This document shows positions 1 through 64,000 of a stretch of DNA of 64,000 nucleotides, one piece after another. Within the stretch, counting starts at the first letter, position 1, and the number at the start of each line of letters is the position of its first letter. The notes beneath the pieces are model-generated. The model had not been told where the DNA came from. It did no database searches and saw only the letters and a list, made by a program, of their open reading frames with translations. Source of the DNA: a virus (taxonomy: Duplodnaviria; Caudoviricetes); IMG/VR virus record IMGVR_UViG_3300035208_004923, positions 224,001 through 288,000 of that record; one strand, written 5' to 3'. The position numbers were made by a program, and so were the translations under genes.

Positions 1-916
1 GAAATTTGAACAACATATCGTTAACATGTGACCATGATGATTTTAATGTTTGAATATCATTTTTCATATCAAAAGTTAAATTAATATGTGGAAACGTTTT
101 TTTGAACAATTCTGGGTTTTTATAGCAGTCAAGATATTTTTTATGGTCATCTAAAATTTTGTTTAATTTCGTGATGTCATTTTGATTTAATGTAGTTGTT
201 TGCGATAACGTATAAAGTGATGTAATTGAAAACTCAAGTACCTCTAAGATATCTTGTTTTTTCTTTTGATAATCTGCACCACCAAGAAATCTAAATTCGA
301 TATAATTAAGTGGTGCTTTTGTTAAGTTAACAGCATAATATTTTGTTGGCGCAACAGTAAATTGCGAATTAGCATTTGCAACACCGATGTCGAATATGCT
401 ATTGATTACCATGTTCTTTATTGATTTTGCATAAACAGAATCTTTTCTGTTTGGAAATCTTTTCCAAACAAATTCTTCATTAAATCCTAGGCAGAATTTA
501 ACTTTGTTCATGTGTGAAATTGGTGTTTGCATTTTAATTTTCCATGCATCGAATGATATGTTTAATTGTATTGCTGTTCTTTCAGTTGTCCATGCGTTTT
601 CATCAATCCATTTTAACACTTTAAGTAACACGATTTTCGCATCAGCAAAAGGCAATGGCCCAGTGATTAATTCTTTACAATCTTTACCGCCTGAAAAGTC
701 AGATTCAATTTTAAATAAATTAGCAGTTGTTGTTACTGGTGTATGATATTTTAATTCTGGCGAATTAAAGCTATCAACATTCATAGGAACAACAACTTTA
801 ATGCCTAATGTTTCAGTAAGACTACGTGCAACAATGAGAGGTTCTTCCTTTGTTAAAAATTCAAACTCGAATCCAATTTTTGAACTATTTAGTATTTCGT
901 CTTCTGTATATTTCAT
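1..916 (-). CDS. Putative amidoligase (COOH-NH2 ligase type), runs off the window
   Basis: Not in ORF track. Manual translation from ATG 916: MKYTEDEILNSSKIGFEFEF...ELITGPL...KYYAVN...YIEFR, motifs typical of phage amidoligase enzymes. Confidence 0.7.
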   Translation of the reverse strand, partial: MKYTEDEILNSSKIGFEFEFLTKEEPLIVARSLTETLGIKVVVPMNVDSFNSPELKYHTPVTTTANLFKIESDFSGGKDCKELITGPLPFADAKIVLLKVLKWIDENAWTTERTAIQLNISFDAWKIKMQTPISHMNKVKFCLGFNEEFVWKRFPNRKDSVYAKSIKNMVINSIFDIGVANANSQFTVAPTKYYAVNLTKAPLNYIEFRFLGGADYQKKKQDILEVLEFSITSLYTLSQTTTLNQNDITKLNKILDDHKKYLDCYKNPELFKKTFPHINLTFDMKNDIQTLKSSWSHVNDMLFKF

Positions 917-1000
917 AAACTATTTATATTTTATTTATATATTCAAAACTAAAAAAGACCGTATCAAAATACGGTCTTTCAATGTATTGCAAAATTTGAA

Positions 1001-2128
1001 TTATTTTGATTCTGTTTCCTCTGTGAAGAAGATTTTGTCTTCTTTAATTTCAGTTATCTTAACAACAATGATTTCGCCCATTTCGTAAGTTCGTTTAACA
1101 TTGTTTTTACCGATAAGACCGGATTCGCCAGATTTTAATCTAACGAATACGCCGTAATCTTTGATACCTGTTACTTTTCCTTTGTGAATTTCATCAACTT
1201 TAATTGAATCTTCCTCTGAACCTGGTTCAAAATTAGTAAGAACTAAACGATTGTCTTTGTCGATTTCTCTAACCCATGTCACTAGTTCAGAACCACTTTT
1301 TATTTGTCTGTTATCAAATTTTTCGCGAACATCAGATGTCATTTTTGATGTATGTAATAAACCAGTGAATTGCCCATAGAATTCAACAAATACGCCATGT
1401 TTACTGCAACCTGTTACAATTCCTGTGTGCTGTACTGTCCAGTCATGTTTATCAAGTAACGATGGTAATACATGTTCAAGATATTTTTTATGACTTACAA
1501 TAAATGTATTAATGTCACTTAAATAATCTTCAATCATTACTTTTACGTTTTGACCGATATATTCATCGAAATTTACAATTTTGTTTGCTGCCGCTAGACC
1601 GCCTGGAAGGAATGCCTGGACACCGCATACATCAACAATAAATCCACCTTGATTTTTGCCTATTACTTTTGCTTCGAATGCACTTGTAGGTTTTTTCAAT
1701 TGTTCTCTAAAATCATCTTTTACTTTTTCTGCATATCCTGCAAGTAAAGAAGCACGAAGATTTGGTGTTGATTGTAAAACTAAGATTTGGTGTTTGCTGT
1801 CGATGAACGATTGCTTTCCTTCTTTTGAAGTTATCCACGCCATGAAACTTTTATGGTCACAATCGTGAAGTTCTAAGAATCGCTTTTCTTTCTTTATATC
1901 AATTGGGATATTGATAGAGTTGTTTACTTCGAAAAAGATTTCGTTTTTTTGTGTTCCCGCAATTCCTGTGATTTTAACAAGTTCGCCTGCACTAAGATCT
2001 TTTTTGATGAATGATGACTCGCTACGACAGCAGTATAATTTATAAAGGTCTGTTGCATAATCTTCTTGGCAGAAAATTCTGTCGTCATTGTTGATTTTTT
2101 TAACTGATAAGTTTTCGGTTAAACGCAT
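1001..2128 (-). CDS. Ribosomal protein S1-like RNA-binding protein (three S1 domains)
   Basis: Repeated S1 motifs GGFIVDVCGVQAFLPG, HGVFVEFYGQFTGLLHTS, GKVTGIKDYGVFVRLKSGESGLI. Confidence 0.8.
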   Translation of the reverse strand: MRLTENLSVKKINNDDRIFCQEDYATDLYKLYCCRSESSFIKKDLSAGELVKITGIAGTQKNEIFFEVNNSINIPIDIKKEKRFLELHDCDHKSFMAWITSKEGKQSFIDSKHQILVLQSTPNLRASLLAGYAEKVKDDFREQLKKPTSAFEAKVIGKNQGGFIVDVCGVQAFLPGGLAAANKIVNFDEYIGQNVKVMIEDYLSDINTFIVSHKKYLEHVLPSLLDKHDWTVQHTGIVTGCSKHGVFVEFYGQFTGLLHTSKMTSDVREKFDNRQIKSGSELVTWVREIDKDNRLVLTNFEPGSEEDSIKVDEIHKGKVTGIKDYGVFVRLKSGESGLIGKNNVKRTYEMGEIIVVKITEIKEDKIFFTEETESK

Positions 2129-2194
2129 TTTTTTAGGTTTGTGTGTTAGTACTAAATTAATCTATAATCTATATTATATTTTTATATATTCTTT

Positions 2195-3691
2195 TTATTT
2201 CTTCACTTTTTTGATGCCAACATTTTTGTCACCAATTACATCATTTTTTCCTAATAATGTTTTTTGATTGTTAGTAAGTATTGCATTCCCTTTTGCATCT
2301 TTAACAAAATCTTCACCTAACGTAGGATCTGTTGTTAATACGATTTTATTTGTTGTCTTTACTATTTTTGCAATTTCAACTTTGTATTTCTTATTAAGTG
2401 TTCCATGTGTAAATTCGATAAAATCACCTTTAGCATATAAAGTACTTATATCTGCAATTTCCCCATTATCTAAAACAGGATTTATTACTAATGTTTTTGT
2501 TTTGTAATCATAAGAGACTGATGGCAATGGTGGCGGTGCCGCAAGTGCGCTTGCGTCTGATTGTGTCATGGTTTTTTTACCTGATTCTCCAATTATAGGA
2601 TACATGAACATTGTTATCATTTGCGGTATGTCTGTTATGAAACAGAAAAACCATTTGATAACACAAACTATCATTTTAACAAATCCCATAAGTAACCCAA
2701 GTACTTCTTTGTACGTTTTACCTGCTGCTGTTTTTGTGTTAGCTAACCATTTACAAAATTTTTTACCATTAAGTGTTAAAATATTTTTAATTAAGTATGC
2801 AACTGCAGCAGCAATAGTTTCGGCCATTTCGATATCTGCATCTGGCGGCATAAAATCATGCATAAGCGATATGAGTATTGGAGAAATGATGCTACCCAGC
2901 ATATTCATTATAAATTTTCCAGGGTTTGACAATAATTCTGACATTTTAGCAACACCTTTGAATATGTTAGTAACTAATCCTTTAACAAGTGTGATTACTG
3001 CACATATTAATCCTTGCGCCAATTTGATAGGAAAGAAAATAAAAGACATGATTTTTATTATTGGCGTAAGTTCAATCATTTCTTCTAAATTTGCATTGAT
3101 TGGAATTTTCCATAATTGCAAAACATTTTCCACGTATGAACGGCCAACAATTGAACTTACGGCTTCAGTTGCACTAAAATCAATTCCTAAATCTTTTAAT
3201 TTTTTAGGAATCATTATTTTACCTTCTTTTAAATATTGTGGAAAGCAACGAATTACATCTATGATGGTTAATCTTCCCATTAACAAATCAAGCAGTATTT
3301 CAATACTCGGAAGAATTACTAATAAGTTATCAATTAAAGGACCTGCAACTTCGCATATCAATGCTTTAAGTAATTTTTCAACACCTGCTAAATCGGCTAA
3401 ACCAGAAACTAAACTTGCTACTTGTTTGAGAAATTCAGCTGGTGCTTTTATACCTTTTTTTAAAGATTTTACTATTACTTGAATTAATGCAATCATCGGT
3501 TTCCATGAAGCAATTAAACTTGCTTCTAAACTGCGTACAATAGATTCTAACAATGCGCCAATTCCAGGTTCGCCTACTGTAATTTTAGGCAAAATAAGAC
3601 CTGCTTCAGTCATACAACATTGAATATCATCAATTATTGTTTGCAATGAAGGGTCACTTATTATATGTACATCTAAATTTAATATTGCCAT
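2195..3691 (-). CDS. Hydrophobic helical protein in baseplate operon, probable virion protein
   Basis: 498 aa, coupled downstream of gp5-like gene, long amphipathic/hydrophobic helices. Confidence 0.4.
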   Translation of the reverse strand: MAILNLDVHIISDPSLQTIIDDIQCCMTEAGLILPKITVGEPGIGALLESIVRSLEASLIASWKPMIALIQVIVKSLKKGIKAPAEFLKQVASLVSGLADLAGVEKLLKALICEVAGPLIDNLLVILPSIEILLDLLMGRLTIIDVIRCFPQYLKEGKIMIPKKLKDLGIDFSATEAVSSIVGRSYVENVLQLWKIPINANLEEMIELTPIIKIMSFIFFPIKLAQGLICAVITLVKGLVTNIFKGVAKMSELLSNPGKFIMNMLGSIISPILISLMHDFMPPDADIEMAETIAAAVAYLIKNILTLNGKKFCKWLANTKTAAGKTYKEVLGLLMGFVKMIVCVIKWFFCFITDIPQMITMFMYPIIGESGKKTMTQSDASALAAPPPLPSVSYDYKTKTLVINPVLDNGEIADISTLYAKGDFIEFTHGTLNKKYKVEIAKIVKTTNKIVLTTDPTLGEDFVKDAKGNAILTNNQKTLLGKNDVIGDKNVGIKKVKK

Positions 3692-3693
3692 TT

Positions 3694-4473
3694 TTAATCT
3701 GCTGCTTTTTGTGTAAATGATAATTCGCTAATATCACAAATAAATCCGTTTGCTTTTGCTGGTCCTGTAGGTGCACCTAAATTTCCTATATGAAAATGAT
3801 TATCGAACATCGGTTTAAATAATGTACCTAATACTAGTGCTTGTTCTGCATTTGCACCTAACCGTATTTTCTTGTGTGCTGTTACTGTTAAATTTTGGCA
3901 TTCAACATTAACATCCTTACCAGTTGTTACATTTATATTGTCGCTTGTTTTGATATTAAGTTCACCGCCATTTGTTAATTCGATTGAATCACCATTTGGA
4001 TTATTTATAAAAATGTTATTATTATTTAGAACATTAATTAATGTTCCTTTTAATTTAAGAACTAAACCTTGATTTTGAGTATAAAGAATTCTCAAATCTT
4101 CATCTTCATCAAAACATATAACGTGGGCATTTACATAATCATTAGAAATTTCATTTCTAATAGTCTCATTGATATTTTGAACTGCAAAATATTCACCTGC
4201 ATATATGTCACCATTATTAAACTTAACTTTTACAATTGTGCCTTTCTTTGGAACGTCGAATGAACCAAATCCGCCTTTTGCACTTGAAAATCCTGATGAA
4301 TACGCAGGAAATGCCCATGGCAAAAGATCATCTTCAATATCATTAAACAAGCCGTAGACCCGAATTTTACATCTAAGCATTTTTAATGAATCTTCAACAT
4401 TTACAATTTCTCCAAGCCATTCTCTACTCGCAATATCACGAGTAAACATTTTCTTTTTATCGTCTGCATTCAT
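3694..4473 (-). CDS. Baseplate central spike (gp5/gpV-like, OB-fold plus beta-helix, no lysozyme)
   Basis: WLGEIVNVED..RCKIRVYG..LPWAFP..VPKKGTIVKVKF gp5 OB-fold; C-terminal HFH motif as in gpV-type spikes. Confidence 0.8.
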   Translation of the reverse strand: MNADDKKKMFTRDIASREWLGEIVNVEDSLKMLRCKIRVYGLFNDIEDDLLPWAFPAYSSGFSSAKGGFGSFDVPKKGTIVKVKFNNGDIYAGEYFAVQNINETIRNEISNDYVNAHVICFDEDEDLRILYTQNQGLVLKLKGTLINVLNNNNIFINNPNGDSIELTNGGELNIKTSDNINVTTGKDVNVECQNLTVTAHKKIRLGANAEQALVLGTLFKPMFDNHFHIGNLGAPTGPAKANGFICDISELSFTQKAAD

Positions 4474-4474
4474 A

Positions 4475-5971
4475 TTAATCGAATATATTTCCTAAGTTTG
4501 TGTATACTGGCATGTCTGGCACAATTAATCCAACATTTGCAGGCGTAACTGCTGATGTATTTATAATTGGTTCAATAACCATATCATCATGCGGTACATT
4601 TGTATGTCCATCAGGACCTGGGTTGGCAACTGATTCGTTTGCTCCCAAATCTTGTGATAATCCTGGGTTACTATTAACAATGCTAAATTCAATTTGTTTT
4701 GCAAGTGTTTGTCTTGCAGTTTCCATTCGGCCATTTGCATCTTTTGTTATGTTTTCTCCGTTAAATGATTTTCCAAGAAATATTGATTCGACAAATCTAT
4801 CAAGTGCTTCACCTGCAACTGTGCTTGCAACTGATTTCAATCTATCTTTCAAGAAATTCGTGTTACTTGAATTGTGTGTAATGTCTTTTGTAATATCTTC
4901 AGTGCCCATCATAACAGATTTCATGCCATCTGGCCAAATTTCATCAATTGCTTTTTGTTGCAAATCTCGTAAACTTACATCTTGTAAATATATGTTGGAT
5001 AAACGATAATCATTAGCTTCACGTATTCTGCCTACATTAAATGAAATTGAATTTGAGATATTTTCACCAGGATCTGCCATACTTATACTTGACATATAAG
5101 GATGCGCTCTATTTAAAAAATCAAATTCACACATATCTAAAGTAATTACATGCATAGGTAAAAAAGTATTTTGCATTGAAGGCAAAATCATATCTTCCGA
5201 TATATTTGATGAACCATCAGGATGAATTAAATTACCAACTCTATTTATAATGTCACCACCTTTTTTTATCATATTATTTACGCTATTTACAACTGCTGAT
5301 TGTTTTGCCATTTGTTGTAACGCGGTTCCATTTATGTTACTTCCTAATTGTGGTGTATCTGCGGGCGGCGGAACGGAATTTGCTCCTTGTATACTTAATT
5401 GAAAATCTCTAATTTCTGCAATAACAATTTCAACTTTAAACCAACGCATGTTTTCAGGAAGCATCCATCTTGAATAAATTGGATCCCATGCAGCTTTTCT
5501 ATAAAGGTCAATAAGCATTGAAACTCGCATATCAATACTTTCTAATGTTTCAATTGTTATTTTGCCATCAGGTCCAGGTCGCCATGCTTTTGTTGGGTCA
5601 ATTTTTTGTAATGAATCAAGTCCAGATATTGATTGGAAATACCAAGGAGTATCTTCTTGCAAACTTTTAAGTGTTGCAATAAAAGATTTTAAATGCGCTG
5701 CTCTTTGTTGTTCATTTATATTCATCAAATATTGATACGCTGATGATCTATCCTTTGGGTCCATTAATAAAGCATTCGGCAAATTGTCAAAATCATACAA
5801 ATTTTCTTTTTCTAAAAAATCGAATCTTATTCTGAAACCAACAATTGAAGGATCTTGAAAATCATACGGACTATAAGACAACCCATCAATTGATGTTGAT
5901 GGTTTTGCATCATACTGTGTGTCTGAATCAAGAAACGCTCTTCTGTATTTGTGTCTATAAACTGTTGACAT
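4475..5971 (-). CDS. Probable tail/baseplate structural protein
   Basis: Position within baseplate operon; tube-like segments PWYFQSISGL, ITIETLESIDMR. Confidence 0.45.
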   Translation of the reverse strand: MSTVYRHKYRRAFLDSDTQYDAKPSTSIDGLSYSPYDFQDPSIVGFRIRFDFLEKENLYDFDNLPNALLMDPKDRSSAYQYLMNINEQQRAAHLKSFIATLKSLQEDTPWYFQSISGLDSLQKIDPTKAWRPGPDGKITIETLESIDMRVSMLIDLYRKAAWDPIYSRWMLPENMRWFKVEIVIAEIRDFQLSIQGANSVPPPADTPQLGSNINGTALQQMAKQSAVVNSVNNMIKKGGDIINRVGNLIHPDGSSNISEDMILPSMQNTFLPMHVITLDMCEFDFLNRAHPYMSSISMADPGENISNSISFNVGRIREANDYRLSNIYLQDVSLRDLQQKAIDEIWPDGMKSVMMGTEDITKDITHNSSNTNFLKDRLKSVASTVAGEALDRFVESIFLGKSFNGENITKDANGRMETARQTLAKQIEFSIVNSNPGLSQDLGANESVANPGPDGHTNVPHDDMVIEPIINTSAVTPANVGLIVPDMPVYTNLGNIFD

Positions 5972-5984
5972 TATTTTTATTTTT

Positions 5985-7439
5985 TTATACGCCTGTTAAC
6001 GATGGCCATTCTCTTCTTGTAAGAATAAATGTTTGTGTTATATTGCTATTTGTATTTTCAATAGATCTTGGCGTTAATTTGTAATTTATCGTATATCCTT
6101 TTATTGCATACATGCCAGTGTATAACTTATCAATTACAACTCTGCCTTCTCTGTTTTCTAACGACGGATCTTTTATCAAATCATCATCAACTTTATTTGC
6201 TCTTTGCTCATCAGATAGTATTGCCATAATAACTGGCATTTTTTCAAATCTAACAAAGTTCAAATTCATTTTCGGAGTAGTGACACTAAGATTCATTTTA
6301 TCAATTTCAGCAAGATTCATCATGTTATGAGCCTTTGCTAAGTAATAATGTTCATGCACATTGTGGTCAGGTGCAGAATATTGAATTCCTAAGTAATTAA
6401 ATCGTTGTTGCGATTTGTAAAATTCCTCTTTTGGCCTGCCTTTTAATAATACTTTTGTTTTCTCATTACCTTCTGTAACTAATGGGGTAATCGGAAATTC
6501 CCAATTCTTTAAACTATTATGTTCAAAAAAATTTAAGTTATATGTATATCCATAATTTTTTGCAATTTCAGAACTTTTATTTAATGGCTTAAACGTTTGA
6601 ATATAAAATGATGTTGTGATAAAACTCGGATGATTCGACAAAAGTTTTTGTAATCCTTCTGTTGTATGCGGCAATGTATCATTGTAACTAGAGAATACAT
6701 TATCAGACATACCAAGTAGCGCACCAGTTTCATCACCAAATTGTGTATTCACATTTATAAAATTCAAGTGATAATAAACATCAATGAATGCAGTGAAAAA
6801 ACATTTTTCATCTTGCCATGCGCAATCAACAATTTTTTTGATATATTCTTCCTTTGTTTCGTTAGGGCAAATCCATGTCATACTATCATTTGTAGATGAA
6901 ATGTTAGATGCAAATCCTAATTTTAATTCTGTTGCAATTTCTTTTAAAACTTCAAATGATGTTCCTTTTTTTGCAAACGATTTTTCATCGTATAAACCTG
7001 GAATATGTAATTTACCTTGTAAAAATAATTTACCACCTGCACCATCTGGTGTGTCAGATTTAGTCATTTCTATACTAGTAATCAAATAATCATTTCTAAT
7101 TGGCTTGAATATATCGTCACGTCCTCGTATGAACACACTTAACAAATCGCCGTCTGTTGGAAATGCAGTTGATAAAAACGCGCCAGATGCACCTAAGTCA
7201 ATACGCATACTTACAGTAGGAATAAATTGTGTAGTATCAATTTCAAAAGATACAATTTCTTTTACTCCAAATTCGTGTTCTTTAATAACAACATACGGGC
7301 AATCAACTGTAACTGCTTCTAATGATCTATTTGCTTTTGGAACATCGCCATTTGAGCCATATTGTGTGTCTATAACTTTTAATTCATCTAAAGTCAATGT
7401 AGGTTCACTTAATGAACGAATTATTGATTTGCTATCCAT
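5985..7439 (-). CDS. Baseplate hub protein (gp27-like)
   Basis: Between gp53-like and gp5-like genes; TSFEVLKEIATELKLGF and FIDVYYHLNFINV hub-like segments. Confidence 0.55.
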   Translation of the reverse strand: MDSKSIIRSLSEPTLTLDELKVIDTQYGSNGDVPKANRSLEAVTVDCPYVVIKEHEFGVKEIVSFEIDTTQFIPTVSMRIDLGASGAFLSTAFPTDGDLLSVFIRGRDDIFKPIRNDYLITSIEMTKSDTPDGAGGKLFLQGKLHIPGLYDEKSFAKKGTSFEVLKEIATELKLGFASNISSTNDSMTWICPNETKEEYIKKIVDCAWQDEKCFFTAFIDVYYHLNFINVNTQFGDETGALLGMSDNVFSSYNDTLPHTTEGLQKLLSNHPSFITTSFYIQTFKPLNKSSEIAKNYGYTYNLNFFEHNSLKNWEFPITPLVTEGNEKTKVLLKGRPKEEFYKSQQRFNYLGIQYSAPDHNVHEHYYLAKAHNMMNLAEIDKMNLSVTTPKMNLNFVRFEKMPVIMAILSDEQRANKVDDDLIKDPSLENREGRVVIDKLYTGMYAIKGYTINYKLTPRSIENTNSNITQTFILTRREWPSLTGV

Positions 7440-8005
7440 TAGCTTCTTAATTTATTTAATAAATTTTGATTTGACGTTAACGTTTCGGTTTGTGTTATTT
7501 TACGCGTAACATTTGGTCCAAAATATATAACGCCATCTTTAATTATCATTTCTTTGTCACCTTCTTTTGAATAGTTTGGTGGCAAAGCAGTTTTTTCTCT
7601 TTGTTTGTAATCATTAAGCGCAGTATTCATTGCAGATGTGTCAGGTGCTTTCGTAGCATCAATGTATTGTTTTCTTATTGCTTTACGAACATCTTCAATT
7701 ATTCCTGCCGATTTGAATACTTCTTTTGCAGTTGTCATTTCTGGCACCAGAAAAGATTCGCCAGCATTTATCGCAAACGGATTAGAAACTTCATTCGATT
7801 TCAATAAATCTTCAGCTCTATAGATGTTTCCGAATGCAACGGTCGCAAGTAAATCAGGACGCATTGCTTGCATTTCTGTTGTCATAATCATATCAACAAA
7901 CTCAAATTCTAGACGATTCATTGATGATGCTGTCATATCAATTATTTCATTGCCTTTTCCGTCAATGACATGAGGTTTAGCATCTAATACTTTTGGAAAT
8001 TTCAT
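7439..8005 (-). CDS. Baseplate wedge protein (gp53/LysM-like)
   Basis: RPDLLA..AFG...LLKSNEVSNPFAINAGESFLVP. Confidence 0.7.
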   Translation of the reverse strand: MKFPKVLDAKPHVIDGKGNEIIDMTASSMNRLEFEFVDMIMTTEMQAMRPDLLATVAFGNIYRAEDLLKSNEVSNPFAINAGESFLVPEMTTAKEVFKSAGIIEDVRKAIRKQYIDATKAPDTSAMNTALNDYKQREKTALPPNYSKEGDKEMIIKDGVIYFGPNVTRKITQTETLTSNQNLLNKLRS

Positions 8006-8012
8006 ATTACTT

Positions 8013-10121
8013 TTATTTATTTACTTGTACAGGTCCACTTCCTTTGTTTGCTGCATCATTTACTGTTTTGTTGAAATATCCTAATTCTCGTTTGATTGAT
8101 AATGCAACAGAATCAATATTTCCTTGGTTATATGTTTTGCCACCATTTTTTATATACCAATCATAATCCTTATCTTTAAAGCTTGGTGCTTTATGTTCAA
8201 CAGGTTTACCACCAGCAGTTGCGCCTGCAACATAATCAACGTATGGATTTCTTCCTTTACCTGTTTTTGAATCGACTGCTGTTTCATGTGCTGCAGCAGT
8301 ATCGCCAACACCTGTAGGCAATGTATATATTCGTCCTCGTCCTCTATTAAACATGGATTCAACACCTGCTCTATCTAATGACATTCCGTGATCCAATGTA
8401 ACAGTAACTGTCATTTCAGTTGGGAAATCATCAGGTCCAAGTTCTTCACCAAATGAAAACGAGCATCCTGTACAAATTAAATTTCCTATCATCATCGTAG
8501 GATTTAACGGATTTCCTATAACTAAATGCCATTCACCAACAGGCTCACCTGTTAATAACGAACGATATCCGTGAAATAACGGTACAGATCCACCTTTTCT
8601 AACCAATTCGACCATACCTGTTTTTGCAAGATTTTTTAATGCGCCGATAGGGTCACTCATTGCGCTATCAAAAAGTTTTGATAAATTTGTAACTGATGTA
8701 CTTATTGATTCTGTAATTGCGCCATAAAATGCAACAGGATCTCCTTTGTACCAAGCAGCCATACCTTTTTTCCATGGGAATCCTTGCATTTGACCTCTGA
8801 ATCTTCGTGCACCTCCCCAGAACGAACCTGTGCCATACGATAACAATAAAAAGTTTGCAATTATGTCAAGCATAGCAGCTTTAGTATTTATTCCGCCTAT
8901 TGAGTTTGCGCTATAATGGAACTTTAAAGATATTGATTGACTGAAATCTAAACCTGGCTTTCTTCTTTTAACACTGTCAATTCTATTAACAGGTCCTTGT
9001 ATTCTGTTTGCATACGGACCTTCAGCATATGGGTCAGGTGGAGTTTGTCCATCATGTAAACGGCCCGCTCTTGTTGATTCACCTGAAAGCACAGATAATG
9101 TTTTTCCCATACCTGCCAAAAACCCACCAGGTAAATTACTAGCATCACCTCTTTGTTCTGTTAAGTCATCAACTTGCGCTTGTAAATCGTCCCATGGTAA
9201 TTTTACAGTAAATGACATTAATGAATCCATAGTATTGCCAGTTTCATTGCCTAACCATGTTACTGCTTGAGCAATTGGCAAAAACTTGCTGTTTAATTTT
9301 TCAGGCTTTGGATTTGTTTTGCCTGATTTGTCAGGTTCTGGTCCAAAATCAGGAAATTCTAATGAACCGTACGTTGGCACAGCGTATCGTCGTAATGTGA
9401 TAAGTCGATTGTTTGGCACTTTTCTCCAATATTTGCAAAAAGCAAAATCTGAATAATAGTAAGGTGTTCTTCCTGCCGGGTCGATTTGGCCGTATGCAAT
9501 AAGAGCAGATGTTGTAGGTTCTTTTGATGCATTCTTCATATTAAGATGCGGCCCATCGTTTACAACAATATTATCGGTTTCGTACCATCTTCTTTCGCCT
9601 TCAACATCAAAGTATAATTTTTTATCATCCTTTGTTGCGCCAGGACCAGACAATGTCAAATAAGCATACCAGTTATTTATAGCAGGTACACCAGTTGTAG
9701 TATCATCATTAGGGTCCATTTTTTCTTTTGCACTTTTATCATACCCACCTTCATTTGTTGTTTGAATTTCTTCTGGGTTAAGTGCATATACTGAATCTGC
9801 ATAAGGATTACCTTTTCTTGGTTTTGCAAGTCTAGGGTCGAATGCAATTCGTGAATCGTTTTTTGGCGGTTTTGCAAGATCATCATTTTGTTGAACAACA
9901 TCAGCAGGTTTTTGTGGAACTGGACGAGATGGAAAACCGACATATCCTTTAGCACCGCCTTCAATCAATTTCCATGTCATGTTTTTTGATTGCGTTGTAT
10001 GTTCCTCAGTTGTAACAGGCTGTCCATCTACAGTATCACTACCGTCAATAATTTGCACGATTTTGATATTGAAAGAATCGCCTTTCTCACCTTCGTAATA
10101 ATGTGTGTATGAATTTGCCAT
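8013..10121 (-). CDS. Probable baseplate/tail-tube initiator protein
   Basis: First gene of baseplate operon; GEWHLVIGNPLNPTMMIGNLIC..GPDDFPTEMTVTVTL tube-like C-terminus. Confidence 0.5.
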   Translation of the reverse strand: MANSYTHYYEGEKGDSFNIKIVQIIDGSDTVDGQPVTTEEHTTQSKNMTWKLIEGGAKGYVGFPSRPVPQKPADVVQQNDDLAKPPKNDSRIAFDPRLAKPRKGNPYADSVYALNPEEIQTTNEGGYDKSAKEKMDPNDDTTTGVPAINNWYAYLTLSGPGATKDDKKLYFDVEGERRWYETDNIVVNDGPHLNMKNASKEPTTSALIAYGQIDPAGRTPYYYSDFAFCKYWRKVPNNRLITLRRYAVPTYGSLEFPDFGPEPDKSGKTNPKPEKLNSKFLPIAQAVTWLGNETGNTMDSLMSFTVKLPWDDLQAQVDDLTEQRGDASNLPGGFLAGMGKTLSVLSGESTRAGRLHDGQTPPDPYAEGPYANRIQGPVNRIDSVKRRKPGLDFSQSISLKFHYSANSIGGINTKAAMLDIIANFLLLSYGTGSFWGGARRFRGQMQGFPWKKGMAAWYKGDPVAFYGAITESISTSVTNLSKLFDSAMSDPIGALKNLAKTGMVELVRKGGSVPLFHGYRSLLTGEPVGEWHLVIGNPLNPTMMIGNLICTGCSFSFGEELGPDDFPTEMTVTVTLDHGMSLDRAGVESMFNRGRGRIYTLPTGVGDTAAAHETAVDSKTGKGRNPYVDYVAGATAGGKPVEHKAPSFKDKDYDWYIKNGGKTYNQGNIDSVALSIKRELGYFNKTVNDAANKGSGPVQVNK

Positions 10122-10304
10122 TAATGATATCTTATTTATTTTATATATTTATAAGAATTCATCAGCTGATTTGTAGGAAAAAACTTATCATAAAAAGATC
10201 TTTCATTTTTGATATAGTTGTATATTCAAATGAAAAAAAAGTCAATCTAATGGCTATAGATTGACTTTTTATGAATAGATAAGTTTGGGTGAGTATCTTT
10301 GTAA

Positions 10305-10751
10305 TTATCGGTTGTTTATCCAATAGTACATTGGATTTTTAATCGTATCGCATTGCATGATTCTAACGCGTTTTGTTTTCGGATATAGAATGATTTCGTC
10401 GAATAGCGGATAAACATCTTTGTTTGAATTTTCTTCATCGTCTATAAAAATAAATTTATCAATTGACTCTGTATCATTGATGTATTCTTTCAAATTCTCA
10501 ATCTTTTCGATAGTCAATTCAGTATTTATATAAATGATATTGAAAAATTTCTTTTTTGCAATAGATTCTCGTAAGATGCTTTGAATTTCGTTATTCACAA
10601 TGAATTGCGAATATTCATTCATAGATTCACTATTATAGTTAAAAGATTTTATTATATCTTGAACATTAATAACAGAAAATGAACGAAAATTTAAAAACGA
10701 ATTTTTAACTTTTTCATAATCTGCATTAGTTACGTAAAGTTTCATTTGCAT
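10305..10751 (-). CDS. Hypothetical protein
   Basis: 148-aa ORF in operon. Confidence 0.6.
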   Translation of the reverse strand: MQMKLYVTNADYEKVKNSFLNFRSFSVINVQDIIKSFNYNSESMNEYSQFIVNNEIQSILRESIAKKKFFNIIYINTELTIEKIENLKEYINDTESIDKFIFIDDEENSNKDVYPLFDEIILYPKTKRVRIMQCDTIKNPMYYWINNR

Positions 10752-10771
10752 ACGGTAATCTTTAATTTTGA

Positions 10772-11167
10772 TTATTTATTTGCCTTTTTTTCTGCAAGTA
10801 TTTGATTCTGTTTTTCGATTTTAGCCGCTTGTTTTTCTAAACGTTTTCGTTCAATTTCGTAATTGTGTAACACAAAAGCTTTTGCTTCTTCATATGTTTT
10901 TCCTTTACGTATAAAATTACCTTTATGGTCAACAACATCGGCCATAAGTTCTCTTAATATCTTTGCTTCTTTTTCAACAGCTTGTTTGTCTTGTTCGTTT
11001 ATTACGCTTTCTTTGAATTGCAAATTAAGCTGTTTGCCCATTTCCATTCTTCTTTGCTGAAATTCTGCACGTTCCTTTGGATCTGTTGGCTTTACAAGAT
11101 TGAAAGTTTTTTCTAATTGTTTTCTTTCTCTTCTGCTGTAATGTTTTTTTGCTGTTGCTGTTGACAT
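10772..11167 (-). CDS. Hypothetical basic coiled-coil protein
   Basis: 131-aa ORF, K/E-rich. Confidence 0.6.
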   Translation of the reverse strand: MSTATAKKHYSRRERKQLEKTFNLVKPTDPKERAEFQQRRMEMGKQLNLQFKESVINEQDKQAVEKEAKILRELMADVVDHKGNFIRKGKTYEEAKAFVLHNYEIERKRLEKQAAKIEKQNQILAEKKANK

Positions 11168-11901
11168 TGTTCTTGTGTATTAATGTTATAAATTTTAATT
11201 AAATTATTTTTGATTTGACTATCCAAATCGTTTTGTTTTATTTTATTTATCAATGCATTTAATAAGCCATCCATGTTATCATTTACAAAATCATCATCTA
11301 GCATATCAAAAAATCCAAGAACTGGTAACTTAACTTTTAATGTTAAATTCATCTCTAATTCGACTTTTTTTGTTTTGTCAATTATTGCATTTAATGGATT
11401 TTCAATTGGCGGACGATATGATTGCAAGTTATCATGTGAAATACCTTGCGTGAAATCTGCGTGTGACATTGATTCATCGCCATCTTCTCTTAATCCACCA
11501 GCAAAATTATCATTACGAGATTGCTGTACTTGTTGAACAGGCGGCATATCATCAGGATGCGGAATTGCTTTAGCAGTTCCCATTGAGTATTTTCCATCTT
11601 TCATGCTATTTGCTAATTCTTCCTCTGTTGGATAATCATAAGCAGCAACTTTCTTATTTGACGGTTTCTTTTGCTTTGGTGGTTGTGCAACTGGTACTTC
11701 ACCAATGGCAAATAATGGTTCGGCAAGTGATGGTATTTGTACTAAGAATTCGTCAACAAGATTTTTGTTTAATAGTCTACCGCTTTCAAATACCAAGAAT
11801 GCAGCATCACCAATTGTTTGTTCTGATTGTAATTTGTCGACTTGTGAATAGTTTTCACCTTTTTTCCATTGATAGCATAAAGGTTCTTCTTTTTTGGCCA
11901 T
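11113..11901 (-). CDS. Hypothetical protein
   Basis: 262-aa ORF. Confidence 0.6.
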   Translation of the reverse strand: MAKKEEPLCYQWKKGENYSQVDKLQSEQTIGDAAFLVFESGRLLNKNLVDEFLVQIPSLAEPLFAIGEVPVAQPPKQKKPSNKKVAAYDYPTEEELANSMKDGKYSMGTAKAIPHPDDMPPVQQVQQSRNDNFAGGLREDGDESMSHADFTQGISHDNLQSYRPPIENPLNAIIDKTKKVELEMNLTLKVKLPVLGFFDMLDDDFVNDNMDGLLNALINKIKQNDLDSQIKNNLIKIYNINTQEQCQQQQQKNITAEEKENN

Positions 11902-11910
11902 ATTTTTAAA

Positions 11911-12252
11911 TTAAAAAGTAATATAATTTCTATACATATAAAGATACTCTCGCATCCATTCAGTTTGTTCTTCTGTTCGACTCCATTCGATTAAATCTTC
12001 TCTAAAATTCTTCAGAAAATCTCGGTAATGTGCTTCATGATCTCCTTTAGATATAACGTTTAATTCTCGAGACGGTATTGTGAATGTATGAGATGTTCCT
12101 TTTATTCTCCAGTATACAGTAGTTTTTGTTCCTGCAAAATTTGCATTTGCATATTCGATTGTTATTGGATTAAGCCATCCGGCTAAATTTGCAATTTCTA
12201 ATTCTTTTATGCTCGATTTTTCGAATGCATTAAAATCAAAATGATGTGGCAT
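11911..12252 (-). CDS. Hypothetical protein
   Basis: 113-aa ORF. Confidence 0.6.
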   Translation of the reverse strand: MPHHFDFNAFEKSSIKELEIANLAGWLNPITIEYANANFAGTKTTVYWRIKGTSHTFTIPSRELNVISKGDHEAHYRDFLKNFREDLIEWSRTEEQTEWMREYLYMYRNYITF

Positions 12253-12306
12253 AATGTCTTTCTGTTATGTACTTATATAATTTGTATACTTAAGTTTTAA
12301 TTAGTT

Positions 12307-12981
12307 TCAATCCCATTTTGCTTTTGGCAGAAGCTTTTTACCTAATTCTATAAATTTTTCACGTACTGTATTGATTTCTATTTCATTAATAAACAGATGT
12401 TTTCTTTCTTCTAGCCACATTTCAATTATCGTGTTCATTGATACTTTCATCGTTTTTGCTTTTTGATGAAAACCGTATACGTATGCATATAATTCGGGGT
12501 ATTCAAGAACATAACTGAAATATGATTCATCGTCACTTTCAATATCATTAATTTTCAAAAAATCTTTTTTGATGATTAATTCTAAATCCTCATCTTTGTT
12601 TGTGTTATTAAATTGGGACACATGCTCAATTTCATGTCGAATTGTATCTTTAAATTCTGCTATGAAATTATTATATTCTAATGGAAACTTTTTATTGTTT
12701 ATAATGATACTAAAAATAACATATGAAAAATTGCCGTGATCATAATTATCAACACAACCGTCTATGTCAAATGCCATTTCAGCATCAGGATCTTTCGATA
12801 TTCTTACGGTAAATGGCACAACATCAATAAAATCAATGTCGCTTTGTATAATTATGTTTTTCTTTCTAGATTTTAAGAATTTTTTCAATTCTTGAACATA
12901 ATATCTACTTATTTCTAATACGATAGCATTATAACTTCCAGTAAATACAAATGTTGCAAAATCTATTCGTTTACGTTTCAC
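12307..12981 (-). CDS. Putative zinc metallopeptidase
   Basis: HExxH motif RHEIEH and downstream ELYAY. Confidence 0.55.
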   Translation of the reverse strand: MKRKRIDFATFVFTGSYNAIVLEISRYYVQELKKFLKSRKKNIIIQSDIDFIDVVPFTVRISKDPDAEMAFDIDGCVDNYDHGNFSYVIFSIIINNKKFPLEYNNFIAEFKDTIRHEIEHVSQFNNTNKDEDLELIIKKDFLKINDIESDDESYFSYVLEYPELYAYVYGFHQKAKTMKVSMNTIIEMWLEERKHLFINEIEINTVREKFIELGKKLLPKAKWD

Positions 12982-13238
12982 GTTAACCCTTCTTTAATCT
13001 TTGTTCTTATTTCATCTTCGTATTTGTCCCATTCAACATTATCATATTCTTCTTTCATTTTATTTAGAATATATTCTGTTGCTTCTCCGCAATCATAACT
13101 GTTTGGATTATTGTAATTTGGAAATTTTGTTGCGATATCTTCCCAATACGCATCTTCCAATGAATTGTCATATATTGCATCAGCTTCAGGCGATTCCATT
13201 AACAGAAATTCGTCAAATGTAGGTATTCTTTTGTTCAT
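12978..13238 (-). CDS. Leader-bearing putative internal head protein
   Basis: N-terminus MNKRIPTFDEFLLMES. Confidence 0.6.
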   Translation of the reverse strand: MNKRIPTFDEFLLMESPEADAIYDNSLEDAYWEDIATKFPNYNNPNSYDCGEATEYILNKMKEEYDNVEWDKYEDEIRTKIKEGLT

Positions 13239-13243
13239 TGCGT

Positions 13244-13624
13244 TTATGAATTTAATTGTTGTGTTTGGTCATCAGATACTGTTACGTCCGATGTAGTATC
13301 GGTTGATGCATTATCAGTTGTTGTATTATCAGTTGTTGCATTATCTGTTACTTCATTTCTATGCAATGGCATATTGCCATCTTTTGATAATTTTCTAGCA
13401 CCTAATAAAACAGTTCCTAATGTAACCATACCGAGACTTTGTAACAATACATTGTCTGCTCCTGATGAAACTCCTAAAAACCAATACATTGCCAACCCTG
13501 ATACAAATCCTATTAATCCTGTCATCACAGACAATACACCTGCGAAACCGGAACCTGATGTTTTTCCGTTGTTATTACTGAAAATTTCTCTCCAGTTAAA
13601 TTTCGTGATATTTGAAATGTCCAT
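13244..13624 (-). CDS. Two-TM membrane protein (holin-like) with TDNxT repeat tail
   Basis: Two hydrophobic segments; C-terminal DNATTDNTTTDNAST. Confidence 0.45.
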   Translation of the reverse strand: MDISNITKFNWREIFSNNNGKTSGSGFAGVLSVMTGLIGFVSGLAMYWFLGVSSGADNVLLQSLGMVTLGTVLLGARKLSKDGNMPLHRNEVTDNATTDNTTTDNASTDTTSDVTVSDDQTQQLNS

Positions 13625-13638
13625 GATATTTAATTATT

Positions 13639-15048
13639 TTAATATACTTTTGCAAACACAGATGAAAATGATGATTGCGATGCAGCATATAAAACTATAT
13701 CATTTATAATATCATTTTCTTTGTTTGAATTTTTTATTGCACTTAAAACTTTCATTCCAAGATATTTTGAAAAAATCCATCCTTGTTCGCTAGGATTTGA
13801 TGCTTTGCCTTTTACAAAATCGCCAAACGTGTTTATATCATACGAATGAGAGTTATCAAATTCATTGTATAATAAGAACATGTCATCAATGAAATTTGCA
13901 TCAGGCTTCATTGAATTTTTCTTTATTTCAGTATAATTCAAAATTGGTGGCGTTACACCATTATAATTCATAATTCCTAAAATAGGTGTCAAACCGCATT
14001 TGCCACCAGCTGCGTATTTGCCTTGTATTTCTAATGCCCAATTTGAAAAAGCATTAAATGTTCTACCTTCAGATTTGCCACCATTGAATGACATAAATAC
14101 TTTCATATTTGATTCAAATGTTGATTTTTTTCCGTCCGAAACAGTATATGTTATAGGATGAAAGTTTGGTTTTTCGCTACCGCCATTAAATATTTCAACC
14201 TTAGGTTTACCTTCGGTTTTCTTTAACGATATTGGAACAAACTGTCTTTTATTGAATAACTCTAAAATCTCTTCATTTAGCGCAGGTAATGATGTAGTGT
14301 TTAAATCTGCAACAATAACAGATGGCAATATACCAAAAATATCGGCGGGATTCCATTTATCAGAATTAAAAGAAATTTCAGAATTTGTTCCTGCTGTTTT
14401 TGCGAGTTCATATATTTTTTTAAAGATTGCTGAACCTCTATGAAAAATCATTCCTTTTGAAATAATGCCTTTATTGAATAATTCATTTGCAATTACAACT
14501 GATGATGTAATCCAATCATCTTCAATTTTGCTTATAACATCATCAACCGATGTTGATGCTTGAACGTATTGTGCCGCTTTTTTCAATACATCAGGAGTGA
14601 ATGCGCTTTCATCAGATTCTGAATTTAAAATATTGCAAACAGCAGAACAATAATAGCATTGTGCAGATTCATTTAAATCTGTATTATCAGCACCTCCGCG
14701 TTTTCCGCCTCCGCTACCAAATTCAGCAGTTTTCAAGAATTGCGATGTTGATATAGTAGTCGACTTGCCCTTTATTTCACCTTTTAAATTGAATGATAAT
14801 GGGTGTGTTAAATCTAAATTATTTATTTTATTGATTGCATCATCAGTATCAGTAACCGTAAAAAAACCACCTTTTACTAATTCTATAGGCTCGTGATTCA
14901 TTATTTTACGTTTCAAAATTTCGGTGCGAAGTTCACCTGTTTTTGAATTTATTTTTCCTAATTCTTGTGCACCAAGGTTTGTTTCGTTTAACTGTGTTTT
15001 TAAATACTCGTCTAAACCTAAAAAACCATTAATGTTTATATGCTTCAT
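13639..15048 (-). CDS. Putative PD-(D/E)xK restriction-like nuclease with divergent leader
   Basis: DKWNPADI...ISLKK motif; N-terminus GLDEYLKTQLNE|T. Confidence 0.5.
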   Translation of the reverse strand: MKHININGFLGLDEYLKTQLNETNLGAQELGKINSKTGELRTEILKRKIMNHEPIELVKGGFFTVTDTDDAINKINNLDLTHPLSFNLKGEIKGKSTTISTSQFLKTAEFGSGGGKRGGADNTDLNESAQCYYCSAVCNILNSESDESAFTPDVLKKAAQYVQASTSVDDVISKIEDDWITSSVVIANELFNKGIISKGMIFHRGSAIFKKIYELAKTAGTNSEISFNSDKWNPADIFGILPSVIVADLNTTSLPALNEEILELFNKRQFVPISLKKTEGKPKVEIFNGGSEKPNFHPITYTVSDGKKSTFESNMKVFMSFNGGKSEGRTFNAFSNWALEIQGKYAAGGKCGLTPILGIMNYNGVTPPILNYTEIKKNSMKPDANFIDDMFLLYNEFDNSHSYDINTFGDFVKGKASNPSEQGWIFSKYLGMKVLSAIKNSNKENDIINDIVLYAASQSSFSSVFAKVY

Positions 15049-15098
15049 TTATTATTTTATTTTATATATTCATCAAAAATTGTCTTTATGAACTGCAT

Positions 15099-15125
15099 AA
15101 AAAAAAGGGAACCGAAGTTCCCTTT
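15099..15125 (-). terminator. Intrinsic terminator
   Basis: GGGAAC-CGAA-GTTCCC hairpin with T-run; same hairpin at 54740. Confidence 0.8.
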
Positions 15126-15169
15126 ATTCAGCATTGCCGACCACTTTGTTTTTAAGAAACAAAGAAAAC

Positions 15170-16291
15170 TTATTCCATTTCAACAAAATGAGGATATTCA
15201 ACTTTTTGTTGTGAAGCAATTAATTCCATGTCAAGTTCTTTTGCTGTAAATATGCCAGTGATTGCATTTTTCAATTCGTAAGCATGAGCTTCAGACATTT
15301 TCGATTCTTCAATATGTGATGCCAACCAAGTGTTCAAATTGATAAAATCATACGCGTTAATTCCAGTATCTGCACTTGCTTTCCACGTTTTCGATTTTTT
15401 GCAAACGTTATCGCCCCATGCTTTGTAGAATGGCGCTTCGATAAAATATTTATCTGCTAATTCTTCATACCCACGTTTAATCAAAAAGTTACGGTGATTA
15501 TAGAATTCACGTAATGAAATTGTTGTTCCTTTCATATGTTCAGCAAATCCTTTTATAAGATGTGCAACATTATCGTTATCTTCAGATAATGCATTTGATA
15601 TTGCCTTTTCAAGTTTCTCATTATTAAATGATGCTTTTGAGATATTTGAACGGAAACCGTATGATGGTTTTCTCATGCCATTACCGCAGATAAGACGGTC
15701 GAAAAATGGTTCGTTAATAAAAGAAGTTGAATTGAATATTAATGTTTGACCTTGTTTCCATAAGTCATTTTCAAAAACTTCAATTGGATTACTATCATTT
15801 AATAATGAAATTGTGTATTTGGAAGTTTCATTATCAAATCCTATTTTAGATAATGACCAATCAACAGATGATGTTGATAAAATGCGAGTTACTGTTTCAA
15901 CAAGTGCTTTAGAATTTGTTAAATCATCAGCCTTATTTTTCTTTGGATTTTTGAAGAAGATTGCATCAATTGTATGCGTTCCATCAGGATTATGTAGCAA
16001 TGATCCGTATAAATTAACATCGCCTTTTGCTGCTTTTAATCTGCTTGAAACTAAATTCCAATCAGTCACTTCCATTAAACTTTGATATTCTTTAAATGCA
16101 GGTTTTGCGTTTAAAACACTTAAAACAGCATCAGCTGCTCTGTCAGTTAAATCCATTTCATCAACAATGAATTTATCATTAATTACAATGTCTTGTAAAT
16201 TGAATTGCACAATATCACGTCTTGTTGGTGTTTCACGTTCAATTGCTTCAACGAATTGATTAATTTGGTCAATAGTACCTTTATTTTTCAT
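15170..16291 (-). CDS. DUF932-like protein
   Basis: FFDRLICGNGM resembles the family RLxCxNG motif. Confidence 0.45.
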   Translation of the reverse strand: MKNKGTIDQINQFVEAIERETPTRRDIVQFNLQDIVINDKFIVDEMDLTDRAADAVLSVLNAKPAFKEYQSLMEVTDWNLVSSRLKAAKGDVNLYGSLLHNPDGTHTIDAIFFKNPKKNKADDLTNSKALVETVTRILSTSSVDWSLSKIGFDNETSKYTISLLNDSNPIEVFENDLWKQGQTLIFNSTSFINEPFFDRLICGNGMRKPSYGFRSNISKASFNNEKLEKAISNALSEDNDNVAHLIKGFAEHMKGTTISLREFYNHRNFLIKRGYEELADKYFIEAPFYKAWGDNVCKKSKTWKASADTGINAYDFINLNTWLASHIEESKMSEAHAYELKNAITGIFTAKELDMELIASQQKVEYPHFVEME

Positions 16292-16353
16292 ACTTTTTAA
16301 ATTAAGAATTTGTAAAATTATTTATCAATTATATACACAAGTAATTAAAAGTT

Positions 16354-16725
16354 TTAATTCCATGTAGGTCGATGTCTTGTATATTTTGTAGGATCGTCAT
16401 CAGCCTGTGCAACTTTATTAATTAGGTTTTGTTCTGAATCGTCTTCATTATGTTCAGTATTCGATTTCGCTTCTGGACCTAATGAACGTGAACGTTCTTT
16501 ATACATAAAGTCAATAATTTTGTCTGGGTATTTACTACCGCCATTTGCATTAAGTTCTTCTCTTGCTGTTCGTAAATCATCATGTGTTTGCGCCATTACA
16601 AAATACGCTCTAAGTTCATCACCATATTTTGCAATTTGGTCAGCCATTCCTTTATAATCATCAAAACTTGGAATTCTTTTTCTATCATTTGATGAACCGG
16701 GTGTATCGTATAAACTATTTGACAT
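16354..16725 (-). CDS. Protein with internal leader-like motif
   Basis: RKRIPSFDDY near N-terminus; GAATATATAA motif upstream. Confidence 0.55.
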   Translation of the reverse strand: MSNSLYDTPGSSNDRKRIPSFDDYKGMADQIAKYGDELRAYFVMAQTHDDLRTAREELNANGGSKYPDKIIDFMYKERSRSLGPEAKSNTEHNEDDSEQNLINKVAQADDDPTKYTRHRPTWN

Positions 16726-16819
16726 TATTGTTTTATTTTATATATTCGTTATGCATAAAAAAACGGTCGTACCTTTCGATACGACCGTATTCATCCAATA
16801 AATATTTGGCAACATTATA

Positions 16820-17257
16820 TTAGATACTTGTTGTGTTTTTCTCAAACAATTTTGAAGCGATGTAATTTTTATCTTCCATTTTCAATTTTGCAGATTTGAT
16901 TCCTTGATTGAATCTTTGTTCGCATGTACTTGATTGTTCAGAACCAGTTGCTTCTCTATATTTTAATAGCATTTCCGCATGATTAGAACTGTTTGCAATT
17001 TTTTTGATTTCTAGTACAGATACCGATGTGCCGTTATTATCATTAAAGATTTTTACGATATGGTCACCTTCGTCGATTGGAATTAAGCTTTGTTTAGAAC
17101 CGAATTGTCTGATGAAAATAGAATTCTTAATCTCCCCTTCTTTACCTATTACAACGATTGCTCTTTTAAGATTATCGAACTCGGTATAAGATTCCCATAA
17201 GCAAGGTGTTCCCGATTTTGTGCGAGCAATTTTGATTTGTTTTTCGTTAATTTCCAT
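16820..17257 (-). CDS. Hypothetical protein
   Basis: 145-aa ORF with AAAC-class promoter variant upstream. Confidence 0.6.
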   Translation of the reverse strand: MEINEKQIKIARTKSGTPCLWESYTEFDNLKRAIVVIGKEGEIKNSIFIRQFGSKQSLIPIDEGDHIVKIFNDNNGTSVSVLEIKKIANSSNHAEMLLKYREATGSEQSSTCEQRFNQGIKSAKLKMEDKNYIASKLFEKNTTSI

Positions 17258-17391
17258 ATGTTTAATTTATTGTTAATTTTTATTAATTTGTTTAATATAT
17301 TATACATAATAGTTAAATAGTTTTATATTTCAAATTTTCTTTAAATGCAATGTATATATAATTATATAAATAAATTATAAAAAATATAAAC

Positions 17392-17535
17392 ATGAAAAAA
17401 CTTACAGCTTTCTCCATAGAAGAATCAATTGCAGATGAATTTGATAAACTTGCAAAAGAAAATTCTTTAAACAAATCAAGTTACATACAAAAATATATGG
17501 AAGCTTATATAAAAAAATGCAAAGAAAATGTATAA
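17392..17535 (+). CDS. Ribbon-helix-helix DNA-binding protein (47 aa)
   Basis: Not in ORF track. MKKLTAFSIEESIADEFDKLAKENSLNKSSYIQKYM, paralog of 29507..29710. Confidence 0.7.
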   Translation: MKKLTAFSIEESIADEFDKLAKENSLNKSSYIQKYMEAYIKKCKENV

Positions 17536-18199
17536 AAATAAATGCAAAATATGTGGGCAGTTATTTAATGCTAAATCACCAGCTTCAAACCGTTGCGATA
17601 ACTGTATTACCGTAGAAAAACATTGCGTTCAATGCAATTCAGTATTTACCGTTATAAATTCAGACAAAGGTATTTCACAACAATTTTGTTGCAAAAGTTG
17701 CGCAGCAACGCATGTGCATAACAAGATCGACGTAAAGAAACGAATGTCAGATTTTCAAAAGAAACGTCAAAACACTCCTGCTGTTAAGGAAGCAAAATCA
17801 AAGTTTCAAAAAGAATACCAAAATAGACCAGAAGTAAAAGCTGAAACGTTCAAACGTTTACAACGATGTTTTAAATATAAAGAATTCATATTGCCGTCTG
17901 GAAAAATTGTTAAAATTCAAGGATATGAACCACAAGTTTTGACTGAACTTTTAAAAACGTATAACGAAGACGATATAATTATTGGTATAAAGGAAATGAA
18001 TAAATCAATTGGCAAAATTGATTATTTTTACGAAAATAACGTTCATACATACTACCCAGACTTTTATATTAAATCTATAAATACGATTATAGAAGTCAAA
18101 AGCGAATGGACGTATTCTAAAGAATTAGAAAAGAATTTAGCAAAACAACAAGCTTGCCTTGCTAAATTGTTTAATTTTGAATTCGTTATAATAAACTAA
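17528..18199 (+). CDS. Free-standing PD-(D/E)xK homing-type endonuclease with CxxC Zn fingers
   Basis: LPSGKIVKIQGYE...YYPDFYI...IIEVKS; opposite strand to neighbours. Confidence 0.7.
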   Translation: MYKNKCKICGQLFNAKSPASNRCDNCITVEKHCVQCNSVFTVINSDKGISQQFCCKSCAATHVHNKIDVKKRMSDFQKKRQNTPAVKEAKSKFQKEYQNRPEVKAETFKRLQRCFKYKEFILPSGKIVKIQGYEPQVLTELLKTYNEDDIIIGIKEMNKSIGKIDYFYENNVHTYYPDFYIKSINTIIEVKSEWTYSKELEKNLAKQQACLAKLFNFEFVIIN

Positions 18200-18594
18200 T
18201 TAGTTTTATTTGCTTTAATTTGTTTGAATGTTTCGATATTAAAAGTAGTGTCATTTTCTTTTTCCCATTTTGCTATCATATCGGTAAGTTTTGATATTTC
18301 GGCATTTGCTGCATCATAAAAATCAAAACCTAATTTTGATGCGAGTATAGCCATATAAAATAAAGTATCACCCATTTCAGTTTTAATTTTTTCTTTGCGT
18401 TCTTCCGTTAAAATGCCGTCATCGTCACGCATCATTTTTTTAATTTCGTCACCGGCTTCACCCGCTTCTGCACACATTGCTAACGCAAGATATAGTAATT
18501 CTTCTCTTTTGGTTTCGCCTACAAAATAATATGTAGAGTTTACCATGTCTTGGAATTTGTTGAATTGTCCAAATCCGTTAATGCCCATTCCCAT
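18196..18594 (-). CDS. MazG-like dNTP pyrophosphohydrolase
   Basis: AEAGEAGDEIKK...EMGDTLFY. Confidence 0.85.
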   Translation of the reverse strand: MGMGINGFGQFNKFQDMVNSTYYFVGETKREELLYLALAMCAEAGEAGDEIKKMMRDDDGILTEERKEKIKTEMGDTLFYMAILASKLGFDFYDAANAEISKLTDMIAKWEKENDTTFNIETFKQIKANKTN

Positions 18595-18595
18595 T

Positions 18596-19444
18596 TTACT
18601 TTATATCAAAAAAATTACTTAATCCTTCAATGTATTGTTCGGTTGTTGCTTCTTCTGCTGCTTGATGTAATACAAACTCCGTGTACGATTTCGCATCCCA
18701 TGTCATTGAATATTCACCATCTTCATCAATGTCAAACATGCGTTTTTTCAATATAAATGACTTTGGCATTGTTAATAGTTCTTTTGTTATTTCATTTGCA
18801 ACATCAAAATGTCTTTCATAAAAATGTATATTATCGGCAAAATGATAATATGTTCCTAATTCCAAATCAGGATATTTTGTTTCTTTTAACCATAAATACA
18901 TATGCTGTTGAACAAAAGAAAAGAATGGCGCATCAAATGTAAAACCAAAAAATATATCATTTGACCGCATAGTAACTTTCATATTCAATTTATTTTTTCT
19001 TACAAAGAAATTTAGGGAAAACGTACATACGAAATCTTTATTTCCTTTGTATTGAAACTTAGGCTGATTTAAAAATGCAACTGCTTGTCTTGTATCAATA
19101 TCAGCAACTAAGGAGTCATAAACCCATCGTAGCTGTTTTCCAAATAATAGATTACCATAATTTGAATTTATTTCGCCATTTTCATCGGCAATTCTGTTCC
19201 AAAAACTTGAAAACGGTTTTATGTTATCCAATGATTTTTCTCTGCGTAAATACCATCCAAGTTCACCTGCTAAATATTTCCAGGGAAATTCTCTTGCTTT
19301 AAAATCAACAATTGGATAACGCGGGTCAATCTCCATCATTTCTAATAATGTTTCTTTGACTTTTAATCCTCTTGGATTTACTTCATTGTTGCTTTTTTGG
19401 ATTTTTTTAATTACTCTTACAAATTCTTTTGTTGCTGTTTCCAT
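18596..19444 (-). CDS. Thymidylate-synthase-family dCMP hydroxymethylase-like enzyme
   Basis: DTRQAV, FVCT, MRSNDIFFGFTFD (Asp at the specificity position, as in T4 gp42), HFYERH. Confidence 0.75.
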   Translation of the reverse strand: METATKEFVRVIKKIQKSNNEVNPRGLKVKETLLEMMEIDPRYPIVDFKAREFPWKYLAGELGWYLRREKSLDNIKPFSSFWNRIADENGEINSNYGNLLFGKQLRWVYDSLVADIDTRQAVAFLNQPKFQYKGNKDFVCTFSLNFFVRKNKLNMKVTMRSNDIFFGFTFDAPFFSFVQQHMYLWLKETKYPDLELGTYYHFADNIHFYERHFDVANEITKELLTMPKSFILKKRMFDIDEDGEYSMTWDAKSYTEFVLHQAAEEATTEQYIEGLSNFFDIK

Positions 19445-19447
19445 CTA

Positions 19448-20011
19448 TTACAAATTTAAAAATTCTTTTACTGATTTTTGAATTTCATTCAATGGTCTAT
19501 ATGTTTCATTTTTAGTTACGTCAATGATTAATTTATTTTTGATATGCGATTTACCAACCGCTTCAATAAATAATGAAATTTCTTTTTGTCTATCTTCTAA
19601 TTTACTTGATAACGAATGTCCATCCTCATTCGCAATAAGAAATTCTGGACTGCCTATTAATAAAATAAGATACGTATCGTTTGATATATCATATTCATAT
19701 TCTTTTTCTAAATCGAAAATCCACGAAGGATCATATTTTCGATAAATATTTCCATATACGTATTCTCCGATGTGTGACCTGTTCCATACGAACATATCAT
19801 CAGCATTTTTGAACATTGTCCTATAAATTTTTATTCTTTCAAATTCTATAGAAAAATCCGTTTGTTGAAATTCAATCTTTTCTTCGATTGTATTTCCTAG
19901 AGGTGTCATGAAGTGATGTTGTTCATAATTATTTTTGCTTAAAGATTCGATGTATTCAATCAATGTATCTTTTCCTGTTCGGTCACAGCCTTCAACAATT
20001 ATATGTTTCAT
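19448..20011 (-). CDS. dNMP (thymidylate-like) kinase
   Basis: P-loop IIVEGCDRTGKDT, NRSHIGEYVYG. Confidence 0.8.
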   Translation of the reverse strand: MKHIIVEGCDRTGKDTLIEYIESLSKNNYEQHHFMTPLGNTIEEKIEFQQTDFSIEFERIKIYRTMFKNADDMFVWNRSHIGEYVYGNIYRKYDPSWIFDLEKEYEYDISNDTYLILLIGSPEFLIANEDGHSLSSKLEDRQKEISLFIEAVGKSHIKNKLIIDVTKNETYRPLNEIQKSVKEFLNL

Positions 20012-20058
20012 ATAGTTATCTTGCTAAATTGTAAATTTATTATTATATACATTAAGTA

Positions 20059-20694
20059 TTAAAAGTTTTCAATTGGAATGAACGGTATAGTGGTAACCAT
20101 ACTGTTATGATTTAAGTTAAATAATGAACAATTGTTTTCGCTTAACACGTGCGTAAGATTTTTATAAAGATTATTAATTTCTTTTAATTTGTCGTACTGT
20201 ACTAATTCGTGATGACCATCGTCTGCGTAAAAATGATTTGGTGTATAATCAACACCTAATATGCCTATTCGTCTAAAACCCATTTTATACGCTAATTGAA
20301 TTCCCATGTATGGCGAATCTAAGCCTGTGTCAATAATGGATTTCTCATTAATGTTTTTTAAATTTCCATGCGCACCAAAATTCATGTTATAAACGTTATC
20401 ATGTTTAAAGTTCCAAGATTCATCTTTTGCTATAATGTAATCTGGATTTGCATTTTCTATATCATATATTCTATTAGGTATATTTTTTGCTTCGAATCTT
20501 TTCTTTGTATCAATTAAAAATAATACGTTTGGCGTTACGAATTTGCAAATATCGTTTACCCCAATAGTAAAAACATCATCATCACTTTTGAATTTCTTTA
20601 CTGATGTCCCATTTCCTAATACAATGCATTTAGATTGTTTAAATTTTTTTGTATATATATCATTTAAATCTTTATACGCCATAGAAATATTCAT
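20059..20694 (-). CDS. DUF115/MAF-like putative nonulosonate transferase
   Basis: CIVLGNGTS, IGVND, AYKMGFRRIGILGVDY. Confidence 0.6.
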   Translation of the reverse strand: MNISMAYKDLNDIYTKKFKQSKCIVLGNGTSVKKFKSDDDVFTIGVNDICKFVTPNVLFLIDTKKRFEAKNIPNRIYDIENANPDYIIAKDESWNFKHDNVYNMNFGAHGNLKNINEKSIIDTGLDSPYMGIQLAYKMGFRRIGILGVDYTPNHFYADDGHHELVQYDKLKEINNLYKNLTHVLSENNCSLFNLNHNSMVTTIPFIPIENF

Positions 20695-21031
20695 TTGAAT
20701 TTAATGCTTTATCGTCAATGAATAAATCGAATAACGGTTTATCCATTTCTAATTTATGATATAAGCAACCCCATTGTGTTAATTGTTTGCTTGTAAGTTC
20801 CCTTAAATTTTGTCCTGACCCAACGCCACGCGATGTCCAATAAATAATGGTATGTCCTGACATGTATAAGTTATTAATACGCATTATTCGATTGTGATTT
20901 GGAATGGAGTTTTTATAATCTGTTCCTGGCGTTTTACATATTGTGTTATCAATGTCAACTCTGATTATCATACTTCCATTTTTTTGTTTTTCGGTTTTTT
21001 TCCCGAATATATTTTTCAAGAATCCTAACAT
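20672..21031 (-). CDS. HAD phosphatase (capsule-biosynthesis type)
   Basis: DIDNT, WTSRG, KP..DLFIDDK. Confidence 0.75.
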   Translation of the reverse strand: MLGFLKNIFGKKTEKQKNGSMIIRVDIDNTICKTPGTDYKNSIPNHNRIMRINNLYMSGHTIIYWTSRGVGSGQNLRELTSKQLTQWGCLYHKLEMDKPLFDLFIDDKALNSNEYFYGV

Positions 21032-21915
21032 TATATTCCTCTTAGAGATTTTCTTTTATCTAGTTCCGATTCGTGAACAATTCTTTCGTTTATAATATCA
21101 GGACCCATTGCAATTTCAAGTTCTTTCAATCCTTTTATTAATTTTGATTGACCTATAGGTTCAACTGATGCCATTTGGTCAGATCCCCATAATGTTCTGT
21201 CTCGCGTAATGTGTCTTTCAATATATTCTGCTCCAATAACAGCAGCAGCAAAAGTAGCAGTTAAACCAAATTCATGACCACTATATCCTATTGAAGTTTT
21301 GTCGCCATATTTTGTAATTAGGTGCTTAATATAGTTTAAATTTATTCCTTCTAATGGAGATGGATATGCAGAATTTGTATGAAATAAAACATCTGGCATC
21401 CCCTCGGCAACAGCAATTTCGATTTCACGTTCTGTACTCATGCCAGTAGATAACATAAGTATATCAGCGGCAGATCTTGCATATTTAATTAATGCAGTGT
21501 CAGTAATCAATGCAGATGGTATTTTCATGATTAATGGTCGTTCTTCTATTCCAACCGTAACATCGTGTAATTCGATTGCAAAATTAACAGAATCAATATC
21601 CCATACAGATAGAAAAAAACCTATTCCTAAATCCATTGCTAATATGTATAACATTGTGTAATCTGCAATGTCTAATTCAATATCTTTCTTATATTGCAAA
21701 TATGTTATAGGTTCTTTTTCCCATGGAACGGATTTCATCACATGTTTTTGACTTTCAGGAATACATATGTCAGGATTTCTTTTTTGAAACTTTACATAAT
21801 CAAATCCTGACATTGCCGCAAGTCGAACAAGATTCATTGCGTTATCAATAAATTTTGTTTTATCTGTGCCATACGCATAATTGATACCTATTTCTGCTAT
21901 AGTTTTTGTTTTCAT
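21031..21915 (-). CDS. neuB: N-acetylneuraminate synthase family protein
   Basis: IAEIGIN, VKFQKR, KIPSA, LSTGMS, GYSGHE, IERHIT..GSDQ. Confidence 0.88.
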   Translation of the reverse strand: MKTKTIAEIGINYAYGTDKTKFIDNAMNLVRLAAMSGFDYVKFQKRNPDICIPESQKHVMKSVPWEKEPITYLQYKKDIELDIADYTMLYILAMDLGIGFFLSVWDIDSVNFAIELHDVTVGIEERPLIMKIPSALITDTALIKYARSAADILMLSTGMSTEREIEIAVAEGMPDVLFHTNSAYPSPLEGINLNYIKHLITKYGDKTSIGYSGHEFGLTATFAAAVIGAEYIERHITRDRTLWGSDQMASVEPIGQSKLIKGLKELEIAMGPDIINERIVHESELDKRKSLRGI

Positions 21916-22556
21916 ATAATATTGTTACTAAAAGGTATTTCGATATGAACGCTGTAATCAATAACTGCATTCGATAAATCTGAGAATCCAGTAGATTGCG
22001 TTGCAATTATTGGATTTACACAAAAACATGGGACTGACTTTTGTAAAATTGAAAAGTAAACATCACCAACATCTTCTGGAACAATGATTGCATTTGTTTT
22101 TGTGAATTGTTCTATGATGATATCATAAACACAACTATTGTAGCATATTGCATGCGAACAATATGAATTTGTTATTCTTATTAAATTTTCTGATACTTTG
22201 CGTTGTTTTGCACCATTTATGTTTGCACCTAAATAAAACATATGCCAATCAATATTTGAAATCTGTTCATTGGCTTTTGTTAATGTAGATGTAACATTAT
22301 TTGCGTGTAGAAATTTTACATCATCTTCTAAAATTAATATGTTTTTTAATTTTTTTTCTTTTGCATATATTAGCAAATTAAGAATAGACTTTATTAATCC
22401 GATTCTACCATCTTCGTGCGTTATTGCACTTAATCTTTGTACTTTATTTCGTATACCAAGCGTATCGAATTCTTTTACAACAGATTCCCATCTGTCAGGT
22501 CTTCTATCCAAATTAATACACCAAATTTCTTCAAAAAAATCAAACGGATTATTCAT
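21912..22556 (-). CDS. GT25-like glycosyltransferase
   Basis: CINLDRRPDRW, LILEDD, MFYLG. Confidence 0.75.
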   Translation of the reverse strand: MNNPFDFFEEIWCINLDRRPDRWESVVKEFDTLGIRNKVQRLSAITHEDGRIGLIKSILNLLIYAKEKKLKNILILEDDVKFLHANNVTSTLTKANEQISNIDWHMFYLGANINGAKQRKVSENLIRITNSYCSHAICYNSCVYDIIIEQFTKTNAIIVPEDVGDVYFSILQKSVPCFCVNPIIATQSTGFSDLSNAVIDYSVHIEIPFSNNII

Positions 22557-23280
22557 TGCATTCTATGTATTTTTCGTTCTGTAAATTTTCAAATGCAGCA
22601 TGTTCATTTTCATCAAATTCTGCGCCATGAATTCTAGTACCGCTATGAATTTCTACTGATTGCCCAATTAATTGAATAAAATTATTGCTATCAACCACGT
22701 CTATAAATCCGGGCGCAAATCCATGAATTATACAACGCAATGTATAATTTGAATGTTCATGTCCATACTTGTGCGGTAAAACTTTAAAGTATCCAATATT
22801 CTTTACAATATTTTTTGTTAACACTAGCATACATCCATTAGTATGATCTGATTGAATTACATTGAAATCATTCTTTTCAATATTTTTTGTATTTTTATGA
22901 TCTCCAGGCACTTGATAGCATAAATGTTCAATTCCTGTATTTTCTATTGCATCAACATACTGTTTAACAAAATCTGGACTAACAACTTTCATGTCATCAT
23001 CAATTAAGAAACAAATATCATATTCATTTTCTTCAAAATACTTTATAGCTGTATTTTTGCATTTTGCAATACCGCCATTATACGTTCTGTTAATGATATG
23101 AAACTTATCTTTATATGTTTCCAATAATTCGTTATGAAGTTTGTTTGTCGATGCATCATTTACAATTACCACTTTGGCATTTACATTAATAAATGAATCT
23201 AAACATTCTTTTATTATTTTTATACGATCATCTGATGCTTTATCTGATACATATGTTGATATTGCTATACATATTTTCAT
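22549..23280 (-). CDS. GT2 glycosyltransferase
   Basis: IVNDAS, GGIAKCKN, LIDDD. Confidence 0.75.
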   Translation of the reverse strand: MKICIAISTYVSDKASDDRIKIIKECLDSFINVNAKVVIVNDASTNKLHNELLETYKDKFHIINRTYNGGIAKCKNTAIKYFEENEYDICFLIDDDMKVVSPDFVKQYVDAIENTGIEHLCYQVPGDHKNTKNIEKNDFNVIQSDHTNGCMLVLTKNIVKNIGYFKVLPHKYGHEHSNYTLRCIIHGFAPGFIDVVDSNNFIQLIGQSVEIHSGTRIHGAEFDENEHAAFENLQNEKYIECNE

Positions 23281-25481
23281 ACGCCTTGTATTTTTAATTT
23301 ATTTTGGCAAACATATATTCCAAAGATTCTCTCCATCGAGTGTTCATGCGTTCCGCCATTTTTATCATTTGATTTTCCTTTATTGAATTTGCTGTAAGTT
23401 TCATCTATATTAATTTCTTCAAAGAATTTTTCCCATAAATCCCCTTTAACCCAAAACATTGTTCCGCCAATAAAGAAACTAGTTGTTTCCCAATTACTCC
23501 AGTTTAATTTAGTTGCATATTGCTTGATTATTTCTAGGTTCTGCTTTGTATACCATTCATTTATGTTAAATGTAATTCTCCATTTATTTGAACCTACCAT
23601 GCCTACATCAGGTGCATTCAAACAATTGATGCATGTCATAACATTATCTTCACTTCCGCATAATGGCTGTATTAATGCATTACGCCATACTTCACCATGC
23701 ACAATTCTAGCTTCATTAATGTCACCTGGGTCTATACTTTTCTTCGTGTGGATTTTCAAATAGTAATCATAATGCATATTATTTTTTGCAATTTCTTTCA
23801 TAGTAAGAAATGTTGGCCCAATATCCATTCCGATATTTCCAGCAGTTATGAATATGACTTTGTGCATCAAATCAGAATCTTTGAATATTTTCTTAAGTCG
23901 CATTGTTTCTAACATGCTAGTGTTATCAGGTATTGTTACGTATACATCACTAGGATATTTGATATTTTTAATACTATCTATAAATTCTTTTACTAAATCT
24001 ATATAATATAAATGCATCAGAACAGCAATCTTTGCTTTGGATTCTTTAACAACAGGTATCTCATACGCATTCGGGTCAAAGTAATGTTTGCAAAAAGGTG
24101 TAAAATGAAATGCATGATAATTGAATGCTTTTACATTGCTATCAGACAATATCCACATTTCAGCTTTGTAACGATCTCTACCGGTTACTGTATATGTTTC
24201 ATTTAATGAATTCAATTTTTTTATATAGGAACTATTTGCACACCAGAAGTTACCTGCATAATGATCTTTGTACCAGCTATTAGCTTCGCCCAGAATCATA
24301 CTTGTACCGACGGTATCGTATTTTTCAAGTAATGACATGTTACGTTCCCAATGGTCAAATACAAAGTGCTCCATATATTTTCGCCATGAACCTAATTTAT
24401 TTGCATCATAATTTTGTAATCTAGATGATGAGCCTTTTGTGTGAAAGTATATACATTTGAAATCTTCAGTTTGCGAATCATTTCGTAAAATCTCAAGTAT
24501 TGGCATTTCAGCATCACTTATATTTTCACTTTTATATACGCATTCAAATTTTTTTGGTAATTTAGGCAATAATTTGATATTTCCCACTACACTATATAAA
24601 ATCTTATTAGCCGCATCGTATATGCCTGTATCTTTTAACGTTTTTATTTGGTCGTTTATTATTTCGATACATGAATCATCAATTAAACCAATATGATAAT
24701 AAATTTTTATTTTCTTGGTGTTTTTTGGCAAAATCGAATTATCTATCATGCCATCAACAAATGTCAAGCCATTTTCCTTTTTGCATGTTCGTATGTACGG
24801 CATTTGCATTTCTTTCGATATTTGTATTGGATTTGCTGATATAAACGCATCAAGATCCTTTGCCGTGTCAACATCGATTGTATCATTTATTTTATGAAAT
24901 ATGGTATTCGGGTAATACAAATTTTGATTCAGTAAAGAAACAATCGCAGGTTCAAATATTGCAACAAAATGAGAAATCTCAAAAACTTTTGGATAATCTT
25001 GTCTTCTGTATAAATCGTGTTTAATTACCTGTTCTCCAAATAATGCATTTTTTTCAATCATCATAAGATATGGACTTTGCTTTACATCCTTTTTACATAG
25101 TAGCGAGTTGCCTCTATGCATTCTTAATTTTGCATACGCATTTTGAATATCTTCCCATGTACGTTCTGGGTACGTGAGATACAACATAATAATTGTTGAT
25201 TGAATTCTTTGTGTTGCTATAAATTCATTAACAAGCGTTTTTGTTGACGCATTATCTGTTGCTGAAGATTCAGTTCTTCTATGAACTTTAACACCTTTGC
25301 TTTCGCATATTTGCTGTATGTATTCATCATCTGTGCTAACCCATACTTTATTAATGTAAAACGATGGTATTGAATTTAGCGTATAATCCAACAGTCTCCT
25401 GTTTTTGAAAGGGAGCCCTTTGCTCCCTTTCCTTGCAGGAATTAAAATTATAAAGTTATCATCAACAAGAAACTTGCTCAT
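23277..25481 (-). CDS. Fusion: CMP-sialic acid synthetase + GT-like domain + RgpF-like domain
   Basis: LIPARKGSKGLPFKN..IDVDT (NeuA); YFHTKGSS..HYAGNFW; IAVLMHLYY..GMDIG..KIHTKKS..FIGGTMFW..EHSMER (RgpF). Confidence 0.75.
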   Translation of the reverse strand: MSKFLVDDNFIILIPARKGSKGLPFKNRRLLDYTLNSIPSFYINKVWVSTDDEYIQQICESKGVKVHRRTESSATDNASTKTLVNEFIATQRIQSTIIMLYLTYPERTWEDIQNAYAKLRMHRGNSLLCKKDVKQSPYLMMIEKNALFGEQVIKHDLYRRQDYPKVFEISHFVAIFEPAIVSLLNQNLYYPNTIFHKINDTIDVDTAKDLDAFISANPIQISKEMQMPYIRTCKKENGLTFVDGMIDNSILPKNTKKIKIYYHIGLIDDSCIEIINDQIKTLKDTGIYDAANKILYSVVGNIKLLPKLPKKFECVYKSENISDAEMPILEILRNDSQTEDFKCIYFHTKGSSSRLQNYDANKLGSWRKYMEHFVFDHWERNMSLLEKYDTVGTSMILGEANSWYKDHYAGNFWCANSSYIKKLNSLNETYTVTGRDRYKAEMWILSDSNVKAFNYHAFHFTPFCKHYFDPNAYEIPVVKESKAKIAVLMHLYYIDLVKEFIDSIKNIKYPSDVYVTIPDNTSMLETMRLKKIFKDSDLMHKVIFITAGNIGMDIGPTFLTMKEIAKNNMHYDYYLKIHTKKSIDPGDINEARIVHGEVWRNALIQPLCGSEDNVMTCINCLNAPDVGMVGSNKWRITFNINEWYTKQNLEIIKQYATKLNWSNWETTSFFIGGTMFWVKGDLWEKFFEEINIDETYSKFNKGKSNDKNGGTHEHSMERIFGIYVCQNKLKIQGV

Positions 25482-26962
25482 TAGAATAATTTTTTTGCTT
25501 TATCGTTTACAGTTGCTCTGTTTTGATGTTTATTATTTTGTCTGAAATCTTTTTCATTTGAAAATGGTAATTCGCCATTTATGAATTTCATTACTTCCAT
25601 TGCAAAATGACTAGCAGTTACAACAGGAACGTTTTGTGAAATTTGTTGTGTTGCAGCATTTCCTTTTTCATTTTCCCACATGTTGAAATCATGAGGATGA
25701 CCCATTAGCCAAATCAATTCACGTAGAGTTAAAAATCTCATTTTAGTAGGGTGCATACCACGATACATGTTTCTTCCAACAACGGCGTTGAAATGTCCAT
25801 GGAAAAAGTGTGGTGAATTGTCCCACCATCCCATTTTTTTCGCTAATTTATTTTTAACGTGAACAAGATTTTTGATTTCCCATTCAGCAGCTTCAGCATC
25901 AGCGTAATCTTTTCTGATTACTTCAATTGCTTCATCAATTTTGCCTGTCCATGCAAGATGATTATGTAATGTAGTATGGTCATGTTCAGCAACCCATTCA
26001 GCGTGTGTTTTATTATTTTGTTTCAACACCCAATCATATGATGGGTAAACTGGTGTTGTCCATTCTTCACCATCGTGCTGATAAACACCTTCAGGAATTT
26101 GTGCTAAAAAGTCAGGTAAGAAAGCTTCATCTCTCGACATAAAATTCATAATAGGTGCAGTTTCGCTATTCCAGAAGAAATAGAATGTACGTTCACGTTT
26201 TTGTGGAACGCCATGCAATAATGAATTTGTTTTCATTAATGAAAATGAATATCCAAATTCTTTTGCAATTTCCGCTAATTTTGTTGCAACACCTACACCA
26301 GTTTTAGTAAATAAAGCAGGTGCATTTTCACCCCAAAGAACTTTAGGTTTTACATGTTCAAGAACAAATCTTGCGGATTTGTACATCCATTGATTTTGAA
26401 TTGCATCAGAGCCACGTGACATTTCTGAACGACCTTTCGATGCATTTAAACTTGATAAACCAGCGCATGGCGGTACCGCATTCATAAAATCGACATCTTT
26501 AAATGCTTCAGCTAATAATGAAAGACTTTTCTTTTCCTCAGCAGATTCAGTGTTTGCAAACATTGGAATATCATATTCATCGAGATTATGATATGGAACA
26601 TCTGGCCAGTAATCAACTAAACTTTTTTCGTTACCCATAAATCCTGAAAATGTAACCATAAAATCAGGTTTCTTTTGCGTTGCTAATGCGCAGCCCATTG
26701 ACATACCGCCGATAAGTGGTATAATAGTTCCCCATTTAAAAGGCTTGCCATCATTTTTTAATACTGGTCCGTTTTCAAATTCTTTTAATGTATACGGATA
26801 TTTATTTTCAGGTGCAACATATGTACCGCTGTTTGGGATTTTAGAACCTTGAATCATTACTTTAGGTAACGCAACAATTTCTTCAATTTCTGTTTGATTG
26901 CAGTCGCATTCAACTACAGGAATACGTTTTTTTGTTTTAACAATTTTTTGTTCTTTACTCAT
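25481..26962 (-). CDS. C5-cytosine DNA methyltransferase-like protein
   Basis: PPC (IV), ENA (VI), QKRER (VIII); atypical motif I IIPLIGG. Confidence 0.75.
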   Translation of the reverse strand: MSKEQKIVKTKKRIPVVECDCNQTEIEEIVALPKVMIQGSKIPNSGTYVAPENKYPYTLKEFENGPVLKNDGKPFKWGTIIPLIGGMSMGCALATQKKPDFMVTFSGFMGNEKSLVDYWPDVPYHNLDEYDIPMFANTESAEEKKSLSLLAEAFKDVDFMNAVPPCAGLSSLNASKGRSEMSRGSDAIQNQWMYKSARFVLEHVKPKVLWGENAPALFTKTGVGVATKLAEIAKEFGYSFSLMKTNSLLHGVPQKRERTFYFFWNSETAPIMNFMSRDEAFLPDFLAQIPEGVYQHDGEEWTTPVYPSYDWVLKQNNKTHAEWVAEHDHTTLHNHLAWTGKIDEAIEVIRKDYADAEAAEWEIKNLVHVKNKLAKKMGWWDNSPHFFHGHFNAVVGRNMYRGMHPTKMRFLTLRELIWLMGHPHDFNMWENEKGNAATQQISQNVPVVTASHFAMEVMKFINGELPFSNEKDFRQNNKHQNRATVNDKAKKLF

Positions 26963-26970
26963 TTTTATTT

Positions 26971-27573
26971 TTATAAGTTGTTTATAAATGGATTTTCGTG
27001 TTTTACATGATGTATTTCAAAATTCTTTATACGTTTTTCGTACATGTGAATAAATTTACTAGCTGCAAGTAATCCTGCAATAGAATCTTCATATATATGA
27101 AGTTCATCAGTTGAACTATGAAATTGATGTTTTATTTTTTCAAACGCTGTAACGTAAACATCAGGTTCAGGCTTACGTTTAATACCGCTATACGTTCCGA
27201 CGATATCTTGCCATGGAACAGTATTAGAAAATTTCTTATTTAGCATTGTTGTTACAAGTTCTTCATTTGTATTTGTAACAATGTAATATTGATGATCTAT
27301 TCGATTATTTTTAAAATCGGGTAGTTTGAATATGATTTCATCAAAGTAAGTATTGATATAATGATGTTCTTTTACTTTTTTGATTTCTGCAATTTCATCG
27401 ATTGAAAAATTTAATCCTTGTAAGAATTTGTTTGAATCATCGTAAATAAAATCATTAAAATAGTTAAAATCGAATTGTATGTCAAAATCTTTTAGTGCTT
27501 CTTTATATGAAAGATATAATGCTTTTCTCGTCAGTGCTAGAGTATCGTCCCAATCGTAGAAATGCCACTTCAT
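26971..27573 (-). CDS. HAD-family phosphatase
   Basis: DWDDT, VTN, KPEP, EDS. Confidence 0.8.
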   Translation of the reverse strand: MKWHFYDWDDTLALTRKALYLSYKEALKDFDIQFDFNYFNDFIYDDSNKFLQGLNFSIDEIAEIKKVKEHHYINTYFDEIIFKLPDFKNNRIDHQYYIVTNTNEELVTTMLNKKFSNTVPWQDIVGTYSGIKRKPEPDVYVTAFEKIKHQFHSSTDELHIYEDSIAGLLAASKFIHMYEKRIKNFEIHHVKHENPFINNL

Positions 27574-27902
27574 TAAATCAAGTTATTAGAATGTTTTATT
27601 TCAACTATTTTTTCTTTATCATTCGATTTAAAAATTAATTTTGTATCATCCCAACGCATGTTAGGGTCAACAAAAACATCTGCGTGTTTTAACTTAATGA
27701 TTTTGTATGTTTCAGGATTTTTGATTAGTCCAAGACTTGGTTTAATCACTGGCAGCTGTTGTGCTTCGAATGCATCCATTAAAAAGGTGCCTAATTGCGC
27801 ATTTGTTATGATTTTGTTATATGAAGCTTGTTCATTTATAAAAACCATAATTTGTTTTAGACCATCCCACGGGCCTAAATTAGAAATATCAATTACTTCC
27901 AT
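27573..27902 (-). CDS. Mini paralog of major capsid protein C-terminal region
   Basis: IITNAQLGTFLMD / VFVDPNMRWDDTKL vs capsid IVTNLQIATILQD / VYVDPNMSWSDTRV. Confidence 0.6.
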   Translation of the reverse strand: MEVIDISNLGPWDGLKQIMVFINEQASYNKIITNAQLGTFLMDAFEAQQLPVIKPSLGLIKNPETYKIIKLKHADVFVDPNMRWDDTKLIFKSNDKEKIVEIKHSNNLI

Positions 27903-27926
27903 TGTTTTAGATTTAGAAATTATATT

Positions 27927-28646
27927 TTATATATTGCTTGCTTTTGCTATGGCAGAACTTACATCTGTATCATCTGATTGATATGTCAAATCAATCCAAT
28001 GTTCAACAACTGGTGTAATTGTACGTTTCTCGATTGAATTGAAAAACTCTGTAATTTCATACTCTTTACGTTTTACGGAAGGTGATAAATCATTCAATTT
28101 TCTAAAGCCATCCGGTGTAAAATAAGCAAAACCGATAAAGAATTTGCCTTCTCTGTATAGATGAGGTTTTTCTATTAACTTGTTTCCGTCGATTGCACCA
28201 AATCTTTCATTTGTCGAATCTTTTTCCAATTCCTTATATGTTGCAACCGCATCGAATTCTTTCAGTAATGATTTGTCGAATTTACCTTTAACAAAGTTAT
28301 CACCAAAAAGAACAAGTACATCTTCTTGATTATCTGGTAGCCAAGGCAGTAGTCCTGCACCAGGACCATATTTATCGGTATCTTGGAATTTGAATGATAG
28401 ATTTATTTTCTCTGCTGAAAATTTTTCGACATACGAAACTAAATTTGATACAACATCATTACCAATTTCGCCATAATATGTAATATCACATTGATTTCGT
28501 GAAACTGTTACGCAAATATCTGTTATTCCATTTTCGATGCAAAAGTCGATATTATACTCTGGTAATGTCTTGTCATTAAATTTTGCAAGTAATTTATTTT
28601 TTCCGTATCTTGTTGAATTACCTGCACATAGTATGATTGCTTTCAT
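27927..28646 (-). CDS. Sugar-1-phosphate nucleotidyltransferase
   Basis: KAIILCAGNSTRYG.NK, LFGDN, IEKP, EYEIT, WIDL. Confidence 0.85.
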   Translation of the reverse strand: MKAIILCAGNSTRYGKNKLLAKFNDKTLPEYNIDFCIENGITDICVTVSRNQCDITYYGEIGNDVVSNLVSYVEKFSAEKINLSFKFQDTDKYGPGAGLLPWLPDNQEDVLVLFGDNFVKGKFDKSLLKEFDAVATYKELEKDSTNERFGAIDGNKLIEKPHLYREGKFFIGFAYFTPDGFRKLNDLSPSVKRKEYEITEFFNSIEKRTITPVVEHWIDLTYQSDDTDVSSAIAKASNI

Positions 28647-28906
28647 TATTTTTTATCTTTTATAAAGTTCACAATTCTATTCGGTATTGTTGCCCAATCA
28701 TTTCTATTCATTCCATAATTTATAGGCAATGAATTATCGTCATCTTCTATTAATAAATACCAATAATTGTCGAAGTCATCTGAATAAATGTTATACACTT
28801 GATGTATGCCAGGTATATAATCCGGCAAATTTGCAATACGTTTCAATTTTATCATATTGCCAGGTATATAACCTTCTACTTCAATAATATCATTTAATTC
28901 TATCAT
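28646..28906 (-). CDS. Hypothetical protein
   Basis: 86-aa ORF heading operon. Confidence 0.55.
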   Translation of the reverse strand: MIELNDIIEVEGYIPGNMIKLKRIANLPDYIPGIHQVYNIYSDDFDNYWYLLIEDDDNSLPINYGMNRNDWATIPNRIVNFIKDKK

Positions 28907-28954
28907 ATATCTTTTATTTCCTATTGTTATTATATACAGAACAATTTTTTAGTT

Positions 28955-29413
28955 TTACTTTCCAATTTTCACAGAATTAATATCAATGTCATTCATGTAA
29001 TTTTTTGATACTTTTCCTTTTTTCATTTCTTCAATTAAAAAAGAAATTGTATCTCTAATCATTATATGAACTGATTTTTGAGGTTCCCAACCTATTGCTT
29101 TTGCTTTGTCAATATTTGCAACAATCGTATGAGCTTCACCATTAATTTCTGGCATATATACGATAGGTATTCTTACATTAAGATACGTATAAATAATTTC
29201 AACAATTTCACGTAATGAATGCGATTCGCCTCTTCCTAAATTGAAAACTTGATTATCTGTTTTTCTATCTTCAATACATTGTATATGAAAATTATTCACA
29301 TCATCAACATGAATAAAATCTCTACGTCTTGTTTCATCGCCAAAAATGATAGGGCCATCACCATTCATTAATCGAATTGCAACGCCAGCAAATAAAGGTG
29401 GTATTGTTCTCAT
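28955..29413 (-). pseudogene. Orphan C-terminal half of NAD-dependent epimerase
   Basis: RTIPP..AIRL.NG..RRRDFIHVDDVN matches C-half of 30499..31521; lacks Rossmann fold and YxxxK. Confidence 0.75.
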
Positions 29414-29506
29414 TTATTTATATTTATATACATAGATTTCAGAAAGTTTTAATTTTTCTAAACATCATTTTAATATATAATTTATAAAATTAATAATTTT
29501 TACAAT

Positions 29507-29710
29507 ATGAAAAAAGCTCAAGCATTCTCAATATCAGAAGAAACAATTAAAAAACTTAACATCGTGTCAAAGGCGATGGGTTTTAATAAGTCGGCCATTG
29601 TCGAATCTCAAATAATAAAATTTATTAAACAGATTGAGAATGGGATGTATGATGGCTGTGAAAACTTATCAGAACAAATAAAAGAATTATATGAAAAAGA
29701 AAATTTGTAA
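29507..29710 (+). CDS. Ribbon-helix-helix DNA-binding protein
   Basis: MKKAQAFSISEETIKKLNIVSKAMGFNKSAIVE. Confidence 0.7.
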   Translation: MKKAQAFSISEETIKKLNIVSKAMGFNKSAIVESQIIKFIKQIENGMYDGCENLSEQIKELYEKENL

Positions 29711-30524
29711 ATTTTGCGGCAATGAATTTATGTCAAGACATGATAATCATATGTTTTGTACGAGGTCGTGTTCCATGAATTATAGACACCAGGATCCTAC
29801 ATATACGCAGAACATAAAAGAAAAAGTCACGGTAACAAAAAACACACCCGAGTTTAAAAAAGAGCAAAGTGTCAGGTCGTCTAAACAAATAGCTGAATTG
29901 AAAATAAATAACCCTATAAGATTTCAAATGCAATTAGACAATATGAATAGAGGTTTTAAAGATTGGATATCTATTGATGATAATCGTAAACACTTGTCTG
30001 ATAAAACAACTGAATTTTTTGAAGATCCTGTGAATAGAAAAAATTTATCAAACAAACGCATGGAATATTATGCCGTACCCGGTAATATTGAAAAACAACG
30101 TGTAATAAACAAAGAAATCCAAAACAGACCAGAAGTACGCGAAAAACAACGATCTCATTGGCGAGATGACGAATACGCAGATAAACGATTAAAACAAAGA
30201 TATAAATTTAAAAAGTATGAGATGCCGTCAGGAAGAATCGTACACGTACAAGGGTATGAAAATTTCGCCATTGACCTTTTATTACAACAATATGAGGAAA
30301 ACGATATTGTGGTAGCATGCGACGGTATCTCAAAATTTACTGGCGTTATCGAGTATGAACTTAACGGAACTCATACATATAAACCTGATATTTATATCAA
30401 ATCAAAAAACATGATAATAGAGGTTAAATCTGCTTATACATATAATGCGGCAAAAAAACAAACCCATGCAAAAGCGCAGGCTTGTGTGAATCTTGGATTT
30501 ACTTTTTATCTGATGATATTGTAA
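29691..30524 (+). CDS. Free-standing PD-(D/E)xK homing-type endonuclease
   Basis: CxxC fingers; MPSGRIVHVQGYE..YKPDIYI..IIEVKS, paralog of 17528..18199. Confidence 0.7.
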   Translation: MKKKICKFCGNEFMSRHDNHMFCTRSCSMNYRHQDPTYTQNIKEKVTVTKNTPEFKKEQSVRSSKQIAELKINNPIRFQMQLDNMNRGFKDWISIDDNRKHLSDKTTEFFEDPVNRKNLSNKRMEYYAVPGNIEKQRVINKEIQNRPEVREKQRSHWRDDEYADKRLKQRYKFKKYEMPSGRIVHVQGYENFAIDLLLQQYEENDIVVACDGISKFTGVIEYELNGTHTYKPDIYIKSKNMIIEVKSAYTYNAAKKQTHAKAQACVNLGFTFYLMIL

Positions 30525-31521
30525 CTTCTTCTATATTTATATTATCCATATAATCTTTTGGGAAATAGCCGTTCTCATAAAGATCTTTAAGATACCCTAT
30601 TAAATCTTCATGGCCTTCATCAAATTTTACCTGTGGCTCCCATCCCAGTGCTTTAGCTTTATCAATATTTGCATAGATTTCAAATGCTTCCCCATTAATT
30701 TCGGGAAGATGGTTTATTTCGTATTTATTGATTTTTAAGCTATTTGCTATACTCTTAATCATCTCATATAAAGAATAACTTTGTCCTGTTCCAAGATTGA
30801 AGACTTCGTTATCTGTTCTACTGTCTTGTATACATTGTATATGAAATCTATTAACATCATCAACATGTATGAAATCTCTACGTCTATTACCGTCTCCAAA
30901 TACTATTGGATTGGCACCGTTTAATAGTCTTATAGCAAACCCGCATGATGCAGGCGGGACTGTTCGTTTCCAATCCTGTAATTTTCCGTAAATATTAAAA
31001 TAGCGTAAACCTGTGTATGTTAATCCTTTTGTTTTGCGATATGATTCTGCTAACAAATGCAAACATGCTTTTGATGTTGCATAAATTGTTCCCGGATTCC
31101 ACTCTGATTCAACATGTGGCAAAATTTTTGAATCTTCATACATTGCAGATGTTTCTGAAAAAATAACTTTTTTCACATTATTTTCAATGCATGCATCAAA
31201 CACATTGATTGAACCCATTATGTTATTTGAAAATGCTTCCATTGGATTTTTATCGCAGTCATAAATTGAAACTAATCCCGCAAAATGAAATACATAATCA
31301 ACATCTTTAAAATGATTTTTAATATCATGATATCTTATGTCATCTTCAATTAATGTTATTTTATCATGAACACCTTCTAGAAAAGTGCCATGCGACATAT
31401 TGTCGATTCCTATAATATTTTCTTTTGGATTGGTTATTACATTTTTAGTAATCAAATCGTTAATTAAATTTGTGCCAACGAATCCACATGCGCCTGTTAT
31501 TAAAATCTTAGGTTCTTTCAT
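30499..31521 (-). CDS. NAD-dependent sugar epimerase/dehydratase
   Basis: ITGACGFVG, YATSK, LRYFNIYG; start reassigned to ATG 31521 just below a promoter motif. Confidence 0.9.
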   Translation of the reverse strand: MKEPKILITGACGFVGTNLINDLITKNVITNPKENIIGIDNMSHGTFLEGVHDKITLIEDDIRYHDIKNHFKDVDYVFHFAGLVSIYDCDKNPMEAFSNNIMGSINVFDACIENNVKKVIFSETSAMYEDSKILPHVESEWNPGTIYATSKACLHLLAESYRKTKGLTYTGLRYFNIYGKLQDWKRTVPPASCGFAIRLLNGANPIVFGDGNRRRDFIHVDDVNRFHIQCIQDSRTDNEVFNLGTGQSYSLYEMIKSIANSLKINKYEINHLPEINGEAFEIYANIDKAKALGWEPQVKFDEGHEDLIGYLKDLYENGYFPKDYMDNINIEEVTISSDKK

Positions 31522-31672
31522 ATATTTTCTTATTAATATTTTATAATTATATACATTAATGACAAATAGTTTTTTGACGAAATGATTAAAAATATTCACA
31601 ACAAGTTTCCTTTTTTGCTTGTTTGTCAAAAATCACAAACTGATATGAATATATAAATTAAAATTAAGTATT

Positions 31673-32608
31673 ATGAAAGTATATACAACACAAATTATTG
31701 AAAAAATTTATGAAGACTATTACGCAGGTCGTCAATCAAAAATATCAGACATATGCTATAATAAAATGACGGGTTATCGAAAGGCCGGCATTATGTTTTC
31801 TTTTTCGCCACAAGAATTACTTGAATATTCAAAGTGTGCAACAGATCCCATTTATTTTATAGAAAAATATTGTACAGCATCAACAATAAACGGTATTCAA
31901 CATATTTTATTGCGAGATTACCAAAAAGATATTGTAAAGAAATACATTGACTACAGATTTAACGTTGTTATGAATTCTCGACAAACCGGGTTATCAACAA
32001 TAATGGATTTTTTAATGTTACATACTGCATTATTCAATGTAAATCGAAACATTGTTCTTGCATCTGTTAAAGAATGTATGTCTGTTGAAAGTATGGATAA
32101 AATTAGACGTATATATGCAGACTTGCCGTATTACTTAAAACCTGGCGTCGAAAGTTATAACAAGAAATCATTAAAGTTCGATAACGGATGCAGAATTTTT
32201 GCAATATCTTCTAGGCCAACTTCAACGATTGGTTTTTCGATTCACCATTTATTCTTGCAAGATTTTGCACACATGCAACCAGTTGCATCATCTGAATTTA
32301 TACGTAATACATATGTAAGTATTAGTGCAATAAAAGATTCTACAATATTCATACAATCAACACCTAATGGGTATAATCAATTTTATGATATTTATGATAG
32401 AGCATCACGTGGATTGAATTCTTATATGGCAACAAAAGTTTTGTGGTGGCAAGTGCCGGGACGTGATGAAAAATGGAAAGAACAAGAAATTCGCAATTTA
32501 GGATCTGCTGAATTATTTGCTCAAGAATATGATTGCATGTTTTTTGGCAATCCTGAAGAATGGATTAAATGGCAAAATTCAACTATATCAGATTGGTATT
32601 TGAAATAA
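31673..32608 (+). CDS. Terminase large subunit ATPase-domain paralog, Walker motifs degenerate
   Basis: DPIYFIEKY, LRDYQ, SRQTGLST (K to L), LFLQDFAH (DE to QD), STPNG, FAQEY; no nuclease domain. Confidence 0.8.
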   Translation: MKVYTTQIIEKIYEDYYAGRQSKISDICYNKMTGYRKAGIMFSFSPQELLEYSKCATDPIYFIEKYCTASTINGIQHILLRDYQKDIVKKYIDYRFNVVMNSRQTGLSTIMDFLMLHTALFNVNRNIVLASVKECMSVESMDKIRRIYADLPYYLKPGVESYNKKSLKFDNGCRIFAISSRPTSTIGFSIHHLFLQDFAHMQPVASSEFIRNTYVSISAIKDSTIFIQSTPNGYNQFYDIYDRASRGLNSYMATKVLWWQVPGRDEKWKEQEIRNLGSAELFAQEYDCMFFGNPEEWIKWQNSTISDWYLK

Positions 32609-32633
32609 AAAAAAGAGGCAATTGCCTCTTTTT
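32607..32633. terminator. Bidirectional intrinsic terminator
   Basis: aaaaaaagaggcaattgcctcttttt between convergent genes. Confidence 0.8.
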
Positions 32634-32642
32634 GTTGATATT

Positions 32643-33269
32643 TTAATACATATTATTCGGTATGTATCTGCTTTTGATATAATCAGCAACAGCAATTAGT
32701 GCTTTAGGCTCATGTTTGCATGCATCAGCAAGATCGTCAGCCATAACTTTCAATTGTGGCCATGCATCAATTTTACCCCACGAACTTGTGCCATTCATGA
32801 AAAAACCTTGTACTTGGAATTTTGTATCTTTATATTCGCCAAATCCTCTTGATTTACCTGTTGTGTAATCCCATACTCTAAAGAATATAAATCCTAATGC
32901 AGGATGTTCAAAGCAAACAACAGTAGTGTCTGTGTATTGTTTGTTTTTGATAATTTTAGATGGAGTCCATTCTTTTTTGTTTGGCGCAATTACTAAATTT
33001 GTTAGCACATCAACAACTTCTTTACCATTTTTGTACGCTTCTGTTGTGTATAATCTAATTGACGTATAATTCCATCCATCAGTTTTCCAATTACCTTTTG
33101 TATCAATTTCACGAAATTCATCAGGTGTTCCTGCACATCGTGGAACAACTTCTCCTTGATTAAAACCTGGTGCTTTATTGAAACGGTTGATGTAAACGTC
33201 CATGTCTCCAAATAATGTAGCACTTTCGTTTAATGCAAAATCTTCGATTGTTGGTATTCTTCTTATCAT
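32643..33269 (-). CDS. Leader-bearing putative internal head protein
   Basis: MIRRIPTIEDFALNES. Confidence 0.65.
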   Translation of the reverse strand: MIRRIPTIEDFALNESATLFGDMDVYINRFNKAPGFNQGEVVPRCAGTPDEFREIDTKGNWKTDGWNYTSIRLYTTEAYKNGKEVVDVLTNLVIAPNKKEWTPSKIIKNKQYTDTTVVCFEHPALGFIFFRVWDYTTGKSRGFGEYKDTKFQVQGFFMNGTSSWGKIDAWPQLKVMADDLADACKHEPKALIAVADYIKSRYIPNNMY

Positions 33270-33270
33270 A

Positions 33271-33492
33271 TTATATTTTGATTTTATTTATTTGTGTTTC
33301 TAATTCATCTGCAAAGTTTTGTTCAAAATCGCTGGCATCAGCTGATTTGTTATATGCAGTTTTCAAATAGTTATATGCATGGTCATCAAGTTGTTTGAAT
33401 TTTTTAGGGTCATGACCTAATAATACTAAATATTTATCGAATGATTCTTTTTCATCTATAAATTTGTCGAATGACGGTATTCTTTTTTCCAT
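33271..33492 (-). CDS. Leader-bearing putative internal head protein
   Basis: Start reassigned to ATG 33492: MEKRIPSFDKFIDEKES. Confidence 0.6.
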   Translation of the reverse strand: MEKRIPSFDKFIDEKESFDKYLVLLGHDPKKFKQLDDHAYNYLKTAYNKSADASDFEQNFADELETQINKIKI

Positions 33493-33500
33493 AATTTTAT

Positions 33501-33698
33501 TTACCAGTATCTTTTTACACAAAATTTTTGTGGTTTCTTTACGTAACTTTCCCATGCACAACTGCAATATGGACAGTGACTTCTATGAACTTCATTGAAA
33601 AACATGCATTGAACACAAATTCTTACTCTAGACCGTGTCAATTCATTTGCACCTACGGGTAAAAATTTCTTATACAATGCTTCTTCTCGTTCTGTCAT
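33501..33698 (-). CDS. Small Cys-rich (Zn-ribbon) protein
   Basis: CVQC..CPYC; GAATATATAA motif upstream. Confidence 0.5.
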   Translation of the reverse strand: MTEREEALYKKFLPVGANELTRSRVRICVQCMFFNEVHRSHCPYCSCAWESYVKKPQKFCVKRYW

Positions 33699-33793
33699 AG
33701 TATTTTATTTTATATATTCATAGAACAAAAGACAAAAAAAAATCCAGAGCAATTGCTCTGGATTTGAAAACCAACCGTTAAGATTAGTTTATG

Positions 33794-34225
33794 TTATTTG
33801 TTTTGAATATTGACTTTTATAGGGGCAGCAGATTCCGAACGAGGAACCTTGATTGTAAGTAAACCTTTATCCATAACTGCCACAATTTGTTTCAAATCAA
33901 ATTGGGAGCCAATTTTCCAACCCAAATTGAATGAACGGCGTGTGATGCCGCGGTGTATGTAATGATCTTCGTCACTGACTGTATCACCACTTTTTTTATC
34001 ATTAGATACTCTTAAAATATCAGATTCAACTGCAATATCAATATCATCAGATGTTAATCCGATTGCTGCAATATCAAATTGCAATCCTTCTTTTGTTTCT
34101 TTAATATCAACAGGATAAGAATACTTAGATTCTTGAGCAATGTTAAACATTGATTCCGTGTTAAAGAAATCTTTAAATAAAACTTCGAATGGGGAATTTC
34201 CCAAAATAAAACGATGTTGTGTCAT
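33794..34225 (-). CDS. Small heat-shock protein Hsp20
   Basis: YPVDI, YIHRGITRRSF, AVMDKGLLTIKVP. Confidence 0.9.
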   Translation of the reverse strand: MTQHRFILGNSPFEVLFKDFFNTESMFNIAQESKYSYPVDIKETKEGLQFDIAAIGLTSDDIDIAVESDILRVSNDKKSGDTVSDEDHYIHRGITRRSFNLGWKIGSQFDLKQIVAVMDKGLLTIKVPRSESAAPIKVNIQNK

Positions 34226-34334
34226 AATTAATCCTCCTAAAATAGATTTTTTTTTAATTTGTTTTTGTTACGTTAATTTTTGTTTGCCTAAGCTAAACAG
34301 TAATAACGGTTGGTTTTATTATATATTCAGAAAC

Positions 34335-35237
34335 TTATAAAAGTTTTGAATTTTCTTTATAATTTACATAAAATTTTTGAATGAAAACTTTAGCGTTATC
34401 TGTTTTAAAAACTTTATGTTTTGTTTTTGCTCCAACTTTTGGCGCCATTGTTACTTCGCAAATTGTCATAATGGATAACGCGTTTTTATCATATACTAAA
34501 TGTAATCCAGATTCGTCACGTTTTGATTTACGCATTACAATAATTGATTTATCGTTATATGGCAGCTCATTATTTACCATAATTTTAATAGCACCTATGT
34601 TACCTGCATATTGCAAAATTCCTGGAATTTCATTTGTCACTGTATCAGCATGAACAAACATTGACATATCAATAAATTTATTTAGCAATCCTGGTCCTAT
34701 TATACAAATATCACCGGAACCTCTTCTGCATGTAATTGCAACTTTATTGCCAAATAAAAATAATTTGCCAAGTAAACTTGTATTATTTTTAACATTATAT
34801 GATTTAATGTATGTTTTACTAAATAATTTGTACACCCATGTTTTTAATTTATCGAATCTTGTGAATGATTCCAAATAATTTTCATGTCCTAATGAATATA
34901 TTTCAGACAACACACTTCTGATAAGTTTATTTTTTGTGCATTCAATAACTTTTGATGTTGATGCTTCAACCGCATCAACGCCGCATGCTTTCATATCATA
35001 TACATCAGTAGCAGTCATTGTTATACTTTCAAAAACCGTGTCTAATTCTGCTACGTGTTGATGCAATTGTAACCCAATTTGGGCTTGCTTATCATTTGTT
35101 TCTAATGCAACAAAATCAAGATAATTATGTACATAATTATCACCTGAATTTTGTATTACATTTACTAATGAATTGATATTAGCATCTTCATATATGAATT
35201 TTGCTAATGTGTCGATATTGTCTTTACTTAATTGCAT
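34335..35237 (-). CDS. Diverged gp23/gp24-like capsid paralog
   Basis: GNKVAITCRRGSGD..QYAGNIGAIKIMVN..IIVMRK vs capsid GNVISQRGRRGPAN..YPVGAVAGMTVYVD..VLVGRK. Confidence 0.6.
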   Translation of the reverse strand: MQLSKDNIDTLAKFIYEDANINSLVNVIQNSGDNYVHNYLDFVALETNDKQAQIGLQLHQHVAELDTVFESITMTATDVYDMKACGVDAVEASTSKVIECTKNKLIRSVLSEIYSLGHENYLESFTRFDKLKTWVYKLFSKTYIKSYNVKNNTSLLGKLFLFGNKVAITCRRGSGDICIIGPGLLNKFIDMSMFVHADTVTNEIPGILQYAGNIGAIKIMVNNELPYNDKSIIVMRKSKRDESGLHLVYDKNALSIMTICEVTMAPKVGAKTKHKVFKTDNAKVFIQKFYVNYKENSKLL

Positions 35238-36073
35238 TCTTTATGTTTTGCTATTATTTGTAATCTTTCTAATTTAACTTTAAATACTTCTGGGTATTTA
35301 ACAACATACGGAATCATACGTATATAATGTCCGATTTCTAATAATTCGATAAAATTCATTTTATCGTTATTGAAATTGAATTGTGTTTTAATTTCATTAA
35401 AAATTTCATTGAAGAATTCCATGTCAGAAAACCTAGTTTCTTGGAATAATTTTGAAAGATCTAATAAATAAGATGGCCACATATCATTTTTGAAATTCGG
35501 GTCGATTAATGTATACTTTTCGCCATCCCACAAAATATTATCAACTGTAAAGTCTCCATGAAAATATGATAATGAAGAATTTGCAAATTGCGAATATTTA
35601 AGTATTAACGGTTCGTATGCAAACCAATCGAATCCTTCAAATAAATCAGGATTTCTTAAAACAATTTTTTTAAGATATTCAATATATGCTTCAAATGTCA
35701 ATTTTGGCGGAATTCCATTTGCAAAATTTGTAGGCATATTTTGTTCTAACCACATGCTTGCGTTTGCACCAAAACGTTCGCTCGCAGGCAATTTTATATG
35801 TCTTGCAATTCTAACAAGGTCTGCTGCATTATTTTTATTCATCGGTTTCGCATCAATTTTATTCATGCTGAATCCTGTTTCTTCAATTTCGCTTATCAAA
35901 TATAAATGACTAAATCCGTATTCTGGAAATTTATCTTTCATTATATTTAACCAATAGAATTGACGTTCAACAAATTGCTTTCTATGAATGTCATTTGTAT
36001 ACTTATAAACTGTATGAGAACCTATTTTGAATTTCTCGTGCGAATAACCTTTTACTTCTGTTACGTTTTTCAT
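35228..36073 (-). CDS. APH/choline-kinase-like phosphotransferase
   Basis: HGDFTVDNIL, LIDP, DLSKL. Confidence 0.75.
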   Translation of the reverse strand: MKNVTEVKGYSHEKFKIGSHTVYKYTNDIHRKQFVERQFYWLNIMKDKFPEYGFSHLYLISEIEETGFSMNKIDAKPMNKNNAADLVRIARHIKLPASERFGANASMWLEQNMPTNFANGIPPKLTFEAYIEYLKKIVLRNPDLFEGFDWFAYEPLILKYSQFANSSLSYFHGDFTVDNILWDGEKYTLIDPNFKNDMWPSYLLDLSKLFQETRFSDMEFFNEIFNEIKTQFNFNNDKMNFIELLEIGHYIRMIPYVVKYPEVFKVKLERLQIIAKHKECN

Positions 36074-37425
36074 TAAAATAATGATTTAGATTTAGATTTT
36101 CTTTTTACTGAATCATCGCGTTCAAGTGACAATTCAATGTCGATACCTGTTCTTTTGAATGATTTGTTTAATATGTCATAAACAAAAGTACCAGTTTTTG
36201 CTTCTTTTAATAAGTTGTATTGCAATCCTTTTACCAATGCAATACGTTTATCCGGATTTGCATCAAGATAATCCATTTTTTTATAAAGATCCTCAGGAGT
36301 TTTTACTCTAATGAAATGGTCAGCAGGAACAACAGAGTTTTGTGTATCGTATCCTGGTACAAGAAACGGAACAACACCTTGCGCAAGTGTATCTGCCCAT
36401 TTTGCTGTACTCCAATCTGCTCGAATTCCTTTAACAACAGTATATCTTGTTTGACGTAATTTTGCATCCATTTCTTGATATGGTATCATTCCTTTGAACC
36501 AATCTTCATAACCAGCAATTACTTCAGGTGACCATTTACCGTAAATTTCAACTTCTTTTTTATCGTCATATTTAAAAACCCAAGTTTTTAACATTTCTAA
36601 ACGGTCATCATAACCTGCGCCTTGTCCATATTTTGATTGCATAACACCCATAAGTAATCGTATCGGTCTATCGTTATCTGGCGGATATATCGGTTCCTGT
36701 ATTCTTGCAAGTTTTTCGATTCCTGTTGCTTCTAAACGTAAGTGTTTAACAGTTTCATTGCCAACAGTTTCTTCATTGCCTTCATAACAATCGACACTTT
36801 CCCACGTAACAGCCTTTTCAAATTGTGAAATGATTTCACGTGGAGTATTCATGGTATCACGTTGACGATACACATCTTTTACGTATCGAGGATCTAATGA
36901 TACATTATACCAAGGTAATTTTGTCATGTTTAGAAAATGAACAACAGGCGCACAATAATTATATGTAACCCATTGTACACGAACACGATGTTCAGGTATT
37001 CTTACAGCACCTAAAAAATTTGGAATTGAATTATTTGTGAAATATCCCATTCCAGAAAATAAGTATGCGGTATCTAAATTGTGTTTATCTTTGAAGTGCT
37101 CGTAGAAATTTCTGTAATTAGTGCAAAGTTGAGTATCTTCATTTTTCTTTGGCGTTACACTCGCGCGTGAAAAACCAGGTTCTTCAGAATACGGGTCGAA
37201 TAAAACGCCTCGTGGGTCGAATTCTATTTTTTCATTTTCAGGCAAATCTGCCCAATCAGATTTTTGCAATAACATTACATGCGAAATTGATTTATTACGA
37301 ACAAGTGACCATAACATTTTCCAATATTCTAATGATCCATCGTACCGTTGTATTGTATCTTTTTTGAATTTTAACGCACACCCAATTGCGCCAAATCCGA
37401 TACGAACGTTCTCTGTTTTTGTCAT
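36073..37425 (-). CDS. Putative GT-B glycosyltransferase (possibly DNA-modifying)
   Basis: EIYGKW, TAKWADTLAQGVVPF, YDTQ; DPR motif; C-terminal KSKSLF. Confidence 0.55.
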   Translation of the reverse strand: MTKTENVRIGFGAIGCALKFKKDTIQRYDGSLEYWKMLWSLVRNKSISHVMLLQKSDWADLPENEKIEFDPRGVLFDPYSEEPGFSRASVTPKKNEDTQLCTNYRNFYEHFKDKHNLDTAYLFSGMGYFTNNSIPNFLGAVRIPEHRVRVQWVTYNYCAPVVHFLNMTKLPWYNVSLDPRYVKDVYRQRDTMNTPREIISQFEKAVTWESVDCYEGNEETVGNETVKHLRLEATGIEKLARIQEPIYPPDNDRPIRLLMGVMQSKYGQGAGYDDRLEMLKTWVFKYDDKKEVEIYGKWSPEVIAGYEDWFKGMIPYQEMDAKLRQTRYTVVKGIRADWSTAKWADTLAQGVVPFLVPGYDTQNSVVPADHFIRVKTPEDLYKKMDYLDANPDKRIALVKGLQYNLLKEAKTGTFVYDILNKSFKRTGIDIELSLERDDSVKRKSKSKSLF

Positions 37426-37463
37426 ATTACTATTAAATTTATTAATATTTATATACAGATGAA

Positions 37464-38033
37464 TTAAATAGTTTTGCCGTTTGCAATATCTTCAGCTTTC
37501 TTGCGAAGTTTTTGTTCTTTTGCTTTGATTATGTTTTTCTTTACTTTTGTTTTGTATTTCAAAAACTTTTGATGAATTTGTTTAAATTCAAGATGCGTTA
37601 ATTCCTCATGAGATTCGCTTGATACTAAAAAATTTGTAGGCATCCAATAGTAATAAAATGCACAGGATTTTTTGTCATCAAAATCTTTTTTGTAATGAAT
37701 CTGTTCGTCATCTAATTGTTTTATAATATCTTTTTCATCAGAAATAAATTTGCTTTCTCTATTGAATATTTTTGCAAAAAAACCTGTCGGTTTGATTTCC
37801 TTTGTTTCGATATAACGTCGGCAAGTAACGTATCCTTCAAGTATCAGATACATTTCCGAATCGTTGATGATCATTTGTAAATTTTTCTTTGGATGGAATT
37901 TGCTAGGTGTAAAACCTGCAAGAGGCGATAGTTTTGTATAAATGTTTTTTGTTAATTTTGTAGTTGAAGGATTAACTTTTATTACATTTTTCGTACTACC
38001 TAATTGTTTTAAAATTGTTTCTTTGATGCTCAT
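37464..38033 (-). CDS. Hypothetical protein
   Basis: 189-aa ORF. Confidence 0.55.
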   Translation of the reverse strand: MSIKETILKQLGSTKNVIKVNPSTTKLTKNIYTKLSPLAGFTPSKFHPKKNLQMIINDSEMYLILEGYVTCRRYIETKEIKPTGFFAKIFNRESKFISDEKDIIKQLDDEQIHYKKDFDDKKSCAFYYYWMPTNFLVSSESHEELTHLEFKQIHQKFLKYKTKVKKNIIKAKEQKLRKKAEDIANGKTI

Positions 38034-38081
38034 ATATGTTTAAATAGAAAAAGAGGGAACCTAGCGATTCCCTCTTTTGTT

Positions 38082-39545
38082 TTAGATGATAATTTTTGAA
38101 TAGCGTGGGTCGTTAATTGTTCTTAACATTACTCTTTCTGGCGAAAGAATATCTCCACCTAAAACGGATTTCAATATTGCTGGTGAAAATCCTGATATTA
38201 ATGCAGCCCCAGTTTTGTCAAATTTAACTGGGTTATTTTCCATTTTTATAACGTTTACTTTCCAGAATACAATTGTTGGCATTGTATATCCTGCCGCTTC
38301 GTATTTTTGCGAAATCATTTGCCATGCTGATGCGTCAACTCCGCGAATATAACTTCCGTTGAATTCCATATCTGATACAATAAGAATCTTTGTTGGCATT
38401 TCAGATACAGGTACGTTTCCGTTTACTGCAGCATTAAGTATCAATTCAAATGCAGCACTAAGATTTGTATCGTATCCTTTAGGACCTTTGATTTGTCTAA
38501 TTCTTTGCGATAAAGAACCAGTCATTCTCTGCAATGTTGGTTGACTTGTAAATGTAATAAAGTGGTCTTTAAACGCGCCTTCTGTTCTTTCAGCAATATA
38601 CATACTCAACGATATTGCAACATCTCCAGCATATAAGTTATCAGTTATTTTTCCAGAAGAACTTGTCATTGATTCTGAAACGTCAATCATTGATATAATA
38701 TTTTCATTGTTGCCTTCAAGAAAATTTGGTAATGCGTTCCATTGCGCTTGTGCAGCGTTTTCGTTTGTACTTACAGTTTTGATTACGTCGTAAGGATATA
38801 TTGCGCCGGCATTGATTTTTGCTTCACCTTTTTCAACTGCTTTTACGTATGCACTGAATCTTTCTTGGTCATTTTTTCCGAATGACTTCATGTAACGAGA
38901 CATTGCAAGCGAAGGCACTTTTTGATAATCTATAGATGAAAAATCTTTATTGCACATTGCTGTTTCAACAACATTTGTTAATGTTGATAAAAGAACTCTA
39001 TAATCTTTTGGCGAAATACCCATTGCAGTTCTGATTTTGTTTGCAATTAATTTTTTATCTTTAGATATTTTTCCACCAAGACGAGGCATCCATTTTGCGC
39101 ATAACGGTTTCATGTTATTGTCTCCAAGTAAAACTGCGATTATGTAATCAATTGCTGCTCTTTCAGCAGGTGTTGAGAATACCGCAAATAAGTCATCGAA
39201 TCTTCCGTATTCTGGAATAACTGTTAAGTTCTTTAACAATACTTCAACGTTTTTTGTTGCTAAGTGATTTAACAATTTTTTGAATACTTCACGTTCTCCA
39301 GCACCACCTCGAATGTCACGAGACCAGAATAAAATTTTCATTGCAACTAATGGGTTTTCTGCGAATGCACCATCGAACATATCAGATAATTTTTCCATCA
39401 TTACTTTGTTATCTCTGTTTGCTCTCATTGCTCCTATTGCGAAGAAAAGGTCAACACAGTAACTTGATGTTGTTGAGTTTGTTAACATACCGTTTGCAGT
39501 TCTTGCGTCGTTTGTTGTCATAGACTGTAATAAAGCGTTTGCCAT
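38082..39545 (-). CDS. DUF2828 / TROVE-like protein with C-terminal vWA domain
   Basis: RDIRGGAGER, AKWMPR, VPSLAM, DVSESM (MIDAS), SDMEF, SGFSP. Confidence 0.8.
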   Translation of the reverse strand: MANALLQSMTTNDARTANGMLTNSTTSSYCVDLFFAIGAMRANRDNKVMMEKLSDMFDGAFAENPLVAMKILFWSRDIRGGAGEREVFKKLLNHLATKNVEVLLKNLTVIPEYGRFDDLFAVFSTPAERAAIDYIIAVLLGDNNMKPLCAKWMPRLGGKISKDKKLIANKIRTAMGISPKDYRVLLSTLTNVVETAMCNKDFSSIDYQKVPSLAMSRYMKSFGKNDQERFSAYVKAVEKGEAKINAGAIYPYDVIKTVSTNENAAQAQWNALPNFLEGNNENIISMIDVSESMTSSSGKITDNLYAGDVAISLSMYIAERTEGAFKDHFITFTSQPTLQRMTGSLSQRIRQIKGPKGYDTNLSAAFELILNAAVNGNVPVSEMPTKILIVSDMEFNGSYIRGVDASAWQMISQKYEAAGYTMPTIVFWKVNVIKMENNPVKFDKTGAALISGFSPAILKSVLGGDILSPERVMLRTINDPRYSKIII

Positions 39546-39601
39546 AATAATTTGTTTTTATTGTTAATATTTTTATAATATGCTTTTTTCTTACAAAAAA
39601 A

Positions 39602-40035
39602 GCGAGAATACGTTTAAGTCTGCAACAAAGCGGACGAAATTGTATTCTCGCGAATAAATTTACAGGTTGCGCATTGATTGATAGTTAAACGATTACTGGT
39701 AAACCAGTGGGACGTCAAATTAGTTTTCAATAATTGCTGTAGGCAACCTTCCTAATAATGTTGCAGGTTAGTGTTTATAGTTTTTGCTGAACTTTTTGAG
39801 TTGCTGTAACTAACCTTTTATATTTTCAAAATTCTGAACAGATTAACTTTGAGATTTTACTGTCTCGCAGTTTGTGTATTTGCAGAGCACCCTCCGATAA
39901 TCCTTTGTTCCGCAATGTTTCGATAACGAACGGCATTTGCAGCGGTTAATGTATGAAGGCGATTGATTTTCCTTCGAGATTAGACTAATGCTTCTAGTTT
40001 AAATTAGTTGCAGTATTTAATCTTCAATCAGAATT
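39602..40035 (-). ncRNA. Array of putative structured RNAs upstream of DUF2828 gene
   Basis: Three stems (39664-39749, 39765-39816, 39840-40023), each AG[GA]TT..AC[AT]GCAA...stem-CTG on minus strand, plus a fourth hairpin 39602-39651. Confidence 0.55.
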
Positions 40036-40093
40036 TGTATTTGTTTGTTTTGTTTATATATTATACACAAGTATAAAATAGTTTCAAAAATTT

Positions 40094-40585
40094 TTATTTT
40101 TTTATCATATCACTGTTCCAAGCCAGTAACGTTGGAACAACACTTTGAAAATCATCTTCGGAATTTAACTCTTTTTTGTCTTTTAATGACTTGATGAAAT
40201 CTGATAATTTTGATACTATGGTATTAACGCCAATCCCAATATGATTACTATGTCCATCAAAATATACGTAATCGCCATTTATATCATCATACATTAAAAT
40301 AACAGGACGATTTGCCCATAATCTTGCTTGCGTTCTTGACCAAAGTTCTCGGTATTTGTATGGTGTTGACAGATTGCATTTAAAACCCATTTCCTCTACA
40401 TTTAATTGCAATTTGAAATTTTTTGTTGGCACGCCATAAATAATAGTAGGATTTTTAACGTAATTCGAAGCAAGAAATACTAAATTTTTAAGTGTTACTT
40501 CCGCATACGTTACTTCATAAATACTTTCGTTTATTATTTGACTTTCATTGATGAATTCGTCAAGTGTTGGTATTCTTCTTTCCAT
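40094..40585 (-). CDS. Leader-bearing putative internal head protein
   Basis: MERRIPTLDEFINESQIINES. Confidence 0.7.
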   Translation of the reverse strand: MERRIPTLDEFINESQIINESIYEVTYAEVTLKNLVFLASNYVKNPTIIYGVPTKNFKLQLNVEEMGFKCNLSTPYKYRELWSRTQARLWANRPVILMYDDINGDYVYFDGHSNHIGIGVNTIVSKLSDFIKSLKDKKELNSEDDFQSVVPTLLAWNSDMIKK

Positions 40586-41655
40586 TATACTAATTAATTT
40601 TTAAAATGACTTTGTGCTTCTTTATCCGTGTAAAATTTCTTTTCAACAATATCATAGTATATGCTATCAGATGTTGAACCTGGAAAATAAAGTGAACAAC
40701 CGTTAGATCCTTGGCCCATATTTGGTGTTCCATGATTGTACGCAAAATGTACTGTTGTCCAAATATATGCAGGGAAAGTAAAAACACCGTTTTCTTCTTT
40801 TCCCATTGGCATTTTTCTACCAGAGAAATTATCAATTGTTACAGAATTCATGCCATATTGAAATATGCCGTATTCATGTCTGTTAATAGGTTTTATAGTC
40901 ATATCAATATATCCTCTTGAATTTTTAACATCAGATATATTAAGTTGTATTCCTATTTTTTTGTTAACCAAATCAGAAAATGCTTGGCCCCAATTTTTTA
41001 ATATAGATGCTTCCAATTCAGATTGTGAAGTTATCGTAGAGTCAGATACCATTTGTTCTGATTCGTTTAAAAATTGTGAAGATTCATTGATGAATTCGTC
41101 AAGTGTTGGTATTCTTCTTTCCATTATACTAATTAATTTTTAAAATGACTTTGTGCTTCTTTATCCGTGTAAAATTTCTTTTCAACAATATCATAGTATA
41201 TGCTATCAGATGTTGAACCTGGAAAATAAAGTGAACAACCGTTAGATCCTTGGCCCATATTTGGTGTTCCATGATTGTACGCAAAATGTACTGTTGTCCA
41301 AATATATGCAGGGAAAGTAAAAACACCGTTTTCTTCTTTTCCCATTGGCATTTTTCTACCAGAGAAATTATCAATTGTTACAGAATTCATGCCATATTGA
41401 AATATGCCGTATTCATGTCTGTTAATAGGTTTTATAGTCATATCAATATATCCTCTTGAATTTTTAACATCAGATATATTAAGTTGTATTCCTATTTTTT
41501 TGTTAACCAAATCAGAAAATGCTTGGCCCCAATTTTTTAATATAGATGCTTCCAATTCAGATTGTGAAGTTATCGTAGAGTCAGATACCATTTGTTCTGA
41601 TTCGTTTAAAAATTGTGAAGATTCATTGATGAATTCGTCAAGTGTTGGTATTCTT
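40544..41655. repeat. Tandem duplication, 539-bp unit, bounded by three copies of a 34-bp leader-coding sequence
   Basis: ttcattgatgaattcgtcaagtgttggtattctt at 40544, 41083, 41622; the two intervening units read as identical. Confidence 0.95.
40594..41124 (-). CDS. Leader-bearing protein, duplicated copy
   Basis: MERR leader plus body identical to 41133..41663. Confidence 0.75.
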   Translation of the reverse strand: MERRIPTLDEFINESSQFLNESEQMVSDSTITSQSELEASILKNWGQAFSDLVNKKIGIQLNISDVKNSRGYIDMTIKPINRHEYGIFQYGMNSVTIDNFSGRKMPMGKEENGVFTFPAYIWTTVHFAYNHGTPNMGQGSNGCSLYFPGSTSDSIYYDIVEKKFYTDKEAQSHFKN

Positions 41656-41663
41656 TGTTTCAT
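41133..41663 (-). CDS. Leader-bearing putative internal head protein
   Basis: MKQRIPTLDEFINESSQFLNES. Confidence 0.75.
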   Translation of the reverse strand: MKQRIPTLDEFINESSQFLNESEQMVSDSTITSQSELEASILKNWGQAFSDLVNKKIGIQLNISDVKNSRGYIDMTIKPINRHEYGIFQYGMNSVTIDNFSGRKMPMGKEENGVFTFPAYIWTTVHFAYNHGTPNMGQGSNGCSLYFPGSTSDSIYYDIVEKKFYTDKEAQSHFKN

Positions 41664-41694
41664 TCTACTTAATTATTTTTGTATTTTTTACCAA

Positions 41695-41946
41695 TTAGTC
41701 AAGTGCTTTGCCATCAGGATATTCACCTTTTGCAATTGCGTATTTTACAATGTCAACAGTATCAAATGCAGGATGCGGTGCTATACCGCCATTGTATTTT
41801 TTGTCCCATTCTGCTACTGATGAAGGATTATTAATGTCAAATTCTTTATTTACGTATGCTTTAACAACATACATAGAAAACCACGATTTTGGGGTTCTTA
41901 CGCTCTCGTTAATAAATTGTTCTAATGTAGGTATTCTTTGTTTCAT
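41695..41946 (-). CDS. Leader-bearing putative internal head protein
   Basis: MKQRIPTLEQFINES. Confidence 0.7.
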   Translation of the reverse strand: MKQRIPTLEQFINESVRTPKSWFSMYVVKAYVNKEFDINNPSSVAEWDKKYNGGIAPHPAFDTVDIVKYAIAKGEYPDGKALD

Positions 41947-41978
41947 TGATATACTTTATTTTATATATTCATATCAAA

Positions 41979-43328
41979 TTACAGTTTAGATGCAGCTAAT
42001 GTTGCAACAGCAGATCTTTCACCTTTTTCTAATGTGACATGAGCAAACATTGGTTCGCCTTTTAATTTTTCAATAACGTATGAAACGCCACAGCTGCTTT
42101 CTGATAAGAAAGGATTGTCGATTTGTTGAACATCACCCGTGAATACAATTTTACTTCCTTCACCAATTCTAGTGATAATTGTTTTCATTTCAAGCGGTGA
42201 TAAGTTTTGTGCTTCATCAACAATAAACAATACATTCGATAAACTTCTACCACGGATAAATGCCAAAGGTGTAACAACAATTTTATCTTTTAATGTAGTA
42301 TCATCAAATTTCTTTTGACCTTTTTTAACAGTGTAAGATTGCGTTTTGATGAATTTTAAGTTATCCCAAATTGGGTCCATGTATGGGCCAATTTTTGAAT
42401 CAACATCGCCTGGCAAGAAACCTAAATCTTTATTGTTTAAAGATACAATAGGTCTAGCAACATATATTTCATTAAAATCATCAATTTGTTCTAATGCAGC
42501 AGCTAATGCAATTAATGTTTTACCTGTACCTGCAGCACCTTGTATTGATACGATTTTGATTGAGTTATCTAAGATTGCATCCATTGCAAATATTTGTTCC
42601 GCATTTCTTGGCATAATATTTGCAGAACTTTTCTTTTCAACATGATGTAAACATTTATCAACAGTTGAATACGCAGCGATAACAGATTTCTTTCCGTTTT
42701 TAATAATGAAATATGTATTTGTTAAAATTTCACCTTCACCAGGAAAACCTTCAGATTCAGCAAATTCAGATAACGGAACACCATCAGTTTCAAGATACAA
42801 TTTATCAATAGCTTCGATAGGAGCGTTCTTTAATAAATATTTTCCAGTGAATCTTGTATCTGTATTACGAATAGAACCTGCAATATAATCTTCTGCTTGT
42901 AAGCTTAAAGATTTCGCTTTTACTCTCAAGTTAACATCTTTTGATACTAAGATAACATCTGCATCTGGGTATTTTTCTTGTTGCATTAAAGCAACATCTA
43001 GAATTCTATGGTCTGGTTTATTTTCGTGAAAAATCTTAACTGCACTATTTTCTGGTGTATCTCGTAAATACGAAACTTTTATTTTTCCCGCACCTGGCTC
43101 ATCAATGTCAACCCATGTATTTAATCCATCTTTTGTTGATAACTTATCAATTACTCTGGTAAATTCTCTTGCCTCATAATTGATAGGCTCATTACCTTTT
43201 TTGAAATTATCTAGTTCTTCAAGAACAGCGATTGGAATTACCACGTCATGTTCTGCAAATTTTTTGTATGCAGCGTGGTCGTGCAAGATGACACAAGTGT
43301 CTAGTACGAAAATTTTTCTTTTTTCCAT
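41979..43328 (-). CDS. phoH: PIN-PhoH (PhoH2) protein
   Basis: VLDTCV PIN domain; GAAGTGKT, RGRS, DEAQN, GDVQQID. Confidence 0.9.
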   Translation of the reverse strand: MEKRKIFVLDTCVILHDHAAYKKFAEHDVVIPIAVLEELDNFKKGNEPINYEAREFTRVIDKLSTKDGLNTWVDIDEPGAGKIKVSYLRDTPENSAVKIFHENKPDHRILDVALMQQEKYPDADVILVSKDVNLRVKAKSLSLQAEDYIAGSIRNTDTRFTGKYLLKNAPIEAIDKLYLETDGVPLSEFAESEGFPGEGEILTNTYFIIKNGKKSVIAAYSTVDKCLHHVEKKSSANIMPRNAEQIFAMDAILDNSIKIVSIQGAAGTGKTLIALAAALEQIDDFNEIYVARPIVSLNNKDLGFLPGDVDSKIGPYMDPIWDNLKFIKTQSYTVKKGQKKFDDTTLKDKIVVTPLAFIRGRSLSNVLFIVDEAQNLSPLEMKTIITRIGEGSKIVFTGDVQQIDNPFLSESSCGVSYVIEKLKGEPMFAHVTLEKGERSAVATLAASKL

Positions 43329-43344
43329 ATATGTAATTGTTTGT

Positions 43345-43902
43345 TTAAATGTTGATGAATTCTTTTTCTCCAGTTGTATGACTGTAAGTATACACTTCTG
43401 GATTAAATTGTTTTGGTTCAGTTAATTCTTTTGCGTATTTTTTACCACAACCTGGTTTTAAATATGCAATTGTTATGTGTGGGTGGTAATCAGGAAAATC
43501 TGATGTATATTCAAAGTTTTCACATATTTCTTTGTTAAGCTTAAATAAATTATCGCCTTGTATGTCGTACTTTAATACATCATATTTTGGATTTTCAAAA
43601 ATGCTAATAGCATCCGAACTTAATTCAATTGTTGATAAAGATGGCAGCATACTTTTTAACTTTTCCATGTCTGTATCTGCGTGTAAGCCGTAAAGTACAG
43701 TTACGTGTGGCTCTGTTTCAAATCCGTAATCTTCCTCTTCGGTATACAAATCATTGGCATCAACCAATGTATGAATAAAATTGTCCCATCCGTCGGTATT
43801 TACATTTACCATTAGACAACTATAATCGTATACTTGTTTTGATGCCTCATTAATTTGTTTTTGTTCAACAAATTCGTTTAATGTTATGATTCTTTGTTTC
43901 AT
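43345..43902 (-). CDS. 2H phosphoesterase, Acb1 (T4 57B)-like, with leader
   Basis: PHVTVLYG and DFPDYHPHITIAY (two HxT motifs); leader MKQRIITLNEFVEQKQINEA. Confidence 0.75.
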   Translation of the reverse strand: MKQRIITLNEFVEQKQINEASKQVYDYSCLMVNVNTDGWDNFIHTLVDANDLYTEEEDYGFETEPHVTVLYGLHADTDMEKLKSMLPSLSTIELSSDAISIFENPKYDVLKYDIQGDNLFKLNKEICENFEYTSDFPDYHPHITIAYLKPGCGKKYAKELTEPKQFNPEVYTYSHTTGEKEFINI

Positions 43903-43908
43903 ATGTAT

Positions 43909-44166
43909 TTATTTTAAAAAACTTCTAAGTCGTGGGTAAGTAGATAAGTTAAATCTTTCGTTTTTGAGCCATTCAATAAATTTGGATTTGTTATCAATAT
44001 TTTCGATGTCAATTTCATCATCGTATTCATTTGATTTTTTTGCAGATACGCCAATATCGCGTAATGTTTTTATGGTTTCCTCAGTGTCCTTTACTTGTAA
44101 TGAATCAATCATTCCATTTGATTTGCGGAGAGGGAAATCGGTTATAGATGATAATCTATTTTCCAT
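43909..44166 (-). CDS. Hypothetical protein with divergent leader
   Basis: MENRLSSITDF; GAATATATAA upstream. Confidence 0.55.
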   Translation of the reverse strand: MENRLSSITDFPLRKSNGMIDSLQVKDTEETIKTLRDIGVSAKKSNEYDDEIDIENIDNKSKFIEWLKNERFNLSTYPRLRSFLK

Positions 44167-44247
44167 AGCAACTTGTTTTTTTAATGTTTGTTTGTATTTT
44201 ATATATTCATTAAATCTGAAGCATGATGAATATCATAAAAACAAATG

Positions 44248-44508
44248 CTATATTGAATTTCTTTCCTGTATGATAATTTTGTAACAGCCTTCACCGCATT
44301 CTCGTTTTACTCTATCTGTTACTTGTTTATCATCTGCACATACTATAAGTGATTTCTTATCTTTTGCAACCAAGATTGGCATAAATGGCTTTCCGAAATA
44401 CATGTTAATTTCATCAGCCAAATCATACATTGATTTTTTTATTTCAACCTTTTCTGTTACAAATGTTTCTTCACTCGTGTAATCTAATGTTATAAATTCT
44501 TCTTCCAT
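44248..44508 (-). CDS. Hypothetical protein
   Basis: 86-aa ORF. Confidence 0.55.
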   Translation of the reverse strand: MEEEFITLDYTSEETFVTEKVEIKKSMYDLADEINMYFGKPFMPILVAKDKKSLIVCADDKQVTDRVKRECGEGCYKIIIQERNSI

Positions 44509-44608
44509 TTTGTTTCTTTTAATGAACTTTTATTTTTTGAATATACAACTACAATATCCATCTATTTGTTAACGATACGATCTTTAGATATCGTTTAATG
44601 AATGGATA

Positions 44609-44842
44609 TTATTCAGTTGCTGTTTTTGCTTTTTCTTCCATCATTTCTTTCATGATGTAGTAAATATCGTATAAAACATTCACTTGTAAATAACTATCAG
44701 TATTTTGTGGTGCTACATTTAAAAACTTTATTGTAGGTATCTGTTCTTTTTCGATTACTTTTGAATTATTCACTAGATCATAAAACTTTTTGAATTTTTC
44801 TAGTTCATATTCTTGAATCCATATAGTTACTGTCATATACAT
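44609..44842 (-). CDS. Hypothetical protein
   Basis: 77-aa ORF. Confidence 0.55.
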   Translation of the reverse strand: MYMTVTIWIQEYELEKFKKFYDLVNNSKVIEKEQIPTIKFLNVAPQNTDSYLQVNVLYDIYYIMKEMMEEKAKTATE

Positions 44843-44848
44843 AATTTA

Positions 44849-45637
44849 TTAGATTAAAGGTTTTGCTGTTCTTGGTTTTGCTTGTTTTGCTTCGTTTTCT
44901 TCTTCAGTAACAACGCCATGTACTAAGTCAAGATCGTTTCTGAAATAGAATCCACGTGTTTCGCGTGTACCTATGTCTGACTGACATGCCGCTTGACCGC
45001 ATAATGTTTCATTGCACATAAATGGATGATGCTTCTTATGAAATTTTGATACACTTGAACAAAGAAATTCGTCAATGTGTTTATATTCATTTGCTGCCTT
45101 TTCACCCCACTTTATAAATTCATCATACAATTGTTCTTGTATTCCCCATGCACCTAACGCATGTATAAATTCGATTCTGTACGAATGCAAACTGTAACGT
45201 TCAGACCATTTGCCTTTTTGTTGATGTGCAGCCAAACGGCCACCTGCTAAAAACAAAAATCCCCAATCGTCAGGTAATTCATTTAGATATGTTTCAACTT
45301 TTTCATTAAAATTATCAAGAAATTCAACATCATCCTCGAATACTAAAATTTGTTTATAGCCTCTACGTTTTGCTTCCTTTACAACATTTGTCATACTAGT
45401 TGCACAACCTTTTCTGCCGAACGGCAATTGCGCCTCTAACTTTTGACGAGTCGTAAATCCTTCCATGGAATTTGTTTTTTGCCATTCAGCAAATTCGATA
45501 TTGCCATCATGCGCTTCAAAGAACTCAAAGTTTATTCCGTGCAAATCCATTTCTTTTTGACAATGTTCAGCCCTATCTGGACGTCTTTTCAAATTAACAA
45601 CGAATACGTTGTTGAAAAATTTGTTTATGTAATGCAT
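44849..45637 (-). CDS. GT25-like glycosyltransferase
   Basis: VVNLKRRPDR, FFEAHDG, GCATS, VFEDD. Confidence 0.8.
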   Translation of the reverse strand: MHYINKFFNNVFVVNLKRRPDRAEHCQKEMDLHGINFEFFEAHDGNIEFAEWQKTNSMEGFTTRQKLEAQLPFGRKGCATSMTNVVKEAKRRGYKQILVFEDDVEFLDNFNEKVETYLNELPDDWGFLFLAGGRLAAHQQKGKWSERYSLHSYRIEFIHALGAWGIQEQLYDEFIKWGEKAANEYKHIDEFLCSSVSKFHKKHHPFMCNETLCGQAACQSDIGTRETRGFYFRNDLDLVHGVVTEEENEAKQAKPRTAKPLI

Positions 45638-45638
45638 A

Positions 45639-47098
45639 TTATTGAAATTTTTGTTTTACGATTTCTTTCCAATTTTCTTTATATTCGTCAATCTTAAAGT
45701 GATTCCATAACTCTTTTAAGATTGCTTGTCTTTCTTCTTCGTGTTCATTAAAGTATTTAACACGTTCTTCGATATCTTTATGATTTGAAACAACAATCTT
45801 ATCCTGTATGCTTTTTGGTATTCCAATAAATTCAGGATCATACTCGCAAGTTATTAATGGCAGTATTCCCAGATATGTATAAAAAACAGGTCTTGGGTTT
45901 AATGAGTCACTAAAAGATACGCATTTCAAAACAATGCCATATTTGTATTCTGCCAATGTTTTCCGAACATCTTTCGTGTACATATGGCCTTTGTGCATCG
46001 GATGCTTTTTAATTTGTTCAACAAGTTCACCAAATAATTCGTTTGCTTTTGTTGCTGCAGACTGTCCGTAATGACTATTTACTTGTTTTTCTGTCATGAA
46101 CAAACCGTTTGCTTTTATAGGAATCCACATTGAACTATTTGTAAGATTCAAATCTTTAAAGTATTTATCCCACATATCTTTTCGATGTCCTTTTGAATGC
46201 AGTATAGTTCCTACATAAAATAAATCTTTTGTTTTAGTAGTATCAACATTTCCAAATACGTTTTCCTCGTGTGTAATATGTTGCAAATGAGCAATTGGAA
46301 ATTCCTCGAATTTTCGAGTACCGCGATTATCATCAGCAAAATAAAACCGTTTTTGTGGAATTCCATAGTAATCGAAAATTTCCAAAAAAGCTGCAGGGTC
46401 AACACTAAAACTGTAAAGACATTTCAACGGTTTTTTATCATGAAAGTATTTCACAACATTGATGAACATGTTTTTTGTGTACATTGAGAATGCAAGCAAA
46501 GAAACTCTATTATCATAATTAGAACAAACTTGTTCAATTGCTTTTTTTCTTAAATCAATTTCAGATGTATTGTTTCCTACATAATCATGAAATTCATTTT
46601 GTAAGTATTGCAAATTACCAGTTGGGTCAAGTTCTTTCGATATATATGAAGTTAACGGCAATATGTAATAAATATCATTTGCGAATAAAATTCTGTCTAA
46701 AGTAAATGGGAATGAATTATCAAATTCTCTAGTAAGAATTTTAAGATTGTGTACTGCATTATCTTTATTCTCTGCTTTTCTTTTGAATTCTTTACCGTTT
46801 ATTTGTTTATATCTTGTAAGATTATACGTATAAAAATTTGACATTCCATTAGGAATTGTTTTATCAGATTCTTCACCGATAAAAACAAGATTATACATTT
46901 CAGATAAAACTGTTACGATTTCTCGAACAAATCCGAAGTTAATGTTAAAATCGGATAGCATAAAACTATTTTTAGTTATAATACCTAATGTTTCTTTTGA
47001 AGGATCTAACGGTTTAGGATTCGCGCATACAAATAATTTTAATGTATTTTTTTTTTTTCTTCTGGTTCTGGTGCGTCAAATAAACTTTTGCTTTTCAT
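45639..47098 (-). CDS. Putative GT-B glycosyltransferase, frameshifted at A12 tract (47047-47058)
   Basis: ATG 47098 MKSKSLFDAPEPEEKKK joins the 46961 ORF in frame with one extra A; promoter at 47133-47158. Confidence 0.6.
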
Positions 47099-47210
47099 AT
47101 AATTGAAATGATGAATCTATTAAATTTGTTTATTATATACATTAATGATGTTTAGTTTTAAAAAGAAAGCATAAAAAAACCTGGAACTTTAAGAATTCCA
47201 GGTTTCAATA

Positions 47211-47711
47211 TTACTTCATTATGTTTACAAACTTTCTGAAAAGTTTTTCTAATAAATCACCTGTTACTCTAACGTCTAATTTGTTTTGTTTATACGTAAC
47301 TGTTTCTCTTTCGTAATCAGTATTTTTGAAACTCCAAGCAGAAGGCGCAGTTGAACCCATTGCTTTTGCAAATCCTTCGATATCTTGAGGTTTAGCACGT
47401 GTAACAGTTAATGTTACTTGTTTGTTTTCAAAAATTTCAGAATCAATACCTACGTATATTCCTCTTTCAGATACACCAGAAATTGAATATGCGTCAAGAT
47501 CTTGATATACTTCTAAATCAAATTCATTAAATAAATTTGTAATAGTAACCCATAAAGCAACTTCTCTATCTGTTGGTTCTAATGGTTCATCTTCATTAAC
47601 TTCATTGAAGTTTTTTGCAACTTTTTGTGCATTCCAATTAAATGTTTTTCCTTCGTTTAATTGTTTTGATTCATTGATGTATTCATCAAGTGTTGGTACT
47701 CTGTTTGCCAT
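47211..47711 (-). CDS. Leader-bearing putative internal head protein
   Basis: MANRVPTLDEYINESKQLNEG. Confidence 0.7.
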   Translation of the reverse strand: MANRVPTLDEYINESKQLNEGKTFNWNAQKVAKNFNEVNEDEPLEPTDREVALWVTITNLFNEFDLEVYQDLDAYSISGVSERGIYVGIDSEIFENKQVTLTVTRAKPQDIEGFAKAMGSTAPSAWSFKNTDYERETVTYKQNKLDVRVTGDLLEKLFRKFVNIMK

Positions 47712-47715
47712 GTTT

Positions 47716-48837
47716 TTATTTATTTATTTTATCTAATTCTGTTTTTGTTTCTTTCATTTTCTTTTGCATGTCTTTCATATCATCTAAAGACTTCGAAGAT
47801 TCTAGTTTTAATTTATTTATTTTCGTATCAATTGAATTTTTATCTGTAGCAGTTTCTTTTTCTTTTTCTAATTCTGCTATCTTACTATCAATACCTTGTT
47901 TATACTTCATTTCATCTTCAATATTCTTGCTGAAATCTTTAATCGTTGATTCCAATTCGGCAATTTTATCTGCTTTTTTTGTTTCTGCTGGATTAGCATC
48001 AGCAGGTTTAGCATCAGCAGGTTTAGCATCAGCAGGTTTAGTGTCAGCAGGTTTAGCATTCGCTTTCTTTTTGCCAACGATAACAGTTTTTCCTTGTTTA
48101 TCTTGTAGTGATATTACGTCGTAATCGCCTGAATCAATTTGTTCTTTAGAAACAGGAACAAATCCATTTTCTTTAGCAGCTGCAACTTTATCTACTTTAG
48201 ATTCTTCTTTTTGTTGTGCTGCTAATGTTTCGTCAGCTTTCTTTGCTTGATTTTGCAAATTTTTGTATGTATTTTCAAGGTCGCTATATTCTGAATCGCT
48301 ATACATACCTTTTGCAACTGTTCGTACTTTAGTAAGTGCTGCTAATTTTGCTTTTGTTTTATACATGCCTAACACATTATCAACGCCGTATCGTTTTGCA
48401 ATTTCTTCCATACGATCTTCGATTGCTGATACTGCATCACCGTCTGCAGTGACTTTTATTTTTTGTGCTTCTGTTGCATGATTTCGTTGGTCCTGGTCCA
48501 TTTTCTCCCATCTTGGAGTTTTCTTTAATTTCATTAATTCAATTGGCGCCATTTTCCATGCAAGATACGCATTTGCATATTTCTTTACATTATTTTTCAA
48601 TTTTGTTTTGCCAATCATTCTCATAAAAAAGTTGGAACCACCTTCAGCCTCATTTAAAGGTAAAAACATTTCGTCTGCAATATTTGAAATTTCGCATTCT
48701 GTTATAAATTCTTCAATATTGTTGTCCCATACGAATGCATTATACTGTTCGTTAATCGACCCTAATAATTCGCTTTCTTTTATAAAAACGTTAGCTATAA
48801 ATAATTCCTTACCTTTTGTGTAATCAGTATATTTCAT
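47716..48837 (-). CDS. Coiled-coil putative virion protein with PADAK repeats
   Basis: INE/ITE/LNE sites near N-terminus; KPADTKPADAKPADAKPADANPA. Confidence 0.6.
   Translation of the reverse strand: MKYTDYTKGKELFIANVFIKESELLGSINEQYNAFVWDNNIEEFITECEISNIADEMFLPLNEAEGGSNFFMRMIGKTKLKNNVKKYANAYLAWKMAPIELMKLKKTPRWEKMDQDQRNHATEAQKIKVTADGDAVSAIEDRMEEIAKRYGVDNVLGMYKTKAKLAALTKVRTVAKGMYSDSEYSDLENTYKNLQNQAKKADETLAAQQKEESKVDKVAAAKENGFVPVSKEQIDSGDYDVISLQDKQGKTVIVGKKKANAKPADTKPADAKPADAKPADANPAETKKADKIAELESTIKDFSKNIEDEMKYKQGIDSKIAELEKEKETATDKNSIDTKINKLKLESSKSLDDMKDMQKKMKETKTELDKINK
47986..48060. repeat. About five 15-bp tandem repeats encoding KPADA
   Basis: gcaggtttagcatca units. Confidence 0.85.
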
Positions 48838-48937
48838 TGAAACTTTATTTTATTATATATTCATAAATATAATTAAGTTTTAAACTTTTTACCTTTTATG
48901 TATATAAATTATACAAAAATATACTTAAAAGAAACAT

Positions 48938-49540
48938 ATGATTTACTTTACATCAGACACACACTTCGGTGATGACCGTTTAAATTTGTACGGCAGAGAT
49001 CTTGTTTGTAAAACATCAGAGGAAATGGATAACTTAATCATCGACAATTGGAATTCAATTGTTACTGATGATGATACAGTTTATCATTTAGGTGATGTTG
49101 CAATGAACGAAGAATCTTTAAAACAAGTTTTAAAACTTAACGGAAAAAAGATTTTAATCAAAGGAAACTATGATGATAAAATTGCAGATGAAGTTCTTTT
49201 GCAATATTTTTCAGCAGTTCATAAGAATCTTGTTGTTGAACATGGCGCAAAATCAATTCCCCAAAAATTACTTTTCTTAAATCATTATCCAACAAAGGCA
49301 GATGATATGATGTTCAATATAGTTGGACATATTCATGGCTTATGGAAAGTACAAAGAAATACAATAAACGTTGGTTGTGACGCTTGGCACTTTAAACCTA
49401 TTTCAATGGATTTAGTTTTATTTAGTATAAATGGCATTAACAAATTTTATGACCAAAATGTATTTGCTGGCGAAATAATTGCAAATTTAAAATATGCACC
49501 TAAAGAATCTCTAGAATCTATTAAAACATTAATATCATGA
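48938..49540 (+). CDS. Calcineurin-like metallophosphoesterase
   Basis: SDTHFG, HLGD, KGNYD, HYP, GHIH, NVGCD. Confidence 0.85.
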   Translation: MIYFTSDTHFGDDRLNLYGRDLVCKTSEEMDNLIIDNWNSIVTDDDTVYHLGDVAMNEESLKQVLKLNGKKILIKGNYDDKIADEVLLQYFSAVHKNLVVEHGAKSIPQKLLFLNHYPTKADDMMFNIVGHIHGLWKVQRNTINVGCDAWHFKPISMDLVLFSINGINKFYDQNVFAGEIIANLKYAPKESLESIKTLIS

Positions 49541-50067
49541 AAGTAATTCGACCACTTGACGAAACAACAAACAAACCTACTATATTTTTAGCAGGTCCTA
49601 TCCAATCTGCACCAGATTGGCATTCAGTTGCAATTAAAAATTTTGAACAACTACATGAATACGTATCTAATGTAGAATTCGATATTGCATCACCAAAAAT
49701 GCTAAATAAACCCGAAGAATTTTATTACGATAAACAGGTTGCGTGGGAAAGTAAAAATTTAGCAAATGCTGCAGCTGGCGGCGTTATTTTGTTTTGGTTA
49801 GCAAATCCTATTCCAGAAGAACTTGACCCAAGTAGAAGTTACGCACAAACAACAAGGTTTGAAATTGCTGAATGGTTTGGAAAAGCAAATTACAATAAAG
49901 GAATCAAATTGGCAATTGGTGCTGAACCTGGTTTTCACGGAGTTCGTTATATAAAACAACGTTTTGCTGATGATTTAGGTATTCCGGTTTTCGATAATTT
50001 GAAAGATACTTGCATACATGCAATTAAATTATTAAATGAAAACTATCCGGGCGATTTGATATTTTAA
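49537..50067 (+). CDS. Nucleoside 2-deoxyribosyltransferase-like protein
   Basis: IFLAGPI..DW, QVAWE, ILFW, TTRFEIAEW. Confidence 0.75.
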   Translation: MKVIRPLDETTNKPTIFLAGPIQSAPDWHSVAIKNFEQLHEYVSNVEFDIASPKMLNKPEEFYYDKQVAWESKNLANAAAGGVILFWLANPIPEELDPSRSYAQTTRFEIAEWFGKANYNKGIKLAIGAEPGFHGVRYIKQRFADDLGIPVFDNLKDTCIHAIKLLNENYPGDLIF

Positions 50068-50070
50068 AAC

Positions 50071-50111
50071 AAAAAAAAGGGAACTTAAATTAATTTAAGT
50101 TCCCTTTTTTT
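50071..50111. terminator. Bidirectional intrinsic terminator
   Basis: A8-gggaacttaaa...tttaagttccc-T-run between convergent genes. Confidence 0.8.
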
Positions 50112-50126
50112 ATGCGTTTATTTTAA

Positions 50127-50393
50127 TTAACTAACTCGTAAACCTTCTGCTTTTTTCTGTTCAATAAAAGCATTCATTTCTTCTTCAGTATCAAATAATT
50201 CAGCAGTAATATATCCGTATGATGGATTTTCAGCAGTTTTAATATCTTTTGCTGACATTTGTCCACGAACCATGTAATATGGATTTTTAAGTTGTGGATT
50301 ATCTCTTCGCAAAACAACAAACTTTTGTTTTGCTTTTGCTTCGTTTATGTTTTCATTAATGAAAACGTCTAATGTAGGTATTCTCTTTTCCAT
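50127..50393 (-). CDS. Leader-bearing putative internal head protein
   Basis: MEKRIPTLDVFINENINEA. Confidence 0.7.
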   Translation of the reverse strand: MEKRIPTLDVFINENINEAKAKQKFVVLRRDNPQLKNPYYMVRGQMSAKDIKTAENPSYGYITAELFDTEEEMNAFIEQKKAEGLRVS

Positions 50394-50402
50394 CGTTTAT
50401 TT

Positions 50403-50651
50403 TTATTTTAACCCTCGTCTTTCAACTTCTAGTTTAACAAGATTTCTTTGAAAGTCAAGTGGCGTATTCGGTATAGGATTATCTTTTGAATTATACCATA
50501 TCATTAAAGTTTCATCACTTAACTTTCTTATTTGTGTTTTGTATTCGGCTGGTGTCCAATCATCACCAAGCCATCCTAACGAACGAAGTATTTTTGTTAA
50601 ATTTGAAGATTCGTTAATGAATTCATCAAACTTCGGTATTCTCTTTTCCAT
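50403..50651 (-). CDS. Leader-bearing putative internal head protein
   Basis: MEKRIPKFDEFINES. Confidence 0.7.
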   Translation of the reverse strand: MEKRIPKFDEFINESSNLTKILRSLGWLGDDWTPAEYKTQIRKLSDETLMIWYNSKDNPIPNTPLDFQRNLVKLEVERRGLK

Positions 50652-51814
50652 TATTCGCCTTTATCTTTTTTAATTGCGGCTGCAACTGTATGAACTGCAG
50701 TTTCTGCTATTGTTGTTAAAAATAATCCTTTAGATACTAATTCCAAAGTATGTAATATCCATCCAATTCCTGGTATCAATACAATGATACTTGCAGCAAT
50801 TGCTGTTTCTCCTAAATGTTCAATCATGCCAGCAACACCATGTTCTAAAACATAGCCGGCAAGAATTCCAAACAATGTTCCCATAAACACAAATTCAAAT
50901 GGTCCTGGCGCGCCAATATATTTTGTTAACATTTGAGATGCCTTTTCAAACGCGTTGTTTGCATTTTTTGCAACAAATGCTTCAGCATGATGCATCCAAG
51001 TAAACGGAGGGAATTTTGTTAATTTTTTTGCAATTGATGATACTAATGGCAAATGAATTGTTCCATGCCCGTCAGATTCAAATACGTCATATCCTTCAGT
51101 AATCAATTCAGCCATTGATAAGTATACAGCTTTTTCCATTATGTATTCAATTGATTCATTTGTTTTTGTTGCTGCTGTAATTCCTTGTGTCATTGTTTTT
51201 GCAGCATCACCTGTAAAATATTGAATCGTATGTTTACACATTGCTCCAAGATTCTTTATTTCTTCTGATGTTTTATCAACACCATGTTTATGAATTTTTG
51301 GAGTTGCTGATTCAATAATTTTATCCTTCAATGGCGCATATTTAGATTGCGTTTGGTTATAAATCCATGCCCATGCTTTCTTTAAAAATGTTGCAATTGT
51401 ATTTGAAATAACTTTAACTAATCCAGTAATATCTGAACCTATTTTAATAAGTACTTCTTGTGTTTTCGATAACGCAGATTTTCCTTTTTCTTTTGCAGTT
51501 TCAATTGCTGCAGCTGCTTTATCTTTCCATTTTTGCGCTAAACTTTCGCCAGCTTCATTAATTGATAAACACCATTCATAAACAGCGTTTTCATTTAACG
51601 TTCCTTCAAATAAATCGTTTGTTCCGTTATTTTCTTTAATAATAACAAGTACAGATTTTTCAAGTTCGTTTAGGATTATTGACTTTTCTGACAACAAAGA
51701 TTCGATTAATTTTTCTTTGTGGTCTATTTGAATGAATTTATCATAATCTTTTTGAATTGCAATAAACGCATTCTCGTTTACATATTCGTTTAATGTAGGT
51801 ATTCTATGTTTCAT
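50651..51814 (-). CDS. Leader-bearing protein with C-terminal hydrophobic helices
   Basis: MKHRIPTLNEYVNE; several LNE/INE sites; FVFMGTLFGILAGYVL, IAASIIVLIPGIGWIL. Confidence 0.7.
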   Translation of the reverse strand: MKHRIPTLNEYVNENAFIAIQKDYDKFIQIDHKEKLIESLLSEKSIILNELEKSVLVIIKENNGTNDLFEGTLNENAVYEWCLSINEAGESLAQKWKDKAAAAIETAKEKGKSALSKTQEVLIKIGSDITGLVKVISNTIATFLKKAWAWIYNQTQSKYAPLKDKIIESATPKIHKHGVDKTSEEIKNLGAMCKHTIQYFTGDAAKTMTQGITAATKTNESIEYIMEKAVYLSMAELITEGYDVFESDGHGTIHLPLVSSIAKKLTKFPPFTWMHHAEAFVAKNANNAFEKASQMLTKYIGAPGPFEFVFMGTLFGILAGYVLEHGVAGMIEHLGETAIAASIIVLIPGIGWILHTLELVSKGLFLTTIAETAVHTVAAAIKKDKGE

Positions 51815-51818
51815 ATTT

Positions 51819-52103
51819 TTAATTTCTCTTTTTTAATTTATTTAAAAGATTCTTTGGAATAAACGTCAAATCTGTATCTTCTTCAAACGAAACAAGCCAT
51901 TCGCTATAACTAATGTCTATGACGTCATCACGGTGCTTAGGATCTTTGATTATTTTTAAAAGTTCTTCCCATTCTTTATGTGCAGCAGAACTAGATTTAT
52001 CACCTTCAAATTCATAATCATCTGAATTCATAAAACTTAAAGGATGTGCAATATATTCGTTGACGAATTCATCAAGTGTCGGTATTCTTTTTTTCATATG
52101 CAT
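51819..52103 (-). CDS. Leader-bearing putative internal head protein
   Basis: MKKRIPTLDEFVNE. Confidence 0.7.
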   Translation of the reverse strand: MHMKKRIPTLDEFVNEYIAHPLSFMNSDDYEFEGDKSSSAAHKEWEELLKIIKDPKHRDDVIDISYSEWLVSFEEDTDLTFIPKNLLNKLKKRN

Positions 52104-52663
52104 TATTTTGGTTCAATTATTTCTTCTTTGTAACTTTTAAATGGAATAACATTCACACTTAATAATTTTTTAGTATTAAGGTTGCCACTTGGCAATTTTT
52201 CCAATGCAAGATGATATTTATTATATGCGTATTCTTTAACAATTTGAGACATGTCAGTATATTTTGTTGCTTTCAAGAACTTTGTTACTGTTCCTTTATT
52301 TTCAATTAAAAAACCAATTTCGTTTGCAGATTCAGATCCTTTTAATGCAAAAAAGTTAACATAATGACTTACAGATATTTCAGCGCAAAGTGCGTTTGCA
52401 ACTTCAAACACGCTTCTGAACTTTGGCGGTGGTGTACTACAAATATAATATACATTATCTCTACTTGTTGTGTATTCACCATTTTTCAAATTATTTAGAA
52501 AATATGATAAATCTTCCTTTGTTGCATTTTCTTTCATGCTATCATTTGATGCATAAAATGCAGAACCGTCTAACATACCAACCAATATAAATATTGGAGA
52601 TGGACTTGACATATCGGCACCTTCGTTTATAAAGTCATCTAGACTAGGTATTCTTTGTTTCAT
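52103..52663 (-). CDS. Leader-bearing putative internal head protein
   Basis: MKQRIPSLDDFINEG. Confidence 0.7.
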   Translation of the reverse strand: MKQRIPSLDDFINEGADMSSPSPIFILVGMLDGSAFYASNDSMKENATKEDLSYFLNNLKNGEYTTSRDNVYYICSTPPPKFRSVFEVANALCAEISVSHYVNFFALKGSESANEIGFLIENKGTVTKFLKATKYTDMSQIVKEYAYNKYHLALEKLPSGNLNTKKLLSVNVIPFKSYKEEIIEPK

Positions 52664-52667
52664 ATTA

Positions 52668-52946
52668 TTAATTTAATTCGTCTTTTAATGCCTTTAAATT
52701 TGTTCCTCTATTATCGGCAGCGTGTACGATAACAATGCTATCTTTTATTGCAAGTAATGTACATTTATGTTTTGCAATTACGCCTTCCAATATTTCGATA
52801 TTAGTTCGGGTAACAGGTCTGTCTAGAAATATAGCTATTGCATCTGTTGCTGTTACAATATCTGCTTGTTCACGTTCAGCTTCTGATACATTGCTTACAA
52901 TTTCTTTACTGCTGAATTCTTCGATTGTTGGTATTCTCTGTTTCAT
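52668..52946 (-). CDS. Leader-bearing putative internal head protein
   Basis: MKQRIPTIEEF. Confidence 0.65.
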   Translation of the reverse strand: MKQRIPTIEEFSSKEIVSNVSEAEREQADIVTATDAIAIFLDRPVTRTNIEILEGVIAKHKCTLLAIKDSIVIVHAADNRGTNLKALKDELN

Positions 52947-52948
52947 AA

Positions 52949-53407
52949 TTATTTGATAAATTTAGGCATAACTGCTTTTAAGAATTTGATTATAATAGCA
53001 GGTGCATCGCTTGGTTTACTTACTTGAATTTCATAATCATTTGAACCTTTTTTGCTAAAACCAAGTTTTTTAGCAATCTTGATTGATTCTTCGGATGGAA
53101 TATCGAAAGTTGGGCCATTGCTCCAAACTGTTTGCGTTATCTCAGGAACTGCTGATTCAACATCGGCAAGAATTTGCATTCCAGTGATTTGCAATTTTTG
53201 TCCTCTATCACCCAAGTACATAAATATTTTTGATTGCGATTGGTCGCCATTATTTCCGTATATTGATATGCCAGCAAATAACGGTCCAACTACTTTTTTA
53301 AATGCAACATATGCAGGTTGTGGTTCTCTTTCAAGGTCAGCAGCTTCATTTATGTAATTTGCGTTTTCATTAATGAACTCGTCTAATGTAGGTATTCTTT
53401 GTTTCAT
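52949..53407 (-). CDS. Leader-bearing putative internal head protein
   Basis: MKQRIPTLDEFINENANYINEA. Confidence 0.7.
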   Translation of the reverse strand: MKQRIPTLDEFINENANYINEAADLEREPQPAYVAFKKVVGPLFAGISIYGNNGDQSQSKIFMYLGDRGQKLQITGMQILADVESAVPEITQTVWSNGPTFDIPSEESIKIAKKLGFSKKGSNDYEIQVSKPSDAPAIIIKFLKAVMPKFIK

Positions 53408-53413
53408 AATAAA

Positions 53414-53668
53414 TTATTTTTTATCAGCCACGTCACTTAAAAGACCTTGATAGTCATTAAGTTTCGACAATTTTTTTTCTAAACTATCAATAGCAGATTG
53501 CGAACGTGCATTTGATATTTTATCTGTTACTATATAAATCTCTTCATCAATTATCTCTTGAATGTCTTTTATTTTTTCAATAGACATTGCATCTAATTCT
53601 TTTTCTTTATAAAAAGTTATTGAACTTTCATTGATAAATTCATCCAAACTTGGTATTCTTTGTTTCAT
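53414..53668 (-). CDS. Leader-bearing putative internal head protein
   Basis: MKQRIPSLDEFINES. Confidence 0.7.
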   Translation of the reverse strand: MKQRIPSLDEFINESSITFYKEKELDAMSIEKIKDIQEIIDEEIYIVTDKISNARSQSAIDSLEKKLSKLNDYQGLLSDVADKK

Positions 53669-53746
53669 ACTAATTTGTTTATTTTATATATTCATAAATT
53701 AAAGCATAAAAAAAAAACGGAACTTTACGCTCCGTTTCAATTTAAC

Positions 53747-54610
53747 TTATATAGTTCTTATGCCTTTAACTTTTATATTGCCTTGTGGGTCTCGTATTAC
53801 ATATTGTTTTTTTCCAACAAACATACCTTGATATCCAGGTTCTACATCAAACGAATGATACGTATAATCAGCGCCACGCATAGTTGCAAAAAATCTTTCA
53901 TTAATTTCATTAAAATTATTGAAATATATCGTGTCAGTATCAATATAAACGTAATGGCCTGGGAATATTTGTTCAGCTTTATGTAATATTCTATTTACGT
54001 TAAACGGTATTCTGTCTGCATTGAAACTGTTAAATTTTAAAGGTGACTTATTGCTAGCAATCATACCGAATACGTAATTTATAAATATCTTTAAAACTAA
54101 ATTTGCATTAGAATAATCTTGATTATTTTCGATTTGTGCATGTTTCAATTCTATTCGCAAATCTTTTGCTCTTGAAAAAATTGAATGAAAATTTGAATGC
54201 GTACATATTGAACTATTTGATAATTTTAGTATTTCTGTTGGATATGCAGATACTATACTAACAGCAGTTAAATTTGTTGCCCATTTATTTGCAAAATTGC
54301 TGTTTACAACAACTGTACCTGGGATGAATGATTCTTTGTTTGTGTAAATTACATTCATGTTATAATCAATCTCTGGCATTGTTGGCACATCACCATGTAA
54401 AAAATGTAATAAAGAATAAACAAAATACCAGACTTCAATCTTATTTTCGATTTCAAGTAGTTCTTTATTGTTTAATACGTTTAATAGATTATCAACAGTT
54501 CGTATCGGTGGATTACTTTGCCATGTTTTAATTGCTCTTTGTAAACCGTTGTTGAATGATTCTGCATACAATGCTGCATCGTTTGGAAATGATTGTTTTA
54601 CTTTTGTCAT
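53747..54610 (-). CDS. Truncated, degenerate family-B DNA polymerase palm/fingers paralog
   Basis: SIVSAYPTEI (motif A, Asp lost), KIFINYVFG (B), YIDTDTIY (C), KKQY, VKG. Confidence 0.65.
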   Translation of the reverse strand: MTKVKQSFPNDAALYAESFNNGLQRAIKTWQSNPPIRTVDNLLNVLNNKELLEIENKIEVWYFVYSLLHFLHGDVPTMPEIDYNMNVIYTNKESFIPGTVVVNSNFANKWATNLTAVSIVSAYPTEILKLSNSSICTHSNFHSIFSRAKDLRIELKHAQIENNQDYSNANLVLKIFINYVFGMIASNKSPLKFNSFNADRIPFNVNRILHKAEQIFPGHYVYIDTDTIYFNNFNEINERFFATMRGADYTYHSFDVEPGYQGMFVGKKQYVIRDPQGNIKVKGIRTI

Positions 54611-54739
54611 TGAAGTTATCGTTTTAGTTACTTATTTGAAATTATCGCAGTATAAATCAATTGAAGTTATCGACTTGATTTTTTATTTGTTTAATTTATA
54701 TACAGGAAAAGATAAAAGTTTTACTTCAATATAACGCAT

Positions 54740-54767
54740 AAAAAAAGGGAACCGAAGTTCCCTTTTT
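54740..54767 (-). terminator. Intrinsic terminator after major capsid gene
   Basis: aaaaaagggaaccgaagttcccttttt. Confidence 0.85.
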
Positions 54768-54798
54768 GAATTATATGTTAATTTAATTAATCCTAAGA

Positions 54799-56508
54799 TT
54801 ATACTAAACCTCCAGCTGGAGTAGCAACGAAGAATGTGAAATACATTGTTTCTGGGTGGAAACCTGCTTCAACAAGAGCGTAACGAGATTTAACGGCAAC
54901 TTTCGGAGTCATTGTACCTTCAGCAATTGTTTGGATAGTTTCAGCCATCAAGTAAGGCATGTATTTTAATCCTGGTTCTTCATCAGCACCTTTACGTCCT
55001 ACTAATACACGAGTATCAGACCAAGACATGTTAGGGTCAACATATACAGTCATACCTGCAACAGCACCTACTGGGTAAAGTGAACCGTTGTTTTGGTTGA
55101 TTGTATTTGCCATTGGAGCAAATGTGAATTGTGCAGAATCTTGTAAGATTGTAGCGATTTGAAGGTTTGTAACAATGAAGTTAGCAGGACCTCTACGACC
55201 TCTTTGAGAGATTACGTTACCACCAGCAAGAATTCTTGAGAAAACTCTACGTTGAACAGTCCATTGGTTTTCAAATGCTGCAGAAGGATTAGCTCCAGCG
55301 AACAATGACATAACAGGAACAGACATTGTAGTAGTTGCACCGTCTTTATTGTTGAATGTTTGGTAAGTTGTACTAGCACTTGGGTCAGTTTGCAAGTTGA
55401 AGTTTTGACCTTCTACTTCAGCAAATGTATTGTGGTTAGTCCATCCTAAAGCAAACGCTCTTGATAAGATGTGTTTGTTGATTGATTGAGATACTTCGTT
55501 CACTAATGAATTTTCAACCATACCTACAACATCGATACCGAATTGACGGTTAAGATCTTGTATTTGTTCAGTTGTTACAGTAGCAGCAGCTTGGTAAGTT
55601 TCAGCTTCAACGAACTTAGTGAATGTTTGAAGACCCATAGTTCTGTAGTAAGTTTGTTCACCAATACCTCTTCTCATTGGTTCTGGGTTAGAAGCACCAT
55701 TTGCATAGTTTCCAGTCCAAGCATCACCATCTTGAGCACCAGCACCAGTATATCCTTGGATATGATCTTCTAAAGCTTTCACTAAAGAAGCAGTTGCAGT
55801 ACAAGGTGTAGCAGCAGGAGAACCATCAGAATCAATTGTAAATGCAGATCCAGTGTTGAATACATCAGCAACTAATAAATGAGGAGTTGAGATAGAAGCA
55901 GTTTGCCAAGCAGAACCGATTTTATATTTTTCGCCAGATTTAAGAGCACGGAAGATTTTGTATGCATCGATACGAGATTTACCAATATAGATTAACTCTA
56001 AGTTGTTTGATCCTGAAGTTGCAACATATTTAGTACCTACTGTGTAAGAACCACCGATGTTAACTTTAATCATTGTTGGGTTTTCTGCGTTTGCATCAGA
56101 TGGGTCGTTTGGTAATTTACCACCAGCATAAACGTAGTCAAGGTAAGTTAATACTCCTGAAGGACCGTTCATTGGAATTACAGGTACAATATCAAAACCG
56201 ATTGTTCTAGCACCAACTTGGATTGCAAGAGGTAAAAGAGAAGGGAATTTGTCACCTGAACCAGTTGCAGCGCTATGGAAAGCAGCACCACCAGCAACTT
56301 GACCTGTAGCCACGTTACCCATACCTGGAGTGTTTTGTAAAGATGCAGCAGGCCATGCCCATCCGCCTACGAAAGAAGATTCATTCAAAGCGTGGAAGTG
56401 GCAATATTTTGATAACCAAGCAAGTTTACTTTTGTCTGTAATTTGCGTTTTTTCTTCTACGATTGGTGCCCATTCTTCGAAAATTTGTTTTTCGTTTAAA
56501 AGTTTCAT
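54799..56508 (-). CDS. Major capsid protein (T4 gp23-like)
   Basis: VPVIPMNGPSG, EQIQDLNRQFGID, RRGPANFIV, YMPY, VKSRYAL; biased codon usage; start reassigned to ATG 56508. Confidence 0.92.
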   Translation of the reverse strand: MKLLNEKQIFEEWAPIVEEKTQITDKSKLAWLSKYCHFHALNESSFVGGWAWPAASLQNTPGMGNVATGQVAGGAAFHSAATGSGDKFPSLLPLAIQVGARTIGFDIVPVIPMNGPSGVLTYLDYVYAGGKLPNDPSDANAENPTMIKVNIGGSYTVGTKYVATSGSNNLELIYIGKSRIDAYKIFRALKSGEKYKIGSAWQTASISTPHLLVADVFNTGSAFTIDSDGSPAATPCTATASLVKALEDHIQGYTGAGAQDGDAWTGNYANGASNPEPMRRGIGEQTYYRTMGLQTFTKFVEAETYQAAATVTTEQIQDLNRQFGIDVVGMVENSLVNEVSQSINKHILSRAFALGWTNHNTFAEVEGQNFNLQTDPSASTTYQTFNNKDGATTTMSVPVMSLFAGANPSAAFENQWTVQRRVFSRILAGGNVISQRGRRGPANFIVTNLQIATILQDSAQFTFAPMANTINQNNGSLYPVGAVAGMTVYVDPNMSWSDTRVLVGRKGADEEPGLKYMPYLMAETIQTIAEGTMTPKVAVKSRYALVEAGFHPETMYFTFFVATPAGGLV

Positions 56509-56539
56509 TTTATTGAATTTTTTTATTTTAATGTTTGTT

Positions 56540-58591
56540 TTATCTGTTGAATCTATCAAGATTTGCTTTTACGCTTTCCATATAGCTTTTGCTATATCCA
56601 CGTTGTGCAGCTCCAGTTTCTTCAACAATTTGAGCATTTGCTGATTCGTTCAGCGTACCGTTGCCTTCAACTTTATGCAATCCACGAGTTTGCCAGAAAT
56701 TGATTACTTGTCGTTCAGTATTCAATGGGTACAATTTCGATTGTGAAGCAATTTGATTCTTTGCAGATTCAGTTAGAGATTCCCAAGTTGCTTTGTACTC
56801 CTCAGGCATTTTTTCTAACCATAGGTCAGATTTTGGTGCTAGAGATTGAGTTGCTGCTCTTTCAAGTAAAGCAGTCATTTCTTCTTTACTTTTGTGGTTG
56901 TTTTCATTGATAGACGATGCAATCTGTTGTTTTTGAATGTCTGTAAAAGAAATAAATTTCTTAACTTGTTCGCCATCTAAATTCTTTAAGAAAGGATAAT
57001 TTTCAATGTGTTCATTGATTGGATTCATCTTTTGTGTTTGGATAGATTCCAATAAGTTGTCAATTTTGCTTCCTAAAGAAGTATATTTACTTAATATGTT
57101 TTCTTTTTCATTAACAACAGCTTCATTAACAATTGGAGCAGTTGTGTTTGTTTTTACGCTTTCAGAAATTGCTTCAGCAAAACCTGCAACGTTTTCAAGA
57201 TCTTCACGAGTTGCAGCATTTTCACCTAAGTAATCAGCGTATACGTGAACTTCGTTTGTTTTCTCCATGATATAATCTTGGTAGTTCCATAAGTGATTAA
57301 TTTTTTCAGTAATTACTTCTTGGATATAAGATTGTGTTTCATGTAATTCTTTTGCTAAAACTTCTTCAGCATAATTTAAACCGTAATTTGCTTGTTCTGC
57401 AATTTTCTCAGAGTAAGCAATATTTTTTTCAAGTAACGGTCTAATTTTATCGTTTAAATAACCAGCAACATAATTATGATCTTCAGCAATTTTTTCAGTG
57501 TATGCAGCAACATGATTATGATCTTCTGCAATACGTTGTGTATAATCTGCTAACCAGTTATGATCTTCACCAATCAATTCAACATAATTAATTGTATCAG
57601 AAACATATTTAGAAAGTTCATTAGAATATTTCTTGATTGTAACAATTTCACCTTCAAGAACTTTAATTCTTTCATTTGTTTCATCGGTTGTAGATTCTTG
57701 TGGCTTAACAGATAAAGATTCCATTTTCTTAGTCATTTCAGCGATTGCCGATTCAAACTTTTCCATTTGTTCTTTAACATGTAAAGAATACTTGTACATA
57801 TCTTCAGCCGTAACAGTATTATTATTTTTTTCCATGCTTGATGAATTATTTTTATTATATATTGCTTCATTCAATGCATTTTTTTCAACTTGTGCATTTT
57901 GGGTTGAAGCAGGTTTTGTTTTCTTTGTTAAACTAAAATCATATATACTAAAATCAGCACCTTCAATTAATAAATCAGGATACTTATCAGTCACATCGTA
58001 TAAATTAATGCCATCAGCACCATTGAATCCTAATTCTTTATTTAATGAAGGTAATTCAGTTTCCATTACTAATCCTGAACAGATAGATTCGTATACACGT
58101 TCCATTTCAGCATTATCGCCAAATCCGCCATCCGCAACTAAATCATAAGTGAAGATTCTTTTGATTTTAACTTCTTTGTTTTCTTTAACAACACCTGCAG
58201 CTCTAGATGAAATACTAATAGGGAAACCTGAATCAACAAGTTTTCTAGCATTTAAACCAGCAGGGTCAGTATCTAATAATCGAATACGTCCTTTAAGTGT
58301 ACGTGTTTCTTTATCATACCAAATTTTTTCAACAAGATGTGAAATGTTTGCAAGACTTACATCGAATTTTTCAGGATGATCTAATTCACCAGCTAATTTA
58401 TTTCTTTTGATTTTTTCTTGTAAATATTCCAAGTGTGGCATGTATTCGTCTTCTTCGTAAATTCTATGATTTACGTTTTCTTTACCGAATACACAAAAAA
58501 TTCCTTCAAGAATATAATTGTCTTTATCAACAACTTTAAATTCATGACCAGATTTTTCAGTTAATAAAAATACCTTAGCGTTTTTTGACAT
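56540..58591 (-). CDS. Prohead protease (gp21-like) fused to scaffold/core domain
   Basis: NVNHRIY, GELDHP, ISH, ISSRAAG, TYDLVADGGF; coiled-coil tail with AEDHN repeats and many [LIV]NE sites. Confidence 0.88.
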   Translation of the reverse strand: MSKNAKVFLLTEKSGHEFKVVDKDNYILEGIFCVFGKENVNHRIYEEDEYMPHLEYLQEKIKRNKLAGELDHPEKFDVSLANISHLVEKIWYDKETRTLKGRIRLLDTDPAGLNARKLVDSGFPISISSRAAGVVKENKEVKIKRIFTYDLVADGGFGDNAEMERVYESICSGLVMETELPSLNKELGFNGADGINLYDVTDKYPDLLIEGADFSIYDFSLTKKTKPASTQNAQVEKNALNEAIYNKNNSSSMEKNNNTVTAEDMYKYSLHVKEQMEKFESAIAEMTKKMESLSVKPQESTTDETNERIKVLEGEIVTIKKYSNELSKYVSDTINYVELIGEDHNWLADYTQRIAEDHNHVAAYTEKIAEDHNYVAGYLNDKIRPLLEKNIAYSEKIAEQANYGLNYAEEVLAKELHETQSYIQEVITEKINHLWNYQDYIMEKTNEVHVYADYLGENAATREDLENVAGFAEAISESVKTNTTAPIVNEAVVNEKENILSKYTSLGSKIDNLLESIQTQKMNPINEHIENYPFLKNLDGEQVKKFISFTDIQKQQIASSINENNHKSKEEMTALLERAATQSLAPKSDLWLEKMPEEYKATWESLTESAKNQIASQSKLYPLNTERQVINFWQTRGLHKVEGNGTLNESANAQIVEETGAAQRGYSKSYMESVKANLDRFNR

Positions 58592-58614
58592 GTGATATAT
58601 GTTTTTATTTTATT

Positions 58615-58624
58615 TTATATATTC
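58615..58624 (-). promoter_or_regulatory. Putative late promoter GAATATATAA (representative of about 13 copies)
   Basis: Same 10-mer at 935, 2182, 15062, 16738, 33710, 34319, 41961, 44199, 48853, 53684, 62641 (minus) and 31647 (plus), each upstream of a start codon; resembles T4 late TATAAATA. Confidence 0.75.
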
Positions 58625-58641
58625 ATTTAATTTTGAAGCTT

Positions 58642-58932
58642 TTATGTAAGTCTAACAGGATTTTCGATACATCCAATAATAGAGCACGAATCATTTTCGT
58701 CAGAATACTTTATTTTTGCAATTGCAAAATTATATATGCCACCAGTTACAAAACAATCTTTCGGTATTTCAATTCCTTCTGTTGGATTGTTCAATAAGTA
58801 CAATGTTAAATTACCTTTTAATTCTTTTGTTGCCATTATACCTGTAATGTATCTGCTGTGTTGGTCCAAACCACCCTTACCTGGCGTATAATCAATATCG
58901 TGTTTGATTGGTACAATTTTAGTATATACCAT
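58642..58932 (-). CDS. Hypothetical protein
   Basis: 96-aa ORF. Confidence 0.55.
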   Translation of the reverse strand: MVYTKIVPIKHDIDYTPGKGGLDQHSRYITGIMATKELKGNLTLYLLNNPTEGIEIPKDCFVTGGIYNFAIAKIKYSDENDSCSIIGCIENPVRLT

Positions 58933-58933
58933 G

Positions 58934-59230
58934 TTATCGTTTTTTAAATTTATAAATCAAATATATTAATGCGGAAATAATTAAAACTTCGTTAAAATAT
59001 TCCAATAAGTTTGCGCTATTAAAATTAATGTTATGAAACATTGCAAAAAATTCGCCGATTGCGTAAAGAAGAGAGAAAAGAATAGTAACTTTAAGAAAAT
59101 TGATAACTTGCATACGTGTTAAACATATCATAGCTTTAACATTTTGTTTAAATCTTATGTATGTTTTAATAGACTTTAATAATAAGAAAAATGATAAACC
59201 GATTAATAAAATATGCAATGCTGTGTTCAT
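58934..59230 (-). CDS. Three-TM membrane protein
   Basis: Three hydrophobic segments. Confidence 0.55.
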   Translation of the reverse strand: MNTALHILLIGLSFFLLLKSIKTYIRFKQNVKAMICLTRMQVINFLKVTILFSLLYAIGEFFAMFHNINFNSANLLEYFNEVLIISALIYLIYKFKKR

Positions 59231-59775
59231 TATTTTGATTTTTTTTCAATGTATTGACGTGTTTCGTTTATATACGCCGCATACTCATTATTTAACATGC
59301 CAATTATATCTTTTGGATTGTAACCATGAATTAGATTTACGTAAAGATCTTGTGATATTTCAATGTAATTTATATGATTTTCCATGTATTCGTGTAAATG
59401 AACATTTCGATATTTAAGTTTACTTAAAACCGTAATATCTCTATCATATAAATTCTTTGTTATGATTTCCAAATTGCTTTTTATCAATTCTTGTCTTGCA
59501 GGGTCTTTAATATTATTCTCTGTATGAATTCGCATTATTGTTTCAATCAATGTAAACTTGGTTAACATGTATTGTGCTTCTATAATGTCGTACGAAGATT
59601 GTAATGTAAGATTGTTTGTATTCTCATCGTATAGAACTTTGTAAATCTTATCCAACGTTTTTGTTTGTCGAATAAACATAATCATGAATGCACTTAAGAA
59701 CACCACAATGATTAATGCGACAAATCCCAACTTCAAATATAATTCTCCCAATGTTCCTAGCGTATATGCATTCAT
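59230..59775 (-). CDS. Single-TM membrane protein (possible holin-like)
   Basis: N-terminal TM followed by soluble domain. Confidence 0.45.
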   Translation of the reverse strand: MNAYTLGTLGELYLKLGFVALIIVVFLSAFMIMFIRQTKTLDKIYKVLYDENTNNLTLQSSYDIIEAQYMLTKFTLIETIMRIHTENNIKDPARQELIKSNLEIITKNLYDRDITVLSKLKYRNVHLHEYMENHINYIEISQDLYVNLIHGYNPKDIIGMLNNEYAAYINETRQYIEKKSK

Positions 59776-59872
59776 TAAATTGTGTTATTTTACGTATAGA
59801 ATCACAATGTGATTGTTTAATTATATATTACATTCAAAAATGAACATTATTGAAGAATATAATGGTTTAGGA

Positions 59873-60271
59873 CTATTTATATGTGTATGCAGCCAAACTT
59901 TTACCATATTTATCTGCAAATTCTGGCAACTTTGCATTTGGACATGAATCAATAATTTCTAATGGTTTTCCTTCAAACATTGGACGGTCGGATTGGTCTG
60001 CTTTAAATGATTGCGTTCCGCCTATGGGTTTCATTGATTTTTTTCCTGCCGTGAATACAACTATTGTTTTGATAATGTTTCCGTTGTAATCTTTATTTGC
60101 CCATATTTCAGCTGTTCCATCAGGCCATGTTTCATACACGTTGAAATATTTTGATGAACCGGTTTTGAGATTTAATGTTCCGATTGATGCAACAGCAGCA
60201 CCAGAATTATAACGTCTGTTATTGTTTGCTTCATTGATAAATTCATCTAATGATGGTATTCTTCTTTCCAT
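59873..60271 (-). CDS. Leader-bearing putative internal head protein
   Basis: MERRIPSLDEFINEA. Confidence 0.7.
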   Translation of the reverse strand: MERRIPSLDEFINEANNNRRYNSGAAVASIGTLNLKTGSSKYFNVYETWPDGTAEIWANKDYNGNIIKTIVVFTAGKKSMKPIGGTQSFKADQSDRPMFEGKPLEIIDSCPNAKLPEFADKYGKSLAAYTYK

Positions 60272-60436
60272 AATATTTATATTTTTATTTTATATATTTC
60301 CTGGAAAAAAAGCATAAAAAAACGGATTACCTCTTTCGAAGTAATCCGTAATTTTTTTGGAGCCGAATGAATTGTTCGGCAACTCCACCACTTTGTTTAA
60401 TATTTTATGCGGTAAAACAAAGAAACCGCCTTTTCT

Positions 60437-61162
60437 TTAATAATATTTTACAATCTGTTGATTTCCGTTATATACTTCGTCAGCTAATTGCTTTAATTTA
60501 TCGTTTATATTTTGAGTAAAAACATTTTCAGATATGCGAATAAGCCTATACGAATTAAGTATACACCATTTTTCTAATGCCGCATCTTTATCTTGTTTTT
60601 CTTTTAATTGATTATGAATGTTTTTAAAATGCCATATGCCATCGTATTCGATGCATACCTTTAATTTATTTGAATATAAATCTCGAGATATCCTATATTC
60701 ATCAATATTTAAGTTTCCGCCAAATGTCCAATTATCGTCAGGATATTCAGATTTAAAAAAATCTCGTATAATTAATTCATTTTTTGATGAAAACCTTTTA
60801 TTTTTTAAATGACTACTTGTTGTTAATTGCAAATTGCTATTAGTTTTCCACGCTTGCTTTAAACTTAAGCTCATCTTATTACGAGTTTCTATTGAATGAT
60901 TTCGTGTATTGCTACATGAAACTGAACAATAATACTTTTCTTTGCATTTATTTTCATGCTCTTTTATCGAAAATGATTTCCCACAAATATGGCACGAAAC
61001 GATTTTTTCTATAATTTCGCCATTAATCTTTTTATACCGATTAATGGCGTTTTCTTTATTTTTTGCAATGCTTGCAATATTGTCTTTATGCGCCCACCGT
61101 ATATGATTTGCGTATAATGAATGATTTTCAAATCCCATTCCGCAAGTTTCACATTTTTTCAT
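60437..61162 (-). CDS. Free-standing Vsr/DUF559-like homing endonuclease
   Basis: C2H2/CxxC fingers, HSIETRNKMS (NUMOD-like), IEYDGIWH, RLIRI. Confidence 0.7.
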   Translation of the reverse strand: MKKCETCGMGFENHSLYANHIRWAHKDNIASIAKNKENAINRYKKINGEIIEKIVSCHICGKSFSIKEHENKCKEKYYCSVSCSNTRNHSIETRNKMSLSLKQAWKTNSNLQLTTSSHLKNKRFSSKNELIIRDFFKSEYPDDNWTFGGNLNIDEYRISRDLYSNKLKVCIEYDGIWHFKNIHNQLKEKQDKDAALEKWCILNSYRLIRISENVFTQNINDKLKQLADEVYNGNQQIVKYY

Positions 61163-61247
61163 AACATATTTTATTTATCAAATTGGATGTGAAAGAACTC
61201 GAACTAATAAATAAAACGGTTGCCTACTGTTGTAAGCAACCGTTTTG

Positions 61248-61906
61248 TGGAGGTGCGGGGATTCGCAAATGTTATCAATATGTTTCCATATTGTTCAGAC
61301 TATATCATCAACTGATTAATAACGATTAATCAGTGTCGGGCGCTTTATCCTGTTATTAAGGAAACTGTATTCCTCAGGTAGTCGTTGAACCTTCACAAAT
61401 TGTAATTTGCGCTTGGCTGCTGATTGGCATATTCAATTGAACTTAGCGTTCCAGCAATTCACCCGATTTATTTTTACTTGGTGTCACCACCAAGGGGGTC
61501 CAATTCCCATTTAAACCCCGGTCCTAGCAAACGAGCCAAAAGCTCTCTACGTGCGTGTGTTATTTTTGGTATTCGACAATTTCATCAATGAGAATAACCT
61601 GAAACTCGATGAATTGGTTTTAACAACAAAAAGTCATATACAAAATGATGTTGTTATCACATTAAGATATGTTACCAAATTGTTTGAAACCCACATATGA
61701 TTGCGTTAGGTAAATTGCAATCGAAGGTTGCTCTTTGCTTAATCTGATTAAGCAGCCATTAGCATTGACTCTCTTTCGAAAGTTGCTATTGAACGAAGTG
61801 CATTGTTAATAGTTTTGCCTATTATGGTTTTGTACGATATATGATTAGTACAATCATCAGCACGCGAACTTCGAACACTGAAAGCAGTCAAAAGCCGGTC
61901 ACCCCC
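61248..61906 (-). ncRNA. ssrA: tmRNA interrupted by a group I intron
   Basis: 5' GGGGGTGACCGGCTTTTGAC; acceptor GGGGGTG/CACCTCC-A with G3:U70; T arm CGGGG-TT|CGAAT-CCCCG after splicing; tag ORF 61819-61748 GKTINNALRSIATFERESMLMAA*. Confidence 0.92.
61266..61513 (-). mobile_element. Group I intron (248 nt, no ORF) in tmRNA T-loop
   Basis: P AATTGCTGGAA, Q AATCAGCAG, R GTTCAACGACTA, S GATATAGTCT; P1 GGGGUU/GACCCC with U:G at splice site; terminal G. Confidence 0.92.
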
Positions 61907-61922
61907 TTATTTGTTGTTTAAT

Positions 61923-61948
61923 TTATATACATTAAGATTCAATAGTTT
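61923..61948 (-). promoter_or_regulatory. Bipartite promoter AAAC-N14-GTATATAA (representative of 10 copies)
   Basis: Same spacing at 16329, 20043, 28930, 29424, 31547, 37449, 47133, 54696 (minus) and 48882 (plus). Confidence 0.8.
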
Positions 61949-62129
61949 TTCTGTAATGAAAATCAATTGGTCTAGATGCAAGTGGAAGAATACTGAAACT
62001 ATCAGTAATTTTTTCTGCATCTGCAATAACTTTTTTTAATTCAATTCCTTCAGATATTATTTCGCGTTTGCTATTTAAAGCAACGTATTTCGATTCTGAA
62101 TTTTTTGGCGTAATTTTTATCGCTGTCAT
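61932..62129 (-). CDS. Hypothetical protein
   Basis: 65-aa ORF. Confidence 0.5.
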   Translation of the reverse strand: MTAIKITPKNSESKYVALNSKREIISEGIELKKVIADAEKITDSFSILPLASRPIDFHYRKTIES

Positions 62130-62342
62130 TTAAAATGTTGATTGCATAATTAGTTTTTTAATATCTTCAATTAATGCTGATTTAGCAGCATCTGCGCCGG
62201 GTTTCATATAATTTTCTTTTATCATATGTTCGACAATAACTGTTGCAAGTACTTGCGCACCAGCAGGTTTTTTATCGCCCGCAACTTGAACCATTGCTTC
62301 ATTAACTGAATATTCTTCAATTGTTGGTATTCTTCTTTCCAT
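62130..62342 (-). CDS. Leader-bearing putative internal head protein
   Basis: MERRIPTIEEYSVNEA. Confidence 0.65.
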   Translation of the reverse strand: MERRIPTIEEYSVNEAMVQVAGDKKPAGAQVLATVIVEHMIKENYMKPGADAAKSALIEDIKKLIMQSTF

Positions 62343-62356
62343 TATCTTAATTATTT

Positions 62357-62626
62357 TTAAATTTCATTTTCATCAATTACTTTGCAATTCTTTGCATTTT
62401 TGTCAATGAATTTTAATAATCTTTCATCAAGATAATTGTCAAAAAGTATAACCAAGTTTTCGTTTTCAAATTTAACGATTACTTCAGGTTCTTTGAATTT
62501 TCGAGATGCTCTGTATTGCAACTCATGAAGTTCATTAATATCGCCTGAAATTTTCATTCTCTTTTGATGAACCTTTCCGTTCTTTTTTGTAAACTCGGAA
62601 ATACTGTATAATCTTTTAAATGCCAT
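62357..62626 (-). CDS. Hypothetical protein with divergent leader
   Basis: MAFKRLYSISEF; GAATATATAA upstream. Confidence 0.55.
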   Translation of the reverse strand: MAFKRLYSISEFTKKNGKVHQKRMKISGDINELHELQYRASRKFKEPEVIVKFENENLVILFDNYLDERLLKFIDKNAKNCKVIDENEI

Positions 62627-62663
62627 TTGCGTAATTTTTATTATATATTCGCAAACACATTGA

Positions 62664-63284
62664 TTAATAGCCGTATTTCGATATGTCTTCGTATGTTTCT
62701 TTCGGTAATGAACCTGATGTCCAAGAACCTGTACGAATTGACATACTGTTCAAATATAGAGAATGCAATTTTTTCATTGCCAAATTCGCAGAATGCTTAG
62801 CAAGTTTGCTGTATTCTTCCCATTTTTTATTGTCGCCATCAAAGTACTCTTGTATTTTAGACGGTATGAATGCAATAGCAATCGAATTTTCATTGTCATC
62901 AATAACAGCAGCAATTATGCTATTGTTGCAAATAATTTCACAATTGTTAAAATTTTCAGATGACAATTCCTCAGCATTTGTGTGTTCTTCTTTTGCACCT
63001 AAAATTTCGCAAACATCTGAAATAAATGAATCAATAAATTCTTCATTTCTATCATTCAAGAATTCTGTAATTTCGTTTTCTTTAATAACGATAGGAAGTA
63101 AACATTCAACGATAGTTCTTTTGCAACAAAAACATTTCTTTTGTTTTATTAAGTTATTTATTGCATCGCGTTTTTCATTCATGATTGCATTTTCAGCTTC
63201 TTCCCAACTAACGCCTTTATTTACATAGTACGTGGAAACACCTACATAATTAAAATTTCCTAATTGAACGTTTCCTTTTCCCAT
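62664..63284 (-). CDS. Hypothetical protein
   Basis: 206-aa ORF. Confidence 0.55.
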   Translation of the reverse strand: MGKGNVQLGNFNYVGVSTYYVNKGVSWEEAENAIMNEKRDAINNLIKQKKCFCCKRTIVECLLPIVIKENEITEFLNDRNEEFIDSFISDVCEILGAKEEHTNAEELSSENFNNCEIICNNSIIAAVIDDNENSIAIAFIPSKIQEYFDGDNKKWEEYSKLAKHSANLAMKKLHSLYLNSMSIRTGSWTSGSLPKETYEDISKYGY

Positions 63285-63286
63285 GA

Positions 63287-64000
63287 TTATTTTTTAGTAT
63301 ATGCGTCAATTTGTTGTCCTACTTGCCACATTGCAAATTCTATAGTTTTCTTATCACCTATTGCTTTTATCGGATTATCCGATATTTTAACAGCAGGTAA
63401 TCCATCGCATTCCGTTAATTTGATAACGATATTCATCGGTTTTATGTCAGGTAAATCATTTGTAAACCAAGTTCCGATTGCAGGTCCTCTTCGAATTTCG
63501 CCTACACGATATGCCATTACCTTTTCAACTTCTTCCCAATTCATTCCGTCAGAGTATGTTATGGTTTTAGTTGTTGGGTCGATTCCTAATTTTTTATAAT
63601 GTGCAATCATTTTATCCATGTAAACTAATGGATCGCCAGAATCATGACGTGTTCCTGTGAATAAATTTGCAAACATTGAATCAAAATCGACTAAGAATGC
63701 GTCGGTTGTAAATGTGTCAGGAAGTGCAATTCCTAGGTTACCATTATAAACCGACACCCATGATTGCATTGCATGGCGATTTGGATGAGAATAACCAAAC
63801 ATTGCAGCATGAGCAGAAACCCATTCATGAGCAAATGTTCCAATTGCTTTTATTCCGTATGCGCACGCAAGTTCAACATTTGATGTTCCAAGTAATGTAT
63901 CTTCAGCATAATCAACAAAAGTTTTTACAACGTTTTCATGATTACGTGGAGAATATGCTCTACGTGTTCCAAATTCAGCAAAAGGTATTGAATTCATGCG
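63287..64000 (-). CDS. pncB: Nicotinate phosphoribosyltransferase, N-terminus outside window
   Basis: EFGTRR, GTSNV, GTFAHEW, DTF, RHDSGDP, IGT, VKISD. Confidence 0.88.
   Translation of the reverse strand, partial: RMNSIPFAEFGTRRAYSPRNHENVVKTFVDYAEDTLLGTSNVELACAYGIKAIGTFAHEWVSAHAAMFGYSHPNRHAMQSWVSVYNGNLGIALPDTFTTDAFLVDFDSMFANLFTGTRHDSGDPLVYMDKMIAHYKKLGIDPTTKTITYSDGMNWEEVEKVMAYRVGEIRRGPAIGTWFTNDLPDIKPMNIVIKLTECDGLPAVKISDNPIKAIGDKKTIEFAMWQVGQQIDAYTKK

Follow-up and report, generated by a model that had tools for sequence, protein, structure and literature searches.

An N-terminal leader shared by 65 mostly unrelated proteins of an uncultured megaphage resembles the T4 capsid-targeting sequence

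The window analyzed here is a stretch of 64,000 nucleotides (positions 224,001 to 288,000 of IMG/VR record IMGVR_UViG_3300035208_004923) from C1, a 425-kb contig of an uncultured Lak-/LR756500-like megaphage with a genome of ~421 kb. It holds 19 ORFs that open with a common leader, whose 14-residue consensus is M-x-x-R-I-P-[TS]-[LFI]-[DEN]-[DE]-[FYH]-[ILV]-N-E. These ORFs and one doubtful stretch are as follows, with HMM scores in bits and ↓ marking the predicted cut.

53414..53668, minus strand: leader ORF, 84 aa, opens an eight-gene run; 36.6 bits; MKQRIPSLDEFINE↓S; GAATATATAA 15 nt upstream
52949..53407, minus strand: leader ORF, 152 aa; 36.0 bits; second INE↓A site 6 residues further
52668..52946, minus strand: leader ORF, 92 aa, variant ending ...FSSKE / VSE↓A; 27.9 bits
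52103..52663, minus strand: leader ORF, 186 aa, INE↓G; 31.6 bits; no Pfam family
51819..52097, minus strand: leader ORF, 92 aa with ATG start at 52097, VNE↓Y; 35.8 bits
50651..51814, minus strand: leader ORF, 387 aa, the genome's largest cargo; 28.8 bits; no Pfam match above cut-off
50403..50651, minus strand: leader ORF, 82 aa, INE↓S; 31.0 bits
50127..50393, minus strand: leader ORF, 88 aa, INE↓N then INE↓A, closes the eight-gene run; 29.7 bits
47211..47711, minus strand: leader ORF, 166 aa, INE↓S then LNE↓G; 28.9 bits
43345..43902, minus strand: leader ORF, 185 aa, predicted 2H phosphodiesterase cargo; 24.6 bits
41695..41946, minus strand: leader ORF, 83 aa, first of a four-gene leader operon; 31.5 bits; motif 14 nt upstream
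41133..41663, minus strand: leader ORF, 176 aa, parent copy of a duplicate; 37.0 bits
40594..41124, minus strand: leader ORF, 176 aa, chimera with its crossover inside leader-coding DNA
40094..40585, minus strand: leader ORF, 163 aa, INE↓S then INE↓S; 34.2 bits
33271..33492, minus strand: leader ORF, 73 aa with ATG start at 33492, IDE↓K; 24.3 bits
32643..33269, minus strand: leader ORF, 208 aa, FALNE↓S with one inserted residue; 20.2 bits
12978..13238, minus strand: leader ORF, 86 aa, FLLME↓S; 27.1 bits; gene 3 of an operon with a motif at 15071
59873..60271, minus strand: leader ORF, 132 aa, INE↓A; 31.8 bits; one-base motif variant AAATATATAA at 60290-60299
62130..62342, minus strand: leader ORF, 70 aa, YSVNE↓A; 25.3 bits
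16354..16725, minus strand: doubtful leader-like stretch at residues 16-24; 12.6 bits; not N-terminal, no x-x-E end

A sequence-only reading of the window had listed about 20 ORFs with this leader. The leaders are present, with corrected starts for the ORFs at 33271 (the upstream TTG is not used) and 51819; the internal copy in 16354-16725 is doubtful on the grounds listed. The whole-genome scan proposed in that reading was performed with a 17-residue HMM trained on the leaders, the six-frame translation of the entire 1.6-Mb assembly as target and a 12-bit cut-off (noise starts at ~7 bits), and it gave a larger set. There were 65 N-terminal matches of 13-37 bits, every one on C1 and beginning at an initiator Met, and zero matches of at least 12 bits on the remaining 77 contigs (1.18 Mb). 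C1 also has four non-N-terminal matches, two of which are one copy in the terminal repeat. The carriers constitute about 10% of the phage's genes and lie in 20 clusters. The leader recurs several times per contig on ~25 metagenome contigs of ~30% GC, and the bacterial and archaeal genome loci scanned gave no match of 10 bits or more.

Within the window the proteins behind the leader are unrelated bar one duplicate, as had been claimed. After removal of the first 18 residues the 65 bodies fall into 63 BLASTP families (E < 1e-3), and the only related pair in the window is 40594/41133, which is 100% identical over 158 aa. Within the leader, codon positions 1 and 2 are conserved (2.1-2.2 bits) and position 3 carries 0.3 bit (e.g. 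Pro as CCA/CCT/CCG). The leader is thus conserved as a peptide, because third codon positions vary. This pattern largely refutes the idea that the element works as DNA or RNA, either as a shared translation-initiation region or as the border of a recombination cassette, and encodes a functionless peptide. Insertions in the leader retain an x-x-E↓small-residue ending, relatives keep the peptide design with another sequence, and no conservation was seen in the untranslated DNA upstream of the leader genes, which leaves this idea only the slimmest probability. The observation in its favor is that leader-coding DNA was the crossover point in 40594-41124. The 80 nt upstream and codons 1-14 of this gene are identical to the 40094 gene, and nt +8 through the stop are identical to the 41133 gene; it arose by unequal crossover within the leader-coding DNA of two neighbors. 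Because ~35-45 nt are common to otherwise unrelated genes, leader DNA would double as a joint at which recombination duplicates and reassorts cargo genes.

The leader closes with hydrophobic-x-E in 59 of the 65 carriers, and the other 6 lack a recognizable x-x-E site. An [ILVMF]-x-E sequence at residues 11-18 occurs in 57/65 leader ORFs versus 65/579 other ORFs. The middle position shows a strong preference for Asn, and the residue after the Glu is most often small (S 27, A 9, N 6, G 5; S/A/G in 41/59). The predicted cut falls after residue 14-16 in most carriers, and 20 of the 65 have a second site no more than 14 residues away. T4 gp21 cleaves after L/I-x-E, and propeptides with multiple sites are known (PMC9026906). 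The predicted end of the leader follows this cutting rule. AlphaFold2 (AF2) models place the leader as a separate helix ahead of the folded body. A Sec, Tat or lipoprotein signal peptide, for which the criterion was a hydrophobic core of at least 7 residues after a basic N-region, was rejected; the leader R-I-P-T-L-D-E-F-I-N-E is acidic and has no hydrophobic stretch.

Two predicted head genes lie among the leader ORFs.

56540..58591, minus strand: prohead protease of the T4 gp21 family (residues ~1-200) with a ~480-residue helical scaffold-like tail (Pfam, phrog_207)
54799..56508, minus strand: major capsid protein of the T4 gp23 family, true start MKLLNEK (Pfam Gp23 E = 7e-37; T4 gp23 structure match)

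The protease matches Pfam Peptidase_S77 (E = 1.3e-11) and the phrog_207 head maturation protease family (E = 1e-32), and has more than 1,293 full-length homologues. Its tail contains six [ILVMF]NE sites; the INE↓S and LNE↓S sites are conserved, and the tail sites are retained in 45 aligned homologues. The capsid protein has a predicted 43-residue propeptide that ends in ALNE↓S, and an [LM]NE↓S site is conserved in its relatives. The earlier observation that [LIV]NE recurs in the capsid N-terminus and the protease scaffold is borne out by these sites. The Peptidase_S77 protease and Gp23 capsid protein identify the predicted head machinery of this phage as T4-type.

The leader genes and the head genes share an upstream motif, GAATATATAA, which is present in 53 copies on C1 versus 3-9 in Markov simulations and usually lies 12-25 nt upstream of an ATG.

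58615..58624, minus strand: GAATATATAA of the protease-capsid operon, 23 nt upstream of the protease ATG
53684..53693, minus strand: GAATATATAA of the eight-gene leader run, 15 nt upstream of the ATG
41961..41970, minus strand: GAATATATAA of the 41695-40094 leader operon
44199..44208, minus strand: GAATATATAA heading 43909-44166, then leader gene 43345
48853..48862, minus strand: GAATATATAA heading 47716-48837, then leader gene 47211
33710..33719, minus strand: GAATATATAA of the operon containing leader genes 33271 and 32643
62641..62650, minus strand: GAATATATAA heading 62357-62626, then leader gene 62130
15062..15071, minus strand: GAATATATAA of the operon whose last gene is leader gene 12978

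Eighty-five percent of leader genes are situated, in tight runs, at most eight genes downstream of a motif versus 27% of other genes (Fisher p = 5e-20), in line with the operon arrangement first proposed. Tail-sheath genes are headed by the motif as well. The motif is promoter-like, and the genes that it heads suggest that it may be a late promoter.

The cargo of 43345 has a degenerate first site (VEQ) and keeps the second, INE↓A; its body begins at about residue 25. Pfam matches are 2_5_RNA_ligase2 (E = 1.9e-7) and Acb1 (E = 3.3e-6), and two HxT motifs are both invariant. The AF2 model (pLDDT 87.8) has the leader apart as a low-confidence helix, and the best fold matches are viral cGAMP and 2'-5' phosphodiesterases and phage Acb1. 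These results identify the cargo as a predicted 2H phosphodiesterase of the viral immune-signal-degrading kind. Among the other cargoes there are weak matches to LicD, UPF0227 and ParB-like proteins, and ~90% of the bodies have no recognizable family. The cargoes are predicted to be soluble proteins of 70-387 residues; a membrane-like segment is found in 1/65 carriers versus 77/577 other proteins (p = 0.002). After removal of the leader they are not basic, with a median pI of 6.4 that equals the rest of the proteome.

Leaders of related design occur in other phages. In LR756500, which belongs to the same capsid lineage, 30 ORFs open with MKYIKEYEEF[ILV]xE. The cultured Sphingomonas phage PAU (JQ362498) has 18 unrelated ORFs that open with MKT[IL]SKLYEAKLNE; among these carriers gp142 and gp154 are annotated "internal capsid protein" and gp152 "scaffolding". 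PAU shares the capsid lineage (31% identity), its tag ends in LNE↓A/S, and its tagged ORFs are grouped around the genes for portal, protease and capsid. It differs in the N-terminal half of the tag, in having fewer carriers and in a separate scaffolding gene that is itself tagged. No paper describing the PAU leader family was found in the literature, and no leader family was seen in the cultured relatives pT24 and MA9V-1. Among homologues of the 2H phosphodiesterase cargo, 113/117 carry at least 10 extra residues at the N-terminus, and in 111 cases this extension closes with hydrophobic-x-E (control 23). The leader type on these homologues depends on the clade and includes MKTYNDFITE, MKSFKKFIAE and MIKTYNQFINE. 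Some of these putative leaders have almost the same sequence as the T4 capsid-targeting sequence (CTS).

The finding that the same body bears T4-CTS-like leaders in other phages argues against the leader being a handle for another process, such as a tag for a modifying enzyme, sorting to another phage-made compartment, or a cytoplasmic degradation or timing signal. Lak-A1 does show a shared N-terminal tag family, at 311-313 kb, that is seemingly unrelated to the capsid. The closing cleavage motif of the leader, however, recurs in the capsid propeptide and protease tail, the peptide is acidic and helical, lacking a Ser-rich composition as well as a signal-peptide core, and the cellular genome loci scanned above did not match it. 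The radical-SAM genes of C1 are confined to 301.6-303.1 kb, and none of the 20 leader clusters is located there. We regard such a handle as highly improbable. A radical-SAM-associated Ser-rich tag was rejected specifically, as the leader has no Ser run and no leader cluster has a radical-SAM gene beside it.

A prohead-targeting, cleaved propeptide could also be carried by proteins that mostly act as core assembly factors or filler (scaffold accessories, regulators of size or pressure) and are removed, by degradation or expulsion, before or during DNA packaging, rather than acting in the host. The tagged PAU gp152 fits such a role, as do the lack of a recognizable enzymatic family in ~90% of bodies and the many internal [ILVMF]NE sites of several carriers, with five each in 47211-47711 (166 aa) and 50651-51814. 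Such sites would make these carriers similar to the T4 core proteins, which are cut to pieces (PMC9026906). Most carriers, however, have sites at the leader end only, and 63 unrelated families are hard to square with structural roles. In at least one case the cargo is a conserved enzyme, its two catalytic HxT motifs being invariant and its fold nearest to viral immune-signal phosphodiesterases, and cargo content varies between close relatives as arms-race cargo would. This role for most carriers is unlikely.

The nearest known system to the leader is the T4 CTS, found as MKTYQEFIAE on IPI, IPII and IPIII, with the Alt propeptide and the polymorphic internal-protein loci of T-even phages. Both tags are N-terminal on unrelated proteins, with lengths of 10-19 residues in T4 and 14-16 here, and both end in L/I-x-E for a gp21-family protease in a phage whose gp23-family capsid protein has an N-terminal propeptide. 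Cargo in both includes counter-defense functions, as predicted here for 43345. L8-x-E-F11-I12-x-E14 of the leader resembles Y4-x-E-F7-I8-x-E10 of the CTS over ~7 residues, which is too short for a statistic; in T4, Y4/F7 act in targeting and I8/E10 in processing. MKTYNDFITE and MIKTYNQFINE, from the homologues of the 2H phosphodiesterase cargo, are forms that bridge the two. The systems differ in carrier number (3-4 in T4 versus 65), in the distinct, longer N-terminal half of the leader (M-x-x-R-I-P-[TS]) and its favored mid-site Asn, and in the scaffold, which is the separate gp22 in T4 and fused to the protease here. T4 internal proteins are basic, unlike these cargoes.

Phages phiKZ, 201phi2-1 and SPN3US have head proteins (~19 processed species) that are cut after Glu, and several redundant propeptide sites are possible (PMC9026906). 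Their inner-body and ejection proteins resemble the present case, in which a giant phage would also load many proteins into its head for cleavage after Glu. The phiKZ-type protease is a diverged gp21-like enzyme with S/A-x-E specificity, its capsid and protease lineage is different, many of the cargoes form paralogous families, and no shared leader sequence is reported in PMC9026906. Encapsulin cargo-loading peptides are comparable as short terminal peptides that take unrelated cargo into an HK97-fold shell. They usually sit at the C-terminus, bind to the shell protein itself and stay uncleaved, in a compartment without portal or DNA.

It is likely, judging from the leader, the head genes and the relatives, that the leader represents the T4 capsid-targeting system in a clade-specific and greatly expanded form. 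With the tag and its statistics, peptide-level selection, the machinery genes, operon linkage, the relatives' leader variants and one in-leader crossover demonstrated, we infer docking, cleavage, virion residence and injection of the carriers. Leader genes would be transcribed together with structural genes from GAATATATAA-type promoters. In the leader, an unstructured M-x-x-R-I-P would precede a helix starting at the [TS]-capped L-D-E-F-I-N-E, and the peptide would dock its protein on the assembling prohead core, most likely at the scaffold-like tail of the protease-scaffold fusion. Once the shell is closed, the gp21-family protease would cut after the Glu of [ILV]-x-E, mostly at INE↓S/A/G, often with a second cut a few residues on, to free the mature protein inside the head. 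[quoted passage not shown] Against this reading, 65 cargo species is far above any shared-tag load known for a phage head, and certain carriers may serve another purpose.

The sequence-only reading had proposed an expanded address-tag system that loads diverse effectors for co-injection with the DNA. The T4-type machinery, the CTS-like leader and the relatives' versions favor the address tag, but the label "effector" is warranted for very few cargoes. Its suggestion of a programmable delivery tag is not new, since this is already established practice with the T4 CTS (PMC9026906). Considered as an expanded CTS-like system, the leader suggests that this phage probably delivers an exceptionally large protein set to its host along with the DNA.

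A 17-residue HMM of the leader, the N-terminal 14-residue peptide M-x-x-R-I-P-[TS]-[LFI]-[DEN]-[DE]-[FYH]-[ILV]-N-E, was used to scan the assembly and found 65 ORFs on the megaphage contig that begin with it, 19 of them within the window. These carriers score 13-37 bits, with noise from ~7 bits. The sequence-only reading had listed about 20 such ORFs; all start with the leader save 16354-16725, noted there as internal, a position that is borne out for a copy that is weak (12.6 bits). Its statement that the bodies following the leader are unrelated but for one duplicate also stands, with 65 leader-less bodies forming 63 BLASTP families and 40594/41133 as the single pair in the window. Carriers make up ~10% of roughly 644 ORF calls on the contig and lie in 20 clusters. 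A regular expression for the leader gave 42-49 carriers on this contig and 0 on other contigs. About 25 metagenome contigs each hold the leader in several copies. A scan of bacterial and archaeal genomes (genome_contigs) returned 20 matches, none reaching 10 bits by the leader HMM. A strict leader DNA pattern had no match in IMG/VR and a looser pattern had five single matches, one being a 58.9-kb fragment that matches four leader ORFs of the contig (~51-53 kb) and the rest weak.

The leader-coding DNA distinguishes selection on the peptide from selection on the nucleic acid. Information content is 1-2.6 bits at the first two codon positions and 0.1-0.4 bits at the third. Several codons serve each of Pro, Thr/Ser, Leu/Phe/Ile, Asp and Phe/Tyr. 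Upstream, the untranslated DNA of leader genes is no more than A-rich. The conserved first and second positions, varied third positions and simple A-richness upstream thus indicate selection on the peptide, and the codon pattern excludes a purely nucleic-acid role. A signal peptide is excluded by the composition of the leader. A radical-SAM handle is a misfit: the radical-SAM genes lie at 301.6-303.1 kb, away from all leader clusters, and the leader is not Ser-rich.

The end of the leader is, judged by its sequence, a predicted protease site. T4 gp21 cleaves after L/I-x-E (PMC9026906). The pattern [ILVMF]-x-E occurs at residues 11-18 in 57 of 65 carriers versus 65 of 579 other ORFs, and [ILVMF]NE occurs there in 43 of 65 versus 6 of 579. 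The residue after the Glu is S in 27 carriers, A in 9, N in 6 and G in 5. Leaders with a one-residue insertion retain this ending (FALNE|S, FSLNE|S and YSVNE|A; the bar marks the predicted cut). A second [ILVMF]-x-E-type site lies no more than 14 residues away in 20 carriers, and redundant cleavage sites are known in phiKZ propeptides (PMC9026906). Two head genes in the window carry the same type of site.

56540-58591 (-): Peptidase_S77 (gp21-family) protease with a tail (Pfam E = 1.3e-11; phrog_207 E = 1e-32)
54799-56508 (-): Gp23-family capsid protein (E = 7e-37)

The protease tail is helical, spans ~480 residues and contains six [ILVMF]NE sites, and an alignment of 45 rows shows its INE|S and LNE|S sites to be conserved. 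Full-length homologues number more than 1,293, on contigs up to 390 kb, and in relatives the annotation reads 'prohead core scaffolding protein and protease'. No separate scaffold gene was found adjoining it. At its N-terminus the capsid protein is similar to the T4 gp23 delta domain, and this region closes with ALNE|S at residue 43, a site retained as [LM]NE|S in relatives. Complex prediction with the protease-scaffold (45 rows) and the first 40 residues of leader proteins (65 rows) scored 0.00, which speaks neither for nor against their interaction. Directly downstream of the capsid gene, before a run of eight leader genes, is a 287-residue ORF (53747-54610, -) with a family-B DNA-polymerase-like motif (YVYIDTDTIYF), a KKQY...KVKG stretch and no Pfam match; a piece of a polymerase and a gene that has been split are both possible readings.

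The leader lines up with the T4 capsid-targeting sequence (CTS), MKTYQEFIAE, as L8-D-E-F11-I12-N-E14. In the T4 CTS, residues 4 and 7 serve targeting and residues 8 and 10 serve processing (PMC9026906). The contig (425,361 bp, 31% GC, in a 1.6-Mb assembly of 78 contigs), of which the window is bases 224001-288000, is a tailed megaphage whose capsid/protease region has DNA-level matches to LR756500 (462 kb) and the Prevotella Lak phages. Capsid protein identity by tblastn is 47% to LR756500, 40% to Lak, 33% to Tenacibaculum phage pT24, 31% to Sphingomonas phage PAU and 29-31% to the 630-735-kb LR7565xx phages. The contig agrees with the standard genetic code; an alternative code was ruled out, as TAA is the dominant stop and recoding TAG or TGA gives no longer longest ORFs. 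The two contig ends (1-4593 and 420769-425361) are ~98% identical repeats of ~4.6 kb, which leaves ~421 kb of unique length; either a terminal repeat or a circular assembly affected by strain variation could account for this. Within the repeat, a short ORF has the leader-like peptide IPTFNEFLNEN at its C-terminus. Another leader-like segment, IPTWDEFVSEN (14.7 bits), lies 264 residues into a longer ORF at contig position ~327180 (-), and could reflect a two-module fusion or an internal processing site.

The leader HMM had no match near the capsid genes of LR756500 and Lak-A1, so different leaders were sought there. In LR756500, 30 ORFs begin MKYIKEYEEF[ILV]xE (19 matches by DNA pattern versus 1 for the control), and this leader type is present on several IMG/VR contigs. 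In the cultured phage PAU (JQ362498.1), 18 ORFs begin MKT[IL]SKLYEAKLNE (e.g. 106051, 112151 and 113313) and lie in clusters around the genes for portal, protease and capsid. Their deposited annotations include 'internal capsid protein' (gp142 and gp154) and 'scaffolding' (gp152); the other 15 ORFs bear the same leader. Relatives closer to the present phage retain a leader of the RIP type, and one lineage has G, E or Q in place of the Pro. N-terminal clustering gave no leader family in pT24 or MA9V-1. A further shared N-terminus, MNKxIKxL[LI]ESLFDD, is found on eight ORFs dispersed over Lak-A1 (MK250015.1; e.g. 22495, 34240, 60222 and 404392); it may be a 10-residue CTS-like tag (L-x-E|S) or a conserved N-terminal domain. 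Five adjoining Lak-A1 ORFs at ~311.3-313.5 kb (L191) begin MK[VI]QIR.GVFETNSSS; this set is a tag system other than the leader studied here.

The carrier at 43345-43902 (-) is a predicted 2H phosphoesterase. Its Pfam matches are just above the cut-off, and neither of the two HxT motifs varies among 64 homologues. A PDB sequence search was marginal (Acb1, E = 0.86), so a fold search was needed. The AF2 model (pLDDT 87.8) places residues 1-27 in a separate, less confident helix before the fold, and the best folds are penguinpox cGAMP phosphodiesterase, rotavirus VP3 2'-5' phosphodiesterase, a Burkholderia phage phosphodiesterase and phage Acb1. An N-terminal extension of at least 10 residues is present in 113 of 117 homologues that have the conserved core, and it ends hydrophobic-x-E in 111, versus 23 when an internal segment served as the control. 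Extensions vary between lineages: RIPT-type, MIK[ST][FY]..F[IL]NE, MIK[FL].DLL.E, MNIRxLVRKALLTE and the T4-like MKTYNDFITE and MKSFKKFIAE. These lineage-specific extensions indicate that the same enzyme is fitted with the tag of its phage lineage.

The cargo proteins are 70-387 residues long with unremarkable pI. A membrane-like segment occurs in 1 of 65 carriers versus 77 of 577 other proteins (p = 0.002). Hardly any cargo had a match in Pfam or PHROGs, and no ADP-ribosyltransferase turned up by Pfam (E ≤ 0.001) in the 46 carriers that lie outside the window. Beyond the 2H phosphodiesterase, matches are few and weak (UPF0227, LicD and ParB-like families), so for nearly all carriers it is we who infer an 'effector'. 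A less likely reading is that many carriers are prohead core or filler rather than delivered proteins.

Recombination within the leader is recorded in the window. The gene at 40594-41124 is identical to the 40094 gene over the upstream 80 nt and codons 1-14, and between nt +8 and the stop it matches the 41133 gene exactly. It is the product expected of unequal crossover between the leaders of two adjacent, otherwise unrelated genes, which suggests a route by which cargo repertoires diversify.

The motif GAATATATAA has 53 copies on the contig versus 3-9 in Markov simulations; with its T variant there are 64, of which 57 are on the gene-rich strand. It lies mostly 12-25 nt 5' of an ATG, followed by A-rich DNA, often AATAAA. 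The motif heads the protease-capsid operon, as had been read from the sequence, and also a tail sheath gene (phrog_34521, E = 8.5e-71) and one head-decoration-like gene. The placement of every leader gene in a motif-headed operon holds for most: 85% lie within 8 genes behind a motif in a tight same-strand run, versus 27% of non-leader genes within 8 genes of it (Fisher p = 5e-20). We infer that GAATATATAA is a late/structural promoter.

Other genes were noted in the window. A PIN_4 and PhoH fusion (41979-43328, -; E = 1e-35 and 3e-48) sits between two leader operons and itself lacks a leader. A 487-residue DUF2828/DUF7788 protein with a von Willebrand A-like part is at 38082-39545 (-; E = 1e-40). 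The ORF at 60437-61162 (-), with C2H2 zinc-finger and DUF559-like endonuclease parts, has been inserted among the head genes, with a leader gene on either side, and looks like a homing endonuclease. A nicotinate phosphoribosyltransferase-like ORF is at 63287-63997 (-), with a weak PF04095 match in a relative (L218).

The T4 CTS and its polymorphic internal proteins make the principle textbook. No paper with the peptide motif or on CTS expansion in huge phages was found in the literature, and the scale and the clade-specific tags are apparently new relative to it. Tentatively, most of the 65 carriers would be packaged and co-injected under clade-specific address codes that co-evolve with the scaffold, with leader DNA as a recombination joint; we hold this joint reading to be possible rather than probable. 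If true, T4-type huge phages would use mutually distinct codes, RIPTLDEFINE here, MKYIKEYEEF in LR756500 and MKTISKLYE in PAU, and leader-coding DNA would also serve as the joint at which cargo genes are exchanged. Packaging of most carriers would make this the largest known virion-delivered protein repertoire, at ~10% of genes, and one copy of each would amount to up to ~1.2 MDa. The tag offers a simple sequence rule to predict virion cargo in uncultured phages, and natural, apparently orthogonal packaging tags may extend the T4 CTS toolbox. The idea can be tested directly in PAU, which is in culture and has a tag family of its own. If the reading holds, takeover by huge phages would not proceed via early gene expression alone, and dozens of ready-made proteins would arrive, including enzymes that destroy immune signals. 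It would also explain the purpose of part of the ORFan genes of huge phages, because about one gene in ten here is tagged.

Follow-up and report, generated by a model that had tools for sequence, protein, structure and literature searches.

The genome of a T4-like megaphage of approximately 421 kb contains a perfect repeat that probably originated when a single presumed head-cargo gene was, very recently, duplicated in tandem through identical 34-base stretches in the leaders of this gene (A) and of its neighbour (B). The evidence comprises the structure of the repeat, a chimeric gene within it, an exceptional identity between the leaders of A and B at the DNA level, and strain variation that is concentrated at the 5′ end of A.

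The window, by which we mean the whole stretch of 64,000 nucleotides analysed here, corresponds to positions 224001-288000 of contig C1 (425,361 bp). The ends of C1 overlap by 4.6 kb at 99.5% identity, and the genome of this uncultured phage, of approximately 420.8 kb, therefore looks complete. The contig shares its bin with a bacterium of approximately 1 Mb. Within the terminal overlap, at C1:338-635, lie approximately 20 tandem copies of a 15-bp unit (TGTATGGAACATGAT), with a 10-N masked stretch within each copy of the array. A family of dispersed repeats of approximately 300 bp (75-93% identity) occurs at C1:4287-4638, 56835-57144, 292481-292780, 383911-384262 and 395931-396244. ARAGORN predicts 53 tRNA genes at C1:8783-125713, with the anticodons tca and cta (suppressor-like for TGA and TAG), two Arg-UCU and eight CAU among them; the open reading frames studied here read cleanly under table 11. 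Elsewhere in the bin, UvsX-like, gp32-like and weak UvsY-like matches cluster on contig C32:2398-4961 (G000), which suggests that another T4-like phage is present in the bin besides C1.

Structure and gene content of the duplication

Positions 40544-41655 of the window form a perfect tandem duplication, in which two copies of a 539-bp unit are followed by a third copy of a 34-bp leader stretch. A preliminary description of this DNA had pointed to an identical 34-bp sequence coding for RIPTLDEFINE at 40544, 41083 and 41622, spaced 539 bp apart; these positions are exact, and the identity extends further than was stated, to 573 bases. The 34-mer (TTCATTGATGAATTCGTCAAGTGTTGGTATTCTT), whose reverse complement reads in codons (A)AGA ATA CCA ACA CTT GAC GAA TTC ATC AAT GAA, occurs exactly three times when both strands of the window are searched, and the sole further near-match in the whole 1.6-Mb assembly carries 3 mismatches. 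At every base, 40544-41116 equals the sequence 539 bp onward (573 bases compared, 0 mismatches), a periodic run of 539 + 34 bases in which the length of the unit is the spacing of the 34-mer. Unit 1 (40544-41082, minus strand) matches unit 2 (41083-41621, minus strand) base for base, and the periodicity stops at the third leader copy, where MKQ (AAA CAA) stands in place of MER (GAA AGA). Self-BLAST of the 421-kb phage genome returned the duplication as its longest repeat and as its sole perfect repeat longer than approximately 150 bp. A perfect run of 573 bases with period 539 rejects a chance origin. An origin from a diversity-generating or mobile element was likewise rejected, the 539-bp unit containing no reverse transcriptase, nuclease or inverted repeat.

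The genes of the locus all lie on the minus strand, in the order MKQR-A, MERR-A, MERR-B. The first, A1 (41133-41663), encodes 176 aa beginning MKQRIPTLDEFINES (MKQR) and is the parental copy with its own upstream region. The second, A2 (40594-41124), also of 176 aa and beginning MERRIPTLDEFINES (MERR), differs from A1 only at residues 2-3 and is a chimera of the translation start of B and the body of A: the 8 bases upstream and codons 1-3 (MER) are those of B, and the shared leader and the A body follow. Gene B itself (40094-40585; 163 aa, beginning MERRIPTLDEFINES, MERR) is an orphan with a body unrelated to A. The leader repeats occupy codons 4-14 of each gene, as the exact 34-mer encoding RIPTLDEFINE in B (40544-40577), as the recombinant junction in A2 (41083-41116) and as the third copy in A1 (41622-41655). 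Unit 1 contains the 34-bp leader stretch of B, the first codons of B (ATG GAA AG), an 8-nt spacer and the whole A2 body, and unit 2 contains the corresponding leader stretch of A2, the MER start codons, the spacer and the A1 body. Outside the 34-mer, A1 and B diverge immediately: upstream they agree at 24 of 60 bases, and downstream at 9 of 33.

With R as the 34-bp stretch, the locus runs flank, R, U, R, U, R, flank (two units and three copies of R), which implies that two copies of R were already present at a spacing of 539 bp when the event took place; not one substitution has accumulated across the 573 bases, which points to a very recent duplication. We propose that the neighbouring late genes A and B already began with the same capsid-targeting-type leader, its 34 identical bases 539 bp apart, and that misaligned homologous recombination or replication slippage between these 34-mers would have duplicated everything between them, presumably through general recombination that needs no dedicated enzyme. 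The product would be a gene made of the ribosome-binding region and first three codons of B, the common leader and the body of A, and it is intact because the break falls in frame within the shared coding leader. An unequal crossover between the leaders of an ancestral pair had been put forward from the gene order, and the R, U, R, U, R layout together with the A2 chimera that it predicts leaves this reading well supported, slippage being named equally with it. Two orders of events are compatible with this layout: conversion of the leader patch may have preceded the duplication, or A may have been duplicated before its two copies underwent mutual conversion. C1 has a RecA/UvsX-family match and a UvsY-like match slightly under the cut-off, which fits general, T4-style recombination on any available homology.

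Directly upstream of A1 lies a leader-tagged gene of 83 aa (41695-41946, minus strand), preceded by the T4-late-promoter-like sequence GAATATATAAAATAAA. The 8-nt spacers between A1, A2 and B make a single late operon probable, with the 83-aa gene first and A, A and B after it. A scan for sigma-70 promoters and terminators was uninformative, its counts being close to those of shuffled sequence.

The A family has 58 representatives at 50% clustering, which are either stand-alone proteins of approximately 175 aa or the C-terminal domain of longer proteins; nearly all of the stand-alone members carry a leader of the same type, and an alignment of 30 members is highly diverse. The AlphaFold2 model of A is confident (mean pLDDT 91.6) apart from its first 20 residues, which are of low confidence, as would be expected of a propeptide. 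Searches with A gave no Pfam or PHROG match and no convincing structural relative (best Foldseek E-value 0.09; best VIA Z 4.2). For B, no homologue besides itself and no Pfam or PHROG match was found, and its Atlas model is poor (pLDDT 0.38). A is probably a protein carried inside the phage head: it would be packaged there, and a gp21-type protease would cut off the leader after I-N-E. The differences between A1 and A2 are confined to the presumed propeptide, so that the mature proteins would be identical and the only effect of the duplication would be a doubled dose of A.

This extra dose might itself have been selected, in an adaptive accordion in which more A per virion would counter host defence, as in the amplifications of poxvirus K3L or T4 tifA, although we consider such a benefit rather unlikely. 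With both copies giving the same mature protein, dose alone would change; A and its relatives form a leader-tagged family that is widespread in phages, a nearby leader-tagged gene resembles the anti-CBASS enzyme Acb1, and the internal proteins of T4 are anti-restriction factors (PMC12373910). However, A lacks a Pfam, PHROG or convincing structural match, there are two copies only, the MKQR-A and MERR-A pair is absent from the records of other strains, and a neutral, short-lived duplication fits equally well.

The leader-tagged protein of 185 aa encoded at 43345-43902 (minus strand; leader MKQRIITLNEFVEQ) matches the 2′-5′ RNA ligase/2H phosphoesterase superfamily (PF13563, 31.7 bits) and also anti-CBASS Acb1 (PF23474, 27.3 bits), which makes it a candidate for a head-delivered counter-defence enzyme. 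A non-coding spacer of 548 nt (39546-40093, minus strand) separates B from a DUF2828/DUF7788 VWA gene, which corresponds to phrog_850, annotated as 'RNA-binding protein'. The predicted folding of the spacer is more stable than that of shuffled sequence (z = -2.6), and a long hairpin (39651-39602) with a U-run behind it forms its end; the spacer matched no Rfam family at threshold, and it may code for a partner RNA of the neighbouring DUF2828/DUF7788 protein.

Capsid-targeting-type leaders and the identity of the A-B pair

The leader is carried by approximately 45-69 genes; a scan of all contigs found it on 45-49 open reading frames of C1 and on none of the other 77 contigs. Approximately 45 open reading frames start with M-x-x-R-I-P-T/S-L-x-E/D-F/Y-I-N-E, and the bodies behind the leader are mutually unrelated except for two pairs. 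Most leaders have I/V/L-N-E at residues 12-14, that is, a hydrophobic-x-Glu site of the gp21 type. In T4, the capsid-targeting sequence is found on IPI, IPII, IPIII and Alt and is cut by the prohead protease gp21 at L/I-x-E (PMC9026906); judged by its sequence, the leader described here matches this type of tag. Genes for a gp23-type major capsid protein (54799-56559, minus strand; PF07068, 124.7 bits) and for a protein with a T4 gp21-type prohead protease domain (56540-58591, minus strand; PF03420, 45.5 bits) are present in the window. A T4-late-promoter-like TATA(T/A)AA(T/A)A lies at most 45 bases upstream in 10 of 46 leader genes, the 83-aa gene among them, against approximately 0.5 expected.

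A second hydrophobic-N-E motif appears between residues 15 and 30 in 10 of 45 leader proteins, compared with approximately 1.4 expected from the rest of the proteins; sites in the window include 41601-41609, 40526-40534, 47711, 50393 and 53407. These motifs could be further protease sites, or scars of slippage between NE-coding DNA.

The A and B leaders stand apart at the DNA level. Among 44 canonical leaders (946 pairs), the longest identical run in register has a median of 9 bases and a 99th percentile of 20, and the A-B pair has the maximum, 34. It is also the sole one of the 26 neighbouring leader pairs to exceed 18 bases, all others sharing 4-18. The peptide RIPTLDEFINE is coded by four genes, only A and B using the same codons; at the codon frequencies of each position, all 11 codons would agree with a probability of approximately 0.0025. 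An earlier exchange between the leaders of A and B is the probable source of their identity. That the sole adjacent pair with a long identity is the pair that rearranged is as expected for homology-dependent exchange.

Codon 4 is AGA in 40 of 43 leaders (expected share 0.43-0.49; p = 6e-12) and codon 5 is ATA in 36 of 42 (expected 0.34-0.39; p = 8e-10), the expectations being taken from body and N-terminal codon usage, and through this fixation nearly all leaders have 8-10 core bases in common. At the remaining nine leader codons, variation at silent sites is equal to or greater than that of the whole genome, so that over-conservation of synonymous sites, which had been named as a check, is confined to codons 4-5. 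Translation may account for the AGA ATA bias, as the phage carries two tRNA-Arg(UCU) genes; microhomology is another candidate. Five pairs of unrelated, distant leader genes have runs of 26-34 bases in which identity stops exactly at the leader borders (21-28 of the 60 bases upstream are identical in pairs sharing long leader runs). Runs of at least 26 bases are more frequent than in permutations that exchange codons only between leaders with the same amino acid at the same position (P = 0.004).

Could the leader then be a device in its own right? The start and leader together might form a selected, portable, in-frame adaptor, in which leader DNA, or the ribosome-binding region with it, is kept as a recombination site through which cargo genes of the whole arsenal could be amplified, deleted and swapped, in the manner of integrons or of the promoter-stem-loop cassettes of RB49-type phages, with the core A AGA ATA CC and the second NE motif as common microhomologies; we regard this as improbable. 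The near-invariant codons 4-5 with their core of approximately 8-10 bases, the excess of long identical runs between unrelated, distant genes (five pairs of at least 26 bases) and the repeated exchange in the leader region at the A locus speak for it. They are set against the free variation at the other nine codons, the median shared run of 9 bases (4-18 between neighbours other than A and B), the 9 of 10 other leader genes that exist in a single version among strains, and the AGA ATA bias, which translation could explain equally well. The duplications among the approximately 45 leader genes of the 421-kb genome number one recent and one old. No tyrosine-recombinase (PF00589) match was found on C1, all five matches lying on other contigs of the bin, and as single-stranded DNA the leader region forms no hairpin (approximately -1 kcal/mol, z 0.1 to 0.8 against shuffled sequence). 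Membership of the integrons was rejected, C1 having neither an IntI tyrosine-recombinase match nor attC-like structured sites.

The earlier proposal of accordion-like or integron-like behaviour without an integrase is supported in its specific part, with protein versions that show changes confined to the leader region at the A locus. The case for the tag as a general, integron-like recombination site is weak: most leader pairs share only 4-18 bases, 9 of 10 other leader genes have a single version among strains, the leader genes show one recent and one old duplication, and C1 has no tyrosine-recombinase match. Were the adaptor real, any two of the 45-69 cargo genes could recombine in register to give intact, packageable proteins, a coding-sequence counterpart of integron or PeSL cassettes that would allow quick rearrangement of the injected arsenal.

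An older pair of paralogues, adjacent leader-tagged genes at C1:181648-182576, shares the unusual leader variant ILSIDE. The 86-aa gene of this pair consists of a leader and a copy of the C-terminal domain of the upstream 216-aa gene (86% amino acid identity over 63 residues).

Versions of A among near-identical strains

Protein records from at least five near-identical contigs allowed strains to be compared at the protein level. Of the 19 other proteins looked up, 16 are invariant across the 4-5 contigs on which they occur; B and six neighbouring proteins are each invariant across five contigs. Ten other leader-tagged proteins of the window were compared in this way: nine are invariant across 4-5 contigs, and one has a second version with a single substitution in the body. 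PhoH has two versions among the strains. The DUF7788 protein occurs with a divergent C terminus on a 138-kb contig, with a shorter start call, and in a form cut by a contig end. In the divergent version (P0016), compared with window positions 38082-39545, residues 1-443 are identical and the last 44 have diverged, a boundary that is another sharp mosaic border among the strains as judged from the protein sequences.

A, by comparison, has five versions in its 90% cluster, which differ almost only in the first 22 residues: the alignment has 9 variable columns there versus 1 in the other 155 (Fisher 1e-8). The versions P0003 and P0004 (MKQR-A and MERR-A) are each found on one contig, and only the present assembly carries the pair. 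P0005, on the 138-kb contig (138,444 bp), places MKQRIPTIEEFAVNES on an identical A body, and P0001, on a 379-kb contig (379,087 bp), places MKQRIPTIEEFAVNES on an A body with one residue changed, IPTIEEFAVNES being the leader of these two relatives' versions. The fifth, P0006, comes from a 17.8-kb contig (17,796 bp) and joins the head of B, MERRIPTLDEFINESQIINES (MERR...SQIINES, B's own), to A from EQMV onward. The switch from B head to A body appears to lie at the 8-nt TAAACGAA at the second NE motif, a microhomology found on the minus strand at 41601-41608 in A1, 41062-41069 in A2 and 40526-40533 in B. This contig spans the locus, as its downstream copy of the DUF7788 protein (P0015) is the one cut at the contig end, and its junction is unobtainable from the sequence of the present assembly, which makes it an independent event.

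By these protein records, at least three separate changes have hit the 5′ end of A in otherwise almost identical genomes. Variation almost confined to the first 22 residues and the head swap in P0006 together imply that the 5′ end of A recombines repeatedly, and the character of the A locus as a hot spot is supported at the protein level. The leader-bounded rearrangement in relatives that had been anticipated from the window was found at this level too, in A versions changed in the leader region. The number of contigs per version indicates, indirectly, that the relatives are single-copy for A, and the records suggest that other strains lack the MKQR-A and MERR-A pair.

Wider searches contributed little. 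Megablast against GenBank phages for the DNA of close relatives, searches for related loci with A and B in viral contigs and with A in metagenome and genome contigs, and searches for A in the genus and family of the host bin (61 genomes at first, 401 later) returned nothing usable. P0022, a homologue at 51% identity, led in viral and metagenome contigs only to a weak locus and a 1.4-kb contig. More distant relatives were reached through the capsid protein: forty loci at approximately 55% identity are collinear around the capsid gene, have looser leaders and few cargo genes, and are uninformative on leader-bounded rearrangement.

The two-copy state of A comes from one assembly, and the perfect copies and the presence of the pair in that assembly only would also suit an artefact in which the assembler ran twice round a loop made by the 34-bp repeat of a single A gene; this is improbable, however, because the final k-mers of an assembly are usually longer than 34 bp, tandem repeats are more often collapsed than expanded by assemblers, the contig has a 4.6-kb end overlap and a fully resolved 15-bp × 20 tandem array (which may imply long reads or careful assembly), and an independent contig carries the different B-head/A-body chimera P0006, which no path through this assembly yields and which implies that such chimeras exist in nature. 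A true duplication between the A and B leaders remains the preferred reading.

Relation to known systems and significance

The closest known parallel is the tandem amplification of the anti-defence gene at the T4 dmd-tifA locus, which takes place at microhomologies of 6-10 bp (Srikant, Guegler and Laub 2022, PMC9391042); older T4 rII and gene 16-18 duplications are cited in the same paper. In both cases short direct repeats stand at the two ends of a head-to-tail unit and leave one repeat copy per junction, and in both an accessory, probably anti-defence, gene is affected in a recombination-heavy T4-type phage without a dedicated recombinase. The microhomologies used in T4 are also similar in size to the 8-10-base core shared by the leaders described here (PMC9391042). 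The present homology, in contrast, is 34 bp long and forms part of the codons of an N-terminal leader common to both genes, which keeps the products tagged and in frame; the duplication comes from a natural metagenome assembly rather than laboratory selection, and has two copies only.

Recombinational shuffling has also been proposed for T-even internal-protein loci and PeSL cassettes (Repoila et al. 1994 via Arbiol et al. 2010, PMC2839356). As presented in the latter account, short conserved sequences flanking each cassette were proposed to guide homologous exchange, and the cassettes are likened to integrons, whose mechanisms use integrases. The likeness to A lies in genes for head-packaged, injected proteins at variable loci. 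Exchange in that account takes place in intergenic promoter/stem-loop blocks of approximately 70-100 bp, whereas the junctions here lie within leader codons or at the second NE motif just after them; the crossover falls inside the open reading frame and not in conserved intergenic blocks of that kind.

The leader itself resembles the T4 capsid-targeting sequence: unrelated proteins share it as a short tag at the N terminus, its last residues are I-N-E, the genome has gp21-like and gp23-like genes, and the predicted structure of A has a low-confidence stretch of 20 residues before a well-folded remainder. It differs in length (14 residues as opposed to 10) and in the number of genes that bear it (approximately 45-69 as opposed to 3-4). 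Poxvirus genomic accordions (Elde et al. 2012, as cited in PMC9391042) share with the A locus, as far as they are described there, a short-lived tandem gain in copy number of a host-interaction gene; the A locus differs in showing no sign of selection, of a third copy or of later collapse.

The A locus is a natural case of a known route of accessory-gene amplification in phages and provides no evidence for a new recombination system. What is new relative to T4 amplification and to PeSL cassettes is that the homology lies within a coding leader.

Proteins injected by phages are first-line tools of counter-defence. To our knowledge, how the repertoires of such proteins change is poorly documented outside T4. 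Annotators should be aware that strains may differ in how many copies a leader-bearing array contains, and that assemblies may collapse such arrays. In this megaphage, strains that are otherwise identical differ time and again at the 5′ end of A, and the natural sequence of the locus indicates that a shared targeting tag can guide both the in-frame duplication of cargo genes and the swapping of their heads.

Follow-up and report, generated by a model that had tools for sequence, protein, structure and literature searches.

The minus-strand open reading frame (ORF) examined here encodes, as judged from its sequence, a 2H phosphodiesterase that has kept its catalytic residues and belongs to a large phage clade adjoining Acb1, and the ORF begins with a leader peptide of a type found on many unrelated ORFs of the same phage genome. 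The ORF lies in the window (the whole stretch of 64,000 nucleotides that was analyzed), which in turn lies within contig C1 (425,361 bp, 31% GC) of a 78-contig metagenomic bin. A prohead protease of the T4 type and a gp23-type major capsid protein are encoded in the same window, and the features of the locus are listed in Table 1. We propose that the enzyme is tagged by its leader, packaged and trimmed in the head, and used to hydrolyze defense second messengers in the next host, a reading that, taken as a whole, we rate somewhat short of an even chance. A first-pass annotation of this DNA had described the product as an anti-CBASS, Acb1-like enzyme that is pre-packaged in the virion and carries a packaging leader. 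As a description, "Acb1-like enzyme with a cargo leader" is sound; "anti-CBASS" and "pre-packaged" are treated below as hypotheses.

Table 1. Features of the 2H locus and of the head genes (window positions)
Feature	Position	Strand	Basis or remark
2H phosphoesterase precursor, 185 aa	43345..43902	(-)	ORF call; Pfam; AlphaFold2 model, pLDDT 87.9
Leader (residues 1-19) with I17-N18-E19 at its end; A20 follows the predicted protease cut	43846..43902	(-)	Shared leader type
Predicted mature enzyme, residues 20-185, 19.2 kDa, pI 4.5	43348..43845	(-)	Fold span of the model
First catalytic H-x-T motif, H66-V-T68	43699..43707	(-)	Read directly from the ORF
Second catalytic H-x-T motif, H142-I-T144	43471..43479	(-)	Aligns with the T4 Acb1 H113-x-T115 block
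Small ORF of 85 aa opening the unit; 6 nt separate its end from the 2H start codon	43909..44166	(-)	
Promoter-like box GAATATATAA heading the transcription unit	44199..44208	(-)	Overrepresented in the window
PIN-PhoH protein without leader, 17 nt downstream of the 2H gene	41979..43328	(-)	PIN_4, 1.3e-35; PhoH, 3.3e-48
gp23-type major capsid protein; L-N-E about 45 residues from the probable ATG start	54799..56511	(-)	
T4-type prohead protease (Peptidase_S77) fused to a scaffold-like C-terminal region; presumed leader-cutting enzyme	56540..58591	(-)	

The enzyme and its nearest relatives

A search of a 5.8-billion-protein collection yielded 181 relatives of the 2H protein, and an alignment of 70 of them contained 18 invariant columns, among them both H-x-T motifs. 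The two motifs reported in the first-pass annotation were present, their four catalytic residues (H66, T68, H142 and T144) were unchanged in all 70 homologs, and the query retained each of the 18 invariant residues in an intact reading frame. The clade is very large and mostly metagenomic, as an exhaustive profile search of 1.84 billion cluster representatives returned 5,845 clusters at E≤0.001 and 4,694 at E≤1e-10. A nucleotide search of the 6-kb neighborhood against GenBank phages gave no match. In the AlphaFold2 model, the 2H fold spans residues ~21–185, and residues 1–20 form a low-confidence helix outside the domain.

The designation "Acb1-like phosphoesterase" was borne out in so far as Acb1-type enzymes are the nearest characterized relatives by profile, but formal membership of the Acb1 family is marginal. 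The query scored 27.3 bits with Pfam Acb1 (PF23474) and 31.7 bits with 2_5_RNA_ligase2 (PF13563), the cut-off being 27 for both; its match in PHROGs was phrog_755. Across the family, 69 of the 70 members matched Pfam Acb1 (E<0.001) and 63 matched PF13563. A search of the PDB with the single query sequence gave noise-level matches only, and a profile was needed. When the profile built from the 70-member alignment was searched against PDB sequences, the first places were taken by PDE-9 of Burkholderia phage BCSR5 (9Q2G, 3.4e-5; 9Q2Y, 0.0015), followed by Acb1 (7T26, 0.009) and then by archaeal LigT (1VDX, 0.17); for scale, T4 Acb1 itself matches 9Q2G at only 0.004. By sequence profile, the family appears to sit nearest the Acb1-type enzymes, marginally so, at the Pfam threshold.

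The query shares with Acb1 (57B in T4; 7T26/7T27 in Erwinia phage FBB1) the 2H fold, the HxT/HxT tetrad and the format of a small stand-alone phage-encoded enzyme. The two also have a nearly identical block around the second motif (residues 135–147 of the query; 53% identity to the real T4 57B over 19 columns), and hhalign against T4 Acb1 alone aligned 19 columns and no more. The likeness to 57B noted in the first-pass annotation was thus accurate. Acb1 possesses the base-stacking aromatics Y12, W74, F107 and W147, plus E141, and a flexible C-terminal lid formed by residues 145–152 (PMC9117128). Profile alignments placed F102 of the query at W74 and F136 at F107, whereas the position of Y12 is, by motif register, occupied by L30, which is non-aromatic and variable across the family; equivalents of W147 and E141 could not be placed in the query by profile alignment or motif register. 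The Acb1-style C-terminal lid, with its Trp, was absent from the model, which ends in a confident strand (residues 180–184, pLDDT ~90) with no tail. The extra residues of the query are N-terminal and not C-terminal, while T4 Acb1 begins almost at its first strand and has no cleavable leader.

Structure comparison gave a similar but less discriminating picture. The top Foldseek matches of the model were penguinpox cGAMP PDE, rotavirus VP3, PDE-9 and Acb1, all of them viral signal-degrading phosphodiesterases. The comparison did not discriminate between 2H subfamilies: in Foldseek and VIA-align, no assignment was achieved, and the query was not set apart from Usb1, LigT or rotavirus VP3. Doherty et al. 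(2025 preprint) showed that the substrates of viral 2H enzymes depend on the group, with no activity of two structural groups on any of the 18 messengers assayed. A search of the metagenomic bin for SMODS/CD-NTase genes found none, which carries no information, since the bin is not necessarily that of the host. An immune nucleotide is named here as a tentative substrate, with chances slightly below even.

Gene neighborhood and the possibility of an RNA substrate

The 2H gene belongs to a unit with the order box, small ORF, 2H, PIN-PhoH, and a terminator scan between these three genes found no convincing candidate. Two related phage contigs (L012 and L013) share the order 2H to PIN-PhoH, and in L013 a small ORF homologous to the 85-aa ORF again stands behind the same box. 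The box GAATATATAA occurs 21 times in the window, compared with 5 copies expected, and 53 times on C1. It lies 11–32 nt ahead of the start codons of the prohead protease gene (23 nt in this case), several leader-bearing ORFs and one terminase-like gene, and the same box heads the protease-capsid operon. We infer that the box is a late promoter, and we state it no more firmly because a PHROG scan of the other genes behind it returned no functions and because the box was absent directly upstream of the portal gene and of one terminase-like gene.

This neighborhood bears on the substrate. The enzyme may be tagged and probably packaged as we propose, but act on RNA in the manner of LigT, CPDase or Usb1, opening 2',3'-cyclic phosphate ends or trimming RNA; it might then work with the neighboring PIN-PhoH RNase/helicase, or against host anticodon nucleases. 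The conservation of the PIN-PhoH neighbor speaks for such a role, as does the generic 2H Pfam score, which exceeds the Acb1 score, and LigT/2',3'-cyclic phosphodiesterases and Usb1 share with the query the fold, the catalytic tetrad and the tied structural scores. However, PIN nucleases normally leave no cyclic phosphate ends, Acb1-type enzymes stood above LigT in the profile searches, where LigT was the weaker match, and the 2H gene of C1 has no link to an RNA ligase cassette. Genes for a PTH2 peptidyl-tRNA hydrolase, a fusion of HD and polynucleotide kinase (382 aa) and an RNA ligase (397 aa) lie in a row elsewhere on the contig (L020, G000:C1:370300-374200). With this ligase and HD-Pnk end-healing cassette, 105 kb away and provided with its own HD phosphoesterase, C1 has no need of the 2H enzyme for RNA end healing. 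Moreover, Iyer et al. (PMC5512222) observed no linkage of this type of 2H domain to RNA ligases. On balance, we consider an RNA substrate unlikely.

The leader, the head genes and conservation of the tag

The leader motif M-x-x-R-I-P-(T/S)-L-D-E-F-I-N-E was found on 38 ORFs, all of them from C1; the other 77 contigs of the bin had none. The bodies behind the 38 leaders are unrelated, bar one duplicate pair. The first-pass annotation suggested that the other leader ORFs may be a pool of anti-defense proteins; those of them that were scanned gave no match to any known family. Different synonymous codons are used for the Pro, Thr/Ser, Leu, Asp, Phe, Ile and Asn residues of the leader, and selection therefore acts on the peptide and not on the DNA. 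The N-terminus quoted in the first-pass annotation (RIITLNEF..QINE, then A) was confirmed in the ORF. The 2H copy is the most divergent of the 38, with Ile for Pro at position 6. Whereas E stands at position 14 in 28 of the 38 leaders, the 2H leader lacks the usual I-N-E at 12–14 and has I-N-E at 17–19, which sets E19 five residues from the domain, the modal distance in the family. The duplicate pair consists of a 176-aa leader-bearing ORF in tandem (40594..41124 and 41133..41663, minus strand), the copies of which differ only at residues 2–3. The 85-aa ORF at the head of the 2H unit starts with a degenerate leader-like sequence, R-L-S-S-I-T-D-F, with no (L/I)xE after it. The sequence of the leader appeared in no paper found by literature search, nor did any such paper tie Acb1 to a capsid-targeting sequence, and no proteome turned up for relatives bearing this leader.

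T4 gp21 cuts after I/LxE (PMC12991175), and the internal proteins of T-even phages are diverse and share only their targeting sequence, some of them having anti-defense functions, such as IPI* (PMC3012670). The C1 leader lines up with the T4 capsid-targeting sequence MKTYQEFIAE, which ends in I-x-E and receives a single cut by the head protease. Like the targeting sequence of IPI*, IPII, IPIII and Alt, the leader is a short N-terminal peptide with an (L/I)xE end on otherwise unrelated proteins, and both genomes encode an S77 protease and a gp23-type capsid protein. The C1 leader differs in being longer, in its conserved R-I-P core, in its presence on at least 38 genes as opposed to a handful, and in a putative cargo that is not basic as a group, unlike the T4 internal proteins, the predicted mature 2H enzyme being acidic (Table 1). 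In T4, acb1 (57B) lies directly upstream of ipI (L011:592-1411; NC_000866 73591-74410), the gene of an anti-restriction internal protein that T4 packages. Residues 1–9 of 57B look like the beginning of the IPI targeting peptide, which may be chance, and we know of no report of T4 Acb1 as a virion protein.

The head genes of C1 carry the same tripeptide pattern. The scaffold-like region fused to the protease comprises ~480 residues with repeated "...IAEDHN..." units and 21 (L/I)xE sites; at 4.35 sites per 100 aa, the C-terminal part of the protease lies above the 95th percentile of C1 ORFs (3.24). Tenacibaculum phage PTm1 has the same protease-scaffold fusion, its homolog being annotated as scaffold plus protease. 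In the capsid protein, the (L/I)xE listed in Table 1 falls in the N-terminal propeptide region and recurs at the matching place in uncultured phage LR756500 and in PTm1. The C1 capsid protein is 47% identical to that of LR756500, ~40% to those of the Prevotella Lak megaphages, and ~31% to those of Tenacibaculum phages pT24 and PTm1 and Sphingomonas phage PAU. The contig represents a giant tailed phage with two terminase-like genes, and matches to DNA polymerase B at C1:146103-146789 and 168047-168415, in ORFs of 412 and 466 aa that lie ~22 kb apart, suggest that this polymerase is split. The claim that the 2H ORF carries a packaging leader can thus be kept for the leader, which is real and stands in a genome with a T4-type head protease, while its role in packaging is plausible only. 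We judge packaging and trimming of the 2H enzyme to be reasonably probable.

The tag was also followed through the homologs. Eight orthologs with 57–64% identity retain the canonical leader. In a 115-kb freshwater phage contig (L008; JGI 3300002835), the N-terminus of the homolog matches a different leader that is present on at least five neighboring ORFs, with a score of 39 at its own locus versus at most 19 at foreign loci. The N-terminal extension of the 2H protein follows the leader type of the resident phage in L008, L012 and L013, and a weaker version of this own-leader pattern was seen in two huge-phage records (L002 and L003). At five further loci (L007 and L016–L019), no neighbor within 10 kb shares the N-terminus of the homolog, and therefore a leader in every case cannot be claimed for the entire family. 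An (L/I)xE lies 3–7 residues before the domain in 109 of 118 homologs (40.6 expected from shuffles), and in 63 of the 74 stand-alone representatives of 50%-identity clusters (26.6 expected). Where the domain is inside longer proteins, (L/I)xE precedes it in 36 of 45 cases, in which the motif may represent a cleavage site retained in polyproteins or else belong to the domain proper. Other leader families were observed in these phages. The region L008:1-20567 has two of them on many small ORFs, one starting with M-N-L-Q-E-N-I and running to the vicinity of M-M-G, the other starting with M-K-I-(I/V)-I-T-E, and in two 630–640-kb phages (L003:19-5938, LR745206; L002:2197-5195, LR756502) runs of ORFs carry leaders of the M-K-(H/Y)-(L/I)-K-x-F-(N)-E-S type. 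The 2H homolog of L003 is the N-terminal part of a 438-aa protein.

The fixed distance of (L/I)xE from the domain, even inside multi-domain proteins, would also fit an extension that does not serve capsid loading but forms an active-site lid of the PDE-9 kind, or a tag for localization or for timed activation by the head protease, on a late cytoplasmic enzyme. In PDE-9, the first 15 residues act as a lid (Doherty et al. 2025 preprint). As the best PDB profile match of the family (9Q2G), it has this lid at the equivalent place, an extension of ~15 residues before a first strand near residue 15. The leader-bearing proteins, furthermore, lack the basic character of T4 cargo, and, because the prohead protease can itself set off CBASS at a late stage, an enzyme working late in the cytoplasm would be reasonable. 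However, the extension of PDE-9 is a substrate lid, whereas that of the query is a tag ending in a protease motif, and the same 11–14 residues occur on 37 proteins with unrelated bodies, which is unexpected for a substrate lid. The extension also has no family-conserved residues except the (L/I)xE pattern and changes with the leader type of the resident phage; in addition, the genome has head genes of the T4 type, and its leader can be aligned with the T4 capsid-targeting sequence. A role other than capsid loading is, for us, an improbable explanation, though one to be taken seriously. That this copy, with the most divergent leader of the 38, is a decaying one whose degenerate tag no longer targets a useful protein is very improbable indeed, as the ORF is intact with every invariant residue in place, I-N-E is kept at the modal distance from the domain, and the operon position is conserved.

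The proposed packaging of the 2H enzyme and its wider meaning

Under the proposed reading, the 2H precursor with its cargo leader would probably be transcribed together with the head genes, and the leader would probably take it into the scaffold core of the prohead, like the T4 capsid-targeting sequence. The S77 prohead protease would then probably cut off the leader behind E19, so that an enzyme of 166 residues would stay in the capsid and enter the next host with the DNA. There it would most likely hydrolyze nucleotide second messengers of defense (CBASS, type III CRISPR or similar).

For the 2H domains of polyvalent proteins, and for the corresponding solo proteins, Iyer et al. 2017 (PMC5512222) predicted injection together with the phage DNA and a role either on signaling nucleotides or as RNases like Usb1. 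In three proteins of 800–1,475 aa (P0136, P0251 and P0183), domains of the same 2H clade are fused to an ADP-ribosyltransferase exoenzyme, to ART-PolyVal, and to a DUF5661 plus poly(A) polymerase head, and these fusions therefore tie the clade to the polyvalent-protein class, an independent hint of delivery. The C1 domain differs from that class in standing alone behind a T4-type cleavable leader, and is not fused to MuF, portal or large carriers. In BFVD, actinophage proteins of 880–1,100 aa (Gordonia GMA2, Tardus, MelBins) that are labeled structural protein or RNA ligase contain a 2H domain, which again points to 2H domains carried on virion proteins. More broadly, the Acb1-related clade (~4,700 50%-identity clusters) may as a rule be capsid cargo, provided with cleavable leaders of each lineage's own or placed behind (L/I)xE in injected polyproteins, so as to arrive before phage gene expression, and the leader might take the place of the N-terminal lid and hold the precursor silent until it is processed by the head protease; we offer this generalization as a doubtful one.

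Acb1-type 2H enzymes, T4-type capsid targeting and injected 2H domains are all kinds already known, and no new category is described here. The known signal-degrading counter-defense enzymes (Acb1 and Apyc1) are thought to be made after infection. If the proposed reading is true, an enzyme that arrives along with the DNA would be active ahead of host signaling, and the idea of T4 internal proteins would extend from stoichiometric inhibitors (IPI*) to a catalytic anti-signaling enzyme. The recurring (L/I)xE tag would then make the virion cargo of uncultivated T4-type and giant phages easy to search for by sequence.
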